This document shows, piece by piece, positions 1 to 64,000 of a DNA stretch of 64,000 bases. The translations under genes were made by a program, and so were the position numbers. A model generated the notes under the pieces. It saw nothing but the letters and a program-made list of their open reading frames with translations. It ran no database searches and was not told where the DNA came from. How positions within the stretch are numbered: the stretch's first letter is position 1; every line of letters starts with the position of its first letter. The DNA is taken from positions 62,001 through 126,000 of IMG/VR virus record IMGVR_UViG_3300046665_000548; one strand, 5' to 3'.

Positions 1-192
1 GCGAGTGGCCGAGCCTGCGCGTGATCGCCAGCGCGCTCAAAAGCAGCTTGGGAGAGATAATCACCGTCGCGAGCGAACGTCCCGTCGTGCAAGTCGATCA
101 GAGCACCGGAACAAAGCAAGGCGACTGGTTATTAAAGGCAGTGAACGATCCAGTCACCCATCGGGACTGGGCCGCTTATAGAGCCCAGGAAC

Positions 193-492
193 TTAAGAGA
201 CAGTCCCGAAAGTCGGCGGCGAATTAGTTGACCAACCATGGTGCCACATAAAGGCGCAATAAGCCGCGACATCACGCGGATCGCCCTTGTTGATGTGGTG
301 GTGCAGATGATCGCGGCAAAGTTCCTCCCAATGGCCACTCGACCATTCGTCTGAATACTTGTACTTGATTTCTGCTGCTGCGAGCTTTTCTGCAAGCGCG
401 GCGGCGAACTTAAGCACAAGATCACCAGTGTTGGGATGGAGATCGACCAAAGATGCTTCAAGTTTCTTGGTCGCTTCTTCTCTAGTTGTCAT
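193..492 (-). CDS. Phage hypothetical protein
   Basis: ORF with KGDPRDVAAYCAFMWHHG motif typical of small phage proteins; ATG at 492 chosen as start. Confidence 0.6.
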   Translation of the reverse strand: MTTREEATKKLEASLVDLHPNTGDLVLKFAAALAEKLAAAEIKYKYSDEWSSGHWEELCRDHLHHHINKGDPRDVAAYCAFMWHHGWSTNSPPTFGTVS

Positions 493-563
493 AGTGTTTC
501 TCTCAGTAATCATCGATCAAACATATATCGACAACTGTGCTCGACAAATATATTTCTTTGAAA

Positions 564-800
564 ATGAGCATAACCCATTATGAACAACAGCAGCTTGTCT
601 ACTGCTGGCTGAGAGAAGCTAATCTAGCCGCCGAATTTCCGCTTGTATATGCGGGGCATGAACTCAATAGCGACGCTTTTCTTATCCGATTCTTCCTGTT
701 AAAGCCGGTGAATGGCCTCAGTCAGTACGGAACAATTCGCATTTCGTCTGATCAGGTGAAGAGAGATTTCGTTCGGTTCAGAATAGGGCAAATCGACTAA
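564..800 (+). CDS. Small hypothetical protein, possibly a distant FKLRW-family member
   Basis: ORF ending DFVRFRIG. Confidence 0.4.
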   Translation: MSITHYEQQQLVYCWLREANLAAEFPLVYAGHELNSDAFLIRFFLLKPVNGLSQYGTIRISSDQVKRDFVRFRIGQID

Positions 801-803
801 CCG

Positions 804-2390
804 TTATACGACAACGGGCATCGCATCATCGTCAAAGAGTTCCGTGTCATGGATGTGTTCTTTAAGGTCTCCGACATCGGCCCCCCAACCAACAACAACG
901 TCCAAAATACGAATGCAAAGAAGAGTAGCCATCACAAGATCGTCGCTTTCTCCGCCCTTTGCTTTGAAGCTACTGTCGCCTGCGGATACAAAGAATTTCA
1001 GTTCTTTGATCAACTGTTTGCTCTTGACCTCCAAGCGATAGCTCTCGACAAGGCTCTTGAAACGGGCACAAGCCGATAGCTTCTTCTTCATATCGGTTGT
1101 GAAGCCTTTACGAAAACGTCTAGTCTGGCCTTTACGCTTGCGTTCCGAGACGAACATTCCGGGAAATCGCTCTTCCCCTGTGTCCTCGATGATCTGAAGG
1201 ACAGCCTCACCGATAGTGTTATTTTCAACGGTCCAGAATATTTCAGGTTCGCCGTGTTGTCCGGGATCATCTCGTAACGTGCTATCCAGGAAGTGAAGAA
1301 TTTGCATGAGCACGCGTATCTGCCCGCGAGCCGTGGTTAGGTTGTGCTGCCATTCGGCAACTTGAATCATTTCCGGAAGCTGAAAGACTTGAATAGCTGC
1401 ATGATCGCCACCCGTCCCAAGTGATGGATCGAGAGCCAGGATGTAAGTCTTGTTGGGCGTCGGATTTTGGAACCAGCGTACCGTGTTGGTGTAAAATTCC
1501 GGCTGCTCCGCTTTCATAGCTGACAAAAAGATAGGATTGATGAGGGTTTCATCGTCGGTAACGAAGTCACAGCAAAATTCTTGACGGAAACGCGCTTCTC
1601 CCAAGCTTTCGCGGTATTCCTTGGCCCATTCCTCATCGCGTTCAGGATGCTTGTCCCATGTTACCGAGATGGGGAAGAAGCCATTTCGACCAGCCTTTTC
1701 TCCAGTCGGATTACCGTACTCATCAGTGCTATCTAGTGCACCCTTCCAAATCTGGGCGAACTGATCTTCGTCGGTTCGCGGCGTCGATGTGATGATGCAG
1801 GAACCACCGGTCGAAAGAACTGGTCGGATGGAGGTCCAGAATTCGTTGGCCTTGTTTGGTGGCACGAACGCGAACTCGTCGCAGTAGAGCAGAGTGATCG
1901 AGAGACCACGACCGGCGTCCGAGGACGTAGCGCGCGATACAATCTTAGAGCCGTTGTCGAATGCAATCGTACCCTTGTTGTATTCGATGACACCAGCGCG
2001 AACCTCATCAGGAAGGTTCTCGTACGCGTATCGGATACGGTCCATAATTTCGAGCGCCTGGACCAGCTTGTTAGCTGTGATCAGGATGGTCGAATCAGGA
2101 GTGAACATCGCCTTCCACAGAATATAGGCCGCCGCGCATGTAGTTTTTCCCATTTGCCGCGCTGTGAGCGCGATGGCGTTTTTGTTTCCATGAAATGCGT
2201 TAATGAGATCGACTTGAAAAGGATATGGAACAAAAGGCTGCGCACCCTTCATGGGATGTTGAATCTTGACAAATTTCCGCATGAAATAGAGCGGGTCCTC
2301 CATACAGAGGACGAGATCAAGAAGACCTTCTTGGGTATAACTTGTCTTGGAACGCGGACGTTTTACTACGTCGTCTAATGATTTAGCCAT
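804..2390 (-). CDS. terL: Terminase large subunit (T4 gp17-like)
   Basis: Walker A ARQMGKTT, Walker B LLYCDEFAF, TSTP coupling motif, RNase H-like nuclease motifs LALDPS and DDLVMA. Confidence 0.95.
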   Translation of the reverse strand: MAKSLDDVVKRPRSKTSYTQEGLLDLVLCMEDPLYFMRKFVKIQHPMKGAQPFVPYPFQVDLINAFHGNKNAIALTARQMGKTTCAAAYILWKAMFTPDSTILITANKLVQALEIMDRIRYAYENLPDEVRAGVIEYNKGTIAFDNGSKIVSRATSSDAGRGLSITLLYCDEFAFVPPNKANEFWTSIRPVLSTGGSCIITSTPRTDEDQFAQIWKGALDSTDEYGNPTGEKAGRNGFFPISVTWDKHPERDEEWAKEYRESLGEARFRQEFCCDFVTDDETLINPIFLSAMKAEQPEFYTNTVRWFQNPTPNKTYILALDPSLGTGGDHAAIQVFQLPEMIQVAEWQHNLTTARGQIRVLMQILHFLDSTLRDDPGQHGEPEIFWTVENNTIGEAVLQIIEDTGEERFPGMFVSERKRKGQTRRFRKGFTTDMKKKLSACARFKSLVESYRLEVKSKQLIKELKFFVSAGDSSFKAKGGESDDLVMATLLCIRILDVVVGWGADVGDLKEHIHDTELFDDDAMPVVV

Positions 2391-2396
2391 GCTCTT

Positions 2397-2672
2397 TCAT
2401 TGCAAAGGAAAGATTTGAGTAACCTTTGCGAAGCGCGATGGATTGAACGGAGCGTTCGAATCGCTGAGTTTAACTTCCTTGATGATCGCGTCTATTTCGG
2501 TTCGCCAGTAGTTCAAGAACTTTTCAACTCGGGGGTACCGAGGGCTCAAGTCTAGGGTTTGCCAAATGAACTCTTGAACCAAGTTCCGGTGATCCGGAAT
2601 GTGGTAGAGAACGTTAACTGTCACCAGTGAATACCCCTTTAACCGAAGGGTAAACTCATCTTCATTACTCAT
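2397..2672 (-). CDS. usg: Usg-family protein
   Basis: GYSLVTVNVLYHIPDH...LVQEFIWQTLDLSPRYP...FLNYW matches the alphaproteobacterial Usg pattern. Confidence 0.85.
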   Translation of the reverse strand: MSNEDEFTLRLKGYSLVTVNVLYHIPDHRNLVQEFIWQTLDLSPRYPRVEKFLNYWRTEIDAIIKEVKLSDSNAPFNPSRFAKVTQIFPLQ

Positions 2673-2778
2673 AATCTTGCAAATGCGTGTGTTGTTGAGC
2701 AAATATTTAGTTCAAAACTTGATAGCTTGACAAAAACGCACCTTCGGGTAGATTGGCGCTAACGAATTTTTGGTGCAA

Positions 2779-3048
2779 ATGGCCGAGTATTTTCCACAGG
2801 GAAAGAAGCGTATGTTCCCCCACAAGGTGGTGGTTCCATGCGCCCGCGCGGCCAAAATGGACGCCTATTATGAACGGCAAGGCACTGATATTGCTGAGCT
2901 TATCGAATACGTTGACGGTGAGGAAATTGGCGGTCGGTACAGATACGGTCCGATTCGTCCTAAGCCGGACAAGTCGTCCAATTTCGAAGTGCAGTTCTTC
3001 TTCTCCAACGATAGGGCTGCTCTAGCCTTCAAAATTAGGTTTGGTTGA
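2779..3048 (+). CDS. FKLRW-family small protein
   Basis: C-terminal FFFSNDRAALAFKIRFG; downstream of a CTTGAC promoter. Confidence 0.65.
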   Translation: MAEYFPQGKKRMFPHKVVVPCARAAKMDAYYERQGTDIAELIEYVDGEEIGGRYRYGPIRPKPDKSSNFEVQFFFSNDRAALAFKIRFG

Positions 3049-3302
3049 TGGCCACGTGGAACGACAAAGGTTATAAAAATCCCAGCGAGTTTCCGTATTC
3101 CCATTACATTGAGGAAGAGGTCAGCCCGCGACAAATCATCGAGATGTCTAAGTGGTTGAATGCGGATGATGGATTGAAGGGAACTTTCTTCTTCGTCCGG
3201 GTGACGAATGCTCCCGAACATGCTTCGCGGATGAACCCTCCAGTCCAGTTCAATTTTACCGACGAGACGACCGCCATGCACTTTAAGCTCAAATACGGAT
3301 GA
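3045..3302 (+). CDS. FKLRW-family small protein
   Basis: C-terminal FNFTDETTAMHFKLKYG; overlaps the previous stop. Confidence 0.65.
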   Translation: MMATWNDKGYKNPSEFPYSHYIEEEVSPRQIIEMSKWLNADDGLKGTFFFVRVTNAPEHASRMNPPVQFNFTDETTAMHFKLKYG

Positions 3303-3450
3303 AAATGTTATTCGTACTCGTTCAAAGAGATGACTCGGGGGCGATCAGACGCACCTTTGGGCCTTACACGATTGCCGACGTAGAGTTGGCTCAGGCCACT
3401 CTGTTCAAAACCAAAGGAATACAGACGACTATTTGGGAACTAGAGCAGAT

Positions 3451-3693
3451 ATGATGGTGCACGTCATCACCATGCCTGTGAAAAAGTATTACAAAAATTG
3501 GGGGATAATAACGGATTGGTTTTGCATGATGAATGTGAAACTCGCCATGTCGGGCGACGATGGCGGTCTTGGTCCTAATGAATACGATATTGTTCGAGAC
3601 AATGAGAATCAGAACGCCAATGATGATCAGAACGCTAATTTTTTCTTCACCAATCCTCGGCTCGCGTGCCTCTTTAAGATGAGATTCGGATGA
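3451..3693 (+). CDS. FKLRW-family small protein
   Basis: C-terminal FFFTNPRLACLFKMRFG. Confidence 0.6.
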   Translation: MMVHVITMPVKKYYKNWGIITDWFCMMNVKLAMSGDDGGLGPNEYDIVRDNENQNANDDQNANFFFTNPRLACLFKMRFG

Positions 3694-5072
3694 AACTGCA
3701 TAACTCTCTATCAGGCCAAGTCGAACAGTTCATTCCACAGGACCCTAATCAGGTGACGATGTACGTCTGTGGTCCAACGGTTTATGACACCCCTCATGTC
3801 GGCAACGCGCGACCTTTGGTGGTCTTCGATCTCTTGTATCGCCTGCTCGGTGACGAGTTCGCGGCAATCAAGTATGCCCGAAACATTACGGACATTGACG
3901 ACAAGATCATGGATCGCGCCAAAGCGAACGGCGAAGACATTGGCGCGCTGACGCAACGCACGACCGCTGACTATCACGACATTGCGAAAATCTTGGGCTG
4001 CATTCCACCAACGCACGAGCCTCGGGCGACACACAATGTCGATGCCATGCAGGGCATGATTGGCAAGCTGATCCACACGGGCTATGCCTATGAGGCCGAA
4101 GGTCATGTGCTGTTCGACAGCGCCAAGCGCGGCAACGTGTACCCTCTCACGGGTCACGATCCAGACAATTTGCGCGAAGGTCATCGAATTGAGGTAGCTT
4201 CGTATAAGCGTAACGGAGCGGATTTCGTTCTGTGGAAGCCTTCGGAACCCGAGCAGCCAGGATGGGCCAGCCCGTGGGGACGAGGACGGCCGGGCTGGCA
4301 CATCGAATGCTCAGCTATGATCCAAGAGTTGTTGGGCGTCACGATTGACATCCACGGCGGCGGTAATGATTTGCGCTTTCCTCACCACGAAGCAGAGATC
4401 GCTCAATCTGAGTGCACGCATCAAGCTCCGCTCGCTCGCTATTGGGTGCACAACGGGATGTTGCTGCTCAACGGCAAGAAGATGGCCAAGAGTACCGGGA
4501 ATTTCTTTACGGTGCGTCAAATTCTCGATGGCACCGCCTTCGGTCAGAAATTTACCGGGCAGGAGGTCAGGCTTGCCCTTTTGCAGACCCACTATCGGCA
4601 TCCTCTCGATCTGACACTGGCCTCGCTCGACAATGCACGTAAGAGCTTGGACCGTTGGTTTGGTGCTCTCCTGTCGCATCGTGAGTGGTGGCATAGTCGC
4701 GCGTCGTATCCGGAACCAAATATGGTTATGGATTCTCTTCGTGACGACATGAACACGCCGGAAGCGATCATGCATCTTCACGAGATAGCAACGCGCATCA
4801 ACCGCGATCAGAACCACCCTGGGGCAGACGTGCGCGCTATGGTCCGCGCATGCTCCGCTATGGGATTGCTGCCGAACGTTACCCATCCGAAGGCAAATCT
4901 CCTGACGCCGGAAGCCAAAGCGTTGCTCAACAATCGGCTTGCGGCTCGGAAGTACGGCGACTATAGGCAGGCGGACAAAATTCGCGACGAGCTTCGTTCC
5001 AAAGCCTCTATTGAGGTGAAGGACACGAAAGCTGGTCAGCTTTGGTACTATTCTGGAGAATCAATCGCATGA
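3690..5072 (+). CDS. cysS: Cysteine--tRNA ligase
   Basis: MYVCGPTVYD, HVGN (HIGH motif), DFVLWK, GRPGWHIECSAM, DIHGGGNDLRFPHHEAE, KMAKS (KMSKS motif). Confidence 0.97.
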   Translation: MKLHNSLSGQVEQFIPQDPNQVTMYVCGPTVYDTPHVGNARPLVVFDLLYRLLGDEFAAIKYARNITDIDDKIMDRAKANGEDIGALTQRTTADYHDIAKILGCIPPTHEPRATHNVDAMQGMIGKLIHTGYAYEAEGHVLFDSAKRGNVYPLTGHDPDNLREGHRIEVASYKRNGADFVLWKPSEPEQPGWASPWGRGRPGWHIECSAMIQELLGVTIDIHGGGNDLRFPHHEAEIAQSECTHQAPLARYWVHNGMLLLNGKKMAKSTGNFFTVRQILDGTAFGQKFTGQEVRLALLQTHYRHPLDLTLASLDNARKSLDRWFGALLSHREWWHSRASYPEPNMVMDSLRDDMNTPEAIMHLHEIATRINRDQNHPGADVRAMVRACSAMGLLPNVTHPKANLLTPEAKALLNNRLAARKYGDYRQADKIRDELRSKASIEVKDTKAGQLWYYSGESIA

Positions 5073-5102
5073 CGGACCGAGGAGGACTGCGATAAATAAC
5101 GG

Positions 5103-6647
5103 ATGACTTTGCCATCCGTACGCGACCTCCTCACCATCGTTGAGAACTCCCAGCTTGATGAAGCTGGTGCTGGACCGTCTCGAATCGTCAAGCACGTTCA
5201 AGACGGTACTCCATTTTTCATGATTTCTGCTATGCGTGCAGACTTGCCGCATAGCGCGAACATGCGCCGCACTCAACTCCTCAGTGAAGAACTGGCCCAG
5301 CACGGGTTGGTCTTCATTCGGACCACAGGTGAATACCAGGAAGACGGCCAAGAGACTCCATCGCAAGAGTTGTCATTCTTCGTCATGGCTCCTGAGCATG
5401 TAAAGCTCGCCCGTTTCGTCAAGATCGGCACGACGCTCATGACCATCTTCAAACAAGATTCGATCCTTGTCGGCAATGGCGAGAACGTCTTCCTGCAATT
5501 TGCGGACGGCTCTACGCATAGCCTCGGTACGGCAGCTACCTTTGCCCCGGCCGTGCTCGCTCATCTCGGTGGCTTCAGCAAGGTCAAGGGACGCAAGTTC
5601 TCATTCACTGAACCTGATGCGGCCCCCAACGCTGTTCGCTATGGCCAGTCGCGTCCTGAGAAGAAGTTGAAACCAGAAGTCGAGCCCGAACTGACGGAGG
5701 ACGCCCCACAGGGTGCCCCCTTTCGCCTCGACCCGCTCGTAAACCCTGAAAACTACAAGATCACAGACAGCCTTGCTGATGTAAAAAATTGGCGAGCTAA
5801 GTGCTTGTATAGTGCTACGTACAATGACGCGTCAAAGAACAAGAAGACGGGTGATTGGGATACGGTTGGCTACGTGATGATCTCCAAGACTGGAGACACT
5901 ATCATTCCAATTCCTCGCGCTGATGAGCATCACATGGGCTTCGACATGCTACATGATCTCAATGATCAGCTTCGGAAGAACGCTCCGCGCGCACGTCGCG
6001 GAAAGAGTGCACCGGTTGAAGAGGTCAAGTATATCAACATTCGAGACTACTTGCCGATTTGGACTGGAGGTAACAACTACATTTACAACAAGGTAGATGT
6101 TAAGGATTACCTCGTTGTTCTTAGCAAGTACCTCAGTTATGGCGGCCCGGATGGTTTCATGAAGGGCTCAAACGACATGAGAGGCATGGTTATGAGCCTC
6201 AGTGATTTTGTTAAAAACAAGGGTCCGCACGTGATCAAGCCCGGCGAACTTGCTCCTGTTGGAAAGTCAATCTACGCTGCGCTCCAGACCGCCGCGACCG
6301 CATTGAACGCCGCTCGCGGAAATCCGCAGCGCTCCGCGATTGGAAAAGCATTTCAAGCTTCTCTGTCTCTTCTCGACTTCTTCTACAAGACGTGCGGGCA
6401 AACCAATTTGGGATGGGACGAGATCAAAGCTACGATCAAGGCCGTGTCTGCGCTCAAGAAGACGGGCGACGTTCAAAAGCTCGAAGAGATCATGTTCGGA
6501 TTTGGCAGTTTGAAGAACAAGATGCACAACGAGCTTCGTGCAACTCTCGAACGTCAGACGAAGGGCGAGAGAAGCTGGCAAGACGATGATGCCAAAGCTA
6601 CATGGGGCGATGTTGCGATGGCGGTGGACCTGTTGGGGCGCTTCTAA
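5103..6647 (+). CDS. Tagged putative virion protein with an N-terminal T3-type SAM lyase-like domain and an unknown C-terminal domain
   Basis: N-terminal tag VRDLLTIVE; ISAMRADL..ANMRR, TGEYQE..QELSFFV and FKQDSILV resemble T3 SAMase motifs; TAAATA 4 nt upstream. Confidence 0.65.
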   Translation: MTLPSVRDLLTIVENSQLDEAGAGPSRIVKHVQDGTPFFMISAMRADLPHSANMRRTQLLSEELAQHGLVFIRTTGEYQEDGQETPSQELSFFVMAPEHVKLARFVKIGTTLMTIFKQDSILVGNGENVFLQFADGSTHSLGTAATFAPAVLAHLGGFSKVKGRKFSFTEPDAAPNAVRYGQSRPEKKLKPEVEPELTEDAPQGAPFRLDPLVNPENYKITDSLADVKNWRAKCLYSATYNDASKNKKTGDWDTVGYVMISKTGDTIIPIPRADEHHMGFDMLHDLNDQLRKNAPRARRGKSAPVEEVKYINIRDYLPIWTGGNNYIYNKVDVKDYLVVLSKYLSYGGPDGFMKGSNDMRGMVMSLSDFVKNKGPHVIKPGELAPVGKSIYAALQTAATALNAARGNPQRSAIGKAFQASLSLLDFFYKTCGQTNLGWDEIKATIKAVSALKKTGDVQKLEEIMFGFGSLKNKMHNELRATLERQTKGERSWQDDDAKATWGDVAMAVDLLGRF

Positions 6648-6886
6648 TGGCGGCGATGTTCAACGGCGGGATTCGTCGCATGTCGGGAACCTTCGAGATC
6701 AAACTCGATGGTTGCGGCACTGCATCACAATGGCGCAAGATAGAAAATTGGCTTGAGAACGATGACAATACCAATGTCTCGGGCGAATATGGCCACTCTT
6801 TCAGCGGCACTCTGGCCGAACCTCTGTTACGAGTTTGGTTCACTGACGAAAAGACGGCAATCTTTACCAAGCTGTCTTGGGGATAA
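6647..6886 (+). CDS. FKLRW-family small protein
   Basis: C-terminal WFTDEKTAIFTKLSWG; TAATG coupling. Confidence 0.6.
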   Translation: MAAMFNGGIRRMSGTFEIKLDGCGTASQWRKIENWLENDDNTNVSGEYGHSFSGTLAEPLLRVWFTDEKTAIFTKLSWG

Positions 6887-6942
6887 AAGGACTTGACGAA
6901 GCTCTAATTTGTGGTAGATTGAGTCTATCACAGGAGCGATGC

Positions 6943-7326
6943 ATGGCCGACCGAGCTTACATTCTCTCGATCATTTCCGACCTGACCAAGGATGCTACCG
7001 GTTCGCGTATCCGTTTGGATTACCAGTCCATGACGGACTCGGAATTGCAAAGCACCTTCGATTTTTATTCCGATCTGCTCGAAGTCAATGAGCAGCGTGA
7101 AAGCGTTATGCGCCTCCGCGCGCAGAAGGATTGGGAACAGTCCTTGGAACGGCTTATGTCGATGGGCGCGACCTCAATGGCTCAGGCCATCGCGTGGGAC
7201 ATGGAAGCCGAGGGCGTCAACGACAATGACTACGGCTTCTACTGCTATCTCAAGGGTCTCTCGTACGATCTGGAGGCGCGCATTGTCAGCGAAGTCAGCG
7301 CGTCTGAGGAAAGGATCGCGGCATGA
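6943..7326 (+). CDS. Early hypothetical protein
   Basis: CTTGAC-N-TAGATT promoter and AGGAG RBS upstream. Confidence 0.7.
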   Translation: MADRAYILSIISDLTKDATGSRIRLDYQSMTDSELQSTFDFYSDLLEVNEQRESVMRLRAQKDWEQSLERLMSMGATSMAQAIAWDMEAEGVNDNDYGFYCYLKGLSYDLEARIVSEVSASEERIAA

Positions 7327-7622
7327 CCGATCTCACCGTGGCTAACACGATCCTTCAACAGCTTGGTGGCCCTCGCTTCACGGCGATGACCGGCGCAAAG
7401 AACTATGTGGGCGGAGAACGCAGCCTCTCGTTCCGTCTTCCGAAGGCCAATCGCGGCATCAACGGCGTCTACATCACGTCGGAGCCAAGCGACACGTACA
7501 AGATCGAATTCATTCGCGTGCAGAAGACGGAGCGCAAGGTCGTGGAGACCTGCGAGGACGTGTACTGTGATAGTCTCCAGGAAGTGTTCACCCGCGTCAC
7601 TGGCCTCTATACTCGCCTGTAA
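7323..7622 (+). CDS. Conserved phage hypothetical protein
   Basis: ILQQLGGPRFTAMTGAK...DVYCDSLQEVF...TGLYTRL pattern; ATGA coupling. Confidence 0.7.
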   Translation: MTDLTVANTILQQLGGPRFTAMTGAKNYVGGERSLSFRLPKANRGINGVYITSEPSDTYKIEFIRVQKTERKVVETCEDVYCDSLQEVFTRVTGLYTRL

Positions 7623-7832
7623 GGTACTCCCATGAGCACTCTCAGGGGCGGATGGGGGTCTTGTTTCTACTTTGAACAAGAGCGGCACGCGCTTCTGTTT
7701 TACATGACGTTCGCGGGGAAAACCTAACGCTTTTGGTTCCTGAAAAAATCTTCATCGACGTGGGGTTGATCAGACAAGCGAGACATGTAGCTTCATAGTT
7801 GTCGAATCGATTCGACTATCATGGAGCGAAAA

Positions 7833-8003
7833 ATGTCCAATCAGAATCAGGGCAACCAAGGGAACCAGCAGGGCACCCAGCAAGAGGGCGGCAACCAAAG
7901 TTCCAGTGGCGAGCAGAGCGGCGGATCGAACAACCAGAAAGGACAGCATGGCCAGCAAGGGCAGCAGTCCGACAAGGACCATCAGGGCAGCATGAAGGAA
8001 TAG
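7833..8003 (+). CDS. Small Gln/Gly/Asn-rich hydrophilic protein, general-stress-protein-like
   Basis: GGAG RBS; low-complexity Q/G/N composition. Confidence 0.5.
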   Translation: MSNQNQGNQGNQQGTQQEGGNQSSSGEQSGGSNNQKGQHGQQGQQSDKDHQGSMKE

Positions 8004-8137
8004 CGCCTAGCCTTTCTGAGCAACCCAGGTTGTTCAGACGTTCGTGTTTCACAAGAAGGAGGCCAAACCAATCTTTTTCTGTAAAATACTGATCGACATT
8101 GCCGCCTAAACAGCGGATTTATCGCTCACAACGAGCG

Positions 8138-8165
8138 AGGGCGTGGCAAAAGCCACGCCCTTTTC
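8138..8165. terminator. Intrinsic terminator
   Basis: GGGCGTGGC-AAAA-GCCACGCCC followed by TTTT. Confidence 0.7.
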
Positions 8166-8192
8166 GTTTGTGTAATTCTGGAATGAATGGGC

Positions 8193-8828
8193 TTACGACG
8201 TTGGCGGGAGCTTCTTTTTGGTAACGAAATATCGATACGCATCGAAGCTCTGATTCTCGCCCCAGCCATTGTTGGCAGTCAGCCACTCTTGGATAGGCAT
8301 CGAAGGGTCATAGATGCTCGCGATGTTCTTCTCGTTGAGGAAGCCCACGGTGAAGCCCTTCTGCGCCGACTCCGCCATACGGTCGATCCAGAAACGGCGA
8401 CCATCGTAGGTCTGACACTTGTCCGAGATCACGGAATCAAACTTACCGAGCAATTCGTCGTAGAAGACCCGCGTGGTGATCGAAGGCATACCGGCACCCG
8501 CACGCCGCCACAGTACGACCTGAGTAGCGCAGTTTCCGAGCTTGGGTACGACAAGCGGAGTAGCCTCGACGTAATAAACAAGCGCACGGTCGCGCAAGTT
8601 CAGCACGAAGAACTCCAAATTGACGTTCAGAGCATATGCGAACAGAAAGTTCGCGTTTTCCTCGATCACATGATAGTCGGTCTCGGCCAATCGCTGATAT
8701 TCGCTGTGGTTCACAGCCGGATCATTGAGGCCGAAATCTTCTGGCTTCGTGTGCAGGACAGGCATCTCGAACAGCGGCTCCGTCATTGCGCTCTCCACGA
8801 GGTCGATATGATTTCTTAAGGACTTCAT
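8193..8828 (-). CDS. Tagged protein with a GNAT-like fold
   Basis: N-terminal LRNHIDLVES; ISDKCQTYDGRRFW resembles motifs in 49185 and 53923. Confidence 0.6.
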   Translation of the reverse strand: MKSLRNHIDLVESAMTEPLFEMPVLHTKPEDFGLNDPAVNHSEYQRLAETDYHVIEENANFLFAYALNVNLEFFVLNLRDRALVYYVEATPLVVPKLGNCATQVVLWRRAGAGMPSITTRVFYDELLGKFDSVISDKCQTYDGRRFWIDRMAESAQKGFTVGFLNEKNIASIYDPSMPIQEWLTANNGWGENQSFDAYRYFVTKKKLPPTS

Positions 8829-8879
8829 TCCAAGATTCTCAACCTACCACGTTTTGTTCTGCTGTCAAGCGTTGGGCAA

Positions 8880-10160
8880 TTATTCTTGACCGATGTACGA
8901 GATTGCCTGCTGTTCAATGGCGATCATCATCTTCGAATCGTTGACTTGATCTCCGTCAGAATCCGCTGCCCACTGAACGACGATCTTCATGTTCTCGCCA
9001 CGCCCGCTCCAGCGAGCATTGCCAAAGCCGTGCTTTGCACCTACGCGCCATGGAAAGTTATAAGAACCGTTGCTGGGTCCAGCGATTTCCGACTCGAACG
9101 TATCTTCCTCGTCCAGAACTGATTCATGGAGCGTGCCAACTGCATTGTTCTGCTGGATAGCGTGAACGATCTTTTCGATGCTGGCCTTGTCTGCCAACAG
9201 ATGACGCAGGCCGAAATGCATCGGCGCAGGCCATTCTCCAAATTCACACCAACGGTAGCCTTGGCTTTCCCAGTTGAGATGCGGCTTGAATTCGTCTTCA
9301 ACGATCACAAGAAAATTGTAATAGCTAAAGCTGCGGTCTTTGAACACGAGCAGCGGCTGAATCTCTTGGATTTCTCCGTGGTACTGAGTTTCTTCGGAGA
9401 CCTCACGCTCAACAGCACGAATTGGGTCTTCCCCGCTATCGATCTTGCCTCCCCAGGTTCCCCACGTGTTAGGCTGTTCAACGTGATACTGAGGCGGAGC
9501 CTTAGAGTTGTCCGCACGATGAGCCAGCAGGATACGATTGGTAGTACGAGCCAAGATGATGCAGCCAGCGCCCTTCGCGCCATAGTATCCGGTGCGTGGA
9601 TCAGCATGTTGCGTGCTGCCAGACACGTCTGTTTCCATGAGATGGGCATATCTTCGCAGAAGCTCTTGGACGGCTTCTGGATTGCTCTTTGCTTTCTTCA
9701 ATTGATGAAGAAGCTGAGCACCCTCGCCACCGCGCACGAACACCTGCTTTCCAGCCTTGGTGTCGCGTACAGTGACGCTTCCCGTAAAGTCGGGTTCGAA
9801 AGTAAAGCGGTCATTTCCGCTAGTTCCGGCTAGCTCATCAAGCATCTCGCCTTCACGAGAACGATCCTGGCGCAGCTTAGTAGCGAGGGACTGGAAAAGA
9901 GCGCGAACCTCATCGACAGAGCATCCCAGGCGCGCGGAGACCTTCTGGAAGCCAGTGTCTGTGAGCTTTACGCCAGCAATGATTTCGTCATCGGTGATCT
10001 TTGCCTTAGATAGCATTCCATGCAGACGATCCAATGAAGACGGATCGCGCAGAGACGATGTACCCATAGGGGTTACGCCTGACGAATGCGCCGGAGGCGA
10101 CATCAATGAGGGATGAGCATTTAGTGGAGCTTTCTCACCAATGTACCTGCGCGTCATCAC
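8880..10160 (-). CDS. Multidomain protein with a NUDIX hydrolase domain
   Basis: Nudix box GGKIDSGEDPIRAVEREVSEETQY. Confidence 0.8.
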   Translation of the reverse strand: MMTRRYIGEKAPLNAHPSLMSPPAHSSGVTPMGTSSLRDPSSLDRLHGMLSKAKITDDEIIAGVKLTDTGFQKVSARLGCSVDEVRALFQSLATKLRQDRSREGEMLDELAGTSGNDRFTFEPDFTGSVTVRDTKAGKQVFVRGGEGAQLLHQLKKAKSNPEAVQELLRRYAHLMETDVSGSTQHADPRTGYYGAKGAGCIILARTTNRILLAHRADNSKAPPQYHVEQPNTWGTWGGKIDSGEDPIRAVEREVSEETQYHGEIQEIQPLLVFKDRSFSYYNFLVIVEDEFKPHLNWESQGYRWCEFGEWPAPMHFGLRHLLADKASIEKIVHAIQQNNAVGTLHESVLDEEDTFESEIAGPSNGSYNFPWRVGAKHGFGNARWSGRGENMKIVVQWAADSDGDQVNDSKMMIAIEQQAISYIGQE

Positions 10161-10939
10161 TTACCCTTGCGAACCGAATCCGTCTTGCGCTTCAAGACGT
10201 ATGTCTTGCCGCCCTTCTGGAATACCCGACCATGTTCCTTATTGTCATCATCCAGATTTCCCTGATCGCTGACTTTACCGGTGGTCTTAGCACGTGAAGA
10301 CTTTGGAGAGATTTGCGGAGCACCCTCGATGTGATCGTTGAACGCGCCGTTGTCGTCAGCGACTTCGCTCTTCGGATAATCGAGGAACTTGAATAGAGGA
10401 TTGGCGGGATCGCGGCGAGCTTCGGCGCGCTCCTTCTCGACCTTTCCGAGAACACCCAGAAAGCGAGAGTTGTATTCGTTGCCATAAAGCTGGCTGGCAT
10501 CGACCTGTTCTGCTTCCTCGTAGCCGTCCTTTGTAAGAAGCGATCCCGGCTCCAGGTTGCGACGCTTTGCTTCGTCGGCCATATCGGCTTCGGCGTTCAG
10601 CTTCTCAGTCTCATTCTCTATCGGATCATTGTCGCCACGGACGACGATGAATGATTTCGGACATCCCAGGGCGAGATGAAGTTCTTCCATCATCACGTAA
10701 GGAGATGCCGGGAAAGCGAGTTCGACATCCAGTATGTAAACCTCGACGTTCGACAGCGAGGGGAAATCTAGTGGAGCCTTCTGGAAGATCGTCTTCTTCG
10801 GCGCGGAAATGTCAAGCGGCTCATATTTCAGCAGAGCTTGCTCGATCTCATCTCTGACCTCATCCGTGACTTCCACGACGGTCTTGATTCGGTAGTTGTA
10901 GGTCCGCTCGACGGCGGCGAGATATTTACGGATATCCAT
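10157..10939 (-). CDS. Late hypothetical, probable virion protein
   Basis: TAAATA upstream; N-terminus MDIRKYLAAVE. Confidence 0.7.
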   Translation of the reverse strand: MDIRKYLAAVERTYNYRIKTVVEVTDEVRDEIEQALLKYEPLDISAPKKTIFQKAPLDFPSLSNVEVYILDVELAFPASPYVMMEELHLALGCPKSFIVVRGDNDPIENETEKLNAEADMADEAKRRNLEPGSLLTKDGYEEAEQVDASQLYGNEYNSRFLGVLGKVEKERAEARRDPANPLFKFLDYPKSEVADDNGAFNDHIEGAPQISPKSSRAKTTGKVSDQGNLDDDNKEHGRVFQKGGKTYVLKRKTDSVRKGK

Positions 10940-11052
10940 GTGAGAAATACTGCCCTTGGTCAGTGTGCCTTGTATTTATGATAGGTGGGAAATCGCTTGA
11001 ACCGCTTGACAATACTCGAAATCGTGGTAGTTTTTAACAAAAGGGATTTGAA

Positions 11053-11439
11053 ATGAAAAAACTCGTCGCGGTCTACTGGGGCATTACAACCATCGGGGCA
11101 ATGATGACCGTGGCAACCGGCCTCATGGTGGGATTTGGAATGGCCGCCGTCGCCGCTCCGCATGTTGGTCTAGCGCCCTATCAGCTTCAAACGATGTTGA
11201 TTGGGGCCGTGATCCTCATCCTTGCAGCTATCCCTTTCATGTTTACCCGAACGGCAAGATTGATTCTTGTCGCATCCGGCGTGTATTGCACCGGAGTCGC
11301 GGGATTGATAGCAACTGGCCTTGCTGGTTTTATTTCGCCGTTTGTCGGGGTATCGTCGGATATTCTCCAGACCATGGTCGTAGTCAGTGTAATCCTGACT
11401 ACGCCGTCGAGGCTTTTGAAACTGTACGAGGGAGAATAA
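11053..11439 (+). CDS. Membrane protein with about 4 TM segments
   Basis: Hydrophobic segments; CTTGAC promoter upstream. Confidence 0.65.
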   Translation: MKKLVAVYWGITTIGAMMTVATGLMVGFGMAAVAAPHVGLAPYQLQTMLIGAVILILAAIPFMFTRTARLILVASGVYCTGVAGLIATGLAGFISPFVGVSSDILQTMVVVSVILTTPSRLLKLYEGE

Positions 11440-11443
11440 AGAG

Positions 11444-11707
11444 ATGCGCCTGGGTTTCGTTGCACTATTTTGTTGTTTGGTATCCGGTCAAGTGCTGGCA
11501 GGAGAGAGCGATTGCGTCCAGTTGCGAGATTCCGATCAGCGGAACCTCTGTATGGCAAAGAATCGCCGCAGCGAGACCTACTGCACCGCCATCAACAACG
11601 AAGATCAGCGCCGCTACTGCCGCGCGGTGGTGAGCCATCGGGAAGCTGATTGCGTCGCAATTTCTGACCCCGAACTCCGAACCTATTGCCGGGGGACGAC
11701 TCGGTGA
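11444..11707 (+). CDS. Secreted Cys-rich repeat protein
   Basis: Signal peptide plus three C-x2-(I/L)-x3-(D/E)-x-R-x2-C repeats. Confidence 0.65.
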   Translation: MRLGFVALFCCLVSGQVLAGESDCVQLRDSDQRNLCMAKNRRSETYCTAINNEDQRRYCRAVVSHREADCVAISDPELRTYCRGTTR

Positions 11708-12156
11708 CTGACGCCGATCTGCTGAAACAGTTCGAGGAAGAGTTACCGGAGTTGCATCGTTCGGGCTCTCTCAAGGAAGTGCGAGAGTGGGTCTTGGATC
11801 ATGCCGAGGCCCTGATTCTGCGCAACAGCAAACCCGACATGCCATCGGCTTTTCCGGCGCAGTTCTTCGCGATGGATTTTTCGCACCATCGATACGAAAA
11901 AAATATCTACGACCGTAAAGAGGACGACTATCGATCCGGTCTGGTGTGCCATTGCGTCATGAAGATAGTAGACTTCAATAATGGTTTTCGGATTCTCGAT
12001 GGAACTGGTCTTGTTGTTCAGAACGGCAAGACATCAGCAAATGGTCTTAAACTCCACTGCGATATTCATTTCTACGAAGAAGATTGGCCTACTCTATTTG
12101 TAATGGCCAAGATGACAAGTACGGATGGAAAGTTGGCGTTCTTCCTCGCCGCTTAG
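11704..12156 (+). CDS. Hypothetical protein
   Basis: GTGA-coupled ORF. Confidence 0.55.
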   Translation: MTDADLLKQFEEELPELHRSGSLKEVREWVLDHAEALILRNSKPDMPSAFPAQFFAMDFSHHRYEKNIYDRKEDDYRSGLVCHCVMKIVDFNNGFRILDGTGLVVQNGKTSANGLKLHCDIHFYEEDWPTLFVMAKMTSTDGKLAFFLAA

Positions 12157-12216
12157 ATATTGCTGAGAGCAATCGACAGCAGGTATAAAGTCCTCTATCT
12201 CTTTTTAAGGATTTCA

Positions 12217-12753
12217 ATGTCATCTTTCATTTCGACCGTTATGGTTGTTCTAGGTCTTTCACAGCCAGCGCCCGCCGTTGAGACACACAAGGGCGTCCGC
12301 GCCCCCGCCGTCCAGTTCAATAAGTATCCCAAGCGGGAAGATCATTATCCTGGTGGCTTCTCTTGGCCGGTTTGTGCTGGCAAGAAAGAGAAGATGTCAG
12401 AGTGTGTTACTGATGGCGATACGGTTCGCATCAAGTTTAAGGCGTATCGTCTTATCGACCTCGACACGCCAGAGACCAAGGCGTCGAACCGCTGCTCCAC
12501 TCCTGAAAAAGAAGCGGCAGCCAAAGCTCTCGGCGCGAAGGCCAAGCAAACCGTTGTGACGATGTTATCTACGGCGAAAGATATCGTTGTTACGGTATAC
12601 ATCGATCCGCTGACAAAGGACCCGGTGACCGACAAGTACGGTCGGACCCTCTCAAATATTTCAGCAGATGGTAAGGATGTGGCCTCTGTACTGATCAGCA
12701 GCGGTCTAGGCCATCACTATGATGGCGGAACAAAGACTAAGTGGTGCGACTGA
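12217..12753 (+). CDS. Thermonuclease (SNase-family) with a signal peptide
   Basis: VTDGDTV, RLIDLDTPE, DKYGRTL, LISSGLG motifs. Confidence 0.85.
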   Translation: MSSFISTVMVVLGLSQPAPAVETHKGVRAPAVQFNKYPKREDHYPGGFSWPVCAGKKEKMSECVTDGDTVRIKFKAYRLIDLDTPETKASNRCSTPEKEAAAKALGAKAKQTVVTMLSTAKDIVVTVYIDPLTKDPVTDKYGRTLSNISADGKDVASVLISSGLGHHYDGGTKTKWCD

Positions 12754-12769
12754 TAGTATCGTCTAATGA

Positions 12770-12796
12770 AAGGCTCCCAGTGGGAGCCTTTTTTTA
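12770..12796 (+). terminator. Intrinsic terminator
   Basis: AAGGCTCCCA-G-TGGGAGCCTT plus T-run. Confidence 0.75.
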
Positions 12797-12848
12797 TCGG
12801 ACAAGTTCTACTGCCTGCTAAATACAGGAGAATAATTGTAGGACTAAA

Positions 12849-15593
12849 ATGCCGAACTCTGCTGAACAACTACGCGAATGGCTGCGCCTCTTCGAAGATG
12901 ATACCGATTCGTCGTCGGATTCCTCTTCGGACTCCTCAACCTCAGATTCGTCTAGTGATACATCAACCGATTCGACTAAAACCGATACGAAGGCATCAGA
13001 GCCCGCATCGAGTCCGTCTGAGCCAGCATCAGCCCCTTCGGAACCAGCATCGACCTCCGCGAGCGCACCTAGTTCTGCGTCGTCTGGATCGGATTCGAAG
13101 CCTGCTACTCCGTCCGCAACGACGGACGTGGCCTCAGTAAGTCAGCCAGTTGCTTCCACCCCGTCTCCGGTGGCCGTTCCTACGTCAGCTTCAACGTCAG
13201 CTTCAACGTCGGCGGCTATGCCCGCTTCGACGCCTAGTTCGAGCCCGGCGACTGTTTCTACGTCACTGGCATCAGCGCCAACGCCAACTTCGACAACTGC
13301 ACCTACATCCGTTCCAATCAAATTCGACGCTAATAAGATCGGAGGAGAAGGTGGAGCCTCAGCACTTCTAGGTAAGATGGGATATCCGCCAGTCAACATC
13401 CTGGGCAACGGCCCGTCTCAGCTTGGTATTTCAAGTGCCTCGAAGGAACCTAATGCTAACCCCGCCAGCATTATCAATGCTATGGGTGGGCGAGATCGCG
13501 TAACACAAGGACTGTCGAACCTTTCGACAACGGAGCGCGGCCAAGTATCGAGCGCATTTGGCGGAGAGCAACAGCTTCAGGCTGCACTCGATGGCAAAAC
13601 TGAATTCACTCCGCCTGCTGCCGCTGCTGCGGCTAAGGCTGCTCCATCACAAAGCGCTCCTGCGATGCCAGCTTCATCGCCTGTTTCAGCGCCAGCTACC
13701 TCTGCGGCACCGTCTGCTACGCCTTCCGCGTCGAAACCTGCTGCCGCTGCTTCGACGGCCACGCCTTCGACGGCCACGCCTTCGGCTGCTGCGACGCCTT
13801 CGGCTGCTGCGACGCCTTCGGCTGCTGCGACGCCTTCGGCTGCTGCACCATCAACATCTTCATCTACAAATTCTGACGCTACCACCGCGAACGCCAGAAT
13901 GGCCGCATTGCTTGGCCAGAAGAATGTTAGTGACACCACGCCTGATCCGACTAAGGCTTCTGAGCCATCAAAGGCGGCCAGCGTACCCAGCACATCGACA
14001 CCCAGCACAACAAGTGGCGCGGCACCGTCTGCATTGGCAACAAGTCCAGCTAAGACTGCACCAGCCAACGCAACCGAGACCAAATTTGGTGACATCGGCG
14101 CGCTTTCCGGAAAATACGAGTCGGGTGGAAAAAGCGTTCATATGGTCAGCACTGGTAAAGACGATCCAGGAGGTGTTTCATACGGTCGCAATCAGCTTTC
14201 GACCAAAGACAGTATGCCTGCCTATCTACGCGCACCAGAATCCGCTGCGTATCGAGACCAACTAAAAGCGGCAGGTCCAGTCGGTAGCCCTGCCTTCAAT
14301 CAGGCATACAAGGATGTCGCCGCGCGTGATCCAGATGGTTTTCAAAAGTCACAAAATGACTTCTTGATGAGAACGCACTACGATCCAGTGAAGAGTGTTG
14401 CCGATAAGCAAGGTTTCGACACGAACAGTCGAGCCGTGCAACAGGCACTATTCAGCACTAGCGTTCAACATGGACGTGCTGCCGATATTGTGAGAAATGC
14501 CGGAGACATGACCGGCAAGACACCGCAACAGCAGATCAACGCACTTTATGACGCACGAACTGCGTACACACAAGGATTGCCTAATCTTCCAGATAATACA
14601 AAAGCTAGCGTAATAAATCGTTTCGGTAATGAGAGAAACGATGCTCTCGCAATCGCCAGCAGTCCGAACGACAAAAATCCCTTCGACAATAACACGGCAA
14701 CTGCGTCGAACGGAAGCGCCCCTGCGACGAGCGGAAGTAAACCTGCGACCGGGGGCACACAGGTAGCATCAAACTCTCCTGTGGCTCCGAGCAACCACAT
14801 GGACATCGCTCGGTCTATGGTCGGAAAGAACTCGGATCAGGCTCGACAAGATATTACATCTAGAGGCGGTAAGTTCAATAACGGCGTCTGGTGTGCAGAC
14901 TTTGCGAACGATGTTCTCAAGCAGAGTGGACAGCAAGGTAGCGGTAGTTCAATGGCGAAGAGCTTCTTGAACGTCGGTACGAAGGTGGACGCGTCAGAGG
15001 CTAAAAATGGCGACATCGTTGTATTCAATCGCGGCGCTCCGGGCTCCGCGTCGGGTCACGTTGGTTTTGTGGACAGGGTTAATCCAGATGGCAGTGTCAG
15101 AGTTCTGGGCGGAAATCAGGGCGGTCAAGTTAGTATCAAAAACTTTCCCGCAAGCCAAGTTGTCGGTTTCCGAAGAATTGACGGCGCGGGCACGGGAACT
15201 GGCAACGGCGGCACGGCAGTAGCGGCAAACTCTAACACGTCGAACGGAAATGCTTCCAGCAAACCTGCTACGAGCAATGCTGGTAGCTCTGGATCAGCCA
15301 GTAGCGCACCGACCAAAACAGCAAGTAACACAGCGCCGTCAGCGTCCAGCAACACTCGTTCGCAAGATACTCCTGCTTGGACTCCTAGGATTGCATCGTC
15401 ATCCGATGGCCCAGACCTGAAGCGTCCCAAGTCTGCCGATGACACGCCAACTACGGTCCAGGCCAGCACAGACACTCCTGGCGGTGTTGTTACGCCTAGC
15501 TACAGCGCGCCAACACCTAACGCATCACCGAACTTCTTGGCATCGCTTGAGCGTAGCAGGCGACGAGGAGGCAGTTCGAGAATGGCTGCCTAA
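12849..15593 (+). CDS. Large virion-associated peptidoglycan hydrolase with lysozyme-like and NlpC/P60-CHAP domains and S/T/A/P linkers
   Basis: LSGKYESGG..STGKDDPGGVSYG (muramidase-like); WCADFAN..GDIVVF..GHVGFV..LGGNQ (CHAP/NlpC-P60); N-terminal LREWLRLFE; TAAATA upstream. Confidence 0.8.
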   Translation: MPNSAEQLREWLRLFEDDTDSSSDSSSDSSTSDSSSDTSTDSTKTDTKASEPASSPSEPASAPSEPASTSASAPSSASSGSDSKPATPSATTDVASVSQPVASTPSPVAVPTSASTSASTSAAMPASTPSSSPATVSTSLASAPTPTSTTAPTSVPIKFDANKIGGEGGASALLGKMGYPPVNILGNGPSQLGISSASKEPNANPASIINAMGGRDRVTQGLSNLSTTERGQVSSAFGGEQQLQAALDGKTEFTPPAAAAAAKAAPSQSAPAMPASSPVSAPATSAAPSATPSASKPAAAASTATPSTATPSAAATPSAAATPSAAATPSAAAPSTSSSTNSDATTANARMAALLGQKNVSDTTPDPTKASEPSKAASVPSTSTPSTTSGAAPSALATSPAKTAPANATETKFGDIGALSGKYESGGKSVHMVSTGKDDPGGVSYGRNQLSTKDSMPAYLRAPESAAYRDQLKAAGPVGSPAFNQAYKDVAARDPDGFQKSQNDFLMRTHYDPVKSVADKQGFDTNSRAVQQALFSTSVQHGRAADIVRNAGDMTGKTPQQQINALYDARTAYTQGLPNLPDNTKASVINRFGNERNDALAIASSPNDKNPFDNNTATASNGSAPATSGSKPATGGTQVASNSPVAPSNHMDIARSMVGKNSDQARQDITSRGGKFNNGVWCADFANDVLKQSGQQGSGSSMAKSFLNVGTKVDASEAKNGDIVVFNRGAPGSASGHVGFVDRVNPDGSVRVLGGNQGGQVSIKNFPASQVVGFRRIDGAGTGTGNGGTAVAANSNTSNGNASSKPATSNAGSSGSASSAPTKTASNTAPSASSNTRSQDTPAWTPRIASSSDGPDLKRPKSADDTPTTVQASTDTPGGVVTPSYSAPTPNASPNFLASLERSRRRGGSSRMAA
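13760..13845 (+). repeat. In-frame 18-bp tandem repeat encoding (A)TPSAA
   Basis: CGCCTTCGGCTGCTGCGA-type unit repeated about four times within the linker. Confidence 0.8.
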
Positions 15594-15596
15594 ACG

Positions 15597-15857
15597 CTAC
15601 CACCAAGGTTCAGTTGACGAGATACCCTCGTCAACAACTATGATGCGTTCAGCAGGAAGCAAATAGGGGTGGTTCTCTATGTATTTTGCACGGACGCGTT
15701 CCGAACAATCAGTATCGTAGAATTCACCAACCGCAGCACCGTACATTTCAGATGCGACAGAAACAAAGTTGTAGAATATTTTATAGGTTCTAACCGAAAC
15801 CTTCATAAGAAATACACCTAGCAATCTTCTCACATGGTACCCTAACCATAAAAACAT
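15597..15857 (-). CDS. Hypothetical protein
   Basis: ORF fills the gap; start uncertain. Confidence 0.35.
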   Translation of the reverse strand: MFLWLGYHVRRLLGVFLMKVSVRTYKIFYNFVSVASEMYGAAVGEFYDTDCSERVRAKYIENHPYLLPAERIIVVDEGISSTEPWW

Positions 15858-15874
15858 CGACTATAAATAAACGG

Positions 15875-16312
15875 ATGTCTTATCTTTTCCTGAAAGGGGC
15901 TTCGGGCGCGGTTCAACCCCACACGTCATTCCGCTTCCGCGTCGATCTTTACAACCTTCTCCATAAGCTTCACGACGTTGACGAAGTATTCAGTCAATGC
16001 GTGATGAGCGCCGAACTCAATTTTACAGAAGGTTTGCTTAAGGTGAAGGTTGCCTCTCCGGTCAACGGAGCGCTAGACGAATTCCTGGAGCTACTATTCA
16101 AAGATTCGGTTTGGGTGCTTCGAGTTGTTCTTCTCGATAACGACAATGATCCGACTGTCGGCTATCGCTTAACCGACCCTTTTTTGGTCTCGCACAGTCT
16201 CGGGGGATTAAGTTATGATAATCCCGAAAACGTGTATCATGAGTTCGGTTTCGGCTTCATGAGCAAGCACTACGAACGCCTTAGTCCTTCTTTGAAAGCG
16301 CTTGTGCCCTAA
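15875..16312 (+). CDS. Divergent tail-tube-like protein
   Basis: QPHTSFRFRV and LSYDNPE resemble QPKPKHRFRV and FDYGSAE of 18628..19209; TATAAATA upstream. Confidence 0.5.
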   Translation: MSYLFLKGASGAVQPHTSFRFRVDLYNLLHKLHDVDEVFSQCVMSAELNFTEGLLKVKVASPVNGALDEFLELLFKDSVWVLRVVLLDNDNDPTVGYRLTDPFLVSHSLGGLSYDNPENVYHEFGFGFMSKHYERLSPSLKALVP

Positions 16313-16805
16313 GCTGCTTGATCAACTCGTTCCGATCTTCGTGGACAATCGCCTGAGCATTGATGGCACCAGGAATCGATCCTTCAGGACCTGCAATGGC
16401 GCGATCAAGCTCAAGCTTCTTCTGGTTCAAAGCAAGCTGCATCGCTTTTAATTGCGCATCTCGCTTGGAGTCCTTCGCGTCCTTTGCCATACGAAGGAAC
16501 TGACCGGCAACTTCAAATGTGCGAGACTGGCGCGCTGGGTCAACGTTCCAACCCATGTCCACCATATCTTCATACATCTTGAGCGCACGATCCGAGATGT
16601 CGTCCATCGCGTCGCCGTGGTCTTTGCCCTCAATCAGACTGAGGCTCTTTTCCGCAATATCGAGCGTCTTGGCCATTTCAGGCGTATCCGCAGAATTTTC
16701 TACTTCATCTTCATAGATTGTTTTTTCACGCTTTAGTACGCCCTCTTCCTTGAGGATGTCGTCAAGATGAGGGAGCCCGAGAGCATCTTCTAATCCACGA
16801 GTCAC
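16281..16805 (-). CDS. Helical protein, possible terminase small subunit
   Basis: Coiled-coil protein of suitable size after the gp4-like gene; function inferred only. Confidence 0.4.
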   Translation of the reverse strand: MTRGLEDALGLPHLDDILKEEGVLKREKTIYEDEVENSADTPEMAKTLDIAEKSLSLIEGKDHGDAMDDISDRALKMYEDMVDMGWNVDPARQSRTFEVAGQFLRMAKDAKDSKRDAQLKAMQLALNQKKLELDRAIAGPEGSIPGAINAQAIVHEDRNELIKQLRAQALSKKD

Positions 16806-17273
16806 TTACTTTCTCCTATCGTATTTAAATAGCGAGCTTTCAGTGATTACTTGAAAATCGATGCCGCGCTGGGTGCAGTATATTACAGCAGCCTTCCACT
16901 TTGCAGCATTGATCGCTTGTACGTGTATGGTGATCGGTTTGACCTTCAGAGGCTTACCTGTTCTCTCGGAGACAGGCTGATAACCTGGGGTCTCCTTCAA
17001 AGGCTTGATCTCAAGCATCGTCTTTTTCTTGTTTCCGTTTTTGTCTTGATAGATGACAAGAAAATCCGGAATATAGAATGTCCATTTGCCTGTGAATGGA
17101 TTTTGATAGGGGATGCTGACAGACTCTGACGACCACGCAACCACGCTGGGATGCTTGTCGAACCTTTCCATGCACTTCAACTCCCAACGCGAGCGAAACG
17201 TAATAGGATGCTTCCCTACGTACTTGCCAGGATTGGTAGGAGTGAACTGTCCCTTGTAAGTATTCATGCTCAT
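16806..17273 (-). CDS. Head completion nuclease (T4 gp4-like, TnsA-type)
   Basis: YKGQFTPTNPGKYVG, RSRWE, WSSE, YIPDF, EIKP, NAAKW, ITE motifs. Confidence 0.9.
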   Translation of the reverse strand: MSMNTYKGQFTPTNPGKYVGKHPITFRSRWELKCMERFDKHPSVVAWSSESVSIPYQNPFTGKWTFYIPDFLVIYQDKNGNKKKTMLEIKPLKETPGYQPVSERTGKPLKVKPITIHVQAINAAKWKAAVIYCTQRGIDFQVITESSLFKYDRRK

Positions 17274-17860
17274 TCGGGGTCTCCTCCGATACGCCCAGAG
17301 TTGAAGCCGAGTTGGCTGGTAGATGGCCGTTGAGCATTCATGATGCCAAAGGCACGCTTAGATAAAGAAAAGCCTCTGCTATCGCGACTATCCCACGTAT
17401 TGGGTGCATCCGTGTCGTGGTCAAAACCGTTGATGAATACTTGCTCTCTTGCAGGTTGGGTGCCTTTGATGTAGTCGGCAGCAAGAATTGCCGCTACTAC
17501 CGAATTAGCAAAATCAGTATCGTCAGCGGAGATTGCCGCCCTAGCTACGTCTACCTTAGCTGGATCAAGGCTAGATTGTTTCGTATACGGTGCTGAAAGA
17601 TACTGGGACGATCCGTCTGCCGGGTTCTTAATCGCACTAGTCAGGTTGAGAGCAGATGCGAGCGCGACGTTGTTCACAGCGGCAAACGACAAATCAGCGC
17701 TAAGCGATACGGGCGCAGGAAGAACACTCGGCGTAGATATAACTGAACCGAAGTCGAAAGTGCCATGCGAGACCAACGATCCCGTCCCTACAGACGAGTC
17801 ATAGCGACGCATGTCAGGGATTGCCGGTTGATATCGTCCTGGAGAGTTACGGCGTGCCAT
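17270..17860 (-). CDS. Hypothetical structural-module protein
   Basis: Coupled ORF within the tail operon. Confidence 0.55.
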   Translation of the reverse strand: MARRNSPGRYQPAIPDMRRYDSSVGTGSLVSHGTFDFGSVISTPSVLPAPVSLSADLSFAAVNNVALASALNLTSAIKNPADGSSQYLSAPYTKQSSLDPAKVDVARAAISADDTDFANSVVAAILAADYIKGTQPAREQVFINGFDHDTDAPNTWDSRDSRGFSLSKRAFGIMNAQRPSTSQLGFNSGRIGGDPE

Positions 17861-18623
17861 CGTCGGGCTCGATCACGTCGCCATCAAACTGGCCACTGCC
17901 CTCAGCGAACGCTTCACCAACGGTTTCGTTGGATAAGATCGCCTGTGGCTTTCCGTTGTTGACGTAAATGATCGCCTCGTATGCTACTACCATTGTGAAT
18001 AGCCCAATCCCGCTGTCTTCGTACGAAAGATCGTCCGCATCAAAGCTAGTTATTTTAGGATTGATGATGTCGAATTGAATGAACTTGCCGCCGAAGACCT
18101 GATACACCGAAATAGTGTCAAAGAAGAATTGGACGTTCTCTTCCATTTCACTCTGAGATGCCCGACGTGGCGCGAAGCCGAAGCCGAAACCATCCTCAGT
18201 GGCTGTATCTCGATATTCGTCAGCCATAACATCCCAGCGGAAATCGTCGCGAGCTTTATCGTGACGAAAGTCTCCGAAATAGTGCTGCGCGTAGTCGTTC
18301 CACATCTGACCGGCTGTGTTGTCAACAGTGTCGTAGAACGTCACTTTCATCTGTTGCAATTTGTAGCCAGTGTATACTTGACGCTTCTTATTATACTGGT
18401 TGAGTTCCTGAACCTCAGGTGTCACACCTGGGCGATCAACCGCTTTAACGCGATAGCTAAGGTCACGCTGCCACGTACGCTGACTAGCTTGAGATGCGGC
18501 TGTATCGTTGCCGCGTCTAAAGTTGACATAGAAAAGATTCTTCGGCCTGGGAGCGGCAGGACCGTCCAGACCGAAGATTCTACTAGCTTGATGTGGTGTC
18601 CGAAGAAACCGCGTCAATGACAT
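17847..18623 (-). CDS. Tail tube-like/baseplate tube initiator (gp54/gp19-like)
   Basis: VKAVDRP..ELNQYNKKR..VTFYDT..NPKITSFDADDLSY tube-fold pattern. Confidence 0.7.
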   Translation of the reverse strand: MSLTRFLRTPHQASRIFGLDGPAAPRPKNLFYVNFRRGNDTAASQASQRTWQRDLSYRVKAVDRPGVTPEVQELNQYNKKRQVYTGYKLQQMKVTFYDTVDNTAGQMWNDYAQHYFGDFRHDKARDDFRWDVMADEYRDTATEDGFGFGFAPRRASQSEMEENVQFFFDTISVYQVFGGKFIQFDIINPKITSFDADDLSYEDSGIGLFTMVVAYEAIIYVNNGKPQAILSNETVGEAFAEGSGQFDGDVIEPDDGTP

Positions 18624-18627
18624 CAGA

Positions 18628-19209
18628 TTACATCATTGGTCCGGAGAGCAATTCCGGGTTCTCAGGCATCAGGCCACCAAGCTGCGTTGCGTTGTCGTAA
18701 CGAACAGACATTTGGATGGTCATTGGCTCAGCAGAACCGTAATCGAAACCGTCGTAGTTGATGCTTTCAAGGAAGCAGTTTTCCAGATACCACTGCTCAA
18801 GAACGCCATCGTTACCGCCGTCAAGCGTTTCGATGTACATTTCGAACTTGTAGTTCGAACCAGCGAGCGGAGAGGTCTGCTCGAAATGGTTCATCTGCTT
18901 CTGCTCTTGGTGACCGATCAGCTTAGCAACAGCGTTCGTAACGTCGTCACGAACTGAAAGCTCAACTGGCGACCACTCAGCCTTGCCTGCGTAGTAAGCG
19001 ATGCTGTTGTAGGAATCGACCTTAACAGCGCCCTGGCTACGGGACGGACGGCTGACGTGCATAACCTGTTGTGTGAGTTCAAGACCGCCTGCAATCGGAC
19101 CGAACTTGAAGACGCGTACGCGGAAGCGATGCTTTGGCTTTGGCTGAAGAATGCCACCGCGTCCAGCACCACCTCCCAAAGGTACGCCAAAATTCTGTAA
19201 TGTGCCCAA
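18628..19209 (-). CDS. Tail tube protein (gp19-like), TTG start
   Basis: LQPKPKHRFRV..RPS..YYAGKAEWSPVELSVRDD..W.LENCF..YDNA; AGGAG RBS and TAAATA promoter. Confidence 0.85.
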   Translation of the reverse strand: MGTLQNFGVPLGGGAGRGGILQPKPKHRFRVRVFKFGPIAGGLELTQQVMHVSRPSRSQGAVKVDSYNSIAYYAGKAEWSPVELSVRDDVTNAVAKLIGHQEQKQMNHFEQTSPLAGSNYKFEMYIETLDGGNDGVLEQWYLENCFLESINYDGFDYGSAEPMTIQMSVRYDNATQLGGLMPENPELLSGPMM

Positions 19210-19352
19210 GGACTTAGCTCCTTTTGTTAATGTTATTGTTGAGCATAAATTTGAGCTTCTAGCTCGCGTTCAACTCCCTACAAGTATTTAGCGGAAGTTG
19301 ATCTATTCGGTTATTATACGAGTATAAATAGGCATGAATACATTGCAAAACT

Positions 19353-20084
19353 TTGGAGTTACTTTTGGACTACTACGTATACTTGTTGCTTGATCCCAGG
19401 AATTATTGCATCCCATTTTATGTTGGTAAGGGAAGAGGGGATCGAGCAAAGGCTCATCTCCAAGAAAACAGGATGTCGGAGAATCCGCGCAAGGCGGCAA
19501 AAATTAGAAAAATCAGAGCGGCGGGATTGGAGCCACTTATCCAGTATTGGCAAACTGGGATGGAAGAAGACGCGGCTTATCAACTTGAAGAGCTACTGAT
19601 AGCCCGGTTCGGAAGAGCTAAAATCGACACTGATGGAATTCTTACAAACCTCCTTGCCGATGCTCGACCGCCAAGTGCATTGGGACGATCTCCATCAGAG
19701 GAAACCCGAAAAATTTTAAGTGAGCGACAACTCGGTGATCTAAATCATCGTTTTGGAAAGCGTTGGACCGAAGAACAAAACCAGTCTCGATCAGCTTGGA
19801 ACAAAGCAAACGGCATCAAACCTCCTGTACGCTCGGGACCGATGTCTGACGAACAGAAGGCAGCAATCGGCAACGGCAATCGTGGGAAGAAGCGTTCAGA
19901 AGAGGTTTGCGCAAAGCTTAGTCAACAGCGCAAGGGTCGTAGTCACAAACCGCCGACTGAAGAGACAAAGCGTAAAATCAGCGAGGCGCAAAAAGGCGTA
20001 CCTCGCCGCAAGATGACTCCTGAAGAAAAAATTGCTCATTCAGAACGCGTGAAGCTTGCTTGGGCGAGGCGTAAGGGTCTCTAA
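19353..20084 (+). CDS. GIY-YIG (LEM-3-like) homing endonuclease with NUMOD3-type repeats; true start uncertain
   Basis: YYVYLLLDPR..FYVGKG..R..H, E..LI, LTN; repeated SEETRKILS/TEETKRKISEA motifs. Confidence 0.85.
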   Translation: MELLLDYYVYLLLDPRNYCIPFYVGKGRGDRAKAHLQENRMSENPRKAAKIRKIRAAGLEPLIQYWQTGMEEDAAYQLEELLIARFGRAKIDTDGILTNLLADARPPSALGRSPSEETRKILSERQLGDLNHRFGKRWTEEQNQSRSAWNKANGIKPPVRSGPMSDEQKAAIGNGNRGKKRSEEVCAKLSQQRKGRSHKPPTEETKRKISEAQKGVPRRKMTPEEKIAHSERVKLAWARRKGL

Positions 20085-20329
20085 TGGCTCAAATTCTCGA
20101 ATTACCATTCGAGGTGATCTATGACCCGTATCACTCCGGCCGACATTTCGCTTTGAAGGCGGAAATTGTTGAATGGTGCTACGCCAATCTCCAAGGACAT
20201 TACGAAGTTGAGTATGTCCGCGAAAACGTGAAGATGAAGAAGGGTCGTGTGCATTCATACACGATGAGCTTCTTCGGTGTATTTATGGATGAGAACGACG
20301 CCTTGCTGTTCAAGCTGCGCTGGCTATAA
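20084..20329 (+). CDS. FKLRW-family small protein
   Basis: EIVEWC...FMDENDALLFKLRWL. Confidence 0.7.
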   Translation: MAQILELPFEVIYDPYHSGRHFALKAEIVEWCYANLQGHYEVEYVRENVKMKKGRVHSYTMSFFGVFMDENDALLFKLRWL

Positions 20330-20336
20330 ATAGTCG

Positions 20337-21209
20337 ATGCGATATCATGAATTACTTGGTTTAGACGAAAACGTTGTTTTGGATGAAATGCCAGTTGCTC
20401 ACTATCAGACAGTGGGCAACTTTGATAAGGCGTCCTCGTTCAAACATGAGGATGACAGAAAAATCCTGACGAACCCGAAAGCGATTGCAAAGCTTCATAA
20501 GAAATTTGCGAACAATCGTTTCGATTTCAATATGTTCTTCGTGAACGTTCCGGGTATGGGTAAACACCTGGAGACCGGTGTTGTGGATGCCGAATGGATT
20601 CAGCAGAACATGCCCAAAGTCTGGCCTGAAATTCAACAGAACCTCAGCAACAATTCAATCAATATCATTTTCACAAACAACAGCGCGACGCCTCGTTATC
20701 CTATGACGGCTTGGATCATCGCTCATAGATTTGGCCACGCAGTTGACCGATATAATAAGGGCAAGAAAACGTTCGATGATATTCGCAGAACATGCACGGA
20801 TTACGCTGAACAAATCCTCCAGATATACAACACAAAGCTTCCAGCGGAACAACGATATGGCTACGGATATAACCAACCGGCCAAAGGTGCTCCAACTCGC
20901 ACGAAAACCTTGCACAATCTGTGGAAACAAATCGGCGGCATGAAGTCTGCCAGAGATGGCACACTCCGAGACGAGTACGAGTTCTACCACGAAATGTGTG
21001 CGGAATATCTGATTACGGGCGAGATCAAACTCCGTCCAATTGAAGGCGGTCTGATCACAGGATATTCCTATGGCCGACCACAGACGAGGCACTGCGCCCC
21101 CGGCGACCAGCAGTATCTCAACAGCCTTATCAATGACCTTGGCGAGACGTTGACCAACGAATACGAGAACGTCGTATCGTCAATGGTTGGTAGCATTCTC
21201 GTGATGTAA
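20337..21209 (+). CDS. Late tagged protein with a degenerate zincin-like motif
   Basis: TATAAATA 4 nt upstream; MRYHELLGLDE; WIIAHRFGHA and downstream EFYHEMCAEY. Confidence 0.6.
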   Translation: MRYHELLGLDENVVLDEMPVAHYQTVGNFDKASSFKHEDDRKILTNPKAIAKLHKKFANNRFDFNMFFVNVPGMGKHLETGVVDAEWIQQNMPKVWPEIQQNLSNNSINIIFTNNSATPRYPMTAWIIAHRFGHAVDRYNKGKKTFDDIRRTCTDYAEQILQIYNTKLPAEQRYGYGYNQPAKGAPTRTKTLHNLWKQIGGMKSARDGTLRDEYEFYHEMCAEYLITGEIKLRPIEGGLITGYSYGRPQTRHCAPGDQQYLNSLINDLGETLTNEYENVVSSMVGSILVM

Positions 21210-21277
21210 AAAAAAGGCCGCCCTCAAGGCGGCCCAAGTCAAGGGAGGAAACGCCCATCGCGCGTCGCGATGGAACG
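21208..21277 (-). ncRNA. suhB/MmgR-type alphaproteobacterial small RNA
   Basis: Minus strand: hairpin, then GGGCGTTTCCTCCCTTGACTT, then GGGCCGCC-TTGA-GGGCGGCC and T8; TTGACA-N17-TAAAAG promoter at 21311-21283. Confidence 0.75.
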
Positions 21278-21329
21278 GCCATCTTTTATGTCGATTTCCC
21301 CGTGGTGTCAAATAAATTCGTAATTTGGT

Positions 21330-21593
21330 TCAGCCGTCGAAGACATTTTCCAGCCCGGCTAGAATCGACATCCACTTTTCCTTGGAATTGTAATCCGATC
21401 TAATCTTCGTGCCGCCCTCCATCGAGAATTCGATGTAGTAGTTGTTCGGGCCATAGCGCCAGGATCGAATACCCAACAGTCTTGACCGTCTGATCCTGAG
21501 ATGAATAAGACCTTTGAACCTGATGATGATCGCATCGAATTTCAATTCAACCGTTGCTTCATCGTTTGAAGTAGGTTCTGTAGCTGAGTCCAT
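21330..21593 (-). CDS. Hypothetical protein
   Basis: AAGGA RBS. Confidence 0.6.
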   Translation of the reverse strand: MDSATEPTSNDEATVELKFDAIIIRFKGLIHLRIRRSRLLGIRSWRYGPNNYYIEFSMEGGTKIRSDYNSKEKWMSILAGLENVFDG

Positions 21594-21900
21594 CTGTATT
21601 CCTTATTCGAAAATGAAAAGTGTAGCGGGGCTGGTTTGATCAGAACCATCCGAAGTTTCACCCCCAGGGCTTAGGTTACCCACCCGCTACGACCTAACTA
21701 CCGTTGTGCCAAGGTAAAATCCTGGACACTTGCACGCGCCGCCATGCCACAGGCGGAATACCTTTACGCGACTCTAGCGCACGCCTCCCAGTCACCCACG
21801 TGCAAGTTATATGGGTTCAGGACCTGAGTCCTCTTACGGTGCCAGCCTAAGCTGACTTGCTCAATATAGCCAGCAACGTTGGTCACACCAATATATTAGA

Positions 21901-22137
21901 TCAATTGCTGAACGCGATTCTGAACATGGTGGCAATAGATGCCCCAGTTAGCTCGACCGTGTATCCAGGACCTGCTGCATAGTTGTCCAACAGTATACAT
22001 GGCCAGATCGCGTGGCTTCCCAACGCATTTTCTTTAAGCCATTCTGTTACTTCGTTTTGATCTATCTCTTCATTGGAAATTTTGAAGCGATAGACCGACT
22101 CTTCAGGGGTCAAATTTATGAATGCAATAACCTTCAT
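21901..22137 (-). CDS. FKLRW-family small protein
   Basis: EVTEWL...ATMFRIAFS; TAAATA 7 nt upstream. Confidence 0.6.
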   Translation of the reverse strand: MKVIAFINLTPEESVYRFKISNEEIDQNEVTEWLKENALGSHAIWPCILLDNYAAGPGYTVELTGASIATMFRIAFSN

Positions 22138-22165
22138 CGGCCGATATTTAGTCCCTCAGAAACGA

Positions 22166-22193
22166 AAAAGGCGGCCCGAAGGCCGCCTTTTTG
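22166..22193. terminator. Bidirectional intrinsic terminator after the tail sheath gene
   Basis: AAAAGGCGGCC-CGAA-GGCCGCCTTTT. Confidence 0.8.
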
Positions 22194-22216
22194 AACATGA
22201 TGTTCACGTTTTGTTC

Positions 22217-25153
22217 TTAGACGCTGCTCTGCTGATTACCCGAGCCACGAGCGGTCGGGAAAGTCATGGCGGCGGCCGAGGAGAGAACACGAACCGGCAC
22301 GTAGATGAATTCGATGGCCTTGATCGGCTTGATCAGGATATCGACCCACAGTTCGTTGCGGTCGCGGCGCTCAGGGGTGTTATTCGATTCGTCGCAGAGA
22401 ACCGCAAAGTCCTCAAGAGCGCGAAGAGTAATAAGACCGGTGAGGAAGCGTTCGGTAACCAACTTGGCCGAATCACGAGTCTGCTGATCGTTCTGTTCGA
22501 AGAGGAACGGCTTCATCAGAAGGTCGAGATTGAACTTCAGGTAGTTCGCGAGACGCGCGACGTTTACGCGGTTGAGTGCGCTATCAAGCGGGTGAAGCGT
22601 CTTCTGACCGTACACGACCAGACCACGGTTTGCGATGAACGCAATCGGGTTGATCTTGTTGAGGTACAGAACGTCGCGCTGGCCCTGGTTGAGGTGAACA
22701 GGCTTGTACTCGTTCTCGCTGGTGAGATAACCGACGCTGGTAGCGTTGGATACCATACCGCGCTGGAAACCAGCCGGAGCGAACCATGGGTAAGCCACCT
22801 GATCGTTGTACGCGTAGGTGCGCAGAGCGATTGTGGACGGCGGAACCATGATCTCGAAACCATCGAGGTTAGTCGAGAGACCCCAAGGGTAGTAAAGACC
22901 CGTGTAGGTCGGAGACGTAACACTCGCGAGACCTTCGTCACCCGGCGAGACGGCCAATTTGGCGTTGGTTGCCCAATCCTGAACCGCAGTGCCGTTCGGC
23001 TTAAGGCGAGCCGGAGTATCACCGATGATGAAGCTGACCTCCTTCTGATCCAGATTGAGGGTGCCCATCTCATCCATCAGTTCCGGATAACCAGGAGCAG
23101 CGATGAGATTGTAGTAGATGACCTCAGAGCGAACGTCTTCGTTTGCAGTGACGACAGCCTGCATTGCACGGACAATCATCTGACGTTGTGCCTTGCGGCC
23201 CATCCAAGGAGCGCCGTCGTAACGGTTTCCAGAGGCGGTTACCCAACGGCCGAGGGTGTCAACTGGCGGCATGAGGTAGTTGTCCTCACCGACAGAGTAC
23301 GATGTCTGGCCGTAGTTGGTCTCAGGATCAAAGTGACCTTCCTTGAAGTAGTTTGGCTGCCATTCCTTGACGTTGTAGGTCGAGAAGCGGGTGTTGAAGA
23401 GCAGCATGCCGTCTGGGTGTACCAGAGCCTGAGGAGCATCTGGATCAACGTAGTCGGACACGAGCATGTCAGACATCAACTCAGAGAATGCTGTGCTGTG
23501 ACCGAGCGCTTCACCGTTGTCGTCCATCGTTGGGCCAGCGTTTTCGCGGGCGTCAGCAAAGACGATACCGAACGGGGTAGTCTGGTCAGTCAGATCAACG
23601 CGCTTCCAACGAAGAGAGGTCTCGTCGTAACGGTACAGAGCCGGATAGTTTTCGAGATCAGACGTATCGATCCAGAGATCGTAGTCAACCAGCGCGGTAT
23701 CGTCGCTCTGGGTGATCGGTTCTGAACCGGAGAGAATGACGCCCTTCGGATCGGTCGAAGGATAGCGCTTGCGGTAACCCTGCCAAATCTGACCAGTGCC
23801 GACCATGACATCGACGTGGAAATCTGCATTGTACCAGAGAGTACCTTCTTCTGGGTCCTGCGACGGAGGAACAGCGGAAGCGACGTAGGTCAGGTCTGTC
23901 CACATCGTGCCATCCCAGCGACGAAGCACCTGGACGCCCGTGGATGGATCGAACGCGACGTAAACGTTACCAACGCTTGGAACACCAAGAGTGAAGGCGC
24001 GCAGGTCCTTGTTGGTGTCGCCGTCATTGAGAGTCGAGTCGTAAACGAAGAACGGAGCGGTGCGAACTGTCCACTGCTGAGTTGTAGCAGAGTAGACCTT
24101 CACATCCCACTTAGCGCCACGGTTCGGGCTGGTGCCCTTGATCCAAACGTCACCGGAGGCAGAACCAGCCGGGTACTGAGCGTCGGAGGTGCGAACAATG
24201 CGGTTGCCCTTGGTCGTTCCAGCGGTGATACCGAGGACCGTAAGCGGCGTTCCGGTTACGTTGGCGATTGCGATGTCACCACCGGCAGTGTTCGTGAGAA
24301 CAAGACGATTGTTGCTGATCGCAGCAGTGAGGCTTGGAACAGCAGCGGCGGTGATGTCCGTGACAACGTTCGCCAGAGTACCGGTGCCGGTCGAGAACGT
24401 GACCGTGTGCGGACCGTTGCCGGTGTTGATGCTGATCGAGTTGCCGACAGTAACGCTGGCAGGAGAGACGGAACCAGACACCACGGTTGGACGAGCGGCC
24501 TTCCAGCCCGTGCTACCCAGAGCGTACCAAGAACCTGCGATCTTTTCGTAGAACTTGTTGTCGTGAGTTGCGACCACAACTGCGTAGTCACCGTCAAGAC
24601 CGTAGCCGGGCTTCGGAACGTAGGCACTGTTGACGAGAACCGTATCGGTTTCGTATGCAACGCGAACACGCTTGTGGACCCATGCAGCGCCTGCAATCAG
24701 GTTACCATTCGACTTGAACAGACCCCATTCGGTTGTGCTGGTGTCGAGCCAGTAAGTGCCAGGAGCCGGAGGAGCAGTCGGTGCCAGATTTGCGTGTGCA
24801 AGCTGAGCAAGATCGATGTCAGCGCGCAGGATGTAGGCACGGTTCGCAATACCCAGATACGAGTAAGCGGCGTGAAGACCGTATTCGTTCAGTTCCGAAC
24901 CATGCAGCGGCGTGCCTTCCAGCGTCTGGAAGGTTGGGTTGCCGTAGTTCTGCACGAGATCGCGCTGGCTTGTGGCGAGGTAGAGCGGGTTAGCAACAGG
25001 CGAAGTCAGAGGGGCGTAATCCGTGCCTCCTGGCGTCAGCTTGTTGTTGGCAGTCGCGATCACGATCAGAGGGACAGTACCGGGTCCCGCACCACCGTAG
25101 AACGACTGGTCGAGAATTTGTACGTCTACGCCGGGCGAGACTAGAATTGTCAT
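22217..25153 (-). CDS. Tail sheath protein (gp18-like) with large insertion domains
   Basis: LVSPGV N-terminus; PWFAPAG..RG, RDVLY..KINPI, YGQKTL, RVNVARL, FEQND, IKPIKAIEFIY. Confidence 0.95.
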   Translation of the reverse strand: MTILVSPGVDVQILDQSFYGGAGPGTVPLIVIATANNKLTPGGTDYAPLTSPVANPLYLATSQRDLVQNYGNPTFQTLEGTPLHGSELNEYGLHAAYSYLGIANRAYILRADIDLAQLAHANLAPTAPPAPGTYWLDTSTTEWGLFKSNGNLIAGAAWVHKRVRVAYETDTVLVNSAYVPKPGYGLDGDYAVVVATHDNKFYEKIAGSWYALGSTGWKAARPTVVSGSVSPASVTVGNSISINTGNGPHTVTFSTGTGTLANVVTDITAAAVPSLTAAISNNRLVLTNTAGGDIAIANVTGTPLTVLGITAGTTKGNRIVRTSDAQYPAGSASGDVWIKGTSPNRGAKWDVKVYSATTQQWTVRTAPFFVYDSTLNDGDTNKDLRAFTLGVPSVGNVYVAFDPSTGVQVLRRWDGTMWTDLTYVASAVPPSQDPEEGTLWYNADFHVDVMVGTGQIWQGYRKRYPSTDPKGVILSGSEPITQSDDTALVDYDLWIDTSDLENYPALYRYDETSLRWKRVDLTDQTTPFGIVFADARENAGPTMDDNGEALGHSTAFSELMSDMLVSDYVDPDAPQALVHPDGMLLFNTRFSTYNVKEWQPNYFKEGHFDPETNYGQTSYSVGEDNYLMPPVDTLGRWVTASGNRYDGAPWMGRKAQRQMIVRAMQAVVTANEDVRSEVIYYNLIAAPGYPELMDEMGTLNLDQKEVSFIIGDTPARLKPNGTAVQDWATNAKLAVSPGDEGLASVTSPTYTGLYYPWGLSTNLDGFEIMVPPSTIALRTYAYNDQVAYPWFAPAGFQRGMVSNATSVGYLTSENEYKPVHLNQGQRDVLYLNKINPIAFIANRGLVVYGQKTLHPLDSALNRVNVARLANYLKFNLDLLMKPFLFEQNDQQTRDSAKLVTERFLTGLITLRALEDFAVLCDESNNTPERRDRNELWVDILIKPIKAIEFIYVPVRVLSSAAAMTFPTARGSGNQQSSV

Positions 25154-25295
25154 TTGGTATATACTCCCTTGAAGAGTTCTTTTGATTATTTATGCGAAGG
25201 CACAGACTTCATTGGCTTAAAAGCCACACTTTTCCGCGCGACCCATCTTGTGCTGGTATTTACTTGGAGGGAGCCAAGAAGGTGTTACAAGGCGA

Positions 25296-25325
25296 CTTGA
25301 CAAATGCTCAATTCAGTGTAGATTG
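25296..25325 (+). promoter_or_regulatory. Early sigma70-type promoter CTTGAC-N17/18-TAGATT (representative)
   Basis: Similar elements near 2726, 6892, 11005, 55644, 60784 and 61790, and on the minus strand near 8868, 28935, 35878 and 38866. Confidence 0.7.
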
Positions 25326-25351
25326 GTTGAAATTCTCAGGGAGATATCCGG

Positions 25352-26254
25352 ATGAGCTTTGTTGACCGTCTTCTCGTGCCCGGCGACCGAGTGGTCTGTA
25401 AGATGGACCGCGAATCTCGTAGCTGGGGCCACAAGGGTCCTCCGAATGGGACCCTCGGGACGTTCAAGGGGGCGACTCGTTTCCTTCGGGAGCGCTCTCG
25501 CTACGGCAATGACCGTTATTTTTACGAGCCCGGCATTTACGAGGCCAACGGCGTCGCCATGATCGATTGGGACGACGGTAGCTCGGACGTTAGCGGCTGG
25601 GCTCACGAGTTGGCGGACAAGGCGGAATACAAGCGCCGTCTCGATGCCTATCACGCGATCAAGGACAAGCCCTTCGGCTACGGCGAAAACGTCATCAAGG
25701 TCGGGGAACTGCCGGAAACCAAGTTCTACGAACTCGACATCGTTCGCATCCTGAACGGCTTTGAGGACATGACCGACAGGGGCTACGGAGCACGAATCGC
25801 CGCCGTAGAGTGGGGCTGGAAGAAGGAAGACGGCCTCAGCGTTTACCGAGTCGAATGGATCGATAAGAACGGCGAGTATGCTCGCGCCGGGCACACGTAT
25901 ATGAACGATAGTCAGTTGGAGCTAGTCGAGCGCGGCAACGTGTGGAAGGAATTCCACGGTGAGCCTCTGATCTTCAAGGATTTGAGGGAAGAGATCGCGT
26001 TTGCTCAAGGCATGGGGCGTTACAAGGAGGTTCGCAATCCAGCGAGCAATCTCTTCTCGTGGACCGGCCGGGAGGCAATCGAAGCGGTTCGTGACGGGAT
26101 CGCAGACGGCTTCTCGCTGGCTGGTGCATTCCTCGGCGTGCCGCCGCGCCCGAGCCTTCACAAGTTCGAAGATCGTGACCTGGGTGAACGTGTACGTCAG
26201 GCCACCATCGCAGGGTTCGAGGGGGTTGTTGACCCCGACGACCGGCTCACGTGA
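25352..26254 (+). CDS. Early hypothetical protein
   Basis: CTTGAC-N-TAGATT promoter; GGAG RBS. Confidence 0.75.
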   Translation: MSFVDRLLVPGDRVVCKMDRESRSWGHKGPPNGTLGTFKGATRFLRERSRYGNDRYFYEPGIYEANGVAMIDWDDGSSDVSGWAHELADKAEYKRRLDAYHAIKDKPFGYGENVIKVGELPETKFYELDIVRILNGFEDMTDRGYGARIAAVEWGWKKEDGLSVYRVEWIDKNGEYARAGHTYMNDSQLELVERGNVWKEFHGEPLIFKDLREEIAFAQGMGRYKEVRNPASNLFSWTGREAIEAVRDGIADGFSLAGAFLGVPPRPSLHKFEDRDLGERVRQATIAGFEGVVDPDDRLT

Positions 26255-26440
26255 GGGCAAAGCAATGACGTATGTAGCTGCATTTCTGCTAGTCTACTCT
26301 TGGACCGACTGCGGCAGCGGCGTGAGTTGCTACCGCTTCGAGAACGTCGTCCCCGGTATCGCTTCGGACGACGATTGCAAGGCGCTTGGTAAAGCTCTCA
26401 CGGCCGATAAGACGGATCGGCCGAGGTTCAAGTGCACGTC

Positions 26441-27013
26441 TTATGCGATGGCCGGTCGTTCATAACCCATCAGGGTTCGGATAGCCTCTTTCCCATTGGC
26501 CAGAAGGTCTCTAGAGCCCACAGCGGCATAGACGCCTTCTGGTACGGGAGGTGTGTCGATAGGCGTCCAGAGCCCTTCCCAGGCGTACCAAGTGCTATCT
26601 GATTGATCGTAGACGTAGGCTTTGCAGGGTGCCGAGTCGAAGCGGTCAAGGAACATCTGTACGGCCCACGCGGTGCCACCCTGAACCATACCCTTCTTGA
26701 TCGTTGATACCGCGTAAAGGCTTTCCGAGTCCCGGACCTGATACCAGTTTCGACGCAGGAGATTTGTCGCAAAAGGGCTCTTAGGCGGGAACTGTCTTTT
26801 CATGGTCTTGTTCGCTCGCTCCAGATACGGATCGGCTTCCATCAATTGATCGAGCGTCAGGACGGCAACTTCCGAATATGGAGCTTTGGAACGAGCCCCC
26901 TCGAAGCTCCAATGCACGACCATATCGCCGCGCTTGCCTGCGACCATTCCCCACTGCATATCCGCGCCATCCGCTCCACCGGAAAGGCAAATTGGTTTTT
27001 CCCCCACGATCAT
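26441..27013 (-). CDS. SLOG-superfamily (DprA/YspA-like) nucleotide-binding protein
   Basis: CLSGGADGAD, RNWYQV, GGTAWAV motifs. Confidence 0.6.
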   Translation of the reverse strand: MIVGEKPICLSGGADGADMQWGMVAGKRGDMVVHWSFEGARSKAPYSEVAVLTLDQLMEADPYLERANKTMKRQFPPKSPFATNLLRRNWYQVRDSESLYAVSTIKKGMVQGGTAWAVQMFLDRFDSAPCKAYVYDQSDSTWYAWEGLWTPIDTPPVPEGVYAAVGSRDLLANGKEAIRTLMGYERPAIA

Positions 27014-27657
27014 TTCAGCAATCCTTCGGTTCTCGCAAACAGAGCGTCGAGGGTGCTATCGTTTTCAATCGTCGCATCGACCGGGAAACCGATCCAAGCC
27101 CATTCCGAAATATGGATGCCCGTCTTGACCATTTCGTCGTGAGCTTGAGGAGCATGCAGGAAGGTGTCGCTGTTCGCGGCGTCTGCCATGCTGTACCATT
27201 CCGGCTCAGGGCCGCGCTTCACTCGGAAGGTACGACCACCGAGCGACTTGATCATTTTCAATTCGTTCGGAAAACGAGCGTCGGTAAGGACGACCTTAGC
27301 CTGTCCTCCGTGCTCGGACTGGAGATTCCAGACGCGGCGTTCGACGTTAGAAATCCACAGATCGTTATTGAAATGCTTTCTCAGACACTCGGTGCCGACA
27401 TTCTGGAGAGCCCATCGCGGCGTGAAATGAGGAATGTCGAGCTTTGCTGCCCACCAGGGATCGATTTGATCACGCCATTCGCGGCTCTGAGGGTTCTTCC
27501 CATCGAGCAAGACGCGATCCCAACAGAAGATCGCCGCGCATGTGTCTTTGAGGGCGTCGGCAAATGCCATGTCAAAGAAACCGTGTTCTTCGACCAGATA
27601 CCGACCTACTGTGTCTTTACCACTTCCAATGAAGCCAACTAATGCAATGATGTCCAT
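27010..27657 (-). CDS. Deoxynucleoside monophosphate kinase (T4 gp1-like)
   Basis: GFIGSGKDT, FADALKD, TPRWALQ.VGTE, DARFPNE, HISE motifs. Confidence 0.9.
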   Translation of the reverse strand: MDIIALVGFIGSGKDTVGRYLVEEHGFFDMAFADALKDTCAAIFCWDRVLLDGKNPQSREWRDQIDPWWAAKLDIPHFTPRWALQNVGTECLRKHFNNDLWISNVERRVWNLQSEHGGQAKVVLTDARFPNELKMIKSLGGRTFRVKRGPEPEWYSMADAANSDTFLHAPQAHDEMVKTGIHISEWAWIGFPVDATIENDSTLDALFARTEGLLK

Positions 27658-27717
27658 AGTACCAAGAGATTTGATTATCTCTCGATACTACTCACCATGT
27701 CATGTAATTGTCGAAAT

Positions 27718-27942
27718 TTACCTGCGCAGGAATAGAAAGACAGCTATAGCGCCACCGATCAGAAGAATGTATGGGAATATGAAAATCAACGCCAGGACAG
27801 TGATAATAAGCAATGCGAACAACAATTTATTGATGATCAGCAAGCCATTAGACGCCGCCGCAGGCGAACCTGGAATAGATGCTATTAACAAGAATAGAAT
27901 CACAGGTATTGCCAGGATAAGACCTAAGACTGCGAGAAACAT
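27718..27942 (-). CDS. Small membrane protein
   Basis: Two long hydrophobic segments. Confidence 0.5.
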   Translation of the reverse strand: MFLAVLGLILAIPVILFLLIASIPGSPAAASNGLLIINKLLFALLIITVLALIFIFPYILLIGGAIAVFLFLRR

Positions 27943-27952
27943 TCTCTATCCT

Positions 27953-28489
27953 TCACCAAGGCGGCTTGATACCGCTCTGCTGCAACACTGCAATCAGAGC
28001 TTCGGCGTTACCGAGTGCGTCATTGACCGCCGTATGATCGTGGGGAGCCTTACGGAGGCGCTTCCATTTCTTATTTGCGTTGAGATCGCGGGACAGGCCG
28101 CAATACAGATCGCCAATTCGTCTAGCTGAATGACCGAACAAAGTCTTGCCGAGATGCTGGACCGTGTAGCTGTTGATCCACATACAATCAAACGCAGGAT
28201 TGTCCGACCATAGATTACGGCGGCCGGGCGCAATCTCTTCGAGCCATGCTTCAAGCTCCTGGAGGGCTTCCTTGGGCGACTTGCCACGCGAGATGCTTTC
28301 CTCGCGGGTAACGCCAATGGATTTCAGTGCCTCTGGAACGAAGTTGTCCGTTTGAGGCGCGATAGCTCGGCCGAAGCTCGGCAATGGTCCAGTTTCGACA
28401 ATCTTGACGACACCGATCTCGATCATAGAAAAGACGGGCGGGGCTGGCCCGTCCGCCTCTACATCGATCACAAAGTGATATTGCTTCAC
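27953..28489 (-). CDS. DEDDh 3'-5' exonuclease
   Basis: IDVEADG, NPAFD, HTAVNDA motifs. Confidence 0.85.
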   Translation of the reverse strand: MKQYHFVIDVEADGPAPPVFSMIEIGVVKIVETGPLPSFGRAIAPQTDNFVPEALKSIGVTREESISRGKSPKEALQELEAWLEEIAPGRRNLWSDNPAFDCMWINSYTVQHLGKTLFGHSARRIGDLYCGLSRDLNANKKWKRLRKAPHDHTAVNDALGNAEALIAVLQQSGIKPPW

Positions 28490-28926
28490 GCCATCAAATC
28501 CAGATCGGCCATCAGGACGGAAAGCAGCAGGTCTTTACGCCCGAAGACATAACCACAGGTGTCCAGCGGGATCAGATGGAAGGAGTCGCCATCCTTGAGC
28601 GGATAGCTAGGGTCATGCGTGATGTCCGCGTGAAAACCCAAGCGTTGGGCCATTGCGACCTTCGTGCGCATCTGACGCTCGGTCACACCCAGGCAAATGC
28701 AGGTACCGAAACCCTTGCCGGTCTCGCCCTCCCATTCTTGCAGAAGCTTGCCCAGATCAGCACTTCCCTGACGAGCATGAAACACACACTGGTTCGCGGC
28801 ATGCGTACCCTGAGCCACCGCCTTGCCCGGATTCATCGAGCCTAGATCAGTTCGCATCAGGATGTACAAGTATACAGGGGCTTGTTTGATTTCGTCCATA
28901 CAACCGCTTTTAGCCAAAATCGCCAC
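28486..28926 (-). CDS. Peptidyl-tRNA hydrolase, Pth2 family
   Basis: YILMRTDL.SMNPGKAVAQGTHA, ITHDP, TCGYVFG. Confidence 0.75.
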   Translation of the reverse strand: MAILAKSGCMDEIKQAPVYLYILMRTDLGSMNPGKAVAQGTHAANQCVFHARQGSADLGKLLQEWEGETGKGFGTCICLGVTERQMRTKVAMAQRLGFHADITHDPSYPLKDGDSFHLIPLDTCGYVFGRKDLLLSVLMADLDLMA

Positions 28927-28941
28927 TACGTCAAGTGTTTT

Positions 28942-29190
28942 TTAGAACCAACGTAGCTTGAAAAGAGTCGCTTCGCGTACCGAATTGAAGATCAGGTCGT
29001 ATTGAATCTCGTCCCCAGTCTGGGGCTCTTTACGTTTCTGGTGGACGATTTTCAAGCTAGGTATGATGCTCTCGGCCATGAGCCAATCGATAACGTCATC
29101 ATTCAGCACGAAATTAGCCGTGTCGCCATACCACCAAATCGCATGGTCGTTAATCAGATGACGCGGCAACCTGATAGTAATCAAATCCAT
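28942..29190 (-). CDS. FKLRW-family small protein
   Basis: DVIDWL...FNSVREATLFKLRWF. Confidence 0.7.
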   Translation of the reverse strand: MDLITIRLPRHLINDHAIWWYGDTANFVLNDDVIDWLMAESIIPSLKIVHQKRKEPQTGDEIQYDLIFNSVREATLFKLRWF

Positions 29191-29423
29191 CGAAGTTTGA
29201 AATGTAGAAGATCGTTCGAGCATGCAAATACAACACAATATCCGGGAAACGACTCTGAAACGTTTATGAACAAAGACACTGGTTCAGTAAGGGTTTGATC
29301 ACACCAAGTTACTACATCGTCATCTAAACGGATATAATAAGCGTCTGGTTCGCCGTCATCGTACGCAACGGTCGCGATAACCAGATCAGTTTCGAATGGC
29401 AGACTAAGTTCGTTCATAGCCAT
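29181..29423 (-). CDS. FKLRW-family small protein
   Basis: DVVTWC...FACSNDLLHFKLRWI. Confidence 0.7.
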   Translation of the reverse strand: MAMNELSLPFETDLVIATVAYDDGEPDAYYIRLDDDVVTWCDQTLTEPVSLFINVSESFPGYCVVFACSNDLLHFKLRWI

Positions 29424-29719
29424 CGCATTTTAAAAGCGATAAAATCAGCAAAGGACGCGAAGGTCACTCGGATCAAATCTGTATTGAGAACTATCTCGAC
29501 AGTATCGAGGATTATCTCGTTCTCGTAAGCTATATGACGATGGCTCTCTGAAACGATGGGGCCTATATGATCGGTGCACCATTCGCGGACTTCAGCCGAT
29601 AAATGAGCGTGAACGCACCATTGGTAATTTTCCCATTCTTCGTAATCTTTGTCGATTAAAGCAGAGGAGAGTGGGATGTCCGCAACGTGTAATCTGATTC
29701 CCCCACTCTGCGAACCCAT
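29414..29719 (-). CDS. FKLRW-family small protein
   Basis: EVREWC...FASFADFIAFKMRWL. Confidence 0.7.
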   Translation of the reverse strand: MGSQSGGIRLHVADIPLSSALIDKDYEEWENYQWCVHAHLSAEVREWCTDHIGPIVSESHRHIAYENEIILDTVEIVLNTDLIRVTFASFADFIAFKMRWL

Positions 29720-29724
29720 GACCT

Positions 29725-30492
29725 TTATCCGATCACGAAGCCGTAGCCTTCGCCCTGATCAATCAACATTTTAAGTTCTTCATCCAAGCGTTGAATTTCA
29801 GCAAGAGCTTCGTTTTTGATCGCGTCGCCATTGAAAGTGACACCACCTTGAGGACCCGCGAGGTTTGCAAACTTGGTACGTGCCTCGCCTTGAATTAACT
29901 TGCACTGAGATATGGAATAATCACGAATCCAAGGCTTAGCGTATACGTCGCTCATAATAATTTCTTCTGGGCGAGCCAAATAGCAATGGACGCAGATTTC
30001 TTCAGGAGCGTGAAACTGACGATGGAGCGTAAGCTTCTTGCTTACGCCGTCCCACGAATACATAACGTCACGCCCAAACATACGACCAGCGAGTTCTTGG
30101 AACTGCATAGCAAAGTCATACATCGCGAGACTACCAGCGCCGCCTCCACCGAGACCACCTGGATTCTGGACCATATACATGTTGTTGGTCATTGCGAGCG
30201 AGAACGGATCGATGCTTGCGCCGCCTGCCGAGCCGCCAATCGTGCGGCGATACAAGTACATAACTTGCTGAACTTCATTCGGAAGCGTGTATGTGGCCAC
30301 ATCCGGCTGCACCGTTAGAAATACAAACGACTCTTCCAGCGCAGTGCCAGAACGCTGACGGTAGCGATCTAGTGCGACCGTAATAGCATAGTCGTAATGC
30401 TCTGGATCGAGTTCGTTATCAACGATGCCTCCACCAAGCCTGAGTTTGATTTCGGAGATGAGCTTGTCGCGCGCAGTGATTTGGTTGGCCAT
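29725..30492 (-). CDS. Neck protein (T4 gp13-like)
   Basis: IKLRLGGGIVDNELD, WIRDYS, KFANLAGPQGGVTFNG, C-terminal FVIG. Confidence 0.85.
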   Translation of the reverse strand: MANQITARDKLISEIKLRLGGGIVDNELDPEHYDYAITVALDRYRQRSGTALEESFVFLTVQPDVATYTLPNEVQQVMYLYRRTIGGSAGGASIDPFSLAMTNNMYMVQNPGGLGGGGAGSLAMYDFAMQFQELAGRMFGRDVMYSWDGVSKKLTLHRQFHAPEEICVHCYLARPEEIIMSDVYAKPWIRDYSISQCKLIQGEARTKFANLAGPQGGVTFNGDAIKNEALAEIQRLDEELKMLIDQGEGYGFVIG

Positions 30493-30581
30493 GAGATTAT
30501 TTAGCGGTTGACATGGCGTGAAGGAAACCTTAGCGGAGATCGACCAATTTTGGTCCTTATTTTATTTTCATTGAGGTTATT

Positions 30582-31063
30582 ATGAAGTTACCGCCGTCAA
30601 AGCCGTGCAAGAACGCGCCAAGCTGAACCGGGACGTAAAAGAATCGGTGATCACTTCGCTGGGGTTCTCTGATCTGTTTGAGATAGAGGGTATCCAAGTT
30701 GAGAATATAGACTTTAGTGCCATTTACCTAAAGTCCATCGAAGAGCGTATGCTGGCCGAGGTGGAGGTGCAGAAGCTGCGTCAGCATGCAGAGCGCGAAA
30801 AAGTGCAAGCAGACATCACGGTCACTAAGGCCAACGCAGAAGCCGATGCCCGTCTCGCAAATGCGAAGGCTGAATCAGAAGCGATTCGCCTTCGCGGCGA
30901 TGCACAAGCGCAGGCAATCAAGGCGCGCGCTGGTGCTCTTGCAGATAACCCGCTGCTGATCCAGCTTACGCTGGCAGAGAAGTGGAACGGCCAGGGACCG
31001 ACCAGCGTTATTCCTGGCACGACGGTGCCGATGATTGGCGTGGGAACTAACCTCGGTAAATGA
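30582..31063 (+). pseudogene. Truncated SPFH/prohibitin-family gene
   Basis: Only the C-terminal SPFH/coiled-coil part is present (SIEERMLAEVEVQK..EKWNG); the ATG with an RBS at 30582 is out of frame. Confidence 0.6.
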
Positions 31064-31196
31064 CCCTATAAATATCTCTACGAATGAACCAAAAAATGGC
31101 TGGGAGACCAGCCATTTTCATTCGTCCTCTCTTGTTTGAACGCATCGAACAGCTTACACAATTCAGTGCTAATTTGTCCCAACTAGGTCAAAAACA

Positions 31197-32885
31197 ATGT
31201 TCCGGCTGTGGAAACGCTTCGAAGGAGAACCAAGGTCCGTTACATGGCATCTTATCGTCTTTGCAATGGCGCTCTATTTTCCCGTCGTGGGGCTCTCGGC
31301 GGTACTGGCTTATCGCTACGTCGAGAATGAACAGGCTGATGTCAAATACGGGGCGCTTTCGGCCGCCAGAAGTTTCGAGGGGACAGTAACCACGCAAGTA
31401 CAAGGCTTGCGCGCCGCAGCACTTGCACTGGCTAGTGCTCGTGAACTCAAAGTTGGTGAGCTTGACGAATTTTACACTCGCGCTAAGGAAGCCGTAGACA
31501 ACGGGTCATGGGTCGTATTGCGTGATCGAACCGGTAAACAGGTTTTAAACACGAGATTATCTCGCGACACCCCTTTACCGCAGCGACACACAGACGAAAA
31601 GGGATTGGCTCAAGTCCTAGCTGGGCGAGAATATCTGTCCGACGTGTTCAAAGGGCCTCACGCCGGGCAAGACGTTGTTTATTACAGCGTACCAGTATGG
31701 GCTAACGGGCAAGTCTTGTACGAGCTTTCTGTTGCGATTACGGCTTCTACATTCAATGATCTGGCCTCCAAGGAAGCTCCGCGCTGGCAGATCGCTCTAG
31801 TCGGCCGTGACCTCAATATTATCATGCGCAATCCTCGCCTTGATGTTGTGGGGAAACCTATCTCGGATTCCTCAAAGAGGGAGTTGGAGATCAATCCCAA
31901 ACCAGGGGTGGATTACCTCTACGCGAATAAAGTGATATCCGTCTCTGGTCAAACCTTGATTGGCGGGTTCAGACGCATGCCGAATGGCTGGACGATCTTT
32001 GTCGCGGTGGGAGAGGATGTCTACCTTCAGCCGGTCTGGAGAGCTATTTGGGCCGGTGCGCTGCTTACTCTTATTTTCATCGTTGTCCCGCCGCTTCTCG
32101 CCGGTCTCATCGGGTTACGGATCACCAGCGCAATCGACCGCCTCGTGTGGAAAGCCGAGCATCTGGCGCGCGGCGAAGTCGTGGAACCACCGGTCACGAA
32201 GGTAAAAGAAGTAAACATGGCGGCTATCGCCATGCACCTCGCAGCTAAGCAGATCAAGGCGGAAAACGCCCATCAGCGTCTATTGGTTCAGGAATTGAAC
32301 CACCGCGTCAAAAACACGCTGGCGTCGATCCAAGCCATTGCCCGCCGCACGTTCAACGGCGTGGACAGGGAGAACTATGGGCGGTTTGAGGGGCGTATCC
32401 TCGCCCTATCAGCTACGCACAATCTTTTGACTGATCAGCAATGGACCGGTGCAGACATACGCGACATCGTGAAAAGCGAGCTTTCGCCTTACAAGAATGT
32501 TTATACCGATGGCGATAAGGTCATCCTTCACGCTAGAGCGGCAGTTAGTCTTGCGACTGTTTTCCACGAGCTTGTTACAAATGCCTCTAAGTTCGGCGCT
32601 CTGTCTGTGCCGGACGGCAAAGTCGAGTTAACGTGGCGTGCCTTCAAGGGGAACTCTGGTAGTACGTCCATCGAACTAGATTGGGTAGAAACTAATGGAC
32701 CACGCGTAAATGGGACTCGAAAAAAGGGCTTCGGCACCACGCTTATCCAGACCAGTATCCAACACGAACTCCAGGGTACAGTTGAAATCTACTACGAGCC
32801 TCACGGATTGAGATGTCATATCTCTATTCTCATGTTTGAAGAGAAACCGATGATGAACCCAACCGTCGAGGAAGTTGCTGCGTAA
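31197..32885 (+). CDS. HWE-family sensor histidine kinase with an extracytoplasmic Cache-like domain
   Basis: ELNHRVKNTLA H-box, HELVTNASKFGALS N-box, WVETNGP, GFGT; two TM helices. Confidence 0.92.
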   Translation: MFRLWKRFEGEPRSVTWHLIVFAMALYFPVVGLSAVLAYRYVENEQADVKYGALSAARSFEGTVTTQVQGLRAAALALASARELKVGELDEFYTRAKEAVDNGSWVVLRDRTGKQVLNTRLSRDTPLPQRHTDEKGLAQVLAGREYLSDVFKGPHAGQDVVYYSVPVWANGQVLYELSVAITASTFNDLASKEAPRWQIALVGRDLNIIMRNPRLDVVGKPISDSSKRELEINPKPGVDYLYANKVISVSGQTLIGGFRRMPNGWTIFVAVGEDVYLQPVWRAIWAGALLTLIFIVVPPLLAGLIGLRITSAIDRLVWKAEHLARGEVVEPPVTKVKEVNMAAIAMHLAAKQIKAENAHQRLLVQELNHRVKNTLASIQAIARRTFNGVDRENYGRFEGRILALSATHNLLTDQQWTGADIRDIVKSELSPYKNVYTDGDKVILHARAAVSLATVFHELVTNASKFGALSVPDGKVELTWRAFKGNSGSTSIELDWVETNGPRVNGTRKKGFGTTLIQTSIQHELQGTVEIYYEPHGLRCHISILMFEEKPMMNPTVEEVAA

Positions 32886-32900
32886 TCTCTAAATAGGTGT

Positions 32901-33983
32901 ATGCCAAGGCTTACACTGTGGAATTCCGGTCGCCGCTCGAACGACTACAACTTCATCGATAAAAGTATTTCGGAGTTCTTCGGAATTTCTGGAACTGCTA
33001 TCTATGTGCACAAGTACATTGGACCGTACGATACCCGAGAACCTAATGAGGATGGCACGCCGTTGACGCCAATCTCTCTAGGCGAAACCTCGATCCAGGA
33101 TGTTCTGTTCTTAGAAAACCGTGACCGCAAGTACGGCAAAGAGGTGTACGAGCTACGCGGTTGTTACAACGTCCAGGATCAAGACTTTGACCTTCGTCAG
33201 TTCGGTGTGTTTCTGACCGGAGATACTATCTTCATCGAATTCCATCTGAATGACATGCTCAATCTTATGGGCCGACGATTGATCGCTGGCGATGTGATAG
33301 AGCTACCGCATCAGCGCGACGACTCGGCCCTGAATGACGCACCTGCCATCAACAAATTCTACGTCGTCCAGGACTCCAGCCGTGCGACTGACGGCTACTC
33401 TCCAACATGGTGGTCACACATCTGGCGCGTAAAGTGCGGCCCGATGACAGACGCTCAGCAGTACAGCGACATTCTCGACAGTGCGCCGAAAGACCCATTT
33501 GGGCGCGACAAGGATGGCAAACTCAAGGATATTCTATCGACCATCGATACCGAGCTTGATATCACTGATCAGATCAACGATGAGGCCATTGCGAACGTTA
33601 GACGCCGTAACTTCGAAACCCGTCAGTTCTACGTCGTTCCTGGCGACGAAACGACCCGTCAAAACCCGTGGATTTTTGCAGGCGACGGTGTTCCTCCGAA
33701 CGGTGCCGCACTAGTCGGTTCTGGTCGAACTTGGCCCGCCAGTCCGGCCGATCAGTCCTACTATCTTCGCACCGACTACGACCCTCATGCGCTCTTCCGT
33801 TTCAGCGGTGGCGTGTGGCGTCAGCAGGAACTCGATTATCGTGGCGAGAACTGGAGCGCGATGGCTCGCGTCTTGAAGACGTTTATCAACAACGATAGCG
33901 AGACCCACATGAAGGACGGCACAGTCTTCAAGGAGAAGCAGCCGCTCTATAAGGCGGTCAAGCTGCGCCCGGACAAGCTCTAA
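32901..33983 (+). CDS. Neck/head-closure protein (T4 gp14-like)
   Basis: IQDVLFLENRDRKY, DLRQFG.FL, GDVIELPH, WWSHIWRVK; late promoter. Confidence 0.75.
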   Translation: MPRLTLWNSGRRSNDYNFIDKSISEFFGISGTAIYVHKYIGPYDTREPNEDGTPLTPISLGETSIQDVLFLENRDRKYGKEVYELRGCYNVQDQDFDLRQFGVFLTGDTIFIEFHLNDMLNLMGRRLIAGDVIELPHQRDDSALNDAPAINKFYVVQDSSRATDGYSPTWWSHIWRVKCGPMTDAQQYSDILDSAPKDPFGRDKDGKLKDILSTIDTELDITDQINDEAIANVRRRNFETRQFYVVPGDETTRQNPWIFAGDGVPPNGAALVGSGRTWPASPADQSYYLRTDYDPHALFRFSGGVWRQQELDYRGENWSAMARVLKTFINNDSETHMKDGTVFKEKQPLYKAVKLRPDKL

Positions 33984-34040
33984 CCCTTACTACAGGTGAG
34001 GATATCGACGGCATAGTTAAGGTTAGTCGTAAAAGGCTAA

Positions 34041-34526
34041 TTATGCCTTCGATTTGAAGGCTTCAAACGTGCCGAACACGTGATCCCAAAGCGTCGAGGT
34101 GACACCAAAATTCACCTCCAGACCACGATGATGCATGAGATGCCTCATCTTTGCCGGGTACATCCAACCCTCTACTGGAATTCGCCAGTGGTGAATTCCA
34201 TGATGCATGCAGATGTAGCAAAAATATCCTGCTGTTATCCCGACAACGAGAGATGATGGAAGCACAAGCGTTAGAACCAGGAATATCGCTAGGCTATGGA
34301 AGCTCGAATAGCCCGTCTTGCCAGATGGCTTCGCATGATGTTCCTGGTGCGATTTTCTCGCGAAAGGCACGTTGTGGAAGACCACACGATGGATAAGATA
34401 TTCAAGCGGTGACCAAAGCAGGAAGCCAACCAAGACAACTATTGGATTGATACTCGTGACAAAACAAAGCACTACCATCAAGAATGGCATGCTCACAAAA
34501 TCCAAATAGTATTCTAATTTGTTCAC
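34041..34526 (-). CDS. Fatty acid hydroxylase/sterol desaturase family protein
   Basis: His boxes EYLIHRVVFH, HQEHH, HHGIHH, HLMHH and NFGVTS.LWDHVFGT. Confidence 0.88.
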   Translation of the reverse strand: MNKLEYYLDFVSMPFLMVVLCFVTSINPIVVLVGFLLWSPLEYLIHRVVFHNVPFARKSHQEHHAKPSGKTGYSSFHSLAIFLVLTLVLPSSLVVGITAGYFCYICMHHGIHHWRIPVEGWMYPAKMRHLMHHRGLEVNFGVTSTLWDHVFGTFEAFKSKA

Positions 34527-34529
34527 CCA

Positions 34530-34916
34530 TTATTTAGGGCGGGACTCGATTAATACGCCGATTTTCCCGGCGACTCGTTTGCCTTGCCATCGCGAATCAT
34601 CTGAGCCTTCACCGGCAGAGAGAAATACAAACGACTCATCTGTTAATTCTAGTTTTTCTCGAAGCTCGATAAGCCGAGGGAGAATTTGTTCGTACACGCA
34701 AGGGCTAAAACTGAACCCCTTATATGCGAAAAGCCCGCGATCATCGGAGCAACCTCTGACGATGTTTTCGAATTCCGGATCGTTTTCCCCAGTCAGCCAT
34801 CCCATGTCCTGGAACCACTCTGTATGAGAGCGCTGATCGTTATACGGGGCTATTTCAATTCTACCTTTTATTATCGCGAACATTCGACGCGGACGATTGA
34901 AACAAATCGAGGTCAC
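34530..34916 (-). CDS. Hypothetical protein
   Basis: Coupled ORF in an early operon. Confidence 0.6.
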   Translation of the reverse strand: MTSICFNRPRRMFAIIKGRIEIAPYNDQRSHTEWFQDMGWLTGENDPEFENIVRGCSDDRGLFAYKGFSFSPCVYEQILPRLIELREKLELTDESFVFLSAGEGSDDSRWQGKRVAGKIGVLIESRPK

Positions 34917-35221
34917 GGACCCTTCTCCTGAAAACTTTCGATCAGGCTGGCAATATTTCGAGCGCCTGTCGGATTTTGACTATGAATATAAAAACCCATC
35001 GCCTTTAGCGACAGGCTGTGATCGAGACAAAAATCAATTAACCAATGAGCAAAAATCATTGCGGTGTCATCACCGCCGAGATCGTGATCGAACGAAATGT
35101 AGTACGGAATTCCGCGCTCTTCAACCGTTTTGCACGCCTCGCTAGAAGTGCGAACGACCACCCAAGGACTCCCATCCTGGGGTGGCTCGCGTTCGTCATC
35201 TATGAAGAGCCTGTATGTCAT
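34913..35221 (-). CDS. Cyclic-phosphate-processing receiver-like domain protein
   Basis: LFIDDER, ISFDHDLG, IHSQNPTG motifs. Confidence 0.8.
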   Translation of the reverse strand: MTYRLFIDDEREPPQDGSPWVVVRTSSEACKTVEERGIPYYISFDHDLGGDDTAMIFAHWLIDFCLDHSLSLKAMGFYIHSQNPTGARNIASLIESFQEKGP

Positions 35222-35821
35222 TCATGCCTGCTCGTCTTGAACCTGCCAAAGCTTGGCTTGAACGTCGGAATGACTAAGGGCACTGGTGAACAGAAGTTCT
35301 TCTTCCCAAGTTTCCTTATTTGGATGATCATCATCGACGTGGTAGATGCGGTATGCGCGCACGGTAAGGTCTTTTTCACCTTCAAGGTGTTCAACCTCAT
35401 ATCGATAAGAGAGGTCCCACGGAGCAATCTTGCGCCAGTCTCGTGCCGTTTCCATGAGACGAACACCGCCTCCTTGGCCAGAAGGTGTTTGTTGGCGTCG
35501 AAGGAGTTTGGCGTACATTCCTTCTTCGAAAGAAGTATCAGTGCCTTCCTTCTTGTAGCGCTTAATCCGCTCTCGGTAATCAGCGATTTGCTCTTTACGC
35601 AAATCTTCTCCACTCAGTTTATTGGCGGCTACGAAGGCGGCAGCAAAGTCGTCCGCTTCATATCGAGGAAGCGGCCATGCGTAATTGAGGGCGGCCTTCA
35701 GCCAAAATACCGCACCAGAGGTTCCATTGATGGGATAACCGTCATGATGCTTGTAGACGTGGTACTGCTCGCGTTTGCGACCGTCGCGGCCAATAAAAGT
35801 GTACATCGCCCGTGTGCTCAT
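35222..35821 (-). CDS. Conserved phage hypothetical protein
   Basis: MSTRA..VYKHHDGYP motif; AGGAG RBS; CTTGAC promoter. Confidence 0.7.
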   Translation of the reverse strand: MSTRAMYTFIGRDGRKREQYHVYKHHDGYPINGTSGAVFWLKAALNYAWPLPRYEADDFAAAFVAANKLSGEDLRKEQIADYRERIKRYKKEGTDTSFEEGMYAKLLRRQQTPSGQGGGVRLMETARDWRKIAPWDLSYRYEVEHLEGEKDLTVRAYRIYHVDDDHPNKETWEEELLFTSALSHSDVQAKLWQVQDEQA

Positions 35822-35945
35822 TGCCGCCGATCTCCTACCTGAAAAGGCAAGTTTAACTGATTTGAGCAATCCGTCAAGCAACACAAAGATTTTGACCTTT
35901 GGTCGCCCCATTAGTTATTCTCCAAACATGATCTCAGAGGCACCA

Positions 35946-36311
35946 ATGCGAGAAAAGATTACCAATGCTCTTTCTACTCTCCTGAAACCTATTGTGCATT
36001 TCAGCGAGAACCGAGGGTATATTACGCCTGCTCTTATTGCCACTTGCGACTATTCGGAAGAGTGGGAAGATGATGAAGGGGATCATCAGGAAACTATTAC
36101 GTTTTATCTGATGGAATACCCGTCCGGACGGCGCGACTGGAGAGTTTACGAGTACGGCCAGTGCGCGGACGAAGGCACCCATACGGCGTACCTCAGGGAT
36201 ATTCTCGTCTGGACCTACGGCGGCCCGCTACCCCGCAACGCCAAGAAGATTGGCGCAACCATCCTGGAAGTCATCAACATCGAACCGGCCGAACAGCCGC
36301 CAGCAGCCTAA
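35946..36311 (+). CDS. Hypothetical protein
   Basis: GAGG RBS. Confidence 0.6.
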   Translation: MREKITNALSTLLKPIVHFSENRGYITPALIATCDYSEEWEDDEGDHQETITFYLMEYPSGRRDWRVYEYGQCADEGTHTAYLRDILVWTYGGPLPRNAKKIGATILEVINIEPAEQPPAA

Positions 36312-36432
36312 TCAGGCTTCAAAAGCGCCATTGCGGCCTTGATGTTGTATTCCACACCCGGCTTGTAGCCCTGATCGTTCGCGCTCAGGGCGGCCCTTAG
36401 GAAATCCCTGATTTTTTGCCTGCTCTCTTTGC

Positions 36433-36921
36433 TCATGACTGGTTCCTGAGAGTTAGCCGATGAAGCTCGTTAGCCCGCTCAATAGCGGCTCTGAGAGTAT
36501 CGGAAAGGGTCGAATACACAGGCGTGTTGAACCGAGACGCCAGCGCGTCCAGATATCCGCATTTTGGTGCGTTTGTCGGGTGACCAAGGATCACGCGGCC
36601 TGACTGAATCTTGAGGCCGAATTCAACGTTGGTCGTAAACGCGGGCATACTGACGAGATCGCGGGGTATCCAAAACACCACCACAGTTGACTGATCGATG
36701 GCTTCCCACTCCCAGTTGACCTGTGCGTCATAATTATTGTGGGCGGTCCAGTCATCCGCCTCCGGGACGAACACCTGACCGTCAAACGGCTCTAGGATCG
36801 CTAGCGCCTCCAGTATTGTCAGTGCTTCCTGTCTCCACGACTCGGTTTGCGGGTCGCGCGGCGTGGGACCGGCAAGAAAAATGGATTTCTGGAGCGGCTG
36901 TAGTGCGTATACGACTTGCAT
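36433..36921 (-). CDS. Nucleoside 2-deoxyribosyltransferase-like protein
   Basis: IFLAGPTPR..SWR, QVNWE, VFWIPR, TTNVEFG motifs. Confidence 0.8.
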   Translation of the reverse strand: MQVVYALQPLQKSIFLAGPTPRDPQTESWRQEALTILEALAILEPFDGQVFVPEADDWTAHNNYDAQVNWEWEAIDQSTVVVFWIPRDLVSMPAFTTNVEFGLKIQSGRVILGHPTNAPKCGYLDALASRFNTPVYSTLSDTLRAAIERANELHRLTLRNQS

Positions 36922-37205
36922 TAATATTTCCCATCCCAACGTCTTGGTTCGGCTTTTGGAGTTGGAGGTTTTTCGTAAACCAGCACGTGACCATCCTTAC
37001 CAGCGGACTCCACGCAGTCATCGCAAATATTCACGACTAGCCACGTATCGATGCCGTCAGACAGCGGGTCCATAATTCTGCTGCCATAGTGGCCGTGCGT
37101 GTTGAATGCCAGCCCGCCATAGGGCTGGTTATCCACATGAACGTTGTCCAGATGCTTCTTACAGACGATGCAGGGGAGCGCCCCGCCCGGCTTCCATTCG
37201 GTCAT
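36921..37205 (-). CDS. Small Zn-binding hypothetical protein
   Basis: CxxC...GHYGS...CDDC. Confidence 0.6.
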   Translation of the reverse strand: MTEWKPGGALPCIVCKKHLDNVHVDNQPYGGLAFNTHGHYGSRIMDPLSDGIDTWLVVNICDDCVESAGKDGHVLVYEKPPTPKAEPRRWDGKY

Positions 37206-37208
37206 GAT

Positions 37209-37433
37209 TCACCACTCGAAATACACGTCGCCCTTGAGGCAGATATCCGGAACCTTGACATTCTTGAAGCCGCGCTTCTCCAACTCTTCACCGATTGTAC
37301 GGCAGAACCAGTCTTCGACGTAGACACGGATATACGAGGCGCTTGGACCGGCGTCGCGGTCTTTCACGGCAGCCTCGATCCTCGCGTCAAGGTCATCAGT
37401 TTGGCCCTGGCGGGCCATGTCAGCGGTAAACAT
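37209..37433 (-). CDS. Hypothetical protein
   Basis: ORF in an operon. Confidence 0.55.
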   Translation of the reverse strand: MFTADMARQGQTDDLDARIEAAVKDRDAGPSASYIRVYVEDWFCRTIGEELEKRGFKNVKVPDICLKGDVYFEW

Positions 37434-37580
37434 CTTCGTCGTTCCTAGCGGCCCAAGCTTTTTTCAACTCTTCGAGATCGAATCGGCGGTATCGGCGCGG
37501 CACATTTGCTTTATCAAGCATGGCGTGAGCTTCAAGCAAATAGGCTTCGGTATCAAACAGGGCGCGTGCCAGTAAATCCA

Positions 37581-37784
37581 TTACGTCCACCTCAACTGGA
37601 ATGCCAGCGCAAGCTTGTCATCGGAAATCCCGATCCGCACGCCCTTTACTAACCAAAGGTGCGGAAGCTCTTGGTCTTGTAACCATTCCGTATGATCCCG
37701 ACGATGTTGCCACATCGGAACGTAGAAAACATGCTTCCATTTTTTCGCTTTCGGCGCAGCTATGTATGCGAAAGTTTTTCTCAC
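37581..37784 (-). CDS. FKLRW-family small protein
   Basis: HTEWL...DDKLALAFQLRWT. Confidence 0.6.
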   Translation of the reverse strand: MRKTFAYIAAPKAKKWKHVFYVPMWQHRRDHTEWLQDQELPHLWLVKGVRIGISDDKLALAFQLRWT

Positions 37785-38806
37785 GCCACTCGCAGCTTAT
37801 TAGGCACTACCGCCTGACCCATCATCCAATGCTTGGCCGTCATCACGTGGCCCTTACGAACCCACTTGGCCGCCTTGTGGCGAAACTCGCTATAGGAGAA
37901 CGAATCAGCCACGCGAAGCACGTAGCCCTCATCCTTCTCCCAGGACAGCGCCTTCTCGATCTCATGCAACCGCTTCTCGTCGTAAATCCCGTCATACAAG
38001 ACACCGACCGGCGTGATCCCGAGTAACTTGAACCAGTCCAACGTATCGTCCCAGGAGAGACAGACATTGGCCTCGTTCCAGATCGAAAAACCAAGCAGGT
38101 AGCTTGGCAAATCTTCGTACGCGATAGAATGCTGCGCGAACAGGTTTTCCCCGCACACGCGCCAGCCTTCCGGAATATCGTGAGCGATACCGGACCAAAA
38201 GTTCTTAACCCAATCCCGTGACACATGATGCCGAGAATCCAGCGAACGAGCGTGGATGTAGTCGGTGTACATGGTCGTCTGTTCGCCATCCATCTTGGCG
38301 GTGACGATCACGCGCTGACCTTCGAAGGCGTGCATGCCCTCGATACGGCGATCATCGTCATTCATGCCGGGCGACCACGCAATGTGATTGGTGCGCGGAT
38401 ATTTGACGTACTGCGAGAACTCATGCAGGTGACCGGCGATGATCTTCTGAACCGATTCGTCATAGAACAGTTCGCCGCGAAGGCGGGTGCCATTCGGCAA
38501 GATCGGGTTGCCCCACTTGTCGATCTGCTGATCCGCATAGAGATGCGGCGGGACCACCTTCTTGGTGATCTTGGCTGCCAGCCGAACATCCTCAACTGCA
38601 ATATCCGTGCGCTCACAGGCGAGATGATGCTCTTCGCAAACACTCACGCCATTATCGAGATAATAGCCGCCGTCCACAAAGAGCCGTCGCTCGATGATGT
38701 GATGGGCATCCTTGGCTGGGGCATCGCAGAATACGCACTTATGGCCGTCGCGGGCGAAAACGCCGTTGCGAAAGTCGTCCCGCGTAAGGAGACGAGGGGT
38801 AGACAT
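37781..38806 (-). CDS. HNH-domain/RNA ligase fusion protein
   Basis: N-terminal RDGHKCVFC..DAHHI..NGVSVCEEHH; ligase motifs KYPRT, AKMDG, GENL, EGYVLR, AKWVR. Confidence 0.85.
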   Translation of the reverse strand: MSTPRLLTRDDFRNGVFARDGHKCVFCDAPAKDAHHIIERRLFVDGGYYLDNGVSVCEEHHLACERTDIAVEDVRLAAKITKKVVPPHLYADQQIDKWGNPILPNGTRLRGELFYDESVQKIIAGHLHEFSQYVKYPRTNHIAWSPGMNDDDRRIEGMHAFEGQRVIVTAKMDGEQTTMYTDYIHARSLDSRHHVSRDWVKNFWSGIAHDIPEGWRVCGENLFAQHSIAYEDLPSYLLGFSIWNEANVCLSWDDTLDWFKLLGITPVGVLYDGIYDEKRLHEIEKALSWEKDEGYVLRVADSFSYSEFRHKAAKWVRKGHVMTAKHWMMGQAVVPNKLRVA

Positions 38807-38872
38807 GGCTCGCCTCCTCAAAAATCGTTGGAATACCGTTTTACCAAAAAATAGCTTTTCGTCAAGTCTATT

Positions 38873-39415
38873 TTAGATACCGCCACCCGTCGTCAAAAGA
38901 CGGAGCGATTTGATGGCTCGAACGACTTCGGGCTTCTTTGTTAGCCTATCCAGCCCCGAAACTAGCGGAGCGGTCAATTCCTGGCTCCCACCGTGGTAAG
39001 AAAACGTCCGATGGCGCACATGACGCCAGAATTCCTCGGGAACGTCAGTGTCCGGGATTATCTTGGACCATCGCCAATCCTCTACCTCGCTACCAACACC
39101 GATTTTTCTGTTGTCTATCCGCTCGTTCTTCGAACGCCCATAACTATCCCGTAGCTCACGGAGGAATACAGCGTAAGTGTAATAGGTGAAGCCGTTTCCT
39201 TCCTCGAAGGTGTCGATCAGGTGCGCATCAAATCCAGATAGATCGATACCAGATTCTTCCTCAACCTCACGCAGCATGCAGGCCAGCGGGTCTTCTCCCG
39301 CTTCGGCCATCCCTCCGAAAGTCCCCCAAGTCAGCGGTTCGCTCTCGCCCATGCCGCGTAGGCAGGTCAAGACATGGCCATTCTGAAAGATAAGTGCACC
39401 GGCTCCAAAGCTCAT
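38873..39415 (-). CDS. NUDIX hydrolase
   Basis: GGMAEAGEDPLACMLREVEEESG. Confidence 0.85.
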   Translation of the reverse strand: MSFGAGALIFQNGHVLTCLRGMGESEPLTWGTFGGMAEAGEDPLACMLREVEEESGIDLSGFDAHLIDTFEEGNGFTYYTYAVFLRELRDSYGRSKNERIDNRKIGVGSEVEDWRWSKIIPDTDVPEEFWRHVRHRTFSYHGGSQELTAPLVSGLDRLTKKPEVVRAIKSLRLLTTGGGI

Positions 39416-39485
39416 AAAATGATCTTACCAAAGAAAAGGAAAAGTTCCAGCTAAATATTCGCACAACAACCAACCGAGGACTTAT

Positions 39486-40097
39486 ATGTCCATCAATAGA
39501 GATACCTTCTTCCAAACCATCCGAGGCAGTCTTTTCGGCGGGCATTTCACGCAAGATCAAGTAAATGGCCTCGATACGCTTACCGACGTGTGGGAAGCTA
39601 GCGGGTATACTGACAAGCGTTGGTTTGCTTACATGCTAGCTACGGCGTTTCATGAGACCGCCCAAACGATGCAGCCGATCCACGAACGCGGCGGCAACGC
39701 ATATTTCACCAAAATGTACGACATTCGCGGAAACCGTCCCTCTCTAGCTCGGCAGATGGGCAACATCAGCCCAGGCGATGGTGCCAAGTATTGCGGTCGC
39801 GGTTACGTGCAGTTGACATGGCGCGTCAATTATCACCGCATGGGTGAATTGCTTGGTCTCGATCTTGAGAACAATCCAGATTTGGCCATGCAGCCAGATG
39901 TCGCAGCTAAGGTGATGTTCGAGGGCATGACCAAGGGCGAAAGCCGAAAAGGCGACTTTACTGGCGTCTCTCTGGAAAAATATTTCAACAGCACCACCGA
40001 AGATTGGGTGAACGCTCGACGCATCATCAACGGGACCGATTGTGCCCAGGCCATTGCCGCCTATGCAAAGAAATTCAACGCAGCACTCTCTGCTTGA
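39486..40097 (+). CDS. Endolysin, glycoside hydrolase family 19
   Basis: [29 protein letters not shown]; late promoter. Confidence 0.88.
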
Positions 40098-40119
40098 TCA
40101 CTACTAATATAGACCATAG

Positions 40120-40150
40120 AAAAAGGCCGGGCGCGAATGCCCGGCCTTTC
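40120..40150. terminator. Bidirectional intrinsic terminator
   Basis: AAAGGCCGGGC-GCGAAT-GCCCGGCCTTT. Confidence 0.75.
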
Positions 40151-40164
40151 TCGTTGCATGACGA

Positions 40165-40539
40165 TTATTGCATACAGCGGTCGATTGTTCGATTGCTCTG
40201 ATTGACCAAGCAAAGCTGATTGCCGTTCTGGACGTATTGAACGTCTTTCACGCCTAGATCGGCAGGGAAGCTCTGTAGTTGAGTTGACGATGGTACGGTT
40301 GATCCTGCTGACAGGCTGTTGCTCGAAGCAGTAGTCGTTGCTGATGCTGAACTGCTGGACCCCTTGTTCTGAGAAGCCCACCACGACTTGATCTTGCTTT
40401 CCTGCTCTGAGGAAAGACTGACCTTCTGAGCGCCGCCCGCACTGAGGCTTCCGCTGCTTGTCGGTTGCTCGGCGGCTGAAGCCATCACCGCTGCACCCAT
40501 AGTCATCACTGTGGCCAAGAGAACTGTACGAAACTTCAT
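40165..40539 (-). CDS. Exported small protein, DUF1236-like
   Basis: Signal peptide; LSSEQESKI..GSTVP..LQSFP..YV..LV....R.I pattern. Confidence 0.55.
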   Translation of the reverse strand: MKFRTVLLATVMTMGAAVMASAAEQPTSSGSLSAGGAQKVSLSSEQESKIKSWWASQNKGSSSSASATTTASSNSLSAGSTVPSSTQLQSFPADLGVKDVQYVQNGNQLCLVNQSNRTIDRCMQ

Positions 40540-40770
40540 GTTTCTGATCCTCGTCATTCGCGCTTGAGGCGGCGGGATGCCACCTCGCAACGCGATAATG
40601 AAGATGCTCTCAAACCGTTCCGGGTACCAGAGGAATTTTGATAGGACTTCAGCTACTAATAAAAGAAGGGCATCCCTTTTTCAGAGACGCCCTTCAAAAC
40701 GCGGGGTAAGAATGCAACCAAGGTCAGGAGACCCAACAATATTTACTCAACCCAATATCGAAGGTCGGTT

Positions 40771-41196
40771 TTAACCGGTCCAAACAACCTGCAATTCAGG
40801 AGGATTGCCAGCGAACGCATTTTTCACATATTCGTTCTCGATGATCTGAGTGGTCATACCACGAAGGTCTTTTCCGGCCGGGGAGTTCTGCGAAAAATAC
40901 GGGTACAACTTGATCTCATTCAATGTGAGAATAAGTCTCTCGCCGCCCAAACCAACCTTGCGTCGAATGTCGTGATGCGTAGCAAGATAAGCGTCCCAGA
41001 TGAACAGACCCTTTGGACCTAGAAGTCCTCTCGCCTCTTTAGAAACAAACTGCGAAACTACGCGATTGAATTCAGAACGACCTGGGTTCTTGAAAATTCG
41101 AAGATTTCCAAGTCCAGGGATTTCATCGTGTACGTAAAGAGATTCGGAGAGCGCATCGTCCAGCGCTGGGAAAAACAGGATGTCTGAAACTTTCAT
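40771..41196 (-). CDS. Late protein with a KNP-RG-WDA-H domain
   Basis: IFKNP..RGLL..FIWDAYLATH shared with 50670 and 51670; TAAATA upstream. Confidence 0.65.
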   Translation of the reverse strand: MKVSDILFFPALDDALSESLYVHDEIPGLGNLRIFKNPGRSEFNRVVSQFVSKEARGLLGPKGLFIWDAYLATHHDIRRKVGLGGERLILTLNEIKLYPYFSQNSPAGKDLRGMTTQIIENEYVKNAFAGNPPELQVVWTG

Positions 41197-41537
41197 GATC
41201 AACTATTTAGTGAGACTTCCTATGAAGGCAGCCGTCAAAGAACTCGCCAAACAACTCGACCCAGAATGCTGGCAAGATTATCGCGATCAACCGAAGAATA
41301 TTCAAATCATACTGGATGCACGTCGATCTCAATCATTGACCGCAGCGCGTAAGCAGCTAACAAAGGATCAGAACCGCGATTACTCGCGATCCTGATCAGT
41401 CAACTTCTCACGCAGTCTCTCGATCTCATCAGCCGCCATGGTTAGTGCCAGTTTGAGGTATGGACCTCGATCAGTGGCAAAACTGCGAAGAATTTGGGGG
41501 AGATTTTCATCACGCCACCAGTCAGGCGACGGGAGCA

Positions 41538-42236
41538 TCAAACTTCCATCTTGAAGATTTGCTCTACCAGTTCAGTGGTCATGTCGTCGCGCATACGATC
41601 AGCAAGATCGGAATCGCGTTGATCCAGCACGGGATCGCGCATCAACTGAAGGACGGTATGCTTCTTGTCCACATTGATGAGCTTCGCCTCTTCACTGGTC
41701 AAACGAGATAGAGCCGCCAGCTTGAACTTTTCACGCATGTCGTCAGCATCCGCGAATAGACCGAGCGAGGCATCTTCACAGCCAAGGGTCACGCGAACCA
41801 GACGCAACGTCTTTGAGTCAACTTCGCTTGTATCCCAAGAGAATACATCATCAATAACAATGCGCTTCCAAAGCTCCTGCATCTCTGATGTGATCTTCGG
41901 CATAAGCGCAGTGATCGTGCTCGATACCCGTAGGGTGGTTCCGTAGGAAAAATCCACAAAATTCCAGACCTTGCCCTCGTTGGTGTTCACCTTGACCACG
42001 AAAACGTAGCCGCTTTGTGCATCCAGACGCTGCTTTGTGGCCTTCAGCTTTTCCTTCTTCTTCGGCTTTTGCTTACGAGACTTCGACGGGTAGCTATCGT
42101 CACAAGCTTCAGTCTGTCCATAGTCAGAAATGGTCTTAGCCATCTTAATTGACTTGCTGGAGTAATGGCGTTTGCGCTTCAAACTACTTCCAGCGGCAGA
42201 AACGCTTTTCATATTAGAGTAACCCTTAGTAGCCAT
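41538..42236 (-). CDS. Hypothetical protein with a basic N-terminus
   Basis: GAGG RBS. Confidence 0.6.
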   Translation of the reverse strand: MATKGYSNMKSVSAAGSSLKRKRHYSSKSIKMAKTISDYGQTEACDDSYPSKSRKQKPKKKEKLKATKQRLDAQSGYVFVVKVNTNEGKVWNFVDFSYGTTLRVSSTITALMPKITSEMQELWKRIVIDDVFSWDTSEVDSKTLRLVRVTLGCEDASLGLFADADDMREKFKLAALSRLTSEEAKLINVDKKHTVLQLMRDPVLDQRDSDLADRMRDDMTTELVEQIFKMEV

Positions 42237-42301
42237 AGCAAAAACCTCAAAGTATGAAATCATAAAACACGACGCCAAGGTAAAGCGTCAATAAATACGA
42301 G

Positions 42302-43666
42302 ATGATCGAAAAACTAGACCATTGGTACGACGCGCAGATGCGTCGCTTCCTTGCCCAAATTGTCAGAGCCTTCTCTGGATTTCAATATACAACGGGCTGG
42401 AAGGACGGGCAGGCACCTCAGGCCATGCAGGTTCCGTGTCGTTTGGCGTCAACGGACCGAATGGTCGCGAATATGATCAAAAATGGTTCCGAGAACACCC
42501 TGAATACGGTCCCGATGATCGTCATCTATCAGACTGGTATTGCCGGTCGCCGCCAGGATGTGCAGAACCTTAACCACGTCGATTCCCGTGTTGTTCAAGA
42601 ACGCGCCATCGATCCGGTCAGCGGGAAGTACACACCCCTGAAGGGTCACGGCTACACCGTGCAGAGAATGATGCCACGTCCGTTCGAAATGACGGTCAAC
42701 GTTGATATCTGGACTTCAACCACAGATCAAAAGCATCAGCTATTCGAGCAGATCGCAACCATCTTCTATCCGGACATCTACATCCAGAATTCCGACAATG
42801 CTCTCGACTGGACCGCGATGACCACAATGGAATGGGTTGACTGCCAATGGTCGTCCAGAGCTATTCCGGTCGGCACTAACGACGAAATCGACGTGTTGAC
42901 GATCAGTTTCCGTCTTCCAATCTGGATTTCTCCTCCCGCCAAGGTCATGCAGATGAAGCTCATCGAGCAGGTCATCTCGAACATCCATGACGGTCGCCAC
43001 ACCGACGAGATCAGCGCAGACAATCATCTGTTCCGGCACATCACGACGCCGGGCAATCACTCGGTTCGTGTAGAAAACGGCAAAATACTTCTTCTCGGTC
43101 CAGAGGGGTCTGAGCATGGAGCAGACGGCAACACCTATACGTGGAAAAAGCTCATCGATCTGTACGGCGTTCTACGGCCGACACTGAGCACCATTCACCT
43201 TCTTACTAGTACCGATTTGGACGACCGCACGCGCGATGTCATCGGCACGATCCAGTACGACAACAACAATCCAAACGAAATCTTCTTCCAGATCGATCCG
43301 GACACTTTACCGCAGAATACGATGGACCCAATTAATGCGGTCATCGATCCGCGCGAGCATTGGGCCGGTAAGGGTCTTCCAGCCGCAACAGAAGGTCAGC
43401 GTTATCTTCTTCTGCACAGCATAATGCCAGACTCCATCGCCTGGGGCTCTCTCGAAGCAAACGAGAACAGCATCATTGAGTATCAGAACGGAGAGTGGAT
43501 CGTTGCTTTCGACGGCAAACCAGAAACCAACCCAACGCCACAACGCGTGCTGAACCTCGGTAGCTCACGCCAACTAAAGTTCGCTACCAGCGTTGAAGAC
43601 CAGTGGGAATGGTCGCTCGCCATCGACGGAACCTACTACCCCGGCACTTGGCGTCTCGACCTCTGA
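42302..43666 (+). CDS. Tail terminator/sheath stabilizer (T4 gp15-like) with a C-terminal extension
   Basis: WYDAQMRRF, DIWT...QK.QLFEQI...F.P, LTISFRLPIWISPPAKV. Confidence 0.8.
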   Translation: MIEKLDHWYDAQMRRFLAQIVRAFSGFQYTTGWKDGQAPQAMQVPCRLASTDRMVANMIKNGSENTLNTVPMIVIYQTGIAGRRQDVQNLNHVDSRVVQERAIDPVSGKYTPLKGHGYTVQRMMPRPFEMTVNVDIWTSTTDQKHQLFEQIATIFYPDIYIQNSDNALDWTAMTTMEWVDCQWSSRAIPVGTNDEIDVLTISFRLPIWISPPAKVMQMKLIEQVISNIHDGRHTDEISADNHLFRHITTPGNHSVRVENGKILLLGPEGSEHGADGNTYTWKKLIDLYGVLRPTLSTIHLLTSTDLDDRTRDVIGTIQYDNNNPNEIFFQIDPDTLPQNTMDPINAVIDPREHWAGKGLPAATEGQRYLLLHSIMPDSIAWGSLEANENSIIEYQNGEWIVAFDGKPETNPTPQRVLNLGSSRQLKFATSVEDQWEWSLAIDGTYYPGTWRLDL

Positions 43667-45472
43667 TGCAAATCTCGCAACAGATCGTTCAATAGTCTTG
43701 ACGTTGCGATTGCACAAATTCGCGATTTTACGGAACGAATAACCCAGTTCCGTTCGAATGCGATACCACATGTGACGGCGCGCACCCTGATTGGGATCGT
43801 GCCGCCCACCCTCGCGTAACAAGTCTTCAACAGTCAGGCCGTATTCATCGACAATCTCGTTCATGATCCGATGTCCGCCCGGCATCAGTCGATCCATTTC
43901 GGCGGCCCTCTTGGGATCAACAATCGCAATGTGCAGGCCGCTCTCTTTGTCCCTACACAGATCAGGACGCAGCCGCTGAGGCTCAATGCCCATCACGCGG
44001 CTCACAGTGGCCACCATCGGTTCGCTTACGTAGCCGCGCCTTGCCCACTGGAAAATCGCGCTGTCGTGCTTCACGCCCAACATAGCGGCAAGCCGCTGTC
44101 TGTTTCCAGCACGCGCAATGATCTCATCAAGCGCCGCTTTTGCGACAGAGATATCCTCGGGTTCCCAATGCAGAAACGGGCGAGGCTTCGATGACGAACC
44201 TCGACGCCGGAATTTGATGCGATCAGGAACGGCACCAGGAATATCCTTGTACGTCATACCACGGAGCATCGCCCCCATCGCCTGATTATCGATACCAAGC
44301 TCTTTCTCAAGAGTGCGCATCGTGACTTGACCAGTGGCATACATGCGCCGAGCCCAAATAACCTGCTCGTCAGTTAACAGTCTGAATTTACCCTTCGCAG
44401 AAACAGCTTCCGGCACAAAACCGTAGTGGTTTCCGGACAAGCATTGCTGAATATACCCTTTCGACAGTCCGTGAGCTTCCGCAAGTTGCTGCTGCGTGAC
44501 GTTGCCGTTCTGATAGACGAGCCGCATGAACAGCACTACCTCGGGCTCAAGACTTCTCTCAACTCCGGCAACGATGCGCTCGACCGGATTAGGAATTTTC
44601 GCAAACGGACCATGGCCAAGCAGCGCCTTACGGATCATCTGAGGATGCGAGTTATACTTGTCGGCCATCTCAAACAGAGTGACTTTACCCAGATTCACCC
44701 GGTAGAAATGACGCATTTCCTGGACTTCTCGTACTCGGAAATACGCAGCATTAGAGAGAACTTCCTCTGCCTCAAAACCTTTATATCGGTCGTACGGCTT
44801 TTCTCCCTTGAGCATTTTCTGTATCGTGCGGCGCTTAGTCTTAAGCTCAGCCGCAAGATGATCGAGAGCAATTCTTCCCTTGGCGGCTTCGTAACGCTGA
44901 CGCAAAGCCAAAACTGTATCTTTGTCAAACCTCACAGGAGGTGCGATCTCATCCGCAGTCAAAGCGCCAGGAATATTGCTGAACGAACCATTACCGAGCA
45001 ACAGGCTTTCAAAGTTGCGACCGGTCATGCCGTGCTTTCTTCCGAGCACAGCTAAGTGTCCGCCATACTTACGATAGCGATTACGGATAGCTCTGACCTG
45101 CTTGTCAGAAATGTCCGCAGCACGAAGACGGGGCAAAGCCTCCGCTACCTGCTTGTAAGTCTTCCCCGTCAGCAGATCGCGAACAGCACCCCGCGTAATA
45201 CCGAGTTCGGATTCAAGTTGTTCAGTAGTCTTCTCGCCCTTTTTGAAAGCTAGTCGCGAAGCGATAACCGTTTCGTCACTAAACGATGTGGATGGTAGAA
45301 CCGATACCGGATCAGGAACATGCGCATATGACTTGCCAAGCAGCAGACTATTGACTGAGGATCGAACCATGGAGAGTTCAGCCATAAGTTGCTGAACAGA
45401 CTTTTCTCCATTTTTCACGGCCTGACGCGCCGCCGATACCACCTCGTCGCTGAGTTTGCGCTTGCCCATCAT
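43574..45472 (-). CDS. Multi-HTH DNA-binding protein: 7 HTH repeats, a Cro/YdaS-like HTH and a DnaA C-terminal-like domain
   Basis: Repeats of L(S/T)DE.V..xR....G......LA...G.....I...L.G..Y..(V/I)P; LRPDL; ARRHMWY..R..LGYSF.KIA...NR..TI. Confidence 0.75.
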   Translation of the reverse strand: MMGKRKLSDEVVSAARQAVKNGEKSVQQLMAELSMVRSSVNSLLLGKSYAHVPDPVSVLPSTSFSDETVIASRLAFKKGEKTTEQLESELGITRGAVRDLLTGKTYKQVAEALPRLRAADISDKQVRAIRNRYRKYGGHLAVLGRKHGMTGRNFESLLLGNGSFSNIPGALTADEIAPPVRFDKDTVLALRQRYEAAKGRIALDHLAAELKTKRRTIQKMLKGEKPYDRYKGFEAEEVLSNAAYFRVREVQEMRHFYRVNLGKVTLFEMADKYNSHPQMIRKALLGHGPFAKIPNPVERIVAGVERSLEPEVVLFMRLVYQNGNVTQQQLAEAHGLSKGYIQQCLSGNHYGFVPEAVSAKGKFRLLTDEQVIWARRMYATGQVTMRTLEKELGIDNQAMGAMLRGMTYKDIPGAVPDRIKFRRRGSSSKPRPFLHWEPEDISVAKAALDEIIARAGNRQRLAAMLGVKHDSAIFQWARRGYVSEPMVATVSRVMGIEPQRLRPDLCRDKESGLHIAIVDPKRAAEMDRLMPGGHRIMNEIVDEYGLTVEDLLREGGRHDPNQGARRHMWYRIRTELGYSFRKIANLCNRNVKTIERSVARFASEVETPSAGVVGSVDGERPFPLVFNAGSEL

Positions 45473-46053
45473 TATTCCCAGTTTAGATTGAACGTACTGT
45501 TGTCGAACGCAGTAGTAGCTTGCATCAATCGCGCACGAGTCGCGTCGGCTTCTTCTTTCGAGACGATCTCGAAGTAATGCTTCGCCGCCTTCTGCTTGTA
45601 ATGGTTTTCGATCTTGCCTCCGGGCTGCATCATGCGGTCGTAAGCGTAATTGCGAACAATTTCTCGAACCTCTTCGCGCGCGACAATGATGTCCCATTTC
45701 TTGATGAGAAACGGACCACGCCCGGCAGTAATGGCTTTCGAGACCAAATGAGGAAGCGGCTGAAGCGTCCATTCAGTTCTGGGAGTTGCCTCCCAAACAT
45801 CGTCGCCCTCCCAGTCTTCAAGTACCGATCCATCGTGATTGCCGTCGCGAAAGCTGAAGGTGAATTCTTTGTCGCCAAGCGTGATAATGCCGTGCGCACG
45901 TGCATTAATCGCGTCGATGCGATCATGTTCCAAGATCATGATACAATCGTGCTTTCCCCACTGGCCCGTAGCTTCAGCAAGCATCATCAGCACATCTTCG
46001 CGCTGATCTTCGGGAACATCTCGCTCAAAACGTTCTTGTGCAGTCGTTGTCAT
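45472..46053 (-). CDS. Hypothetical protein
   Basis: GAGGGG RBS; coupled to the next gene. Confidence 0.65.
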   Translation of the reverse strand: MTTTAQERFERDVPEDQREDVLMMLAEATGQWGKHDCIMILEHDRIDAINARAHGIITLGDKEFTFSFRDGNHDGSVLEDWEGDDVWEATPRTEWTLQPLPHLVSKAITAGRGPFLIKKWDIIVAREEVREIVRNYAYDRMMQPGGKIENHYKQKAAKHYFEIVSKEEADATRARLMQATTAFDNSTFNLNWE

Positions 46054-46062
46054 GTGTTCCCC

Positions 46063-46323
46063 TCAGCGTCTACGTTGCGGCTCTTCGCCATCAATTCTAG
46101 TCGTGACGTGCATACTCGATGAGATATGCAGTATTTCCCTGTCCTCGCCGTGCCGTCCCTGATCCCATTTCATAGAGATCGTATCCGACCATGGGTCTTT
46201 CCAACCCGGACGAAAGCTCATGCTGACGTTATCAACGTTGAACGTCTTGCATACCGCAGCAATGGCGCGGCAAAACTCGACGTGATGATCTGGAATTGAA
46301 ATTTTTGGTACTGTTTCGGTCAT
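46063..46323 (-). CDS. Hypothetical protein
   Basis: ORF upstream in the same operon. Confidence 0.55.
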   Translation of the reverse strand: MTETVPKISIPDHHVEFCRAIAAVCKTFNVDNVSMSFRPGWKDPWSDTISMKWDQGRHGEDREILHISSSMHVTTRIDGEEPQRRR

Positions 46324-46441
46324 GGTTTAACGGTATATCGACAGTCCTGAGCCGTAAACCAAAAAATATTCGCTTTCTTTGCATTTTTCAGTTGTAACGG
46401 TTTGGGGAACTGTGTATAAATACGTTCTCTTGATTGGTTAC

Positions 46442-46516
46442 GCGAATGTAATTCAGTGGTAGAATGCCTCGTTGCCAACGAGGTCGCCGTGGGTTCGAGC
46501 CCCACCGTTCGCTCCA
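46442..46516 (+). tRNA. tRNA-Gly(GCC)
   Basis: Cloverleaf; anticodon arm CCTCG-TTGCCAA-CGAGG; GGTTCGA; encoded CCA. Confidence 0.92.
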
Positions 46517-46533
46517 GTCAGAAAGTTGTTTGT

Positions 46534-46610
46534 CGCGGGGTGGAGCAGCCCGGTAGCTCGTTAGGCTCATAACCTAAAGGTCGGTGGTTCAAATCCATCT
46601 CCCGCAACCA
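46534..46610 (+). tRNA. Initiator tRNA-fMet(CAT)
   Basis: CGCGGGG start with C1:A72 mismatch; TTAGG-CTCATAA-CCTAA; CCA end. Confidence 0.92.
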
Positions 46611-46655
46611 AACATTGAAAGAAATTGCCGACCTCAAAGGGTTGGCCAAGAGTGA

Positions 46656-46732
46656 CGCGGGATGGAGCAGTCAGGTAGCTCGTCGGGTTCATATCCCGGA
46701 GGTCGGTGGATCGAAGCCATCTCCCGCAACCA
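46656..46732 (+). tRNA. Second, variant initiator-type tRNA-Met(CAT)
   Basis: CGCGGGA start; TCGGG-TTCATAT-CCCGG; T-loop ATCGAAG; CCA end. Confidence 0.85.
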
Positions 46733-46766
46733 TTAAACGGTCTCCTTGTCCCGATAGACAGGAAAT

Positions 46767-46842
46767 GGGGCCTTAGCTCAGTTGAGAGAGCGATTCGCTG
46801 GCAGTGAATAGGTCGTCAGTTTGATCCTGACAGGCTCCACCA
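46767..46842 (+). tRNA. tRNA-Ala(GGC)
   Basis: G3:U70 pair; loop CTGGCAG; atypical T-loop TTTGATC; CCA end. Confidence 0.85.
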
Positions 46843-46850
46843 CATAGTTC

Positions 46851-46925
46851 GGGCTAGTAGTTCAGCGGGAGAACGTTGCCTTTGCAAGGCAAATGTCGGG
46901 GGTTCAATTCCCTCCTGGTCCACCA
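46851..46925 (+). tRNA. tRNA-Ala(TGC)
   Basis: G3:U70 pair; TTGCC-TTTGCAA-GGCAA; CCA end. Confidence 0.88.
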
Positions 46926-47118
46926 CACTGCGCCTGTTTGACCTTCGGGAAGACAGGCTTTTATTACGGATGAGACCGGTTTACACCTACGGGGCCAAAC
47001 CGGGCCAATCTCACCGTAAGGCCCCTGGGGCTTAGTCCAGGCGCGGCCGGAGCGAAATCCGGTAGAGGGCTGCACGGGACGCCGGATAGTCTGCGGAGGG
47101 GTGGGAACCCCTTCCAAT

Positions 47119-47194
47119 GCGAACGTAGCTCAGTTGGTAGAGCGTCTGATTTCCAATCAGAATGTCGTGAGTTCGAATCTCATCGTTCGCTCCA
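47119..47194 (+). tRNA. tRNA-Gly(TCC)
   Basis: TCTGA-TTTCCAA-TCAGA; GTTCGAAT; CCA end. Confidence 0.92.
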
Positions 47195-47734
47195 TTTTTT
47201 CTTCCATATCTCAATGTAATTCCTAACCTTCTCTTCAACGAGAGGGCGGAATTTGCTGTGCCAATACTGATGGTGCGTAGGGCACATAGGTATTAGGTTC
47301 GCTGGATCATTGTTCTGATGATTTTCATCAAGATGATGCACGGAAACGATATTTCTCTCATCACACACTACGCATTGTTTTTCGTGATGCCCGAAGCAGA
47401 TAGTGGTGTATTTTGTGATCTCGATATTTCTTCTGGATGCCCAGTCGAGTCCTGATCCTCTGTGATTTGAGCAACTGCGGCTACAAAAATACTTTTCCTT
47501 TAGAGGATACTGTTTTTCTCTTTCCCTTATCGAAAAATCCTTCGCGCAAGCATGGCACGCTACTGTGTAGGTTTTCATATCCCCAAGCTGTTTGCTGATG
47601 TATCGCCGTTGGGCATCCGCAAGTGCTTGAGTATCGTTCCTCTTTGGATTATGAGAACACCAACGAGAATGATTGGCTTTCTGACTGGTCGAGGAATATT
47701 CGAAGGTTTCGTCGCAATGAGCACATTTCCACAT
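47180..47734 (-). CDS. HNH homing endonuclease with Zn-finger modules
   Basis: CxxC motifs, FCSRSC, VHHLDENHQNNDPANLIPMCPTHH; TAAATA 4 nt upstream. Confidence 0.88.
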   Translation of the reverse strand: MWKCAHCDETFEYSSTSQKANHSRWCSHNPKRNDTQALADAQRRYISKQLGDMKTYTVACHACAKDFSIREREKQYPLKEKYFCSRSCSNHRGSGLDWASRRNIEITKYTTICFGHHEKQCVVCDERNIVSVHHLDENHQNNDPANLIPMCPTHHQYWHSKFRPLVEEKVRNYIEIWKKKWSER

Positions 47735-47836
47735 ACCTTATTTATGTGGAGTGCTAAGCTATCGCTTAATCAGATGCGATATCGATGTATTCCTAGCTAG
47801 GGGGTGTGTACTTGGCGCGAATATACGGCTTATCAT

Positions 47837-48061
47837 ATGCGTACTGATCTCACCGAAAAAGAGCACAAGTTGCTTCACCTGCTTTGGAATAATGGCCTTA
47901 AGGGTTCTATGTGTTGGATTCGTCGGGATGAAGATGAGGACACGAATTCCAGTTTAACATCTCTCATTGAGCGTGGATTAGTGGCGCGAAAAGATAACGG
48001 CTGGTTCATCTATATTACTGAAGACGGCGAGTTTTTGATTCGCTTCTACGGGAAACCCTGA
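47837..48061 (+). CDS. MRTDL winged-helix paralog 1
   Basis: MRTDLT..E..LL...SLIERGLV...ITEDG...R.YGKP. Confidence 0.75.
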   Translation: MRTDLTEKEHKLLHLLWNNGLKGSMCWIRRDEDEDTNSSLTSLIERGLVARKDNGWFIYITEDGEFLIRFYGKP

Positions 48062-48273
48062 TGCGCACTGATCTAACCGAGATGGAGCACAAAATGCTCT
48101 ACGACATCTCAAATGACACAGGGTATTGTTGGATTAATCGGTATGAGCATCCGAAAGCCAATGCTTCAATGGCATCTCTTATCGAACGTGGCTTAGTGAG
48201 AAAAGAAAAAAGCTTTTTCGTCAAGATCACTGAGGACGGCGCGCTTTTGGCACGTCTCTATGGGAAGCCCTAA
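48061..48273 (+). CDS. MRTDL winged-helix paralog 2
   Basis: Same pattern; TGATG coupling. Confidence 0.75.
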   Translation: MRTDLTEMEHKMLYDISNDTGYCWINRYEHPKANASMASLIERGLVRKEKSFFVKITEDGALLARLYGKP

Positions 48274-48518
48274 TGCGCACTGATCTGAACAACAACGAGC
48301 TTTGGTTGCTTGAATTTATTAATGACTGCGCGAGTGGCCGCTGTCACCCTCCTCGCGCTTACACGATTCGTGAGGTAGTGATTCTTCAAAAAGCACCTCT
48401 TTTAAGGTTGCTCGCGGATGGCATGGTAATAAAACGACCAGGAGAGAATCCCGCTATCGTGGACATTTACCCCACTGACGATGGCTTATTCATGCTTAGG
48501 CTTCATGGGGTGATCTGA
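48273..48518 (+). CDS. MRTDL winged-helix paralog 3 (divergent)
   Basis: Same termini; TAATG coupling. Confidence 0.7.
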   Translation: MRTDLNNNELWLLEFINDCASGRCHPPRAYTIREVVILQKAPLLRLLADGMVIKRPGENPAIVDIYPTDDGLFMLRLHGVI

Positions 48519-48739
48519 TGCGAACTGATCTCACCGATGATGAGCACTGGTATCTTATCTACGTCGATTTTCATTCTGATCAAGGAAGAAAGTTTATCGG
48601 GTGGGTTTCTTCTTTCCACAAATCCGTAGACGCTTTGGTTGAGCGCGGCCTGATCGAGAAAACGGAAGACAAAAACAGTGTTTGGATTAAATCCACTCCA
48701 GATGGCGTACTCTTGGCCCGACTCTACGGAGAGCCGTAA
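48518..48739 (+). CDS. MRTDL winged-helix paralog 4
   Basis: Same pattern. Confidence 0.75.
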   Translation: MRTDLTDDEHWYLIYVDFHSDQGRKFIGWVSSFHKSVDALVERGLIEKTEDKNSVWIKSTPDGVLLARLYGEP

Positions 48740-48951
48740 TGCGCACTGATCTCACCCACCCGGAGCACATGCTACTCCAGGAAATATCGGATCATAGTGG
48801 TTTTGCTTGGCTTTCTCCGGATGATGACAAGGAAACGAATTCTTGCATAGCATCTCTCATTGATCGTGGATTGGTGAGGATACAAAATGTCTGGTTCATC
48901 TATATTACTGATGATGGCGAGCTTTTGCTTCGTATGTACGGAGAGCCCTGA
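48739..48951 (+). CDS. MRTDL winged-helix paralog 5
   Basis: Same pattern. Confidence 0.75.
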   Translation: MRTDLTHPEHMLLQEISDHSGFAWLSPDDDKETNSCIASLIDRGLVRIQNVWFIYITDDGELLLRMYGEP

Positions 48952-49169
48952 TGCGCACTGATCTCACCGAAATGGAGCACAAGTTGCTTCACCACATATC
49001 GCGAGTCGATAAGCAAGGTTTCGCTTGGCTTTCTCGTGACGAAGATGAGGTCACGAATTCTTGTCTGTCATCTCTCGTTGATCGTGGATTAGTGACGAGA
49101 GAAAATGGCTGGTTCATCTCCATTACCGAGGACGGCAAGCTTTTGATTCGTATGTACGGGAAGCCGTAG
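48951..49169 (+). CDS. MRTDL winged-helix paralog 6
   Basis: Same pattern; close to paralog 1. Confidence 0.75.
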   Translation: MRTDLTEMEHKLLHHISRVDKQGFAWLSRDEDEVTNSCLSSLVDRGLVTRENGWFISITEDGKLLIRMYGKP

Positions 49170-49173
49170 CGTC

Positions 49174-49179
49174 TAAATA
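49174..49179 (+). promoter_or_regulatory. Late promoter box TAAATA (representative)
   Basis: Also at 5093, 15864, 19325, 20327, 32890, 42292, 46417 and 53450, and on the minus strand before 30492, 41196, 47734, 58861, 25153 and 19209; resembles the T4 gp55 late promoter TATAAATA. Confidence 0.75.
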
Positions 49180-49184
49180 CTCGC

Positions 49185-49877
49185 ATGAACATGCGCGACA
49201 TCATCACTCTCATTGAAACTCAAGAGCTAGACGAGATTGAACTCGGTGGCCAGTTGGACAGTTCGTTTGTTGATGATCTCGACAAGAAAGATTTGAGCAG
49301 CGATCAGCTTGATCTTTTCGAACCAACCACGACGGGTCAGCCGCGTCTTCCCGCCAATATGAAGTTGATCGGCCGTACGGGTGCGTATTACGTGGCGCAA
49401 CGCACCGGGCCGCTTCCTGGGCAATCTCAATCCAAAGACGAACATCTATACGTGTTCATCAAAGACAATAAAGCTGCGGGCTATATCTGCCTGTATCCGT
49501 GGAGCGGCGATCACGTCAATTATCCGCATCAAGTGAGCTACCAGCCTGATCTGCACGGCAAGGGTCTTCGCACGGCGGCTGTAATGGTTATGCCGGATTT
49601 TCGCGGACAGAACCTTGGCCCGACTATGTACAAATGGGTTTTGGAGAACGTTTGCGACTACATCATTGCCGATGCCACTCACACCCAGGGCGGCGCTGCA
49701 CTCTGGAAGAGAATGCGGGCGATGAAAAATGTGTTTGCGGTAGAGATTTGGAATGCTGACAAATACGAGACGCAACCACGTTGGCACAGGCATGTGTATG
49801 ATCGTGACCACTACATTCCGTGGATCACATTAAGAGGGCGCGAACATAACATTCGGACCGGGGAGGACGACGAATGA
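49185..49877 (+). CDS. Tagged protein with a GNAT acetyltransferase-like domain
   Basis: MNMRDIITLIE tag; VMPDFRGQNLGPTMY acetyl-CoA motif A. Confidence 0.75.
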   Translation: MNMRDIITLIETQELDEIELGGQLDSSFVDDLDKKDLSSDQLDLFEPTTTGQPRLPANMKLIGRTGAYYVAQRTGPLPGQSQSKDEHLYVFIKDNKAAGYICLYPWSGDHVNYPHQVSYQPDLHGKGLRTAAVMVMPDFRGQNLGPTMYKWVLENVCDYIIADATHTQGGAALWKRMRAMKNVFAVEIWNADKYETQPRWHRHVYDRDHYIPWITLRGREHNIRTGEDDE

Positions 49878-50365
49878 ATATGCGCGATCTTATGACGCTC
49901 GTTGAGGCGCGCGGAGGAACGAAGCTTTATCACGGTTCAAAGAAATCGTTTCCTGTTGGGTTTGTTCTTGAGCCTCAGAAAGATGGCTATGTTCACGCCA
50001 ACAGTGGCGATGAGTTTGATGCGCAAATCAAGATCACGGAGCAGTTGCTCGAAAAATTTCGACCATCAGATCAATTATCCAGATACGAGTCTGTTTTCGT
50101 AACAACAACCCCCGCTACTATTGAGTATGCTGGCGGCAGTACAAACCACGTTTATGTGGTCGAGCCACTTGGACCAATCTTTTTCGGCAATCTCTACTGG
50201 TACAGTCAGATCGAGAATGCAGCATTTGATATCGATGACTATGATCCAGATGAATTGCGTTCTTGGGCGCAAAACTACTGGGCTGCTAAACCATCTGGTC
50301 AATCAGAAACGTATGAGTATCGAACCAATAAGGCGCGGATCGTCAAAGAGGTAAAATGGCGATGA
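49874..50365 (+). CDS. Tagged protein with an ADP-ribosyltransferase (Arr-like) domain
   Basis: MNMRDLMTLVE tag; LYHGS..FPVG..L, VFVT, VYVVEPLG, terminal YEY. Confidence 0.65.
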   Translation: MNMRDLMTLVEARGGTKLYHGSKKSFPVGFVLEPQKDGYVHANSGDEFDAQIKITEQLLEKFRPSDQLSRYESVFVTTTPATIEYAGGSTNHVYVVEPLGPIFFGNLYWYSQIENAAFDIDDYDPDELRSWAQNYWAAKPSGQSETYEYRTNKARIVKEVKWR

Positions 50366-50673
50366 ACATGCGCGACCTGATCTCTATCTGTGAAGCTGAA
50401 GACCTCAAAGCGTTGATGGCCAGCATTCGCGAACGTAACAATGCGGCTGAGGTTATGCTGCGGGATGCACTGTCTAACTCCTCACGACTGGCGCTTGTTC
50501 ACCCCGAGGGCAAGAAGATTTTGGTCAGCAAGTCTCTCGACCCCGACTACAAGTGGCGTCTCACTTACTTTGACGACGCTGGTCCATCGGGCCACGTCGA
50601 ATATCGTGATATCACGCGCGAGATGTCCAACGAAATTGCGATGGCTCTCAAGAACGGGTACGTGCGATCATGA
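50362..50673 (+). CDS. Tagged protein with an unknown domain
   Basis: MNMRDLISICE tag; WRLTYFDDAGPSGH. Confidence 0.7.
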   Translation: MNMRDLISICEAEDLKALMASIRERNNAAEVMLRDALSNSSRLALVHPEGKKILVSKSLDPDYKWRLTYFDDAGPSGHVEYRDITREMSNEIAMALKNGYVRS

Positions 50674-51038
50674 AGATGCGCGATCTTATCGACCTTACCG
50701 AGAGTGCAATTACAGCGACATCCATGGATGGACGCAAAGTTATTATTCTAAAGAACCCTTCTCCGGTTGTTCTGCTTGATAGGTTGAGGCGAACCAGGTC
50801 GTTGCGTGGAATTGTAGTTGGCCAAGATTTGTTTTGGGCCAACAGTTACTCTTTGATTCATGTTCAAATAGGCAAAGCCGTTGGTGCTGCTGATGGTTAC
50901 GGGGATGCCCGGCTCGACCTTAAATACAAAGACGGCGGCGCGAAGCTTTTCATTCTACCGCATAATAAATCGTTCGATGAAATTTCTGCACTGCCTCAGG
51001 TACAGAGATTACAGAACTACATTGCGGAGAAGACTTGA
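50670..51038 (+). CDS. Tagged protein with a KNP-RG-W-H domain
   Basis: MKMRDLIDLTE tag; ILKNPS..LRGIV..LFW....LIH. Confidence 0.7.
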   Translation: MKMRDLIDLTESAITATSMDGRKVIILKNPSPVVLLDRLRRTRSLRGIVVGQDLFWANSYSLIHVQIGKAVGAADGYGDARLDLKYKDGGAKLFILPHNKSFDEISALPQVQRLQNYIAEKT

Positions 51039-51670
51039 TGAATATGCGCGATCTCATGAAGCTTTGTGAGGCTCGGTATAGCCCACCCAAGCCACTCGAT
51101 GGCGGCCCGAAGATCGATGATAACAATCAGTACGGTTCATCGGCTCGTCGCCCAATGTTGCTCAGTCTTCCCGCTAGCCAACCGCAAAGTGCCTACCTTT
51201 TTCACGGTGCTCCTCTCGATCATCTCGTGTCTATTTTGCGAGACAATTGTATCAGCACCGGCATCAATTGGCGCGGTGAAGGCGAGCGCGTAGCATGCAC
51301 CCGCAATTGGAAGATAGCGCTAGGCTTTGGAAACCAAGGCGACTTTGATATGTTTCCGGCATTCCTGGTGCTGGACTGGGCTAAGCTAGCAAAGAAGTAT
51401 CACATCGTGTCTTACGAAGACTGTGACATGCATGGAGAGGCATGGAAAACTAGCGAACAGGAAGAAGCTGTCTGCGGAGAGATCACGCCTCTCAGTTCTT
51501 ATTTGATTTCGATCAATGTTGCGCCGGAAGTTCTTCTGGCTGCAATGCAGGATCGCGAATATGCTGATTGGGTTGTTGGCGAAAAGAGTTTCTTCTCGTC
51601 TCCTAGATATTGGTTCGCGGCTCTTCAGAGATTGTCTCAATCTCCAAAACTGAACGCTTGGAGACCCTGA
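51038..51670 (+). CDS. Tagged protein with an ADP-ribosyltransferase-like domain
   Basis: MNMRDLMKLCE tag; YLFHG, VACTRN..IA..F, LVLD, EQEE. Confidence 0.6.
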   Translation: MNMRDLMKLCEARYSPPKPLDGGPKIDDNNQYGSSARRPMLLSLPASQPQSAYLFHGAPLDHLVSILRDNCISTGINWRGEGERVACTRNWKIALGFGNQGDFDMFPAFLVLDWAKLAKKYHIVSYEDCDMHGEAWKTSEQEEAVCGEITPLSSYLISINVAPEVLLAAMQDREYADWVVGEKSFFSSPRYWFAALQRLSQSPKLNAWRP

Positions 51671-52407
51671 TGGATATGCGCGATCTCATGATCCTATTCG
51701 AGGGCAAAGCAGTAAAGGTTGAGATCGATGATCAACTGCCATTCCGGGTATACATCAATCCAACTCCGCAGCAGATGATGTCTGGTCGTCAGCGCGGTTT
51801 GATCGACACTGAAGGCAACCTGTATGTTTGGGACGCTTATCAGGCGACTCACGACAGTGTTGCGAACGAATTGGGTATCACCTGGGAAAGCGCATTGCTT
51901 CTTGAACCGGACAAGATTGAGATCGTTGGCGGCGACAAAAATCTTGAAAACTGGGTTCATATCAATCGAGCATACGGTGGCAAAATGCCTTTTGTTGAAA
52001 ACTCGCAGCAATATCCGGCCGAGACGTTCATGCATGAAGCCGAAGCCAGCTTGGCCCCCATGTCCGGAAACGTCTCCGCAATCCTAATACCTCAAGACGG
52101 CGATACCGTTGAGATTAATCACATCAGCGCGATGCCGATGCGCTCGGGTTGGGGCACAAAAGCAATGAATATTATCGTTTCGTTGGCAGACCGATGCGGC
52201 GTGACCCTAACGCTTGAGGTCGATAATGACTCGGACGATTGGGGCCATGACGACGAAGACGAGAGCCAACCCACTGACGATACAGCATCAATTCCGTCCA
52301 ACGATGATTTGATGGGTTGGTATGGCGGCTATGGATTTTCTGTTGCTGACGGTCTTTCCTCGCGCATTCAGATGGTAAGAAAGCCGAATACGGCTTTACC
52401 AATTTAA
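51670..52407 (+). CDS. Tagged two-domain protein: KNP-RG-WDA-H domain plus GNAT-like domain
   Basis: MDMRDLMILFE tag; INPT..RGLID..VWDAYQATH; RSGWGTKAM..IV.LADRCGVTLTL..LMGWYGGYGF. Confidence 0.7.
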   Translation: MDMRDLMILFEGKAVKVEIDDQLPFRVYINPTPQQMMSGRQRGLIDTEGNLYVWDAYQATHDSVANELGITWESALLLEPDKIEIVGGDKNLENWVHINRAYGGKMPFVENSQQYPAETFMHEAEASLAPMSGNVSAILIPQDGDTVEINHISAMPMRSGWGTKAMNIIVSLADRCGVTLTLEVDNDSDDWGHDDEDESQPTDDTASIPSNDDLMGWYGGYGFSVADGLSSRIQMVRKPNTALPI

Positions 52408-52458
52408 CTTCCCGGTGTAGTGCTTACCGCTTCTCTCAACCCGAGGAGGCTCTACTAC

Positions 52459-53385
52459 ATGAAGTCTAGCAGTTTAGCGTTGATAGACCACACGGCGGTG
52501 ACTGCATTGCAGAATCTGCCAAAGACCCGGAAGATTACTCGGCAAGTCGCCGGGTTCGATGTCGAGGACGTAGTACCGTATACGTCTGATGATATCACAC
52601 AGGGTTTCAAACAAGACGCCGACGCTTTGCGGGCTTCGCTGTCCAGTGCGGGCATCACGCCTCTGGCGGTTATTCCCACGGTCTGGTGGGATCGGATTGT
52701 TACCCGATCCAAGCTGGTCGATTTCGAGCCGTCTGGGAAAGGAACGGTCGGCGTCCATCTCTCCGAATATGCGACGGCAATCAAACGCGGATGGTATAAG
52801 ACGATCTCGTTTTTCGCCACATGGTTTACGTTGGCGTTCGCCGTATCCGCTATTCTCTATCACACCGCTCCGATCAACATGTATGGCGTCGTGTTGCTAC
52901 CTTTGATCCCGACCGTGCTCGCGACTGCGGCGCTGGCCAATTGGTGGGAATCGGCGTGGGCATGGATCGTATCCAGTGTCTACACGATGACGCGCGGCGG
53001 CAACAAACGGCTTCTTGTCGAAATATTGAGAAAGAGCAAGGACGGCTACAGCGCACGGCATGTTGGCGTGACTCTTCCTCGGCCTCCTTCTAACGTCATG
53101 GACATCTTGCTCAAAGCTGATCGTGCACAGATGAGAATGCGCGTGGCGGCAGTTCCGGAAGCGGTTCAGTTGGCACAGAGCCCGCGTCAGCTTATCGCAA
53201 ACGAGGTCAGAGACCAGTGGTCGCAGGAAGCTCTGGAGCGTCGCGAAGCGGCTCGCGTGCGTGCGCTTGATCCGATCATCTACGTCATGAAGGGTTCGGC
53301 GGTGGCCGTGATCGCTCAGTTCGGTGACTTTCCCATCGAGCAGCGCATCGTGGAAGAGGTTGTTCAGAGCCGTCCTGTCGCCTAA
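52459..53385 (+). CDS. Membrane protein (2 TM)
   Basis: GAGGAGG RBS; C-terminal DPIIY...AVIAQFGDFP.E. Confidence 0.7.
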   Translation: MKSSSLALIDHTAVTALQNLPKTRKITRQVAGFDVEDVVPYTSDDITQGFKQDADALRASLSSAGITPLAVIPTVWWDRIVTRSKLVDFEPSGKGTVGVHLSEYATAIKRGWYKTISFFATWFTLAFAVSAILYHTAPINMYGVVLLPLIPTVLATAALANWWESAWAWIVSSVYTMTRGGNKRLLVEILRKSKDGYSARHVGVTLPRPPSNVMDILLKADRAQMRMRVAAVPEAVQLAQSPRQLIANEVRDQWSQEALERREAARVRALDPIIYVMKGSAVAVIAQFGDFPIEQRIVEEVVQSRPVA

Positions 53386-53406
53386 CTACCGAACGATACG
53401 AACACG

Positions 53407-53440
53407 AAAGGGCTGGCCGAAAGGCTGGCCCTTTTTCTTT
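53407..53440 (+). terminator. Intrinsic terminator
   Basis: AAAGGGCTGGCC-GAAA-GGCTGGCCCTTTTT. Confidence 0.75.
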
Positions 53441-53461
53441 TGGCAGTCATAAATACTCACC

Positions 53462-53923
53462 ATGAATATGCGCCATTTCATTTCGCTTTGCGAAAGCCAC
53501 TTGTCAGATGCTTTTGAGGGGATCGACAAGCCAACATTAGTTCTCCCGGCCGGGACCGTTCTTTTTCACGGCACGGATCGCCCGGCCAGTGAGTGGGACC
53601 CGCGTGTTGACCCGATTTGGGGACCGGCATGGTTTGGAGCCGACTTTGAGGTGGCTAACAGTTACGCCAAATTTCAGCGCAGTGGCGAGAATGGCGAGCC
53701 GTACATCATTCAGTATAGCACCAACCGTAGCCTCAAGCTTCTAGAGGCTTCTGCGCCAGAAATTGCGGCGGTGATGGATGAATTGTACGACACCTACATG
53801 ACGGATGAAATCGCGGGTGCCATGCACGATCTTGGCTTCGAAGGCTGGCACATCAAAGATACCGAGGTCATGATCGCGGACGGCAACGCGCTTGATTTCG
53901 TCAAGATATTGAAGGTGCAATAA
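53462..53923 (+). CDS. Tagged protein with an ADP-ribosyltransferase-like domain
   Basis: MNMRHFISLCE tag; LPAGTVLFHGT, AWFG....A..YA, GFEGW...TEVMI. Confidence 0.65.
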   Translation: MNMRHFISLCESHLSDAFEGIDKPTLVLPAGTVLFHGTDRPASEWDPRVDPIWGPAWFGADFEVANSYAKFQRSGENGEPYIIQYSTNRSLKLLEASAPEIAAVMDELYDTYMTDEIAGAMHDLGFEGWHIKDTEVMIADGNALDFVKILKVQ

Positions 53924-54525
53924 TGGATATGCGCTCTCTCATTAGTCTTTGTGAAGACTACTCCGGACCTCCTTTCAAACCACGCAGCAAGTCACCAAAG
54001 TCATTCACGGTTCAGGACAACCTTGTGATTGTCCAGGACAGTGACAAAACCATTTGGGCCTACAACGGAACGCCACGTTCGAACTGGCATCCTGAGGCAA
54101 ATGGCAAAAAGATCGGCGGCGTGCTGCTCCAAGACCATGCTTCCCACGGTGAGGATGCGTGGTCAGTTTATAAGTCGGGCGTCGATAAGCCTTATCAGCG
54201 CAAGGGAGTTGCAAGAGCGCTCTACACGCAAGCCGAACAGAATGCTGCCGCTAAGGGCAAGTCGTTCGTACCATCGGGCTCCGTGTCGGATGATGCATTC
54301 CATTTCTGGAGCAATTTTAGGCCAGAGCGTATTGCAAAGGATGGGCGCAACTGGGCTCAGCATTACGTTGGCAAGCAGGTTCACTTTCAGGATCGCGACT
54401 GGGTAATTACTAGCGCAGCAAGAAGCGACGGAAGATACTTTATGGCGAAACTAGTGAACGGAGACAACACTACGGGTATCCCTCGCCAGATCGTCATCGA
54501 CCAGCTTGGGGATTTCTACAAATGA
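53923..54525 (+). CDS. Tagged protein with a GNAT acetyltransferase-like domain
   Basis: MDMRSLISLCE tag; VDKPYQRKGVARALY. Confidence 0.75.
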   Translation: MDMRSLISLCEDYSGPPFKPRSKSPKSFTVQDNLVIVQDSDKTIWAYNGTPRSNWHPEANGKKIGGVLLQDHASHGEDAWSVYKSGVDKPYQRKGVARALYTQAEQNAAAKGKSFVPSGSVSDDAFHFWSNFRPERIAKDGRNWAQHYVGKQVHFQDRDWVITSAARSDGRYFMAKLVNGDNTTGIPRQIVIDQLGDFYK

Positions 54526-55046
54526 ATATGCGCTACTTGATGAATCTCTGCGAATCTCAAGACCCAGAGATCGAAAAACTTTTAAAGATGGACCCTTTCA
54601 GCAAGGGCAGTGCGTACACTCCGCACTCTCGCGAGAAGCAACTTAAGGCGAAAGAGGCAAGTGCTGCTACGAGAGAATTGAAGGCGATCATCAAGGACGC
54701 AAAACAGTCCGGCGTAGTCATTGAACTTTATCCGTCTGTCCAGACGTACAGCAGCGACATTCCTATGAAATGGATTGAGAACAACTCAGTCAAAGGTACC
54801 GCCGCCAAGTATATGCAGATGATCTGCGATCTCGCAGATCGATACGGACTAGAATTGAACCTGCGCGCGCAGTTGGGAGAGCCGAAACTAGTCGAATACT
54901 ACAAACGCTTCGGCTTCGTTATTTCGCCAGATCAAGAAGCGGCAGTCAAACTTGGTCTATACGGACGAGATGACATCCCAGGAAACAAACTAATCGGAAC
55001 GTCGCCATTTATGTGGCGTCTTCCAAGAACGGAGCAGACCTTATGA
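54522..55046 (+). CDS. Tagged protein with a GNAT-like domain
   Basis: MNMRYLMNLCE tag; KGTAAKYMQMICDLADRYGLELNL..LVEYYKRFGF. Confidence 0.7.
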   Translation: MNMRYLMNLCESQDPEIEKLLKMDPFSKGSAYTPHSREKQLKAKEASAATRELKAIIKDAKQSGVVIELYPSVQTYSSDIPMKWIENNSVKGTAAKYMQMICDLADRYGLELNLRAQLGEPKLVEYYKRFGFVISPDQEAAVKLGLYGRDDIPGNKLIGTSPFMWRLPRTEQTL

Positions 55047-55636
55047 ACATGCGAGACCTGATGAGGCTGTGTGAAGATGCAGCAACGCCATTCCAACCAG
55101 AAGCGCCCGCACCTCAAGACGCCGCGCCAGAACAAACTCCGTTCGAGAAGTGGTTTGCTGGTTCAAAGATTGTCGATGCTTCCGGCAATCCTCTCAAAGT
55201 CTATCATGGAACGTCGAAGGATCAGAATTTTCGGGCGTTCAAGATGAACAAGAACGGTATTTGGTTCACAGCCGATCCCGCCGAAGCGTCTCAATATTCG
55301 GTAGAAAACGACAGCATGGGTCACAAGTACGACAATGGCAAGTTCAATCCCGTGCACACGGCGTCCCGTGTTATTCCCTGCTATGTGCGCGCACTCAAGG
55401 TGATGTACTACGACGTATGGCCGGATCAAATTCGTCTGGCTGATAATTACAAGCGCGCTCAAGGTATCGTGTTCGATCAACTTAGATCGCAGGGTTACGA
55501 TGCCGTAGTTACTGGTGGACTCGTAGTCGCCATTGGAAGCCCGAATCAGATCAAGTCGGCAATCGGAAATCAAAAATTCGATCCATCGAAGAAGAACATC
55601 GATGAGGATGACGACGATCCCAGCACCAAATCCTAA
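55043..55636 (+). CDS. Tagged protein with an ART-PolyVal-like ADP-ribosyltransferase domain
   Basis: MNMRDLMRLCE tag; WFAGSKIVD..GNPLKVYHGT, GIWFT..P..ASQYS, GYDAV, NQIKSAIGN. Confidence 0.75.
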   Translation: MNMRDLMRLCEDAATPFQPEAPAPQDAAPEQTPFEKWFAGSKIVDASGNPLKVYHGTSKDQNFRAFKMNKNGIWFTADPAEASQYSVENDSMGHKYDNGKFNPVHTASRVIPCYVRALKVMYYDVWPDQIRLADNYKRAQGIVFDQLRSQGYDAVVTGGLVVAIGSPNQIKSAIGNQKFDPSKKNIDEDDDDPSTKS

Positions 55637-55699
55637 AAAATCGCTTGACTGATAGCCATTTTCTGGCATGTTCGTATCCCTAAGATAGGGAACCATGCA

Positions 55700-55906
55700 T
55701 TGGCGGAAATAGAGCAAATAACCACGCGCGAACAGCGTTTGGCCGACCTTGCCACCGTCGCGAGCTTTCTCGTGTGGTGCGAGGAAGACGGGAACCCCAT
55801 GTACGGGGCGCGCACTGCGCTAGAAACTCTTGCGGCTTTTTCTCGAATCACCGGCATAAGCGTGGCTGATCTGGCAAAAGTCGCCCATGCGGGTGAGAAA
55901 AGCTGA
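55700..55906 (+). CDS. Early hypothetical protein
   Basis: After a CTTGAC promoter; start uncertain. Confidence 0.5.
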   Translation: MAEIEQITTREQRLADLATVASFLVWCEEDGNPMYGARTALETLAAFSRITGISVADLAKVAHAGEKS

Positions 55907-56562
55907 TGTTCCCATTAGCCGAAAACGACATTGTGACGCTTATGGATGTCGAGCTTGACTGGTGCCGCGAGCATCAGGATGTGCCAGAAGCGGCATGGGT
56001 GCTCAGTCTTCATGAAGCGACCAAACGCTCTGGCGAAACGCCCCAACTTCATCAGGAATTGATGAACGCGGCCATCGCGTTGCGGAAAATTCATCCGCGT
56101 CCGCTCGCCATCATCGACAAATTTTTCGCCTGGGTAATGATTAACCCTGACGCGCAAGTCGAAGCCATTCCCGCGTTCCTCGAAAATGGCATGGTCAACA
56201 TAATGTTGGCCTGCGACATGGAACATGTTCGCTCTCTTCAACCTAAAGCGTTGGTGATCGAGAAAGAATTTTCCTGCAAAATCAACATGTTTAGGTTCGA
56301 TTTTGATCGGGTGATACCCGACGAGGAAATCGAAAATCTCCAGTCCGAGAACATCAAGACCAAGACTGTCCAGGAGATTTTTGCGTTCATCGGTCCCGCG
56401 CCAACGGGCGACGAGACCATTCTCGGCGTCATGACGAATGTTGGCGGCATGCCGCTCGCTCACGCGGACACCGAAGAGATCAAGAAATTCTGGAGTGCCG
56501 CGAGCATGATCAAGCAGTCAGGCCAGAAGGTCGAATTGCGCCGCTTCCTGCGGAGCAAGTAA
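55906..56562 (+). CDS. Hypothetical protein
   Basis: TGATG-coupled ORF. Confidence 0.65.
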   Translation: MFPLAENDIVTLMDVELDWCREHQDVPEAAWVLSLHEATKRSGETPQLHQELMNAAIALRKIHPRPLAIIDKFFAWVMINPDAQVEAIPAFLENGMVNIMLACDMEHVRSLQPKALVIEKEFSCKINMFRFDFDRVIPDEEIENLQSENIKTKTVQEIFAFIGPAPTGDETILGVMTNVGGMPLAHADTEEIKKFWSAASMIKQSGQKVELRRFLRSK

Positions 56563-56883
56563 ATGACTGAGCGCGCCGAATCTTACGTTGCGATTATCGT
56601 TAGCGCCGTCGTTTCGTTGATCGTATCGCTGGGAATGCTCGGTTACACTGTATACGGAACCATGCAGGAGCATCACCGTATTGAACTCCAACTTGCTGAA
56701 CGAGAGGGGCGCAATCTAGCCGCCTATCTTGTCTTTTGCACGCAGGCCAGCGAATGGGCAGAGAAATTTCAACACGTCACTGACACGAACATTCCTACAG
56801 TCTCGAAGAGTTGTCGCGAGGCTGAGACAAAAGTCTATGGTCGTGCCGTGACGTTCTTAACGAAAAGAGGCGAAAGTCTATGA
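56563..56883 (+). CDS. Membrane-anchored hypothetical protein
   Basis: N-terminal TM helix. Confidence 0.6.
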   Translation: MTERAESYVAIIVSAVVSLIVSLGMLGYTVYGTMQEHHRIELQLAEREGRNLAAYLVFCTQASEWAEKFQHVTDTNIPTVSKSCREAETKVYGRAVTFLTKRGESL

Positions 56884-57821
56884 CGGGTAAAATGGAAATG
56901 CATAGCGTCGGTGAAGGCGATTCCAGCCAGATCGGCAAGGGACCAGCAAAGCCGGTCGATCCCTCGCACGCCTCCACCAAAGCTCTCGTTCGCCATCTGC
57001 GGCGCTACGCGAAAGACTGGTGGCTTAAGGCACCGGATGACGAGAGGAATGACAAGTCGCGTTCGTTTGCACCCATGATCATCGCGGTTTGCGCGAATGG
57101 TGATCTTGTTCCTGTCGTAGCCGCAATGGCGTTCGATGAGGACGAGAAGGAACATTTCGCCTTACACATGCGCAAGATGTTCCAGGAGTGGAATGTCGTT
57201 CGCTATGCATTCATGAGCGAAGCCTGGGTGGCAACGTATGAAGGCCCTGATCCACGCGTCGATGGCGGGTTGCCTGAACACTTGAAACCGGCTAACCGGC
57301 ATGACCGCAAAGAGGTCATAACGATTTGCGCGGCGAGCAAGAACGAGGAGTCCGATTTCTACGCTCTGGAAATGATTCGAGATTGGAATACCGGACTGGT
57401 GGTTGACCTTGTTCCGCTCGATACTGGTATGCGGGGCGTGCCGAAGGGCAGGGGCCTCAAGATGTCCGGCCGGTTCATGGAGCTTCTGGAGCCCCCTCCG
57501 TATGTGGGCAACCCAGCCTTGGACCCGGAAAACGTGTCACAGTTCGCCATGCTTTCGGTGATCCTGGAAGCCCCGGAATTCATGCGTGATCGCTACGAAA
57601 AGTTTGGTCAAGATTTCGAGCAGGTCAAAGCAACTGGCTTGGAAATCAAGCAGCGACTTCAAACTGCCGTTGATAATCTCGAAAATGCGCCAGAGCCGGA
57701 ATGGAAAAGTCGCATCGCAGAACTGACCCCGGTCTACCAAGAAGCGATGGAATACGCGAAGAAGATGTTGACCGACATTAACGAGCGAAAGGCTCGCGAA
57801 AATCCGGGTCACCTAAACTAA
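56880..57821 (+). CDS. Hypothetical protein
   Basis: Coupled ORF; FMSEAWV..DRKEVI motif. Confidence 0.65.
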   Translation: MTGKMEMHSVGEGDSSQIGKGPAKPVDPSHASTKALVRHLRRYAKDWWLKAPDDERNDKSRSFAPMIIAVCANGDLVPVVAAMAFDEDEKEHFALHMRKMFQEWNVVRYAFMSEAWVATYEGPDPRVDGGLPEHLKPANRHDRKEVITICAASKNEESDFYALEMIRDWNTGLVVDLVPLDTGMRGVPKGRGLKMSGRFMELLEPPPYVGNPALDPENVSQFAMLSVILEAPEFMRDRYEKFGQDFEQVKATGLEIKQRLQTAVDNLENAPEPEWKSRIAELTPVYQEAMEYAKKMLTDINERKARENPGHLN

Positions 57822-58325
57822 CACGCAGCCGACAAGGTGATATCGTGGTGCCGTACCGCCGTTCATGGCGGTATGGGCCACAGTCGTGTCTACCATCCAC
57901 GTGTAGGAGTTCGCTGGCATGTGCAGGAACTCTTTGACATCGGGGAAAAGCATCATAGCCTGCGGGTTCGTGATCAACGGGATATGCAGCCGTGGTCCGA
58001 AGTCCTTGTGGATAGAGTAGCATCCCCTCGGCGGCACCATCATGATTCTGAAGCGACCAATCTTGTAAGGTGAATTCAGAAAGACCTCGTGCAAATATGA
58101 CCCGACATGATCGGGATGAAATTCAGTAAATTGACTTTCAGTATATCCAATTGCAAGTCGCCCCGTGCTGAACGTGTAGCGATCTTCGGCTGAAATGTCT
58201 GGCGGATTTACCAACCCGATCTGGTTTACTCCGTCCTTGAACCCTACGCTTTCCACAAGCTTCAGGCATTCGGCCGCGAGACGAATGGTGTTAACTCGAT
58301 AGTCTAGTCTCTCGTAAAGCTTCAT
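57813..58325 (-). CDS. 2OG-Fe(II) oxygenase, Asp/Asn beta-hydroxylase-like
   Basis: GRFRIM..P..YSIHKD..RLHIPLITN..HTAMNGG..RYHLV. Confidence 0.8.
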   Translation of the reverse strand: MKLYERLDYRVNTIRLAAECLKLVESVGFKDGVNQIGLVNPPDISAEDRYTFSTGRLAIGYTESQFTEFHPDHVGSYLHEVFLNSPYKIGRFRIMMVPPRGCYSIHKDFGPRLHIPLITNPQAMMLFPDVKEFLHMPANSYTWMVDTTVAHTAMNGGTAPRYHLVGCVLV

Positions 58326-58861
58326 TATCTTGCTCTCAAGTTCAGCACCGAAATCAAAACCTCGGCTGGCTGAGCCAGAGCCCATGATACGGTTTCCGCG
58401 ACCTTTACCGGCGACAGCGCTAGCCTATCACCGATTTGTTCAGCAGACATCGGTGTGTTAACGAGTCCTGGTTTGATATTGATGATGCGACCGGCAAATA
58501 GTGGGGAAAGTTGAGCACAAGCTTTATCGAGTGCCGTTTTGTGGACAGCGTATTCGCTGGGTCGCTGATAGGGGAATTCCGGGGAAAGGCTGCTGATACA
58601 GACAATGGTCTTGTTTGCCAAGCCAGTCCAGCGATAGTAAAAATGATACAAGATGTCTACTTGAGCCATTCCGTAGTAGGCGTTGTTGATCAGTACATCA
58701 AAGTCCTTGGCCATTTTTCCAAGCTCAAAAGCCGATCCTTCTTTTCTAAGATCGAAACCGGTAGCTCGTGAGAAATTCACCACCTCGTGGCCTTCGGCAC
58801 TAATCACATCCGTTATAGCTTTTCCTATTCCAGAAGTGCCGCCCGTAATCGCTATTTTCAT
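58325..58861 (-). CDS. Short-chain dehydrogenase/reductase
   Basis: ITGGTSGIG, INNA, Y-x3-K (YAVHK); TAAATA 5 nt upstream. Confidence 0.88.
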   Translation of the reverse strand: MKIAITGGTSGIGKAITDVISAEGHEVVNFSRATGFDLRKEGSAFELGKMAKDFDVLINNAYYGMAQVDILYHFYYRWTGLANKTIVCISSLSPEFPYQRPSEYAVHKTALDKACAQLSPLFAGRIINIKPGLVNTPMSAEQIGDRLALSPVKVAETVSWALAQPAEVLISVLNLRAR

Positions 58862-58896
58862 ACCCCTATTTACTAGCCCATAGAGGGCGAACTATA

Positions 58897-59181
58897 ATGA
58901 TCCCATTGTCGCGATCCGACTTCTTTGGGGGCAAAATGTTCATAGACGGCAATTACGTATTTGGTCTTCTCAAACAGAACCTTTCCGTCAATCAGCCAGT
59001 GGTGATGGGACGTACAACTGATCCGCATCTCGACGGGAAAACCGGGAAGATCATGGGTAAGTCATCGGAGGGGCTGTGTGACTTCTACATCATCGAGCTT
59101 GACGAGCCTTACCCGGACAATCCGAGACAAGGACATCGAGCCATCACGCTGACCGAAGCGTGCATCTGTCCAATTGTCTGA
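58897..59181 (+). CDS. Small SH3-like hypothetical protein
   Basis: Beta-rich GKTGKIMG..YIIELD. Confidence 0.5.
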   Translation: MIPLSRSDFFGGKMFIDGNYVFGLLKQNLSVNQPVVMGRTTDPHLDGKTGKIMGKSSEGLCDFYIIELDEPYPDNPRQGHRAITLTEACICPIV

Positions 59182-59193
59182 ACGGAGAATATT

Positions 59194-59727
59194 GTGCGAG
59201 ATAACCGACGATATCTGCATCACGCCTTCACCATCTATTCGGTAGATGGCGAGACGCTCGATAAAATATCGATTGAGACTATTCGGGACTGGCTTCGGAC
59301 AAACGCACGTGGGTTTCGCTTAATTTGGGCTCCTCCTGGTTCTCGCCATTGGCTAAGTCCAAGTAAGGCCAAAATATTCTTGGCGCGCGACAACGAAGCG
59401 GTTGCTTTCAAGCTTCGTTGGAGTGACGACCTGGAGCCGCGAGACATATTTCCAGGTTGGCAAACTTATAGTGGGGCCAACGCGAAAATGCGTTTCGACG
59501 TTTCACCAAACGTCGCAAAATACTACTTGGACGAATACTCATGCTTCGAATACAAATCTTCCTTAACGAAGACCTCATCGCAGAAGCTGACGCCACAAAC
59601 GTCAGCTACTATCGCTCACATGGCTACGACGTTACAGCTACAACCCATGCATCAAAAGACGGCTCTCATGACAGGCATGAGTTTGACCTCAAGCATCGAA
59701 ATGGTGACCAAACCGTTTGGAAGCTGA
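59194..59727 (+). CDS. FKLRW-family protein with a C-terminal extension overlapping the next ORF
   Basis: IRDWL...NEAVAFKLRWS. Confidence 0.5.
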   Translation: MRDNRRYLHHAFTIYSVDGETLDKISIETIRDWLRTNARGFRLIWAPPGSRHWLSPSKAKIFLARDNEAVAFKLRWSDDLEPRDIFPGWQTYSGANAKMRFDVSPNVAKYYLDEYSCFEYKSSLTKTSSQKLTPQTSATIAHMATTLQLQPMHQKTALMTGMSLTSSIEMVTKPFGS

Positions 59728-59780
59728 TAGAAGAGATTTCACGAGAGATCGCTGTACGGGAGAAGAAAGACAATGGCTGA
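59541..59780 (+). CDS. Hypothetical protein
   Basis: Plausible composition; coupled to 59773. Confidence 0.5.
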   Translation: MLRIQIFLNEDLIAEADATNVSYYRSHGYDVTATTHASKDGSHDRHEFDLKHRNGDQTVWKLIEEISREIAVREKKDNG

Positions 59781-59955
59781 GTGCGGACATTGCGGTAAAC
59801 ACGTCAAGGGTATTCGCGACCATATCGAAATGAAGCACGGCGACCATTTCTACGAAATGGGGCCAGACAATCGTTACTACAGTTACAAATTTCTACGGGA
59901 CACTGCGCCCGGATTAGTGATTGTCAAACCACATTGGGATTCCACTTACAAATGA
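59773..59955 (+). CDS. Small C2H2 Zn-finger protein
   Basis: CGHC..DHIEMKH. Confidence 0.55.
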   Translation: MAECGHCGKHVKGIRDHIEMKHGDHFYEMGPDNRYYSYKFLRDTAPGLVIVKPHWDSTYK

Positions 59956-60788
59956 TCATTGACGGCAAAGCTCTGGCAGCGAGTATCAGAGCGAAAATTG
60001 CAGATGAGGTGTCTTCTCTAAATTTAGTTCCAGGTCTTGCAGTTGTTATCGTAGGAGATGATGCGGCCTCGAACATTTACGTTCGCAACAAAGCTAAATT
60101 TGCTGAACAAGTTGGAATTGATTCATCTATTCATTATCTTCAACACGAAAGCAGTGTTGAGCATGTGCTGGAAACGATCTGGCGACTTAATGCCGATCCG
60201 ACCGTGCATGGCATCCTAGTGCAGCTTCCTTTGCGTGGAATGGATGCGCAGAAGGTGATAGAAGCGATTGACCCAAAGAAGGATGTCGATGGTTTTCATC
60301 CGGTCAACGTTGGTCAGATGATGATCGGTCTTCCCGGTTTGCGCCCATGCACGCCCGTTGGCTGCATCAAACTCATCAAGACAGTTCAGGAAGATTTGAC
60401 CGGAATGAATGCTCTCGTGATCGGAGCATCAAACATCGTCGGAAAACCGATGGCGCAATTGCTGCTGGCCGAGAACTGCACTGTCACGCAAGCACACATT
60501 CACACCAAGAACCTTCCGGCCATTGCTCGTCGGGCCGACATCATTGTCGTGGCCGCTGGCGTCCCAGGTCTGGTGAAGCCGGATTGGGTACAGCCCGGCG
60601 CTATCGTGATCGACGTGGGGATCAACCGTGTTGTTGACCCGATGACATTCGCGACCAAGATCGTCGGTGACGTAGACCCGGCCGTCCAAAATGTCGCCAG
60701 AGCGATGACGCCTGTTCCGGGCGGGGTTGGTCCAATGACCATCGCCTGTCTTCTGGAGAATACCGTCAAGGCTGCAAAAAACGCTTGA
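59952..60788 (+). CDS. folD: Bifunctional methylene-THF dehydrogenase/cyclohydrolase
   Basis: IIDGK, YVRNK, GILVQLPL, KDVDGFHP, PCTP, IVGKP, IDVGIN, TPVPGGVGPMT. Confidence 0.96.
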   Translation: MIIDGKALAASIRAKIADEVSSLNLVPGLAVVIVGDDAASNIYVRNKAKFAEQVGIDSSIHYLQHESSVEHVLETIWRLNADPTVHGILVQLPLRGMDAQKVIEAIDPKKDVDGFHPVNVGQMMIGLPGLRPCTPVGCIKLIKTVQEDLTGMNALVIGASNIVGKPMAQLLLAENCTVTQAHIHTKNLPAIARRADIIVVAAGVPGLVKPDWVQPGAIVIDVGINRVVDPMTFATKIVGDVDPAVQNVARAMTPVPGGVGPMTIACLLENTVKAAKNA

Positions 60789-60839
60789 CGAACGTCAAAA
60801 TCTTGGTATTCTTGATGTAATGCAGAGCGAGGAGTTAGC

Positions 60840-61046
60840 ATGAGCATCTTGAATTGCAACATCTCAATGAACGACAAGGTGATTCGGATTTCGAATCTTA
60901 ACGCCGCCTATTCCACTATTTCCAGGCACCGGACCATGGACACGGGTCCAGTTCTGGCCTCCCTGCAAAACGAGATCGACGCTCTGAATAAGTCCGTCGA
61001 AGGCGATGTCGCCATGTACCGGTCGAACGGTAACCGCTGGCCGTAA
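60840..61046 (+). CDS. Early hypothetical protein
   Basis: CTTGAC promoter; GAGGAG RBS. Confidence 0.55.
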   Translation: MSILNCNISMNDKVIRISNLNAAYSTISRHRTMDTGPVLASLQNEIDALNKSVEGDVAMYRSNGNRWP

Positions 61047-61093
61047 GCGAGCGGTTCGACACTTGCGATCCCGGATCAATTTTGGAGTTTAAC

Positions 61094-61405
61094 ATGGCAC
61101 GCAACGTCAGCGGTTCACTGCTTCCCTCGAACTCGCCCGAAATTCTCAAGCCGGTCGAGACTCCCTTTGGGGTCTTGCAGGTGCGAGTTCTCGAACAACT
61201 CGACGCTCATGGCTTGTTCCTCAAGCATGAGCGCGGAGAAACCATTCTGGCAGAGCACGGCAACGGGTTTTCGTGCTTCGAGCTTGGCGAGCGTATGGTC
61301 AAGGGCGATGAAAAGCGCGTTCGTGATCAGGCCAAGTACATTCTCGACTGCGGCGGCATGGCCCGCAATATCGAGCATATCGTCAGCTATATGAAGATCG
61401 ACTGA
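61094..61405 (+). CDS. Hypothetical protein
   Basis: GGAG RBS. Confidence 0.6.
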   Translation: MARNVSGSLLPSNSPEILKPVETPFGVLQVRVLEQLDAHGLFLKHERGETILAEHGNGFSCFELGERMVKGDEKRVRDQAKYILDCGGMARNIEHIVSYMKID

Positions 61406-61409
61406 ACCT

Positions 61410-61757
61410 ATGGCGAATTCATTAAATCGAAATTGCGAAGAATGGGGCTTCAAGCCAAAGCCGGACGGCTCCCACCCTGTTCGCGGCGACAAAGTTCGCA
61501 TGTTCAACTGGTATAACGACAAATTCGAAGACACCCAGGTCGCTAAAAGCGGCCAGTACCCGAGCATGTGGCTAAAGAAGGGTGAAAAGCGATTCGGTTG
61601 CGAAGTCTACTATACCTCCATGAGTAAGCCTTGGAACGCCAAAGAAAAGCGTTTTGAGGCCGAGGAAGTTCCCATCGAGCGAACGACTTCTGCGCTTGTC
61701 GAAGAACAGTTTCAATGGGACGCCGAGAATAATCGCTGGAACGTCTACCTCGTCTAG
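61410..61757 (+). CDS. Hypothetical protein
   Basis: ORF in an operon. Confidence 0.6.
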   Translation: MANSLNRNCEEWGFKPKPDGSHPVRGDKVRMFNWYNDKFEDTQVAKSGQYPSMWLKKGEKRFGCEVYYTSMSKPWNAKEKRFEAEEVPIERTTSALVEEQFQWDAENNRWNVYLV

Positions 61758-61822
61758 TTGGTAAAAACGCTTGACGTAAGTCCAATCTGTGGTACCTTAG
61801 GATATCAACGGAGAACGATTCG

Positions 61823-62062
61823 ATGCCTGCTCGCGAAATGGTCATTTGGGCGAACCGCACCGGCACCACGCTGCTCCCCGACAACGACCAGTGGACGAAC
61901 CGCTTCGAGGTCCATTCGGAAACCTCCTCGCGCGTCTACATCATCGCGCAGAACAAGGCGAACAAGACCTGGGGCTGCTCCTGCATGGGCTGGAAGCGTC
62001 ACCGCAACTGCAAGCACCTGGGCGCTGTTCAGCCCGCGCTCGCCAAGATCACGGCGCACTGA
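61823..62062 (+). CDS. SWIM-type Zn-finger protein
   Basis: WGCSC.GW....CKHL; CTTGAC promoter and GGAG RBS. Confidence 0.75.
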   Translation: MPAREMVIWANRTGTTLLPDNDQWTNRFEVHSETSSRVYIIAQNKANKTWGCSCMGWKRHRNCKHLGAVQPALAKITAH

Positions 62063-62233
62063 TGACCTCCAACGAGAGAGAATTACTGCTACAGATCGGC
62101 CGTTGCATGTCTATGCTTATGGCCGAGGCTTCAAGGGGTCATCCGCACCGAACCCTGTTTGAAGATGTTCGAAACGAGCTAATCGGATCGATGGCGAAGG
62201 TGCGTGAAGAATCACCTAAAGAGGTAGGCTGAA

Positions 62234-62602
62234 ATGGGTCGCGCTCGTCTCACCCCGGAAGAACGTGATGCCAAGCGCCGCGAGCGTGCTAAGTTCTCGT
62301 TCTCGGACGCCGCCTACACCCATTACAATCCGAAGACCGAAGGCTATGGTTCCTACGAAGAGTGGGTGCACACGGCCGAACAGCTTCTGAACGACAAGGG
62401 CATTGCTCGCCCGCAGCGCGCCGATACGCAGTTGCAGCGCGATCTCGCGACGCTGTACTTGGACGCGCTGCCGGAGACTGGCGCGATGCTCAAGACGGCA
62501 TTCCGCAACACCCTCAAGATCGTCCATCCGGACGTTGGCGGTTCGAACGAAGCGACGGTCGAGGCCATCAAGGCTTTCGAGCGCCTGTCGAAGCACTATT
62601 GA
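62234..62602 (+). CDS. Protein with a C-terminal DnaJ (J)-like domain
   Basis: LKTAFR....VHPDVGGS......I.AFERL. Confidence 0.75.
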   Translation: MGRARLTPEERDAKRRERAKFSFSDAAYTHYNPKTEGYGSYEEWVHTAEQLLNDKGIARPQRADTQLQRDLATLYLDALPETGAMLKTAFRNTLKIVHPDVGGSNEATVEAIKAFERLSKHY

Positions 62603-62773
62603 AGGATATCCAGATGGTCTCCGCGTCGAGCAAGAAGGAAATGAAGCAGTCGTTCACCAACGTCGCGAAATTTCTGTCCGGTGTACTGGTTGGCGTTGCG
62701 ATGCTGAAGTTTGGTTTTGGCGAGCGAGACGCAATCGCGGCGGCGGCGGGCATCCCGCTGATCGTCGGCTTCT

Positions 62774-63016
62774 TTGTGGATTGAGGACATGGGAATCACT
62801 CGCGACAAGTTTCTGCTGAGGCACGTCACGTTCGGAAAGCGTGACGAACACGGCAACTATACTGTCAACTACAAGGGGCAGCGCATCGGTGATGTTGTCG
62901 AAGACGGCGGCTACTGGTATGGTTGCCCAACGGGTCAGTCCAAGATCGAAGCGTCTTCGCGCCACAATGCCAGCGAGGCCCTGCTCGACGCCTGGATCGC
63001 GGAGCACGGGGAATAA
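62774..63016 (+). CDS. Hypothetical protein
   Basis: ORF in an operon; start probably at the internal ATG. Confidence 0.5.
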   Translation: MWIEDMGITRDKFLLRHVTFGKRDEHGNYTVNYKGQRIGDVVEDGGYWYGCPTGQSKIEASSRHNASEALLDAWIAEHGE

Positions 63017-63235
63017 TGGCAAACACTGACGTAACATCTTCATTGAGCCGTTGCCGGTTCAGAGTCATGCTCTGGATTGATCTTCTCCCGGAAGAAGCAA
63101 AGGCAGAAGCGTCGATGGCAATGGATGCACTGATGCATACTGCTATTCGTGAAATCGAGCAGGCGTACCGGGATGGTATGACTCACCGATCCGATGCGGT
63201 GCAGTCTCAAAAGATGAAGAACGGAAAATAGGAGG

Positions 63236-63595
63236 ATGGACCCGTTTTTCTTCTTGACCAGCGATAATCCTCGCGTTCTTACCGAGGACGAGGTTCGGGA
63301 CCTGTTTCTCAAACGTGTGGCGGCTATCTCCAACTACTGGGCTACGAACAAAATCGACGGCGAGCAGGGCTCGGTCAAGGGTCGCTGCGAAGGCGTAGCA
63401 TTCTCCATACTTGCGCTGCTCGATGGCTCCAATGTCGGAATGCCCGGCATGAAGGTTATTCCGAACCCGCACGCCGAGGATGAAGAATATCTTCGGGGCG
63501 ATGGTAAGAATTGGTTTCCGGATGACGTGGATATCGCCGGAGGTCTTCACGAGCATATCCACAAATATTTCAACAACACTCCAGGGGATAAGTGA
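63236..63595 (+). CDS. Conserved phage hypothetical protein
   Basis: AGGAGG RBS; GVAFSILALLDG...LHE. Confidence 0.65.
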   Translation: MDPFFFLTSDNPRVLTEDEVRDLFLKRVAAISNYWATNKIDGEQGSVKGRCEGVAFSILALLDGSNVGMPGMKVIPNPHAEDEEYLRGDGKNWFPDDVDIAGGLHEHIHKYFNNTPGDK

Positions 63596-64000
63596 TGGGC
63601 GAGTATGCACGCAAGCTTCGAGCACGGACGCTCGGCAACACACAAGCCCCAACGGCGGCAGCCGATGCGCCGAAGCAAATGACCAACAGCGAATTTCTCC
63701 ATCAGCGCCAGATGTTCTGCGTGATCGATGGTATTCCATACGTGGCCGCGCCAAACGATTCGCGCTACCATCGGGAATGGATGAACGAACTTGTCGATGG
63801 CGGCCACATTGATGATCGAACCTACAATCAGTCGCCGCGTGGTTTCTACCTTGCGCCAGACATGGTTTGGTATCGCGGGCCGATGCAGCCCGTTGGTATG
63901 CGTGACATTACCGAAAAAATTGCGGTCCTCACGCTGATGATGGCGTTGCCGCAAGAGACCATGGTTTATTCGGGCGCGCGGTCGGGGCACGACGACGTGC

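What the first reader, a model, noticed from the sequence alone, without database searches (positions are those of the whole stretch)
5093..58872. Late promoter box only 3-7 nt before start codons: systematic leaderless late mRNAs
Seen: TAAATA-to-start spacers of 4 (5103), 5 (15875), 3 (19334), 4 (20337), 7 (22137), 5 (30492), 5 (32901), 4 (34526), 7 (41196), 4 (42302), 4 (47734), 5 (49185), 6 (53462) and 5 (58861) nt leave no room for a normally spaced transcribed Shine-Dalgarno. High-copy products (sheath, tube, endolysin) instead have the same box followed by a leader and RBS. Known: T4 late transcription starts a few nt after TATAAATA. Inference: a two-tier late programme that uses leaderless translation for low-copy proteins.
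Basis: partly seen in the sequence, partly recalled or inferred. Interest (0 to 1): 0.6.

Follow-up and report, generated by a model that had tools for sequence, protein, structure and literature searches.

The report
Late promoters fused to start codons
In this 608-kb phage about half of the T4-type late promoters sit so close to a gene's ATG that transcription should begin on the start codon itself, which would give some 70-100 mRNAs with no leader and no ribosome-binding site; no RNA data were available to confirm this.

Summary
The window has 13 TAAATA-N3-7-ATG sites against 1.07 expected. The whole 607,744-bp phage genome has 96 among its 210 TAAATA sites, with the mode at 5 nt.

The box (V-TAAATA, no -35 element) matches the core of the T4 late promoter. 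The genome encodes a gp55-family late sigma factor. The box is almost absent inside genes, marks the first genes of transcription units, and also precedes five tRNA genes. It is therefore a promoter, not a ribosome-binding signal.

Box-to-start distances fall into two classes: 3-8 nt (73 genes) and 20-35 nt with a Shine-Dalgarno (45 genes). Almost nothing lies between them (2 genes at 9-15 nt).

In T4 the box spans -13 to -6, so a 5-nt spacer puts +1 on the A of the ATG. The close class has four expected properties:
- pyrimidine at -1
- near-exclusive ATG starts
- no Shine-Dalgarno
- weakly structured 5' ends

A 578-kb relative repeats the pattern. T4 and Atu_ph07 have essentially only the leadered class.

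Leaderless late mRNAs are thus strongly inferred but not shown, because no RNA run was listed. I rate this a new variant of known kinds: the T4 late promoter, and phiYS40-type leaderless late mRNAs.

The parts
5093..5105 (+). Box 5093-5098, spacer 4, ATG 5103. Gene 5103-6647 (514 aa) with a SAM-dependent methyltransferase domain.
15862..15877 (+). Full TATAAATA 15862-15869, spacer 5, ATG 15875. Gene 15875-16312 (145 aa, unknown function).
19323..19336 (+). TATAAATA 19323-19330, spacer 3, ATG 19334, which opens only 19 codons. This is a promoter for the GIY-YIG homing endonuclease gene (TTG 19353-20084, another frame), not a leaderless gene start.
20325..20339 (+). TATAAATA 20325-20332, spacer 4, ATG 20337. 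Gene 20337-21209 (290 aa). The TAA of the box (20327-20329) is the stop codon of the upstream ORF 20084-20329.
22135..22150 (-). Box 22145-22150, spacer 7, ATG 22137. Gene 21901-22137 (78 aa). A GC hairpin followed by a T-run lies just upstream.
30490..30503 (-). Box 30498-30503, spacer 5, ATG 30492. Gene 29725-30492 (255 aa), head-tail adaptor. The G002 orthologue is leadered but has the same N-terminus.
32890..32903 (+). Box 32890-32895, spacer 5, ATG 32901. Gene 32901-33983 (360 aa), virion structural protein. The family profile aligns from residue 3. The G002 orthologue also belongs to the close class.
34524..34536 (-). Box 34531-34536, spacer 4, GTG 34526. ORF 34041-34526 (161 aa) has no family hit and was not called by my coding model, so this site is uncertain.
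41194..41209 (-). Box 41204-41209, spacer 7, ATG 41196. Gene 40771-41196 (141 aa).
42292..42304 (+). Box 42292-42297, spacer 4, ATG 42302. Gene 42302-43666 (454 aa); it hits phrog_11196 'tail sheath' (2.3e-96) and phrog_227 'tail sheath stabilizer' (9.3e-13), so its exact tail role is open. Its orthologues are Shine-Dalgarno-led (G002) or leadered with a GTG start (L012). The G002 orthologue shares the N-terminus.
47732..47744 (-). Box 47739-47744, spacer 4, ATG 47734. Gene 47180-47734 (184 aa), HNH endonuclease.
49174..49187 (+). Box 49174-49179, spacer 5, ATG 49185. Gene 49185-49877 (230 aa).
53450..53464 (+). Box 53450-53455, spacer 6, ATG 53462. Gene 53462-53923 (153 aa). A terminator-like hairpin lies upstream.
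58859..58872 (-). Box 58867-58872, spacer 5, ATG 58861. Gene 58325-58861 (178 aa), short-chain dehydrogenase-like.
25153..25192 (-). Leadered class: box 25187-25192, 33 nt to the start, GGGAG, ATG 25153. Tail sheath gene 22217-25153. A second box lies at 25257.
19207..19290 (-). Leadered class: box 19285-19290, 75 nt to the start, AGGAG, TTG 19209. Tail tube gene 18628-19209.
39452..39488 (+). Leadered class: box 39452-39457, 28 nt to the start, AGGA, ATG 39486. Endolysin gene 39486-40097.
12819..12851 (+). Leadered class: box 12819-12824, 24 nt to ATG 12849. Baseplate hub / tail lysozyme ORF 12849-15593.
10937..10978 (-). Leadered class: box 10973-10978, 33 nt to ATG 10939. Virion structural protein gene 10157-10939.
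16803..16827 (-). Shortest leadered case: box 16822-16827, 16 nt to the start, with AGGAG beginning at the 5th nt after the box, GTG 16805. Gene 16281-16805.
2670..2709 (-). Leadered class: box 2704-2709, 31 nt to ATG 2672. The small gene 2397-2672 heads the operon that contains the large terminase (804-2390).
46415..46516 (+). TATAAATA 46415-46422 lies 19 nt upstream of tRNA-Gly 46442-46516, the first gene of a tRNA cluster. Here the box drives a non-coding gene.

Best explanation
V-TAAATA is the late promoter of this huge T4-superfamily myovirus. It is read by host RNA polymerase carrying the phage's gp55-family sigma factor, which is encoded outside the window at G000:C1:390863-391693(-).

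As in T4, where TATAAATA spans -13 to -6, transcription should start 5-6 nt after the box, at an A preceded by a pyrimidine. At about half of the promoters that A is the A of an ATG: 73 called genes plus 27 short ORFs genome-wide, and 12-13 sites in the window. The transcript would then begin with AUG and be translated as a leaderless mRNA, by 5'-terminal-AUG recognition without a Shine-Dalgarno.

At the other promoters (about 60 genes) a 15-30-nt leader carries a Shine-Dalgarno. Genes further down each operon use their own Shine-Dalgarno.

Shown here:
- the motif and its spacing statistics
- the gp55 homologue
- the genomic behaviour of the box
- replication of the pattern in a related genome

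Inferred:
- the position of the transcription start site
- late timing
- the leaderless mode of translation
For: 1. Spacing. Window: 13 sites against 1.07 expected. Genome: first ATG at spacer 4/5 in 25/44 of 210 sites, with flat controls.

2. Promoter identity.
- TAAATA is the most enriched hexamer upstream of starts, 26-fold.
- T is excluded at the position just before the box, and there is no -35 element.
- Single-mismatch variants are not enriched.
- A gp55-family sigma is present: 43% identity to the Atu_ph07 late sigma, E 4e-58; phrog_12791 9e-79 and phrog_234 4.5e-19. T4 gp55 is itself phrog_234, and pairwise BLASTP against it gives E 3e-8.
- The sigma gene has no box upstream of it.

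3. Transcriptional, not translational, behaviour.
- Only 12 of 210 boxes lie inside genes, against 115 of 210 for AATAAT (p 3e-30).
- Boxed genes sit at divergent junctions in 48% (close class) and 38% (leadered class) of cases, against 16% for other genes (p 4e-9).
- Five tRNA genes have the box 7-19 nt before their mature 5' end.
- The same box lies 20-35 nt upstream of Shine-Dalgarno-led genes.

4. Start-site geometry.
- The T4 box spans -13 to -6 (PMC2988020), so a 5-nt spacer puts +1 on the A of the ATG.
- At spacer-5 sites the -1 base is C or T in 39/44 cases, against 40% for Shine-Dalgarno-led genes (p 6e-10).
- The leadered class also shows G at position 4 and A at position 6 after the box.

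5. Translation signatures.
- Box-to-start distances are bimodal with a near-empty 9-15-nt zone: 73 / 2 / 3 / 45 genes at 3-8 / 9-15 / 16-19 / 20-35 nt. In G002 the counts are 54 / 0 / 0 / 41.
- At spacers 4-6, codons opening an ORF of at least 60 codons are ATG 66, GTG 7, TTG 0. In G002, 54 of 54 close-class starts are ATG, against 75% for Shine-Dalgarno-led genes (p 1e-6).
- The first 40 nt are less structured: median MFE -3.8 against -5.2, p 6e-4. In G002 it is -3.35 against -6.15, p 6e-10.

6. Start codons validated. Orthologues in G002 begin at the same residue whether they are close-class, leadered or Shine-Dalgarno-led. Family profiles align from residues 3-4.

7. Replication. G002 (578,292 bp, GC 59%) has 55 TAAATAN{4,5}ATG sites against 0 for the reversed control, with spacers 4/5/6 = 15/40/8. 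The 75-kb contig behind L012 and L016 shows 6 of 10 and 6 of 13 boxes at spacers 4-6.
Against: - No transcription start site or expression timing was measured; no RNA run was listed for this sequence.
- The late label rests on homology to T4 and on the structural genes downstream. Boxes are spread over the whole genome, and one precedes a ribonucleotide reductase gene.
- Spacer-4 sites (25 or more) would need initiation at the 5th nt after the box rather than the 6th. Their -1 base is G, so a 1-nt leader or a start on another base cannot be excluded.
- Half of the close-class genes follow a same-strand gene, so they may also be translated from read-through transcripts.
- My gene and start calls gave a bonus to box-adjacent starts. 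The call-free analyses give the same picture.
- No gp45-type clamp family match was found, and gp33 was not searched. The activation mechanism may therefore differ from T4.
Confidence: 0.78

Rival explanations
1. The box is a late promoter, but close-class genes are mainly translated from longer read-through transcripts made at upstream promoters. Initiation would occur by termination-reinitiation or coupling, or with the AU-rich box acting as an S1-type enhancer. The leaderless transcript would be minor or untranslated.
For: 38 of 73 close-class genes follow a same-strand gene, with a median gap of 15 nt. In 13 of those 38 the TAA of the box is the upstream gene's stop codon. Leaderless mRNAs are translated poorly in E. 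coli (general knowledge).
Against: - 35 of 73 close-class genes sit at divergent junctions with no upstream cistron.
- Coupling does not explain the sharp 4-5-nt spacing measured from the box rather than from the stop codon, the C/T at -1, the ATG-only rule, or the weak structure downstream of the ATG.
Confidence: 0.1
2. TAAATA is a non-Shine-Dalgarno translation-initiation signal (an AU-rich ribosome-binding motif) and not a promoter.
For: The motif lies at a fixed short distance from the start codon, and the Shine-Dalgarno is absent.
Against: - The identical hexamer lies 20-35 nt upstream of about 45-60 genes that have their own Shine-Dalgarno.
- It lies 7-19 nt before five tRNA genes.
- It marks strand-switch junctions and is counter-selected on both strands inside genes.
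- It equals the T4 late-promoter core, and a gp55 homologue is present.
Confidence: 0.04
3. The box is a promoter used by a different polymerase or sigma factor, or in a different temporal class (middle or constitutive). The start-site distance would then differ from T4's, giving short leaders or starts internal to the gene.
For: - No gp45-type clamp family match was found.
- Boxes occur throughout the genome and before some metabolic genes.
- Relatives of this clade were reported to lack gp33 and gp45 homologues (PMC5259590).
Against: - No Sigma70_r2 match above the family cut-off and no RNA polymerase beta match were found. The gp55 homologue is the only sigma-like candidate found.
- The ATG peak at spacers 4-5, the pyrimidine at -1 and the empty 9-15-nt zone are hard to explain unless the 5' end is at or within about 1 nt of the ATG.
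Confidence: 0.07
4. The pattern is a chance or compositional artefact, or an artefact of gene calling.
For: The motif is AT-rich and short. My start caller favoured starts next to a box.
Against: - 13 sites against 1.07 expected, with 0 of 100 shuffles reaching 13.
- Control hexamers give flat distributions.
- The pattern is replicated in an independent genome, 55 sites against 0 for the control.
- The call-free analyses agree with the called genes.
Confidence: 0.01

Closest known systems
Bacteriophage T4 late promoters (TATAAATA, recognised by gp55 with gp33 and the gp45 clamp)
   Same: - Same core hexamer, with no -35 element.
- Strict adherence to the consensus.
- A gp55-family sigma factor is encoded.
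- Promoter density is about one per 3.5 kb on both strands.
- The leadered class, with the box 20-35 nt from the ATG and a Shine-Dalgarno, matches T4's arrangement.
   Different: - In T4 every called gene with a box has it 13-34 nt from the ATG; none is at 3-8 nt. Here 55% of boxed genes are at 3-8 nt.
- The two 5' bases of the T4 octamer are not conserved here; the position before TAAATA is any base but T.
- No gp45-type clamp family match was found.
Predicted ATAAATA late promoters of Rak2-like jumbo phages (CBB, GAP32) and of Agrobacterium phage Atu_ph07
   Same: - These are the closest cultured relatives by sheath similarity: Atu_ph07 49%, PA5oct 47%, CBB 44%.
- A gp55-like sigma factor is present.
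- An ATAAATA motif lies before structural genes (PMC5259590; PMC6102473).
- TAAATAC is enriched upstream of Atu_ph07 genes.
   Different: Atu_ph07 is essentially all leadered: 63 genes at 20-35 nt against 5 at 3-8 nt, with no excess of TAAATAN{3,7}ATG over the control. The promoter-on-ATG class was found only in a GC-richer sub-lineage: G000, G002 and the contig behind L012 and L016.
Thermus phages phiYS40 and Lalka: leaderless middle and late transcripts
   Same: A phage temporal class whose promoters lack a -35 element and whose mRNAs start on the initiator codon (bioRxiv 10.64898/2026.04.20.719267; PMC3594737).
   Different: - The promoter motif is different (TAGGGT-type), and the promoter-specificity factor there is only presumed in the source I read, not identified.
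- The host phylum there (Deinococcus-Thermus) uses leaderless mRNAs generally (PMC12340547).
- Here a gp55-type promoter is used in a genome that also uses Shine-Dalgarno heavily, and only about half of the promoters are of the close type.
-10 element adjacent to ORFs in bacteria with leaderless transcription (Deinococcus-Thermus; GeneMarkS-2 leaderless classes)
   Same: A -10-like box a fixed few nt before the start codon is the genomic signature of leaderless genes (PMC12340547).
   Different: That box is the host sigma-A TANNNT element. Here it is a phage sigma's box inside a virus.

Membership tests
T4-type (gp55-dependent) late promoter | Short AT-rich box with the core of TATAAATA, adhered to strictly | tested here: met
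   V-TAAATA; T at the preceding position in 1 of 74 sites; single-mismatch variants not enriched. Five full TATAAATA octamers occur in the window against 0.52 expected.
T4-type (gp55-dependent) late promoter | No conserved -35 element | tested here: met
   Base composition is flat from 30 nt to 2 nt upstream of the box in 74 aligned sites.
T4-type (gp55-dependent) late promoter | The phage encodes a gp55-family sigma factor | tested here: met
   G000:C1:390863-391693(-). phrog_12791 9e-79 and phrog_234 4.5e-19. T4 gp55 is phrog_234 at 2.9e-69. BLASTP against T4 gp55: 32% identity over 74 aa, E 3e-8.
T4-type (gp55-dependent) late promoter | Precedes late (virion and lysis) genes | tested here: met
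   The sheath, tube, hub/lysozyme, endolysin, adaptor, virion structural proteins and a tail-fibre-like protein are all boxed. Some non-structural genes are boxed too.
T4-type (gp55-dependent) late promoter | Transcription starts about 6 nt after the box, late in infection | not testable with these tools
   No RNA run was listed. Only indirect evidence is available: pyrimidine at -1 with A at +1 at the 6th nt, in both classes.
T4-type (gp55-dependent) late promoter | Activation through gp33 and the gp45 sliding clamp | tested here: inconclusive
   The Pfam DNA_PPF family (gp45 type) gave no match. gp33 was not searched. Relatives were reported to lack both (PMC5259590).
Leaderless mRNA | [quoted passage not shown] | not testable with these tools
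   Inferred from the box-to-ATG spacing of 4-5 nt compared with the T4 geometry of -13 to -6.
Leaderless mRNA | No Shine-Dalgarno before the start codon | tested here: met
   A spacer of 3-8 nt leaves no room. Only 2 of 75 box-adjacent starts also scored as having a Shine-Dalgarno.
Leaderless mRNA | Strong preference for AUG as the initiator | tested here: met
   ATG 66, GTG 7, TTG 0. In G002, 54 of 54 close-class starts are ATG, against 75% in Shine-Dalgarno-led genes, p 1e-6. In G000 by called genes the trend is weaker: 68 of 73 against 281 of 329, p 0.09.
Leaderless mRNA | Accessible, weakly structured 5' end | tested here: met
   The MFE of +1 to +40 is weaker than in all other classes in both genomes.
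Non-Shine-Dalgarno ribosome-binding motif | The motif occurs only at a fixed distance before translated start codons | tested here: not met
   The box also lies 20-35 nt upstream of Shine-Dalgarno-led genes and before 5 tRNA genes.

The most novel reading that the evidence does not exclude
A lineage of huge phages (about 580-610 kb) has turned roughly half of its gp55-type late promoters into promoter-on-AUG modules. This creates a regulon of about 70-100 leaderless mRNAs that could be controlled at the level of translation initiation as well as transcription. For example, it could be favoured late in infection if the phage alters ribosomes or initiation factors; the phage encodes two bS21 copies. 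Abundant virion proteins would stay on Shine-Dalgarno leaders. This would be a second, translational tier of the late programme in a T4-superfamily phage.
Probability: 0.15. Interest if true: 0.8.

Novelty: new variant of a known kind. Interest (0 to 1): 0.55.

Why it matters
The T4 late promoter is a textbook element, and in T4 it is followed by a Shine-Dalgarno leader at every boxed gene I could call. Here the same kind of promoter is fused to the start codon at dozens of genes, in two complete genomes of about 600 kb.

- **Prediction.** If the start sites are confirmed, this lineage makes an unusually large set of leaderless mRNAs beside conventional ones in the same cell. That would be a natural system for asking how leaderless and Shine-Dalgarno-led initiation are balanced.
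- **Annotation.** The rule TAAATA-N4-5-ATG fixes start codons that Shine-Dalgarno-based gene callers will misplace. It also flags about 27 very short ORFs that callers will miss.
- **Evolution.** Orthologues flip between the two architectures. The state can change by gain or loss of a leader of about 20-25 nt.

In the paper library I searched, no paper linked gp55-type late promoters or jumbo phages with leaderless mRNAs. The nearest precedents are Thermus phages.

Tried and rejected
- **RNA evidence.** The look-up of sequencing runs (kind rna) on window 15500-25400 listed no run. No start site could be read.
- **Other polymerases or sigma factors.** Sigma70_r2 gave only a sub-threshold hit with internal stops. 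RNA polymerase beta (PF00562) gave nothing. A phiKZ-type phage polymerase explanation was dropped.
- **gp45 clamp.** PF02916 gave no match. This is uninformative, because relatives also lack a recognisable one.
- **Direct tblastn of the gp55-like protein against the whole T4 genome.** No significant hit. The link needed profiles and a pairwise BLASTP.
- **Is the trait shared by cultured relatives?** Atu_ph07 shows no excess. T4 has none.
- **Metagenomic relatives G001, G003, G004 and G005.** None exceeds the reversed-pattern control. The sampled stretches of G001, G004 and G005 are AT-rich (GC 0.32-0.40), where the hexamer is too common to judge. G003's stretch has GC 0.46 and only 7 matches against 4 for the control. 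Pooled AT-rich loci hint at a weak excess that I did not pursue.
- **Simple terminator scan upstream of boxed genes.** My strict hairpin rule found too few sites in any class to be informative.
- **Copy-number hypothesis.** PHROG scans of 20 close-class and 20 leadered genes outside the window left most of them without a function, so the test is underpowered.
- **Alternative genetic code.** Not indicated. All three stop codons are used, and reassigning TAG does not lengthen ORFs more than reassigning TAA does.
- **Not used.** The large protein search and the structure tools were not needed.

Full report
**What the window is.** The window is bases 62,001-126,000 of a 607,744-bp virus record, rated 100% complete by CheckV. 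GC content is about 52%.

It carries a myovirus structural module:
- large terminase, 804-2390(-)
- baseplate hub / tail lysozyme, 12849-15593(+)
- head-closure protein, 16806-17273(-)
- tail tube, 18628-19209(-), and a paralogue, 17847-18623(-)
- tail sheath, 22217-25153(-)
- head-tail adaptor, 29725-30492(-)
- endolysin, 39486-40097(+)
- a tRNA cluster from 46442

By sheath similarity the closest cultured phages are Agrobacterium phage Atu_ph07 (49%), Sinorhizobium phage Phosso, Pseudomonas phage PA5oct and the Rak2-like phage CBB. These are distant T4-superfamily jumbo phages. The standard genetic code applies.

**Check of the observation.**
- TAAATAN{3,7}ATG occurs 13 times in the window, against 1.07 +/- 1.08 in shuffles, with a maximum of 4.
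- In the whole genome there are 210 TAAATA sites on both strands. The first downstream ATG lies at spacer 3/4/5/6/7 in 7/25/44/9/11 of them. Control hexamers of the same composition give a flat 1-3 per bin.
- TAAATA is the single most enriched hexamer (26-fold) in the 25 nt upstream of ORF starts. AGGAG is also enriched, so the phage uses Shine-Dalgarno sites too.
- Two listed sites are weaker. The ATG at 19334 opens only 19 codons; the gene there is a GIY-YIG endonuclease in another frame. 34526 is a GTG start of an unannotated ORF.
The sheath, tube, endolysin and hub/lysozyme genes all have the same box, followed by a leader and a Shine-Dalgarno.

**The box is a promoter of the T4 late type.**
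- Aligned sites give V-TAAATA. T precedes the box in 1 of 74 sites, and nothing is conserved upstream, so there is no -35 element.
- Single-mismatch variants are not enriched. T4 late promoters are similarly strict (PMC2988020).
- The genome encodes a gp55-family sigma factor at 390863-391693(-). It is 43% identical to the annotated late sigma of Atu_ph07 and matches phrog_12791 and phrog_234. T4 gp55 belongs to phrog_234. Pairwise BLASTP against T4 gp55 gives E 3e-8 over the central conserved segment.
- The sigma gene itself has no box upstream.
- No other sigma factor above the family cut-off and no phage RNA polymerase beta subunit were found.

**The box behaves like a transcription signal.**
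- Only 12 of 210 copies lie inside called genes, on either strand. For AATAAT the figure is 115 of 210.
- Boxed genes sit at strand-switch junctions three times as often as other genes: 48% and 38% against 16%.
- Five tRNA genes have the box 7-19 nt before their mature 5' end, against about 0.5 expected by chance.
- The published analysis of CBB already predicted ATAAATA as a late promoter in this wider clade.

**Two discrete architectures.** For called genes, the distance from the box to the start codon is bimodal.

| Genome | 3-8 nt | 9-15 nt | 16-19 nt | 20-35 nt |
|---|---|---|---|---|
| G000 (this phage) | 73 | 2 | 3 | 45 |
| G002 (relative) | 54 | 0 | 0 | 41 |
| Atu_ph07 | 5 | 3 | 5 | 63 |

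- The call-free histogram shows the same gap in G000.
- The far class carries GGAG-type Shine-Dalgarno sites and resembles T4, where boxed genes have the box 13-34 nt from the ATG and never 3-8 nt.
- The shortest leadered case is window 16822. Its Shine-Dalgarno starts at the 5th nt after the box. That fits a start site 5-6 nt after the box.

**Why the close class should be leaderless.** In T4 the octamer spans -13 to -6. TAAATA followed by 5 nt therefore puts +1 on the A of the ATG, and 5 nt is the modal spacer. Five observations fit this.
- At spacer-5 sites the -1 base is C or T in 39 of 44 cases, against 40% for Shine-Dalgarno-led genes (p 6e-10). In G002 it is 35 of 40.
- The leadered class shows the same downstream preferences, G at position 4 and A at position 6 after the box. 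These are therefore promoter features and not start-codon context.
- The close class uses ATG almost exclusively.
- Its first 40 nt are predicted to be less structured than those of every other class, in both genomes.
- The ATGs are the true starts. Family profiles align from residues 3-4, and G002 orthologues begin at the same residue whichever architecture they have.

**Relatives.**
- G002 is a complete 578,292-bp genome with terminal repeats, GC 59% and 59% sheath identity. It has 55 TAAATAN{4,5}ATG sites against 0 for the reversed control, and the same spacer mode.
- A 75-kb contig behind L012 and L016 (GC 54%) also shows the pattern.
- Among 201 reciprocal-best-hit pairs between G000 and G002, being boxed is conserved in 33 of 46 cases. 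The close state is kept in 10 of 20 cases, which is 5 times the chance expectation (p 9e-7). Switches between close, leadered and Shine-Dalgarno-led states are common.
- The orthologue of window gene 42302 is Shine-Dalgarno-led in G002, and leadered with a GTG start in L012.
- Atu_ph07 and T4 lack the close class.

**The copy-number idea.**
- The major capsid protein (367015-368232, -), the sheath and the tube are Shine-Dalgarno-led.
- So are the portal, the operon containing the large terminase, and the baseplate hub.
- The close class includes the adaptor, virion structural proteins, an 871-aa tail-fibre-like protein, an 851-aa peptidase, methyltransferases, a radical-SAM protein and homing endonucleases. 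Many have no known function.
- The idea is compatible with these data but not demonstrated.

**Comparison with what is known.** The promoter type is known from T4 and has been predicted in Rak2-like phages. Leaderless late mRNAs in a phage are known from Thermus phages phiYS40 and Lalka. A -10 box abutting ORFs is the known signature of leaderless genes in Deinococcus-Thermus. The combination found here is a gp55-type promoter fused to the ATG at about half of the promoters of a phage of about 600 kb that also uses Shine-Dalgarno sites. I did not find this described in the searched library.

**Limits.**
- No RNA data were available, so the start site, the timing and the translation mode are all inferred.
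- The host is unknown.
- The gene calls come from my own ORF and dicodon caller, which rewards starts next to a box. The key statistics were repeated without gene calls.

Noticed in passing
G000:C1:1944-2020, 4091-4178 and 4180-4256 (outside the window): ARAGORN calls two tRNAs with anticodon CUA (amber-reading) and one with a four-base anticodon. Yet TAG ends 105 of 822 called genes, and reassigning TAG does not lengthen ORFs unusually.
   Followed up: partly
G000:C1:440677-440832(+) and 510818-510976(-) (outside the window): The phage carries two ribosomal protein bS21 genes, and no IF3 C-terminal domain was found. This may bear on how the phage biases translation initiation.
   Followed up: no
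G000:C1:576377-576796 (outside the window): The phage encodes a tmRNA (tag ANDNVAVSEYALAA) that ARAGORN marks with an asterisk; I read the asterisk as permuted (two-piece). From my own knowledge, that form is typical of Alphaproteobacteria, which would fit the Agrobacterium and Sinorhizobium phage relatives. There are 57 tRNA genes in all.
   Followed up: no
27 sites genome-wide, e.g. window 19325-19336 and G000:C1:149093, 157388, 253288: A box with an ATG at the leaderless spacing opens ORFs of only 1-35 codons. Many begin ATGAA/ATGAC and run 20-35 codons. They may be leaderless micro-proteins or 5' ends of non-coding RNAs.
   Followed up: partly
window 20327-20329, and 13 of 38 same-strand cases genome-wide: The TAA of the promoter box serves as the stop codon of the upstream gene. 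Stop codon, promoter and next start codon then fit into about 13 nt.
   Followed up: yes
window 19323-20084 and 47180-47744; G000:C1:379769-380500: Homing endonuclease genes (two GIY-YIG, one HNH) each carry their own late-type box.
   Followed up: partly
window 46415-47200; G000:C1:138207, 167970, 184089, 301660: Late-type boxes lie 7-19 nt before the mature 5' ends of tRNA genes. In three of five cases the predicted start site is within 1-2 nt of the tRNA 5' end, so these tRNAs would have almost no 5' leader.
   Followed up: partly
window 37781-38821(-): This gene matches a phage RNA ligase family over its full length (phrog_24030, 1e-135). Its N-terminal 80 residues also match HNH endonuclease families.
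   Followed up: no
Atu_ph07 whole genome (L163-L187): TAAATA is two to three times rarer than other A4T2 hexamers in this 37%-GC genome (361 against 720-1104). This suggests counter-selection of stray late promoters there too.
   Followed up: no

What the first reader, a model, noticed from the sequence alone, without database searches (positions are those of the whole stretch)
5103..5620. T3-type SAM lyase domain on a tagged late protein: possibly an injected anti-restriction/anti-BREX enzyme
Seen: residues of about 36-170 read FFMISAMRADL..ANMRR, TGEYQE..PSQELSFFV, FKQDSILV and GGFSKVKGRKF. As I recall the T3 SAMase sequence, these match VLVSAFRSNL..NMSR, TGCYRE..PTEEKTVRV, WEQDCVLV and GCFT...GRRW, including the active-site Glu and Gln positions. 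Known: T3 SAMase is an early standalone protein that counters type I R-M and BREX. Here the domain follows a late promoter and tag and is joined to a second unknown domain of about 310 aa via a possible cleavage site (ELTE/DA). Inference: a packaged polyprotein delivering SAM lyase together with the DNA.
Basis: partly seen in the sequence, partly recalled or inferred. Interest (0 to 1): 0.8.

Follow-up and report, generated by a model that had tools for sequence, protein, structure and literature searches.

The report
Virion-tagged SAM lyase of a huge phage
A late gene of a roughly 600-kb phage encodes a T3-type enzyme that destroys S-adenosylmethionine; it carries the short N-terminal leader seen on a dozen nearby genes, and similarly tagged proteins of a cultured relative were detected in virions, so the phage probably injects this anti-restriction enzyme ready-made with its DNA.

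Summary
ORF 5103-6647 (+, 514 aa) carries a true S-adenosylmethionine (SAM) lyase domain at residues ~20-181. It matches Pfam PF23780 (55.8 bits, cut-off 28). A profile hits T3 SAMase in the PDB, and hhalign gives 95.5%. The AlphaFold model (pLDDT 89) has T3 SAM lyase as its top Foldseek hit. The family's ligand-binding residues are all present (G76, Y78, E89, Q118, D119).

The delivery idea is supported only circumstantially.
- A T4-late-like TAAATA motif lies 4-6 nt before the ATG. It occurs 10 times against 0.7 expected, including before three structural genes.
- An N-terminal leader (R-x-h-h-x-h-x-E) opens 11 further ORFs here in canonical form; two more carry variants. It ends in the h-x-E pattern cut by T4-type prohead proteases.
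- In the cultured relative Atu_ph07, similarly tagged proteins were detected in virions by mass spectrometry. They include the homologue of one tagged window ORF.
- Both modules also exist as standalone tagged proteins and inside polyvalent proteins with ART-PolyVal or Tad3 domains.
- The linker site ELTE/DA aligns with the leader ends of standalone C-domain proteins.

The 308-aa C-terminal domain folds confidently (pLDDT 93) but matches nothing in Pfam, PDB or BFVD. Activity, packaging and cleavage remain untested.

The parts
5092..5098 (+). ATAAATA, a T4-late-type promoter-like motif 4 nt upstream of the ATG, with no conserved -35 region
   Evidence: ATAAATA-N4-6-ATG occurs 6 times against 0.17 expected. 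TAAATA-N4-6-ATG occurs 10 times against 0.72 expected. The same arrangement precedes the head-tail adaptor (30492-), a virion protein (32901+) and the gp15-like sheath stabiliser (42302+). It is conserved before the orthologue in L007. Upstream positions are not conserved.
5103..6647 (+). 514-aa ORF: leader + SAM lyase + linker + unknown C-domain
   Evidence: Full-length orthologues P0002-P0004 are 75-77% identical.
5103..5144 (+). N-terminal leader (tag), residues 1-14, MTLPSVRDLLTIVE, ending in I-V-E
   Evidence: The core R-x-h-h-x-h-x-E has 16 hits in the window, 12 directly after a start Met, against 0 in a reversed-sequence control. Conservation is at the amino-acid level with synonymous codon variation. 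The model shows a low-confidence helix at 6-16 followed by a disordered stretch at 14-19.
5157..5645 (+). SAM lyase domain (PF23780), residues ~19-181
5328..5336 (+). G76-E77-Y78, equivalent to Svi3-3 G56/Y58 and T3 G55/Y57 (ribose packing; cation-pi contact with the sulfonium)
   Evidence: Alignments. Residue roles are from PMC7877911. G76 is invariant in 30 sequences.
5367..5369 (+). E89, equivalent to Svi3-3 E69 and T3 E68, the key catalytic/ligand-orienting glutamate
   Evidence: Conserved in at least 90% of the alignment.
5454..5459 (+). Q118-D119, equivalent to Svi3-3 Q104-E105 and T3 Q94-D95
   Evidence: Q118 is invariant.
5646..5720 (+). Charged linker, residues 182-206. It contains E-L-T-E (5688-5699), a candidate prohead-protease site with cleavage after E199.
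   Evidence: The site aligns with the leader ends of standalone C-domain proteins. L-T-E or L-K-E is kept in all four orthologues. In relative L006 the leader is joined directly to this linker.
5721..6644 (+). C-terminal domain of unknown function, residues 207-514: an alpha/beta subdomain plus a helical bundle
   Evidence: Of the 150 listed hits (379 below E 0.001), most are this domain, largely standalone ~300-aa proteins. The model has pLDDT 93.2 and pTM 0.88. There is no match in Pfam, PHROGs, NCBIfam, PADLOC, PDB sequences, PDB folds or BFVD folds.
5916..5939 (+). R272-A-D274-E275-H276-H-M-G279, the conserved polar motif of the C-domain
   Evidence: D, H and G are invariant, and R and E are at least 90% conserved, in 72 sequences.
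6513..6527 (+). K471-N-K-M-H475, the second conserved polar motif (H invariant)
49185..52407 (+). Tandem array of six genes that all open with M(N/D/K)MRD(L/I)..(L/I).E. The first is preceded by TAAATA.
53462..55636 (+). Second tandem array of four tagged genes. The first is preceded by ATAAATA.
12849..15593 (+). 914-aa protein with a tag variant 8 residues in from the start Met (..LREWLRLFED), a VgrG3-C lysozyme-like domain and a CHAP domain
8193..8828 (-). 211-aa protein with a tag variant (MKSLRNHIDLVES) that the strict core motif does not capture. Its Atu_ph07 homologue gp672 (MRLIDLLE..) is in the virion proteome.
   Evidence: PMC6102473 Table S5.

Best explanation
The gene encodes a modular, virion-delivered anti-defence protein of a huge T4-superfamily myovirus. 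The contig is 607,744 bp and the closest cultured relatives are Sinorhizobium phage Phosso and Agrobacterium phage Atu_ph07.

Proposed mechanism, with each step marked as shown or inferred:
1. The gene is transcribed late from a gp55-type TAAATA promoter placed so close to the ATG that the mRNA is probably leaderless (inferred).
2. The 14-residue N-terminal leader works like the T4 capsid-targeting sequence and brings the protein into the prohead core (inferred).
3. The gp21-type prohead protease cuts after h-x-E. This removes the leader (after E14) and probably separates the two modules at ELTE199/D200 (inferred).
4. The mature pieces are ejected with the DNA (inferred).
5. The SAM lyase module refolds into the PII-like trimer and converts SAM to methylthioadenosine plus homoserine lactone (inferred).
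6. SAM-dependent defences (type I/III restriction, BREX) and host DNA methylation lose their cofactor before any phage gene is expressed (inferred).
7. The C-terminal module is a second, independent effector. It is probably an enzyme that uses the invariant D-E-H-H...K-N-x-x-H cluster (inferred).

Shown here: domain identity, fold, active-site residues, enrichment of the promoter-like motif, the leader family, modularity, and virion detection of similarly tagged proteins in a cultured relative.
For: SAM lyase identity:
- Pfam 55.8 bits.
- PDB profile hit to T3 SAMase, E 5e-7.
- hhalign probability 95.5%.
- Foldseek top hits 8BB1/7OCK, probability 1.00.
- G76/Y78/E89/Q118/D119 match the residues shown to bind SAM in Svi3-3 and T3.
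- The N-terminal 200 aa, which hold the lyase module, are 80-87% identical among orthologues, against 72-73% for the C-domain.

Late expression:
- TAAATA-N4-6-ATG occurs 10 times against 0.72 expected.
- It lies before the adaptor, a virion protein and the sheath stabiliser.
- There is no -35 conservation.
- It is conserved in L007 and in an unrelated-GC phage, L004.
- Atu_ph07 has a gp55-like sigma factor.

Leader:
- 12 of 16 core-motif hits sit at ORF starts.
- Conservation is at the protein level.
- The leader is about 11 residues long with h-x-E at its end, like the 10-residue T4 CTS, whose processing determinants are at residues 8 and 10, and like the gp21 motif L/I-x-E (PMC9026906).

Virion link:
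- Atu_ph07 gp53-gp63 (MRWEQLTE-type leaders) and gp43, gp47 and gp672 were all detected by ESI-MS/MS in virions.
- gp53 carries a Zeta-toxin kinase domain.
- gp672 is the homologue of window ORF 8193-8828.
- Atu_ph07 has a gp21 homologue, gp204.

Modularity and polyvalent context:
- Standalone SAM lyases of 178-231 aa, most opening with the same leader, and standalone C-domains, 50 of 67 with an N-terminal h-x-E leader.
- Fusions: ART-PolyVal + C-domain (P0008, P0139, P0140), Tad3 + SAM lyase (P0136), and SAM lyase + C-domain in larger proteins (P0146, P0097).
- L006 has the leader joined straight to the linker and C-domain, with no lyase module.
Against: - There is no direct evidence of packaging, cleavage, ejection or catalysis.
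- The leader of this protein is a variant, with five residues before the Arg instead of three.
- The Atu_ph07 leaders are shorter and not identical.
- The Atu_ph07 proteome came from PEG-purified phage and also lists likely contaminants (ribonucleotide reductase, RecA-like protein, terminase). Detection is therefore not proof of encapsidation.
- The promoter motif sits where a Shine-Dalgarno sequence would be. It requires leaderless translation or could be a translation signal instead.
- No gp21-like protease or gp55-like sigma factor lies in this window.
- h-x-E is a short motif. A chance occurrence in a 25-residue linker has a probability of about 0.2 (my estimate).
- SAM lyases act as trimers with inter-subunit active sites, so a few ejected, unfolded copies must refold and assemble.
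- The module is absent from one syntenic relative, so it is dispensable.
Confidence: 0.55

Rival explanations
1. The protein is a late cytoplasmic SAM lyase that is never packaged. It acts late in infection, for example to keep progeny DNA unmethylated or to shut down host SAM metabolism. The shared leader serves another purpose, such as assembly into a cytoplasmic complex, regulation, or homology for cassette exchange.
For: - Catalytic residues and fold are as in the best explanation.
- T3 SAMase is known to keep phage DNA unmethylated (PMC8406200 abstract).
- Nothing here proves packaging.
- The Atu_ph07 proteome contains non-structural proteins.
Against: - The leader is shared with a 914-aa lysozyme-like + CHAP protein.
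- The leader is also shared with proteins whose Atu_ph07 counterparts are abundant in virions: 13 tandem genes (gp53-gp65), 11 of them leader-bearing paralogues, with 3-31 peptides each.
- The leader ends in the prohead-protease motif.
- Both modules occur in polyvalent proteins, which are predicted to be injected.
Confidence: 0.2
2. The domain is a lyase for a SAM-derived molecule rather than SAM itself. The example is the type III CRISPR second messenger SAM-AMP, which would make it an anti-CRISPR. The delivery mode could be the same.
For: The same PII-like family contains SAM-AMP-specific lyases. [quoted passage not shown]
Against: - The sequence and fold are closest to T3 SAMase, a SAM lyase.
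- All SAM-binding residues defined in Svi3-3 are kept.
- There is no information on CorA-type CRISPR systems in the (unknown) host.
Confidence: 0.12
3. The protein is a structural or internal virion protein in which the PII-like domain is a non-catalytic ligand-binding or oligomerisation module.
For: PII-like folds bind many ligands (PMC12255297). The protein is late and tagged.
Against: The G-x-Y...E...Q-D constellation needed for SAM binding and turnover is kept and is invariant or nearly invariant across 30 homologues. One relative lacks the module without losing the rest of the protein.
Confidence: 0.06

Closest known systems
T3 SAMase (gp0.3; PDB 7OCK, 8BB1) and the environmental SAM lyase Svi3-3 (6ZM9)
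   Same: Same Pfam family, same predicted ferredoxin-like PII fold, and the same G-x-Y / E / Q-(D/E) substrate-binding residues. The expected chemistry is SAM to MTA plus homoserine lactone, and the expected role is starving SAM-dependent restriction and BREX.
   Different: T3 SAMase is a 152-aa standalone protein and the first protein expressed on infection. Here the domain follows a late-type promoter and an N-terminal leader, and is fused through a linker to a 308-aa second domain. Identity to T3 is only 25% over 91 aa. MetK binding, the second activity of T3 SAMase, cannot be inferred.
T4 internal proteins and Alt, with their capsid targeting sequence (CTS)
   Same: A short N-terminal leader is shared by otherwise unrelated proteins and ends in the L/I-x-E site of the gp21 prohead protease. 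The cargo includes host-modifying or anti-restriction proteins (IPI*, the ADP-ribosyltransferase Alt). The genes lie in variable tandem loci.
   Different: The leader sequence is different (M-N-M-R-D-L-h-x-L-x-E). There are far more tagged genes (at least 14 in 64 kb). The cargo includes a SAM lyase. The function is not shown experimentally.
Polyvalent proteins (Iyer et al. 2017, PMC5512222)
   Same: Unrelated effector domains are fused in one late-gene product predicted to be injected with the DNA. The same two domains occur in large proteins with ART-PolyVal, Tad3 and ParB-like domains.
   Different: This protein has only two domains. It has no MuF, MPTase or other hallmark domain. Processing would be by the prohead protease rather than an in-built peptidase. 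No text match for SAMase or S-adenosylmethionine was found in that paper.
Candidate AcrIIIB4, a phage SAM-AMP lyase (PMC12255297)
   Same: A phage lyase of the same superfamily fused to a domain of unknown function.
   Different: There the extra domain is N-terminal and the substrate is SAM-AMP. No virion association has been proposed.
P1 Dar system (DarA, DarB, Hdf)
   Same: Capsid-packaged, ejected antirestriction proteins encoded among late genes.
   Different: There is no sequence or domain relationship, and the mechanism is different (protection of DNA in cis).

Membership tests
SAM lyase family (Pfam PF23780; T3 SAMase / Svi3-3) | Profile match above the curated threshold | tested here: met
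   55.8 bits against a cut-off of 28, E 6e-15. PDB profile hit to T3 SAMase, E 5e-7. hhalign probability 95.5%.
SAM lyase family (Pfam PF23780; T3 SAMase / Svi3-3) | Conserved substrate-binding residues: Gly, Tyr, Glu and Gln-(Glu/Asp), i.e. Svi3-3 G56, Y58, E69, Q104, E105 | tested here: met
   G76, Y78, E89, Q118 and D119 align to them, with identical G-to-E spacing of 13 residues.
SAM lyase family (Pfam PF23780; T3 SAMase / Svi3-3) | Ferredoxin-like PII-type fold | tested here: met
   Model pLDDT 89. Foldseek top hits are T3 SAM lyase (TM 0.74 on the target) and Svi3-3, followed at weak scores by PII-like and CutA proteins.
SAM lyase family (Pfam PF23780; T3 SAMase / Svi3-3) | Homotrimer with active sites at subunit interfaces | not testable with these tools
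   Only monomer prediction was available.
SAM lyase family (Pfam PF23780; T3 SAMase / Svi3-3) | Cleaves SAM to MTA plus homoserine lactone | not testable with these tools
   This needs an enzyme assay.
T4-type capsid-targeted internal proteins | A short N-terminal leader shared by unrelated proteins | tested here: met
   12 ORFs carry the strict core directly after their start Met, and 3 more carry variants. The reversed-sequence control gives 0. The same leader is on standalone homologues from other contigs.
T4-type capsid-targeted internal proteins | The leader ends in the prohead-protease site (hydrophobic-x-Glu) | tested here: met
   All leaders end in L/I-x-E followed by a small or polar residue. 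The T4 motif is from PMC9026906.
T4-type capsid-targeted internal proteins | A gp21-type prohead protease is encoded by the phage | tested here: inconclusive
   None was identified among the roughly 45 window ORFs scanned. The relative Atu_ph07 has a gp21 homologue, gp204. The rest of the 608-kb contig was not available.
T4-type capsid-targeted internal proteins | The protein is present in the virion, N-terminally processed, and ejected | not testable with these tools
   Indirect only: tagged Atu_ph07 proteins gp43, gp47, gp53-63 and gp672 are in the virion proteome.
Polyvalent proteins (Iyer et al. 2017) | Two or more domains of disparate activity in one polypeptide of a phage late region | tested here: met
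   SAM lyase plus an unrelated 308-aa domain. The gene lies 2.7 kb from the large terminase gene, in a window that also holds sheath, tube and adaptor genes.
Polyvalent proteins (Iyer et al. 2017) | The same domains recur in other polyvalent architectures with hallmark domains | tested here: met
   P0140 (2772 aa): 4x ART-PolyVal + C-domain. P0139 and P0008: ART-PolyVal + C-domain. P0136: Tad3 + SAM lyase.
Polyvalent proteins (Iyer et al. 2017) | Injected with the DNA at the start of infection | not testable with these tools
   This is a prediction in the original paper as well.

The most novel reading that the evidence does not exclude
Huge T4-superfamily phages of the Atu_ph07/Phosso lineage may use a portable 9-14-residue capsid-targeting leader to load a large, fast-evolving arsenal of enzymes into the capsid. 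At least 14 tagged genes lie in this 64-kb window alone. The arsenal would include a SAM lyase, ART-like proteins, cell-wall hydrolases, kinases, and a widespread 300-aa domain with a fold not seen in the PDB or BFVD. Cofactor depletion and other counter-defences would then be delivered ready-made with the DNA. The leader would also be a ready tool for packaging foreign proteins into these phages.
Probability: 0.45. Interest if true: 0.8.

Novelty: new variant of a known kind. Interest (0 to 1): 0.62.

Why it matters
SAM lyases are known only as early, newly synthesised anti-restriction/anti-BREX enzymes. A pre-made, injected version would remove the window in which incoming DNA is exposed. 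That window is a real problem for a 600-kb genome that enters and expresses slowly.

The finding also exposes a simple sequence rule for listing the injected proteins of a whole lineage of huge phages from sequence alone: a TAAATA motif close to the ATG plus an M-x-M-R-D-L-h-x-L-x-E leader. Cultured relatives (Atu_ph07, Phosso) are available to test it.

Finally, it points to a widespread, confidently folding 300-aa domain of unknown function that travels with ADP-ribosyltransferases, SAM lyases and a Thoeris inhibitor. That makes it a good candidate for a new counter-defence activity.

Tried and rejected
Searches that found nothing:
- Single-sequence phmmer against the PDB; only the profile reached T3 SAMase.
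- Megablast of 3000-9000 and tblastn of the protein against 50,697 phage records. No cultured phage has a close homologue of either module.
- For the C-domain: PADLOC and NCBIfam, a PDB profile search that returned only helical-bundle noise, and Foldseek against the PDB (best hit a HEPN protein, E 0.49, probability 0.25) and BFVD (best E 0.17). I do not read the K-N-x-x-H motif as HEPN, because the spacing is one residue short of Rx4-6H.
- PHROGs for the ten tandem tagged genes was almost empty.

Ideas rejected or not confirmed:
- That the shared leader is an RNA-level signal for leaderless translation. The codons vary synonymously, and most tagged genes sit inside operons without the promoter motif.
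- That large polyvalent homologues carry the same leader at or between their domains. It is not seen in the large ones. Internal leader copies occur only in the 345-365-aa proteins P0012 and P0013, which lack it at their own N-termini.
- Whether the leader on ORF 10939-10157 is the same signal. Its Phosso homologue has a different N-terminus.

Other:
- The window holds no second copy of either module.
Full report
**What is there**

ORF 5103-6647 (+) is one uninterrupted 514-aa frame. It lies directly downstream of a complete phage cysteinyl-tRNA synthetase gene at 3690-5072. The window belongs to a huge myovirus:
- The protein's only exact database copy sits on a 607,744-bp contig.
- The window encodes a T4-type large terminase, tail sheath, tail tube, gp15-like sheath stabiliser, head closure and head-tail adaptor proteins.
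- It also encodes six tRNAs.
- The terminase is 61% identical to that of Sinorhizobium phage Phosso and 53% identical to that of Agrobacterium phage Atu_ph07.
- No nucleotide or tblastn match to the gene itself exists among 50,697 phage records.

**The SAM lyase domain is real**

The T3 strings recalled from memory are correct when checked against T3 gene 0.3. The supporting results are:
- Pfam PF23780 scores 55.8 bits against a cut-off of 28.
- A profile of 30 homologues hits the solved T3 SAMase (7OCK) at E 5e-7 and Svi3-3 (6ZM9) at E 0.013.
- hhalign against T3 gp0.3 gives 95.5% probability.
- An AlphaFold2 model of residues 1-200 has pLDDT 89 and pTM 0.80. Its five best PDB matches are T3 SAM lyase chains (8BB1_E: E 1e-6, TM 0.74, rmsd 2.8 A), followed by Svi3-3.

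Guo et al. (PMC7877911) found that few residues are conserved across the active SAM lyases they aligned. They name Gly56, Tyr58, Glu69 and Gln104, with Glu105 as the hydrogen-bond partner of Tyr58. Glu69, and its T3 equivalent Glu68, is critical. Here these residues are G76, Y78, E89, Q118 and D119, with the same spacing. G76 and Q118 are invariant and E89 is nearly invariant among the 30 homologues. The N-terminal 200 aa, which hold the lyase module, are 80-87% identical among the four orthologues, more than the C-domain at 72-73%. I therefore regard the domain as a probably active SAM lyase. The substrate itself is untested, and a related phage enzyme is specific for SAM-AMP (PMC12255297).

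**The promoter-like motif**

ATAAATA lies 4 nt before the ATG.
- TAAATA followed by 4-6 nt and ATG occurs 10 times in the window against 0.72 expected from shuffles.
- These sites precede the head-tail adaptor (30492-), a virion structural protein (32901+), the gp15-like protein (42302+), the first gene of each tagged array (49185, 53462) and this gene.
- The motif also occurs farther upstream of the sheath gene.
- Nothing is conserved in the -35 region. Absence of a -35 element is typical of T4 late promoters (TATAAATA); this point is from my own knowledge.
- Atu_ph07 encodes a gp55-like late sigma factor.
- The motif is kept before the orthologue in L007 and before tagged genes in a different phage with 46% GC, L004.

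The spacing leaves no room for a Shine-Dalgarno sequence. These mRNAs would therefore be leaderless, or else the motif has another role. This is an inference.

**The tag**

- An eight-residue core (R-x-h-h-x-h-x-E) occurs 16 times in long reading frames of the window. Twelve of these sit directly after a start Met, and a reversed-sequence control gives none.
- Ten of the twelve form two tandem arrays (49185-52407 and 53462-55636) that open with M-N-M-R-D-L-h-x-L-x-E.
- Codon usage within the tag varies synonymously, so selection acts on the peptide.
- The tag is about 11 residues long (14 in this protein) and always ends in hydrophobic-x-Glu.
- By comparison, the T4 capsid targeting sequence is 10 residues with processing determinants at positions 8 and 10, and gp21 cuts after L/I-x-E (PMC9026906).
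- Another protein with a variant of the tag, 8 residues in from its start Met, carries VgrG3-type lysozyme-like and CHAP domains.

**Link to virions**

In Atu_ph07 the tandem paralogues gp53-gp63 open with MRWEQLTE-type leaders, and gp43 and gp672 open with MRLIDLLE. All of these were detected in virions by ESI-MS/MS with 2-31 unique peptides each (PMC6102473 Table S5). Three further points tie this to the window:
- gp672 is the tblastn homologue of the tagged window ORF 8193-8828.
- gp53 contains a Zeta-toxin kinase domain.
- Atu_ph07 has a T4 gp21 homologue, gp204.

The caveat is that the preparation was PEG-purified and the list also contains likely contaminants.

**Modularity**

A search of 1.84 billion representative proteins found 379 relatives.
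- Many of the listed hits are standalone ~300-aa C-domain proteins.
- About 19 listed cluster representatives are standalone SAM lyases of 178-231 aa, most of which open with the same leader.
- Of 67 standalone C-domain proteins, 50 begin with a Met...h-x-E leader. In those where it was located, the conserved F-x-L-x-P strand follows a few residues (typically 3-8) after the Glu.
- In the window protein the linker reads ..PELTE/DAPQGAP-FRLDP. The LTE aligns with those leader ends and is kept as LTE or LKE in all orthologues.
- P0012 and P0013 carry an internal leader between an unknown N-domain and the lyase.
- In the syntenic relative L006 the leader is joined directly to the linker and C-domain. 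The lyase module is cleanly missing, and the region also has a frameshift in a poor assembly.
- Larger fusions are P0140 (four ART-PolyVal + C-domain, 2772 aa), P0139 and P0008 (ART-PolyVal + C-domain), P0136 (Tad3 anti-Thoeris + SAM lyase), and P0146 and P0097 (SAM lyase + C-domain).

This is the architecture class described as polyvalent proteins, which are predicted to be injected with the DNA (PMC5512222). That paper gave no text match for SAMase or S-adenosylmethionine. My literature searches found no report of a virion-delivered SAM lyase or of this leader.

**The C-domain**

The model has pLDDT 93.2 and pTM 0.88. It shows an alpha/beta subdomain followed by a helical bundle. Invariant residues include W230, Y257, P269, D274, H276, G279 and H475, and R272, E275 and K471 are nearly invariant. 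No family, solved structure or predicted viral structure matches it. I read it as a second effector, probably an enzyme. I do not read it as a packaging adaptor, because most tagged SAM lyases lack it.

**Verdict**

- Confidence that this is a member of the SAM lyase family: about 0.95.
- Confidence that it is catalytically active on SAM: about 0.75.
- Confidence that it is packaged and ejected: about 0.55-0.6.
- Confidence that it is cleaved at ELTE: about 0.4.

Noticed in passing
window 2770-3048, 3045-3302, 3433-3693, 6602-6886 (+); L007 7557-7790: Four small paralogous ORFs (85-94 aa) share a conserved C-terminal end (..F-F/T..A..FK-h-x-F/W-G). They flank the CysRS gene and the SAM lyase gene. 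The copy downstream of the SAM lyase gene is conserved in a related contig.
   Followed up: no
window 3690-5072 (+): A complete phage-encoded class I cysteinyl-tRNA synthetase (catalytic, DALR and anticodon-binding domains). It is fragmented into three ORFs in relative L006.
   Followed up: partly
window 5092, 15863, 20326, 30503(-), 32890, 42291, 47745(-), 49174, 53449, 58872(-): TAAATA lies 4-6 nt before the ATG and leaves no room for a Shine-Dalgarno sequence. These late mRNAs may be leaderless. In Phosso and at the sheath gene the same motif lies farther upstream, with a normal ribosome-binding site.
   Followed up: partly
window 46416-47194 (+): A cluster of six tRNA genes (Gly-GCC, two Met-CAT, Ala-GGC, Ala-TGC, Gly-TCC) lies immediately downstream of an ATAAATA motif.
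   Followed up: no
window 31197-32885 (+): An HWE-type sensor histidine kinase with a dCache domain is encoded between virion genes. Atu_ph07 annotates a sensor histidine kinase (gp049) in its virion-protein cluster. HWE kinases suggest an alphaproteobacterial host.
   Followed up: no
window 12849-15593 (+): A 914-aa protein carries a variant of the tag 8 residues in from its start Met, a long Ser/Asp-rich low-complexity stretch, a VgrG3-C lysozyme-like domain and a CHAP domain. It is a likely ejected cell-wall hydrolase.
   Followed up: partly
window 43574-45772 (-): A 732-aa protein made of many weak helix-turn-helix matches (MarR, HTH_3, Cro-like, sigma-70 region 4-like).
   Followed up: no
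window 37781-38821 (-): An RNA ligase (PF09414) with an N-terminal part matching HNH endonuclease families.
   Followed up: no
L006 5663-6942: In a syntenic relative, the leader MTLPSVRDLISIVES is joined directly to the linker and C-domain. This is a natural deletion, or non-insertion, of the whole SAM lyase module. There is also a frameshift at the junction.
   Followed up: yes
L008 (Atu_ph07 15000-64999), genes gp042, gp053-gp063: Atu_ph07 has a tandem array of about 11 paralogues opening with MRWEQLTE-like leaders. gp053 has a Zeta-toxin kinase domain and gp042 an InPase pyrophosphatase domain. All are in the published virion proteome, but the shared leader does not seem to have been noted.
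   Followed up: partly
L003 2196-2615; window residues 48-105 of the ORF: DUF3293 (PF11697) gives weak overlapping matches to the SAM lyase region, and scores above its threshold in P0146 and P0097. It also occurs as a separate gene next to a tagged SAM lyase. DUF3293 may be a related, uncharacterised branch of the SAM lyase superfamily.
   Followed up: no
window 8880-10160 (-): A 426-aa NUDIX protein with long N- and C-terminal extensions lies next to tagged genes. NUDIX proteins (gp238, gp303) are also listed in the Atu_ph07 virion proteome.
   Followed up: no

What the first reader, a model, noticed from the sequence alone, without database searches (positions are those of the whole stretch)
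21208..21311. Phage-borne suhB/MmgR-type host regulatory sRNA with its own sigma70 promoter
Seen: a compact minus-strand unit of TTGACA-N17-TAAAAG, a 5' hairpin, single-stranded TTTCCTCCCT (anti-Shine-Dalgarno) and a GC terminator. Known: this is the architecture of alphaproteobacterial suhB/MmgR sRNAs, and MmgR limits PHB accumulation in Sinorhizobium. Inference: the phage redirects host carbon storage or silences SD-led mRNAs. It also supports an alphaproteobacterial host.
Basis: partly seen in the sequence, partly recalled or inferred. Interest (0 to 1): 0.65.

Follow-up and report, generated by a model that had tools for sequence, protein, structure and literature searches.

The report
Giant phage carries host-type regulatory RNA
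A 608-kb phage of soil Alphaproteobacteria carries its own copy of the host's alphaR8 (MmgR/SisA) small regulatory RNA, with a remodelled front half and a promoter lacking the host's control motif, so it probably lets the phage take over a host carbon and transport switch.

Summary
Window 21311..21208 (minus strand) holds TTGACA-N17-TAAAAG, a stable 5' hairpin, an exposed UUUCCUCCCU 10-mer and a 9-bp terminator with U8. Rfam RF00519 (suhB/mmgR, the alphaR8 family) matches 21286..21201 end to end at 42.8 bits (cut-off 41). It is the only copy in a 607,744-bp virus record.

The phage belongs to the jumbo myovirus clade of Agrobacterium phage Atu_ph07 and Sinorhizobium phage Phosso. It also encodes an alphaproteobacterial permuted tmRNA, so an alphaproteobacterial host is independently supported.

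The gene sits like a moron in a hypervariable slot between the tail sheath and tail tube genes. Ten related huge phages lack it. At least two ~10%-diverged strains in other metagenomes keep it while its neighbours change.

Homology to bacterial copies covers only seed, linker and terminator. The promoter and hairpin are unique, and the promoter lacks the dyad typical of host mmgR promoters. The genome has no integrase and no Hfq.

Other phages, including public records, carry unannotated alphaR8 genes.

No RNA data exist. The proposed function, mimicking host alphaR8 to repress host mRNAs, is inferred.

The parts
21306..21311 (-). -35 box TTGACA, preceded by an AT-rich stretch at about 21327-21312
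   Evidence: Read directly from the sequence. TTGACA-N17-TAnnnn occurs only 8 times in the whole genome.
21283..21288 (-). -10 box TAAAAG with a 17-nt spacer. The predicted start site is near 21276, giving an RNA of about 69 nt.
   Evidence: The consensus scan did not flag it because it lacks the final T. The spacer has no host-type GTGC-N3-6-GCAnC dyad.
21252..21277 (-). Stable 5' hairpin (8-bp GC-rich core, ACG loop, up to 3 outer pairs). It replaces the weak CCUCC-loop hairpin of canonical alphaR8 RNAs.
   Evidence: Folds. The Rfam alignment shows a 21-nt insert where the model has 7. No similarity to about 240 sampled bacterial and IMG/VR copies.
21242..21251 (-). Invariant alphaR8 10-mer UUUCCUCCCU (anti-Shine-Dalgarno seed)
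   Evidence: Exact match to the Rfam consensus. Predicted unpaired with probability 0.94-0.98 for any plausible start site.
21236..21241 (-). Linker UGACUU, the U variant that the scan found in Hyphomicrobiales and other Alphaproteobacteria
21208..21235 (-). Rho-independent terminator: 9-bp stem (7 G-C), 3-nt loop and U8 tail, which is also the likely Hfq-binding module
   Evidence: Terminator scan and folds
21201..21286 (-). Extent of the Rfam RF00519 (suhB/mmgR) match, model positions 1-77
   Evidence: 42.8 bits against a gathering score of 41
21330..21593 (-). Upstream same-strand 87-aa ORF, whose stop lies 18 nt before the -35 box. Its transcript would end at the sRNA terminator.
   Evidence: No Pfam or PHROG family. 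The Atlas model resembles small viral proteins at TM 0.78 and is not Hfq-like.
20337..21209 (+). Convergent 290-aa ORF whose TAA stop abuts the terminator. In one related strain a different sequence takes its place.
   Evidence: The X3 contig replaces 20332-21226 with 679 other bases.
19353..20084 (+). GIY-YIG/NUMOD3 homing endonuclease in the same variable slot, absent from related strains
   Evidence: Pfam and PHROG hits. The X2 and X3 contigs skip it.
22217..25153 (-). Tail sheath gene, the conserved upstream border of the variable slot. It has its own terminator at about 22190-22160.
   Evidence: Pfam Phage_sheath_1C, 46-63% identity in relatives, sequence
18628..19209 (-). Tail tube gene, the conserved downstream border of the variable slot
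   Evidence: phrog_4542 tail tube protein, E 1.5e-57, 48-79% identity in relatives

Best explanation
This is a real, phage-borne member of the alphaR8 (MmgR/SisA, Rfam suhB) family of Hfq-dependent small RNAs, carried as a self-contained moron between the tail sheath and tail tube genes of a 608-kb jumbo myovirus that infects Alphaproteobacteria, probably soil Hyphomicrobiales.

Shown here: the family-defining 3' module (exposed 10-mer, linker, Rho-independent terminator with a long U tail) is intact. A host-type -35/-10 pair sits at the correct distance. The gene is kept in diverged strains while its neighbours change.

Inferred mechanism: host RNA polymerase transcribes an RNA of about 69 nt. 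Host Hfq binds its terminator and U tail, since the phage has no hfq. The 10-mer then pairs with the ribosome-binding regions of the host mRNAs that the host's own alphaR8 RNAs control. In Caulobacter these encode TonB-dependent receptors, transporters and carbon-metabolism genes; in Sinorhizobium the output is phasin and PHB control.

The phage promoter lacks the dyad found in about half of the sampled host mmgR promoters, and the weak 5' hairpin is replaced by a stable one. The phage copy should therefore be expressed independently of host carbon/nitrogen signalling and be long-lived. That would lock the infected cell into an alphaR8-high, 'fed' state and possibly lower surface receptors.
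For: - **Family match:** RF00519 hits full length above the cut-off, and it is the only copy in the genome.
- **Seed:** identical to the consensus and predicted 94-98% unpaired, at least as exposed as in 108 bacterial copies at 0.88.
- **Terminator:** 9 bp plus U8.
- **Promoter:** TTGACA-N17-TAAAAG has the same layout as Methylocystis mmgR promoters, TTGACA-N17-TATAAC, and this promoter form is rare in the phage (8 sites).
- **Accessory position:** conserved sheath and tube genes border the slot, none of its contents occur in relatives, and the gap ranges from about 160 nt to 4.4 kb.
- **Absent from relatives:** none of 10 related huge phages, including Atu_ph07 and Phosso, has it.
- **Retained in strains:** contigs about 10% diverged from two other studies cover promoter, hairpin and seed. 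They lack the homing endonuclease, and one has a different downstream gene.
- **Not an att site, no own chaperone:** no integrase, resolvase or Hfq in the genome.
- **No self-targeting signal:** seed-complement sites are not enriched in the phage genome, 2 against about 1 expected.
- **Host dyad missing:** 63 of 116 bacterial promoters have it, the phage has none, and shuffled controls give 1.3%.
- **Recurrence:** alphaR8 genes above the cut-off occur inside other phage genomes.
- **Published family function:** PMC12559287, PMC7143759 and PMC8401924.
Against: - No transcript evidence: no RNA run holds the locus.
- The Rfam score is only 1.8 bits above the cut-off.
- The -10 box lacks the conserved final T and fails the consensus scan.
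- The canonical CCUCC-loop hairpin and the three-stem-loop layout are missing.
- The host species, and therefore the actual targets, are unknown.
- Retention in related strains was read from contig coordinates only, so sequence-level conservation or covariation of the hairpin could not be checked.
- I derived the dyad motif from alignments; it is not taken from the primary paper.
Confidence: 0.6

Rival explanations
1. It is a captured host fragment that now serves only as a transcription terminator. The 3' part of a bacterial mmgR gene was picked up and is kept because it terminates the upstream 87-aa gene's transcript, and the seed has no role in the phage.
For: Homology to bacterial copies is limited to the 3' module. 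The element lies directly after a same-strand ORF. One other phage copy lies right after a coat gene (L025). No expression data exist.
Against: A perfect -35 box and a 4-of-6 -10 box sit at the right distance although this promoter form is rare in the genome. A terminator does not need the 10-mer and linker, yet both are intact and fully exposed. Promoter, hairpin and seed are retained in diverged strains.
Confidence: 0.15
2. It acts as a decoy rather than a repressor. By presenting the same 10-mer, it titrates a host sponge RNA of the CrfA type, or competes for Hfq, and so protects or displaces the host's own alphaR8 RNAs.
For: In Caulobacter, CrfA pairs with exactly this 10-mer and triggers decay of SisA (PMC12559287). 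The stable 5' hairpin and U8 tail would suit a long-lived Hfq ligand.
Against: No host is known, so no sponge can be examined. The net outcome, high alphaR8 activity, overlaps with the main explanation rather than excluding it.
Confidence: 0.1
3. It regulates the phage's own mRNAs, for example timing late genes by masking their ribosome-binding sites.
For: It has an anti-SD seed and lies among late structural genes.
Against: Exact seed complements number 2 in the genome, one of which is the gene's own antisense strand, against 0-1 in simulations. Only 4 of 30 one-mismatch sites precede an ORF.
Confidence: 0.07
4. It is an attP-type recombination site: a copy of the host mmgR 3' end used for integration into that gene.
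For: mmgR is used as a prophage attachment site elsewhere. In L088/L027 a canonical mmgR with a replaced terminator lies about 1 kb from a tyrosine integrase. Identity to host copies is confined to the 3' module.
Against: The 607-kb genome has no tyrosine or serine recombinase. Its cultured relatives are jumbo myoviruses deposited as phage records. No recombinase gene is adjacent. The promoter would be left unexplained.
Confidence: 0.04
5. It is a chance resemblance or an assembly chimera with host DNA.
For: The Rfam score is marginal. Contigs in other runs break at the element because bacterial copies share 48 nt with it.
Against: Long contigs in two other studies run from the sheath gene through promoter, hairpin and seed. 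A 23-nt exact identity to bacterial copies cannot arise by chance in 0.6 Mb. Phage genes lie on both sides.
Confidence: 0.02

Closest known systems
MmgR of Sinorhizobium meliloti (alphaR8 family, Rfam RF00519 suhB)
   Same: Same invariant single-stranded 10-mer, linker and Rho-independent terminator. Sigma-70-type promoter. Passes the Rfam cut-off.
   Different: The phage RNA is about 69 nt with two stem-loops rather than 77 nt with three. It has no CCUCC-loop hairpin and no dyad between -35 and -10 for NtrC/AniA control. It is not next to an N-formylglutamate amidohydrolase gene and is encoded by a virus.
SisA-D of Caulobacter crescentus (alphaR8 siblings; PMC12559287)
   Same: Same seed and terminator module. 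As with the siblings, the promoter and 5' part are unrelated to other copies. The proven mechanism, seed pairing at the RBS of TonB-dependent receptor and transporter mRNAs with Hfq, is the model for how this RNA would work.
   Different: The siblings are chromosomal and under host control. No CrfA-type sponge or target set can be assigned here because the host is unknown.
Unannotated alphaR8 genes in other phage genomes (Bradyrhizobium phage ppBeUSDA76-1 OP596613.1:16066-16146; 'Microcystis' phage Mwe-JY08 PP395640.1:42319-42402; IMG/VR contigs behind L025, L051, L071, L102)
   Same: RF00519 hits above the cut-off that lie between phage genes. Several also replace the canonical 5' part.
   Different: Those are 16-45 kb genomes or contigs, mostly of temperate type, and the two public records keep the canonical three-stem form at 62.8 bits. 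The present copy is in a 608-kb jumbo myovirus with no integrase, scores lower and has a remodelled 5' half.
Phage- and prophage-encoded Hfq-dependent sRNAs of enterobacteria (lambda PreS, DicF, AgvB/AsxR; review PMC12197685)
   Same: Short trans-acting RNAs made by a phage that act on host gene expression through Hfq.
   Different: As described in that review, those are either repressors with their own target sites or anti-sRNA sponges. None is presented there as a copy of a core host sRNA family. The present RNA carries the host family's own seed, so it is a mimic, not an antagonist.
Morons of tailed phages (my own knowledge: an accessory gene with its own promoter and terminator inserted between conserved genes)
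   Same: It has its own promoter and terminator, lies between the conserved sheath and tube genes, is absent from relatives, and its neighbours vary between strains.
   Different: The cargo is a regulatory RNA rather than a protein.

Membership tests
alphaR8 / MmgR / Rfam RF00519 (suhB) | Covariance-model score at or above the curated gathering score (41 bits) over the full model | tested here: met
   42.8 bits, model positions 1-77, E 1.8e-5 for the window. The margin is small.
alphaR8 / MmgR / Rfam RF00519 (suhB) | Internal single-stranded 10-mer 5'-UUUCCUCCCU-3' (PMC12559287) | tested here: met
   Exact 10-mer at 21251-21242, unpaired probability 0.94-0.98
alphaR8 / MmgR / Rfam RF00519 (suhB) | Rho-independent terminator shortly after the 10-mer | tested here: met
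   9-bp stem, 7 G-C pairs, U8 at 21235-21208, six bases after the seed
alphaR8 / MmgR / Rfam RF00519 (suhB) | Weak hairpin directly upstream of the 10-mer (in the Rfam consensus a 3-bp stem with a 7-nt loop; the loop reads CUCCUU-like in the bacterial copies) | tested here: not met
   A hairpin is present at the right place, but it is a stable 8-11 bp stem with a 3-nt loop and no CCUCC motif. The Rfam alignment shows a 21-nt insert in place of the 7-nt loop.
alphaR8 / MmgR / Rfam RF00519 (suhB) | Three stem-loops and about 77 nt, as described for MmgR (PMC7143759) | tested here: not met
   Two stem-loops and about 69 nt from the predicted start. Several other phage-borne copies are also remodelled.
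alphaR8 / MmgR / Rfam RF00519 (suhB) | Linkage to an N-formylglutamate amidohydrolase gene (holds for the ancestral chromosomal copy only; paralogues lack it) | tested here: not met
   The neighbours are phage genes and ORFs with no family match
alphaR8 / MmgR / Rfam RF00519 (suhB) | Host-type promoter control: a dyad between -35 and -10 for NtrC/AniA (PMC8401924) | tested here: not met
   GTGC-N3-6-GCAnC is present in 63 of 116 bacterial copies, 1.3% of shuffled controls, and absent from the phage promoter. I inferred the motif from alignments.
alphaR8 / MmgR / Rfam RF00519 (suhB) | Occurrence in Alphaproteobacteria (here, that the host is one) | tested here: met
   Closest cultured relatives infect Agrobacterium and Sinorhizobium. 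The phage has an alpha-type permuted tmRNA. The seed-linker variant was found only in alphaproteobacterial genomes.
alphaR8 / MmgR / Rfam RF00519 (suhB) | Hfq-dependent, discrete small transcript | not testable with these tools
   No RNA run holds the locus, and the phage has no hfq of its own
Phage moron | Own promoter and terminator, inserted between conserved genes, absent from relatives | tested here: met
   Promoter activity itself is untested.
attP site of a temperate phage | A recombinase encoded in the genome, usually next to the site | tested here: not met
   No PF00589 or PF00239 match in 607,744 bp, and the neighbours are not recombinases
Anti-sRNA / sponge RNAs (AgvB, AsxR, CrfA type) | Sequence complementary to the seed of a host sRNA | tested here: not met
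   The RNA carries the alphaR8 seed itself, not its complement. Whether it titrates a CrfA-type sponge cannot be tested without the host.

The most novel reading that the evidence does not exclude
Phages of Alphaproteobacteria, from 40-kb temperate phages to a 608-kb jumbo phage, have repeatedly captured the seed-plus-terminator module of the host's alphaR8 sRNA and rebuilt its promoter and 5' end. That would make phage-encoded alphaR8 mimics a general 'auxiliary regulatory RNA' strategy. The phage would seize the host's feast/famine post-transcriptional switch, free of NtrC/AniA control, to keep metabolism in a fed state. It might also lower TonB-dependent receptors, which could block superinfection. 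Use of mmgR as a prophage attachment site would be the route of capture.
Probability: 0.35. Interest if true: 0.8.

Novelty: new variant of a known kind. Interest (0 to 1): 0.6.

Why it matters
Auxiliary metabolic genes of phages are well known, but auxiliary regulatory RNAs copied from a core host sRNA family are not. I found no paper describing a phage-borne alphaR8/MmgR, yet such genes sit unannotated in public phage genomes.

The alphaR8 family now has a proven mechanism and validated targets in Caulobacter, and a clear phenotype in Sinorhizobium. The idea is therefore directly testable with existing reporters, and Bradyrhizobium phage ppBeUSDA76-1 is on record with its host strain, Bradyrhizobium elkanii USDA 76.

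If true, phages would be shown to rewire host post-transcriptional networks by mimicry, not only through proteins or anti-sRNAs. The element also gives a practical host-prediction marker for uncultured huge phages.

Tried and rejected
- **Close relatives of the locus:** megablast and blastn against 50,697 phage records found no close relative.
- **The 290-aa neighbour:** it has no relatives in IMG/VR by pattern search.
- **Related huge phages:** RF00519 hits in ten of them were all below the cut-off, and inspection showed only terminators.
- **Phage-specific hairpin-seed junction:** a pattern scan found nothing in IMG/VR. The four JGI metagenome hits were ordinary bacterial copies, so no sequences were obtained for covariation analysis of the 5' hairpin.
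- **Expression:** only five DNA runs hold parts of the stretch, and no RNA run does.
- **Devosiaceae long-hairpin copies:** I considered them architectural precedents, but they do not reach the RF00519 cut-off, so I do not use them as family members.
- **Caulobacter jumbo-phage blast hits:** chance matches inside ORFs with E about 4.
- **ORF-free 300 nt at 21600-21900:** no Rfam hit, no tRNA, fold z-score -1.2.
- **Flanking ORFs:** the Atlas look-alikes gave no RNA-chaperone link. The 87-aa protein resembles small viral proteins. The 290-aa protein has only viral hypothetical relatives and sub-threshold hints of metalloprotease-like families.
- **Primary papers:** Lagares 2016 and 2017 are not held, so I cannot say whether they mention phage-borne copies.
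Full report
**What is there**

On the minus strand the window reads, in order:
- an AT-rich stretch;
- TTGACA at 21311-21306;
- a 17-nt spacer;
- TAAAAG at 21288-21283;
- a GC-rich hairpin at about 21277-21252;
- the 10-mer UUUCCUCCCU at 21251-21242;
- the linker UGACUU;
- a 9-bp stem-loop at 21235-21215;
- eight U ending at 21208.

The terminator scan lists the stem-loop. Folding leaves the 10-mer unpaired in both the minimum-energy and centroid structures. Its unpaired probability is 0.94-0.98 for any start site 5-9 nt after the -10 box, against 0.88 ± 0.14 in 108 bacterial homologues. The promoter scan does not list the promoter because the -10 lacks the final T, so the match is 10 of 12 positions.

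**Family test**

Rfam RF00519 (suhB, described there as mmgR) matches 21286-21201 over model positions 1-77. The score is 42.8 bits against a gathering score of 41, and this is the only match in the whole 607,744-bp record. In the alignment, the segment from GGCG through the 10-mer and linker into the terminator is identical or compatible with the consensus. The one large departure is a 21-nt insert where the model has a 7-nt loop. All other Rfam families score far below their cut-offs at this site.

**What the genome is**

The window is positions 62001-126000 of an IMG/VR virus record that CheckV rates as complete. The locus lies between a tail sheath gene (Pfam Phage_sheath_1C) and a tail tube gene (phrog_4542). 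By sheath protein, the closest cultured phages are Agrobacterium phage Atu_ph07 (490 kb, 49% identity) and Sinorhizobium phage Phosso (469 kb, 47.6%). IMG/VR holds further relatives of 457-578 kb.

A full Rfam scan of the genome found about 52 tRNAs, a GOLLD RNA and a permuted tmRNA that also matches the alphaproteobacterial tmRNA model. No other sRNA family was found. An alphaproteobacterial host is therefore supported by evidence that does not depend on the sRNA.

**Local anatomy**

Sheath and tube are conserved in all relatives examined, at 46-63% and 48-79% identity. Nothing in the 3 kb between them has a counterpart in those relatives. The slot holds:
- a 78-aa ORF;
- a 300-nt ORF-free stretch;
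- an 87-aa ORF;
- the sRNA;
- a convergent 290-aa ORF;
- an 81-aa ORF;
- a GIY-YIG homing endonuclease.

The sheath-tube gap ranges from about 160 nt to 4.4 kb across the clade. The sheath gene has its own terminator. The sRNA is thus a self-contained unit with its own promoter and terminator in a hypervariable slot, which is the layout of a moron. None of ten related huge-phage genomes, Atu_ph07 and Phosso included, has an RF00519 hit above 23 bits. The weak hits are plain terminators.

**Independent samples**

No RNA run holds the locus. Contigs from DNA runs of three studies, one labelled soil metagenome, were laid on 18500-24400.
- A 26.5-kb contig (X2) and a 33.7-kb contig (X3), each about 10% diverged, run from the sheath gene down to 21229 and 21226. 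They therefore cover promoter, hairpin and seed.
- A second X2 contig covers 20968-21257.
- Both strains lack the homing endonuclease.
- In X3 the 290-aa ORF is replaced by 679 unrelated bases, and the hairpin loop has a 2-nt deletion.
- Short, deep contigs match only 21208/21210-21257 and then continue into host-type sequence. These are bacterial mmgR genes in the same samples, and they explain why assemblies break at this point.

The element is therefore kept while its surroundings turn over. I could not see the letters of those contigs, so this is retention by coordinates and not a sequence-level test.

**Relation to bacterial copies**

All were Alphaproteobacteria and nearly all Hyphomicrobiales: Methylocystis, Methylosinus, Methylocapsa, Methylocella, Rhodoblastus, Pelagibacterium, Devosia, Methylobacterium and others. 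The scan stopped at its limit, so this is not a full census.

Canonical copies have a first stem-loop, then a weak hairpin with a CCUCC-like loop, then the 10-mer and the terminator. The phage copy shares only the part from GGGCG onward. Its promoter and hairpin align to none of about 240 sampled copies, with a best score of 11.5 out of 60.

Host promoters of the Methylocystis type have the same TTGACA-N17 layout but carry a dyad in the spacer. The literature places NtrC/AniA control of mmgR at a dyad between -35 and -10 (PMC8401924). A GTGC-N3-6-GCAnC dyad occurs upstream of 63 of 116 bacterial copies and in 1.3% of shuffled controls. It is absent from the phage promoter and from the other phage-borne copies checked. 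The exact motif is my inference.

**How it most likely works**

The following is established for the family.
- MmgR is Hfq-dependent and limits PHB and phasin accumulation (PMC7143759 and PMC8401924).
- SisA of Caulobacter uses the 10-mer to pair just upstream of start codons. It represses a regulon rich in TonB-dependent receptors, transporters and metabolic genes, as proven by compensatory mutation.
- The starvation RNA CrfA sponges the same 10-mer (PMC12559287).

The following is shown here: an intact, exposed seed, a strong terminator with U8, a host-type promoter without the host dyad, a stabilising 5' hairpin, no phage hfq and no enrichment of seed-complement sites in the phage genome.

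The rest is inferred. The phage makes a long-lived alphaR8 mimic that uses host Hfq, and it imposes the alphaR8-high state on the infected cell regardless of host carbon and nitrogen signals. Lowering of surface receptors is a further possible benefit. I put 0.6 on this mechanism and about 0.85 on the narrower claim that this is a true alphaR8-derived sRNA gene.

**Rivals**

- **Terminator only (0.15):** fits the 3'-limited homology, but leaves the promoter and the intact seed unexplained.
- **Decoy for a sponge or for Hfq (0.10):** compatible with the data and overlaps with the main model.
- **Self-regulation (0.07):** not supported by the site counts.
- **attP (0.04):** considered seriously, because mmgR is a prophage attachment site elsewhere. 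This genome, however, has no recombinase.
- **Chance or chimera (0.02):** excluded by long contigs from other studies and by the exact identity.

**Wider pattern**

More than 120 IMG/VR contigs contain the core motif. Most are canonical host-type genes, often at contig edges. Several non-canonical copies, however, lie between phage genes and pass the Rfam cut-off:
- L025, directly after a P22-type coat gene, 48.6 bits;
- L071, in a RusA/helicase/primase module, 44.3 bits;
- L102, next to an ORF with pectate-lyase-type and beta-helix domains (possibly a tailspike), 47.0 bits;
- L051, two tandem copies, 56.5 and 43.2 bits.

A seed module between terminase and portal genes (L095/L077) is below the cut-off.

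Among public phage records, Bradyrhizobium phage ppBeUSDA76-1 and 'Microcystis' phage Mwe-JY08 each carry an unannotated hit of 62.8 bits. Bradyrhizobium phages BDU-MI-1 and ppBdUSDA122-1 carry sub-threshold copies.

**Novelty**

I found no paper describing a phage-borne alphaR8. The primary phylogeny paper, which reports lateral transfer of the family, is not held. I therefore rate this a new variant of a known kind: a known RNA family in a new carrier, with a remodelled 5' half and promoter.

The read-laying run used 5,901 letters. Only genetic code 11 was used.

Noticed in passing
L358:10908-11433 (genome 336,908-337,433, + strand; outside the window): GOLLD RNA (Rfam RF02032) at 188.3 bits against a cut-off of 150 in this megaphage, with tRNA genes about 6 kb downstream.
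   Followed up: no
L370:10371-10748 (genome 576,371-576,748, + strand; outside the window): Phage-encoded permuted tmRNA (RF04321, 102.5 bits) that also matches the alphaproteobacterial tmRNA model (RF01849, 65.1 bits). This is an independent pointer to the host class.
   Followed up: partly
window 46442-47191 and many loci of the genome: Six tRNA genes in the window and about 52 in the whole genome, in several clusters.
   Followed up: no
window 19353-20084 (+): GIY-YIG/NUMOD3 homing endonuclease between the tail tube gene and the sRNA slot. Contigs of related strains in two studies skip exactly this gene, so it is a presence/absence polymorphism.
   Followed up: partly
L088:10810 with integrase at L088:11832-13109 (-); the same in L027; L030:175: Canonical bacterial mmgR genes whose terminator is replaced just after the linker. 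One lies next to a tyrosine integrase and one next to a large terminase gene. mmgR appears to serve as a prophage attachment site in some Alphaproteobacteria.
   Followed up: partly
PP395640.1:42319-42402 (L375/L378): A phage recorded as infecting the cyanobacterium Microcystis carries a 62.8-bit alphaR8 gene, a family otherwise restricted to Alphaproteobacteria. Either the true host is an associated alphaproteobacterium or the gene was transferred.
   Followed up: no
OP596613.1:16066-16146 (L373/L377): Bradyrhizobium phage ppBeUSDA76-1 has an unannotated canonical alphaR8 gene (62.8 bits) just upstream of its HNH endonuclease and terminase genes. ppBdUSDA122-1 has a decayed copy at the same place (32 bits, 1-nt deletion in the linker).
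   Followed up: partly
L051:4703-4776 and 4889-4968 (-): Two tandem alphaR8 genes (43.2 and 56.5 bits) in one IMG/VR contig, near a PcfJ-like gene.
   Followed up: no
window 21600-21900 (-): A 300-nt stretch without an ORF of 50 aa or more, between the 78-aa and 87-aa ORFs. It has no Rfam hit and no tRNA, and its fold is no better than shuffles (z -1.2).
   Followed up: yes
L210:10140-11795 and L211:11624-13288: In Atu_ph07 and Phosso the same sheath-tube slot holds a gene annotated as a Ro-like RNA-binding protein. The slot therefore carries RNA-related cargo in several members of the clade.
   Followed up: no
window 20337-21209 (+): The 290-aa ORF convergent on the sRNA has only viral hypothetical relatives, plus sub-threshold feature hits (scores under 0.9) to zinc-metalloprotease-like families. 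A different sequence replaces it in one related strain.
   Followed up: partly
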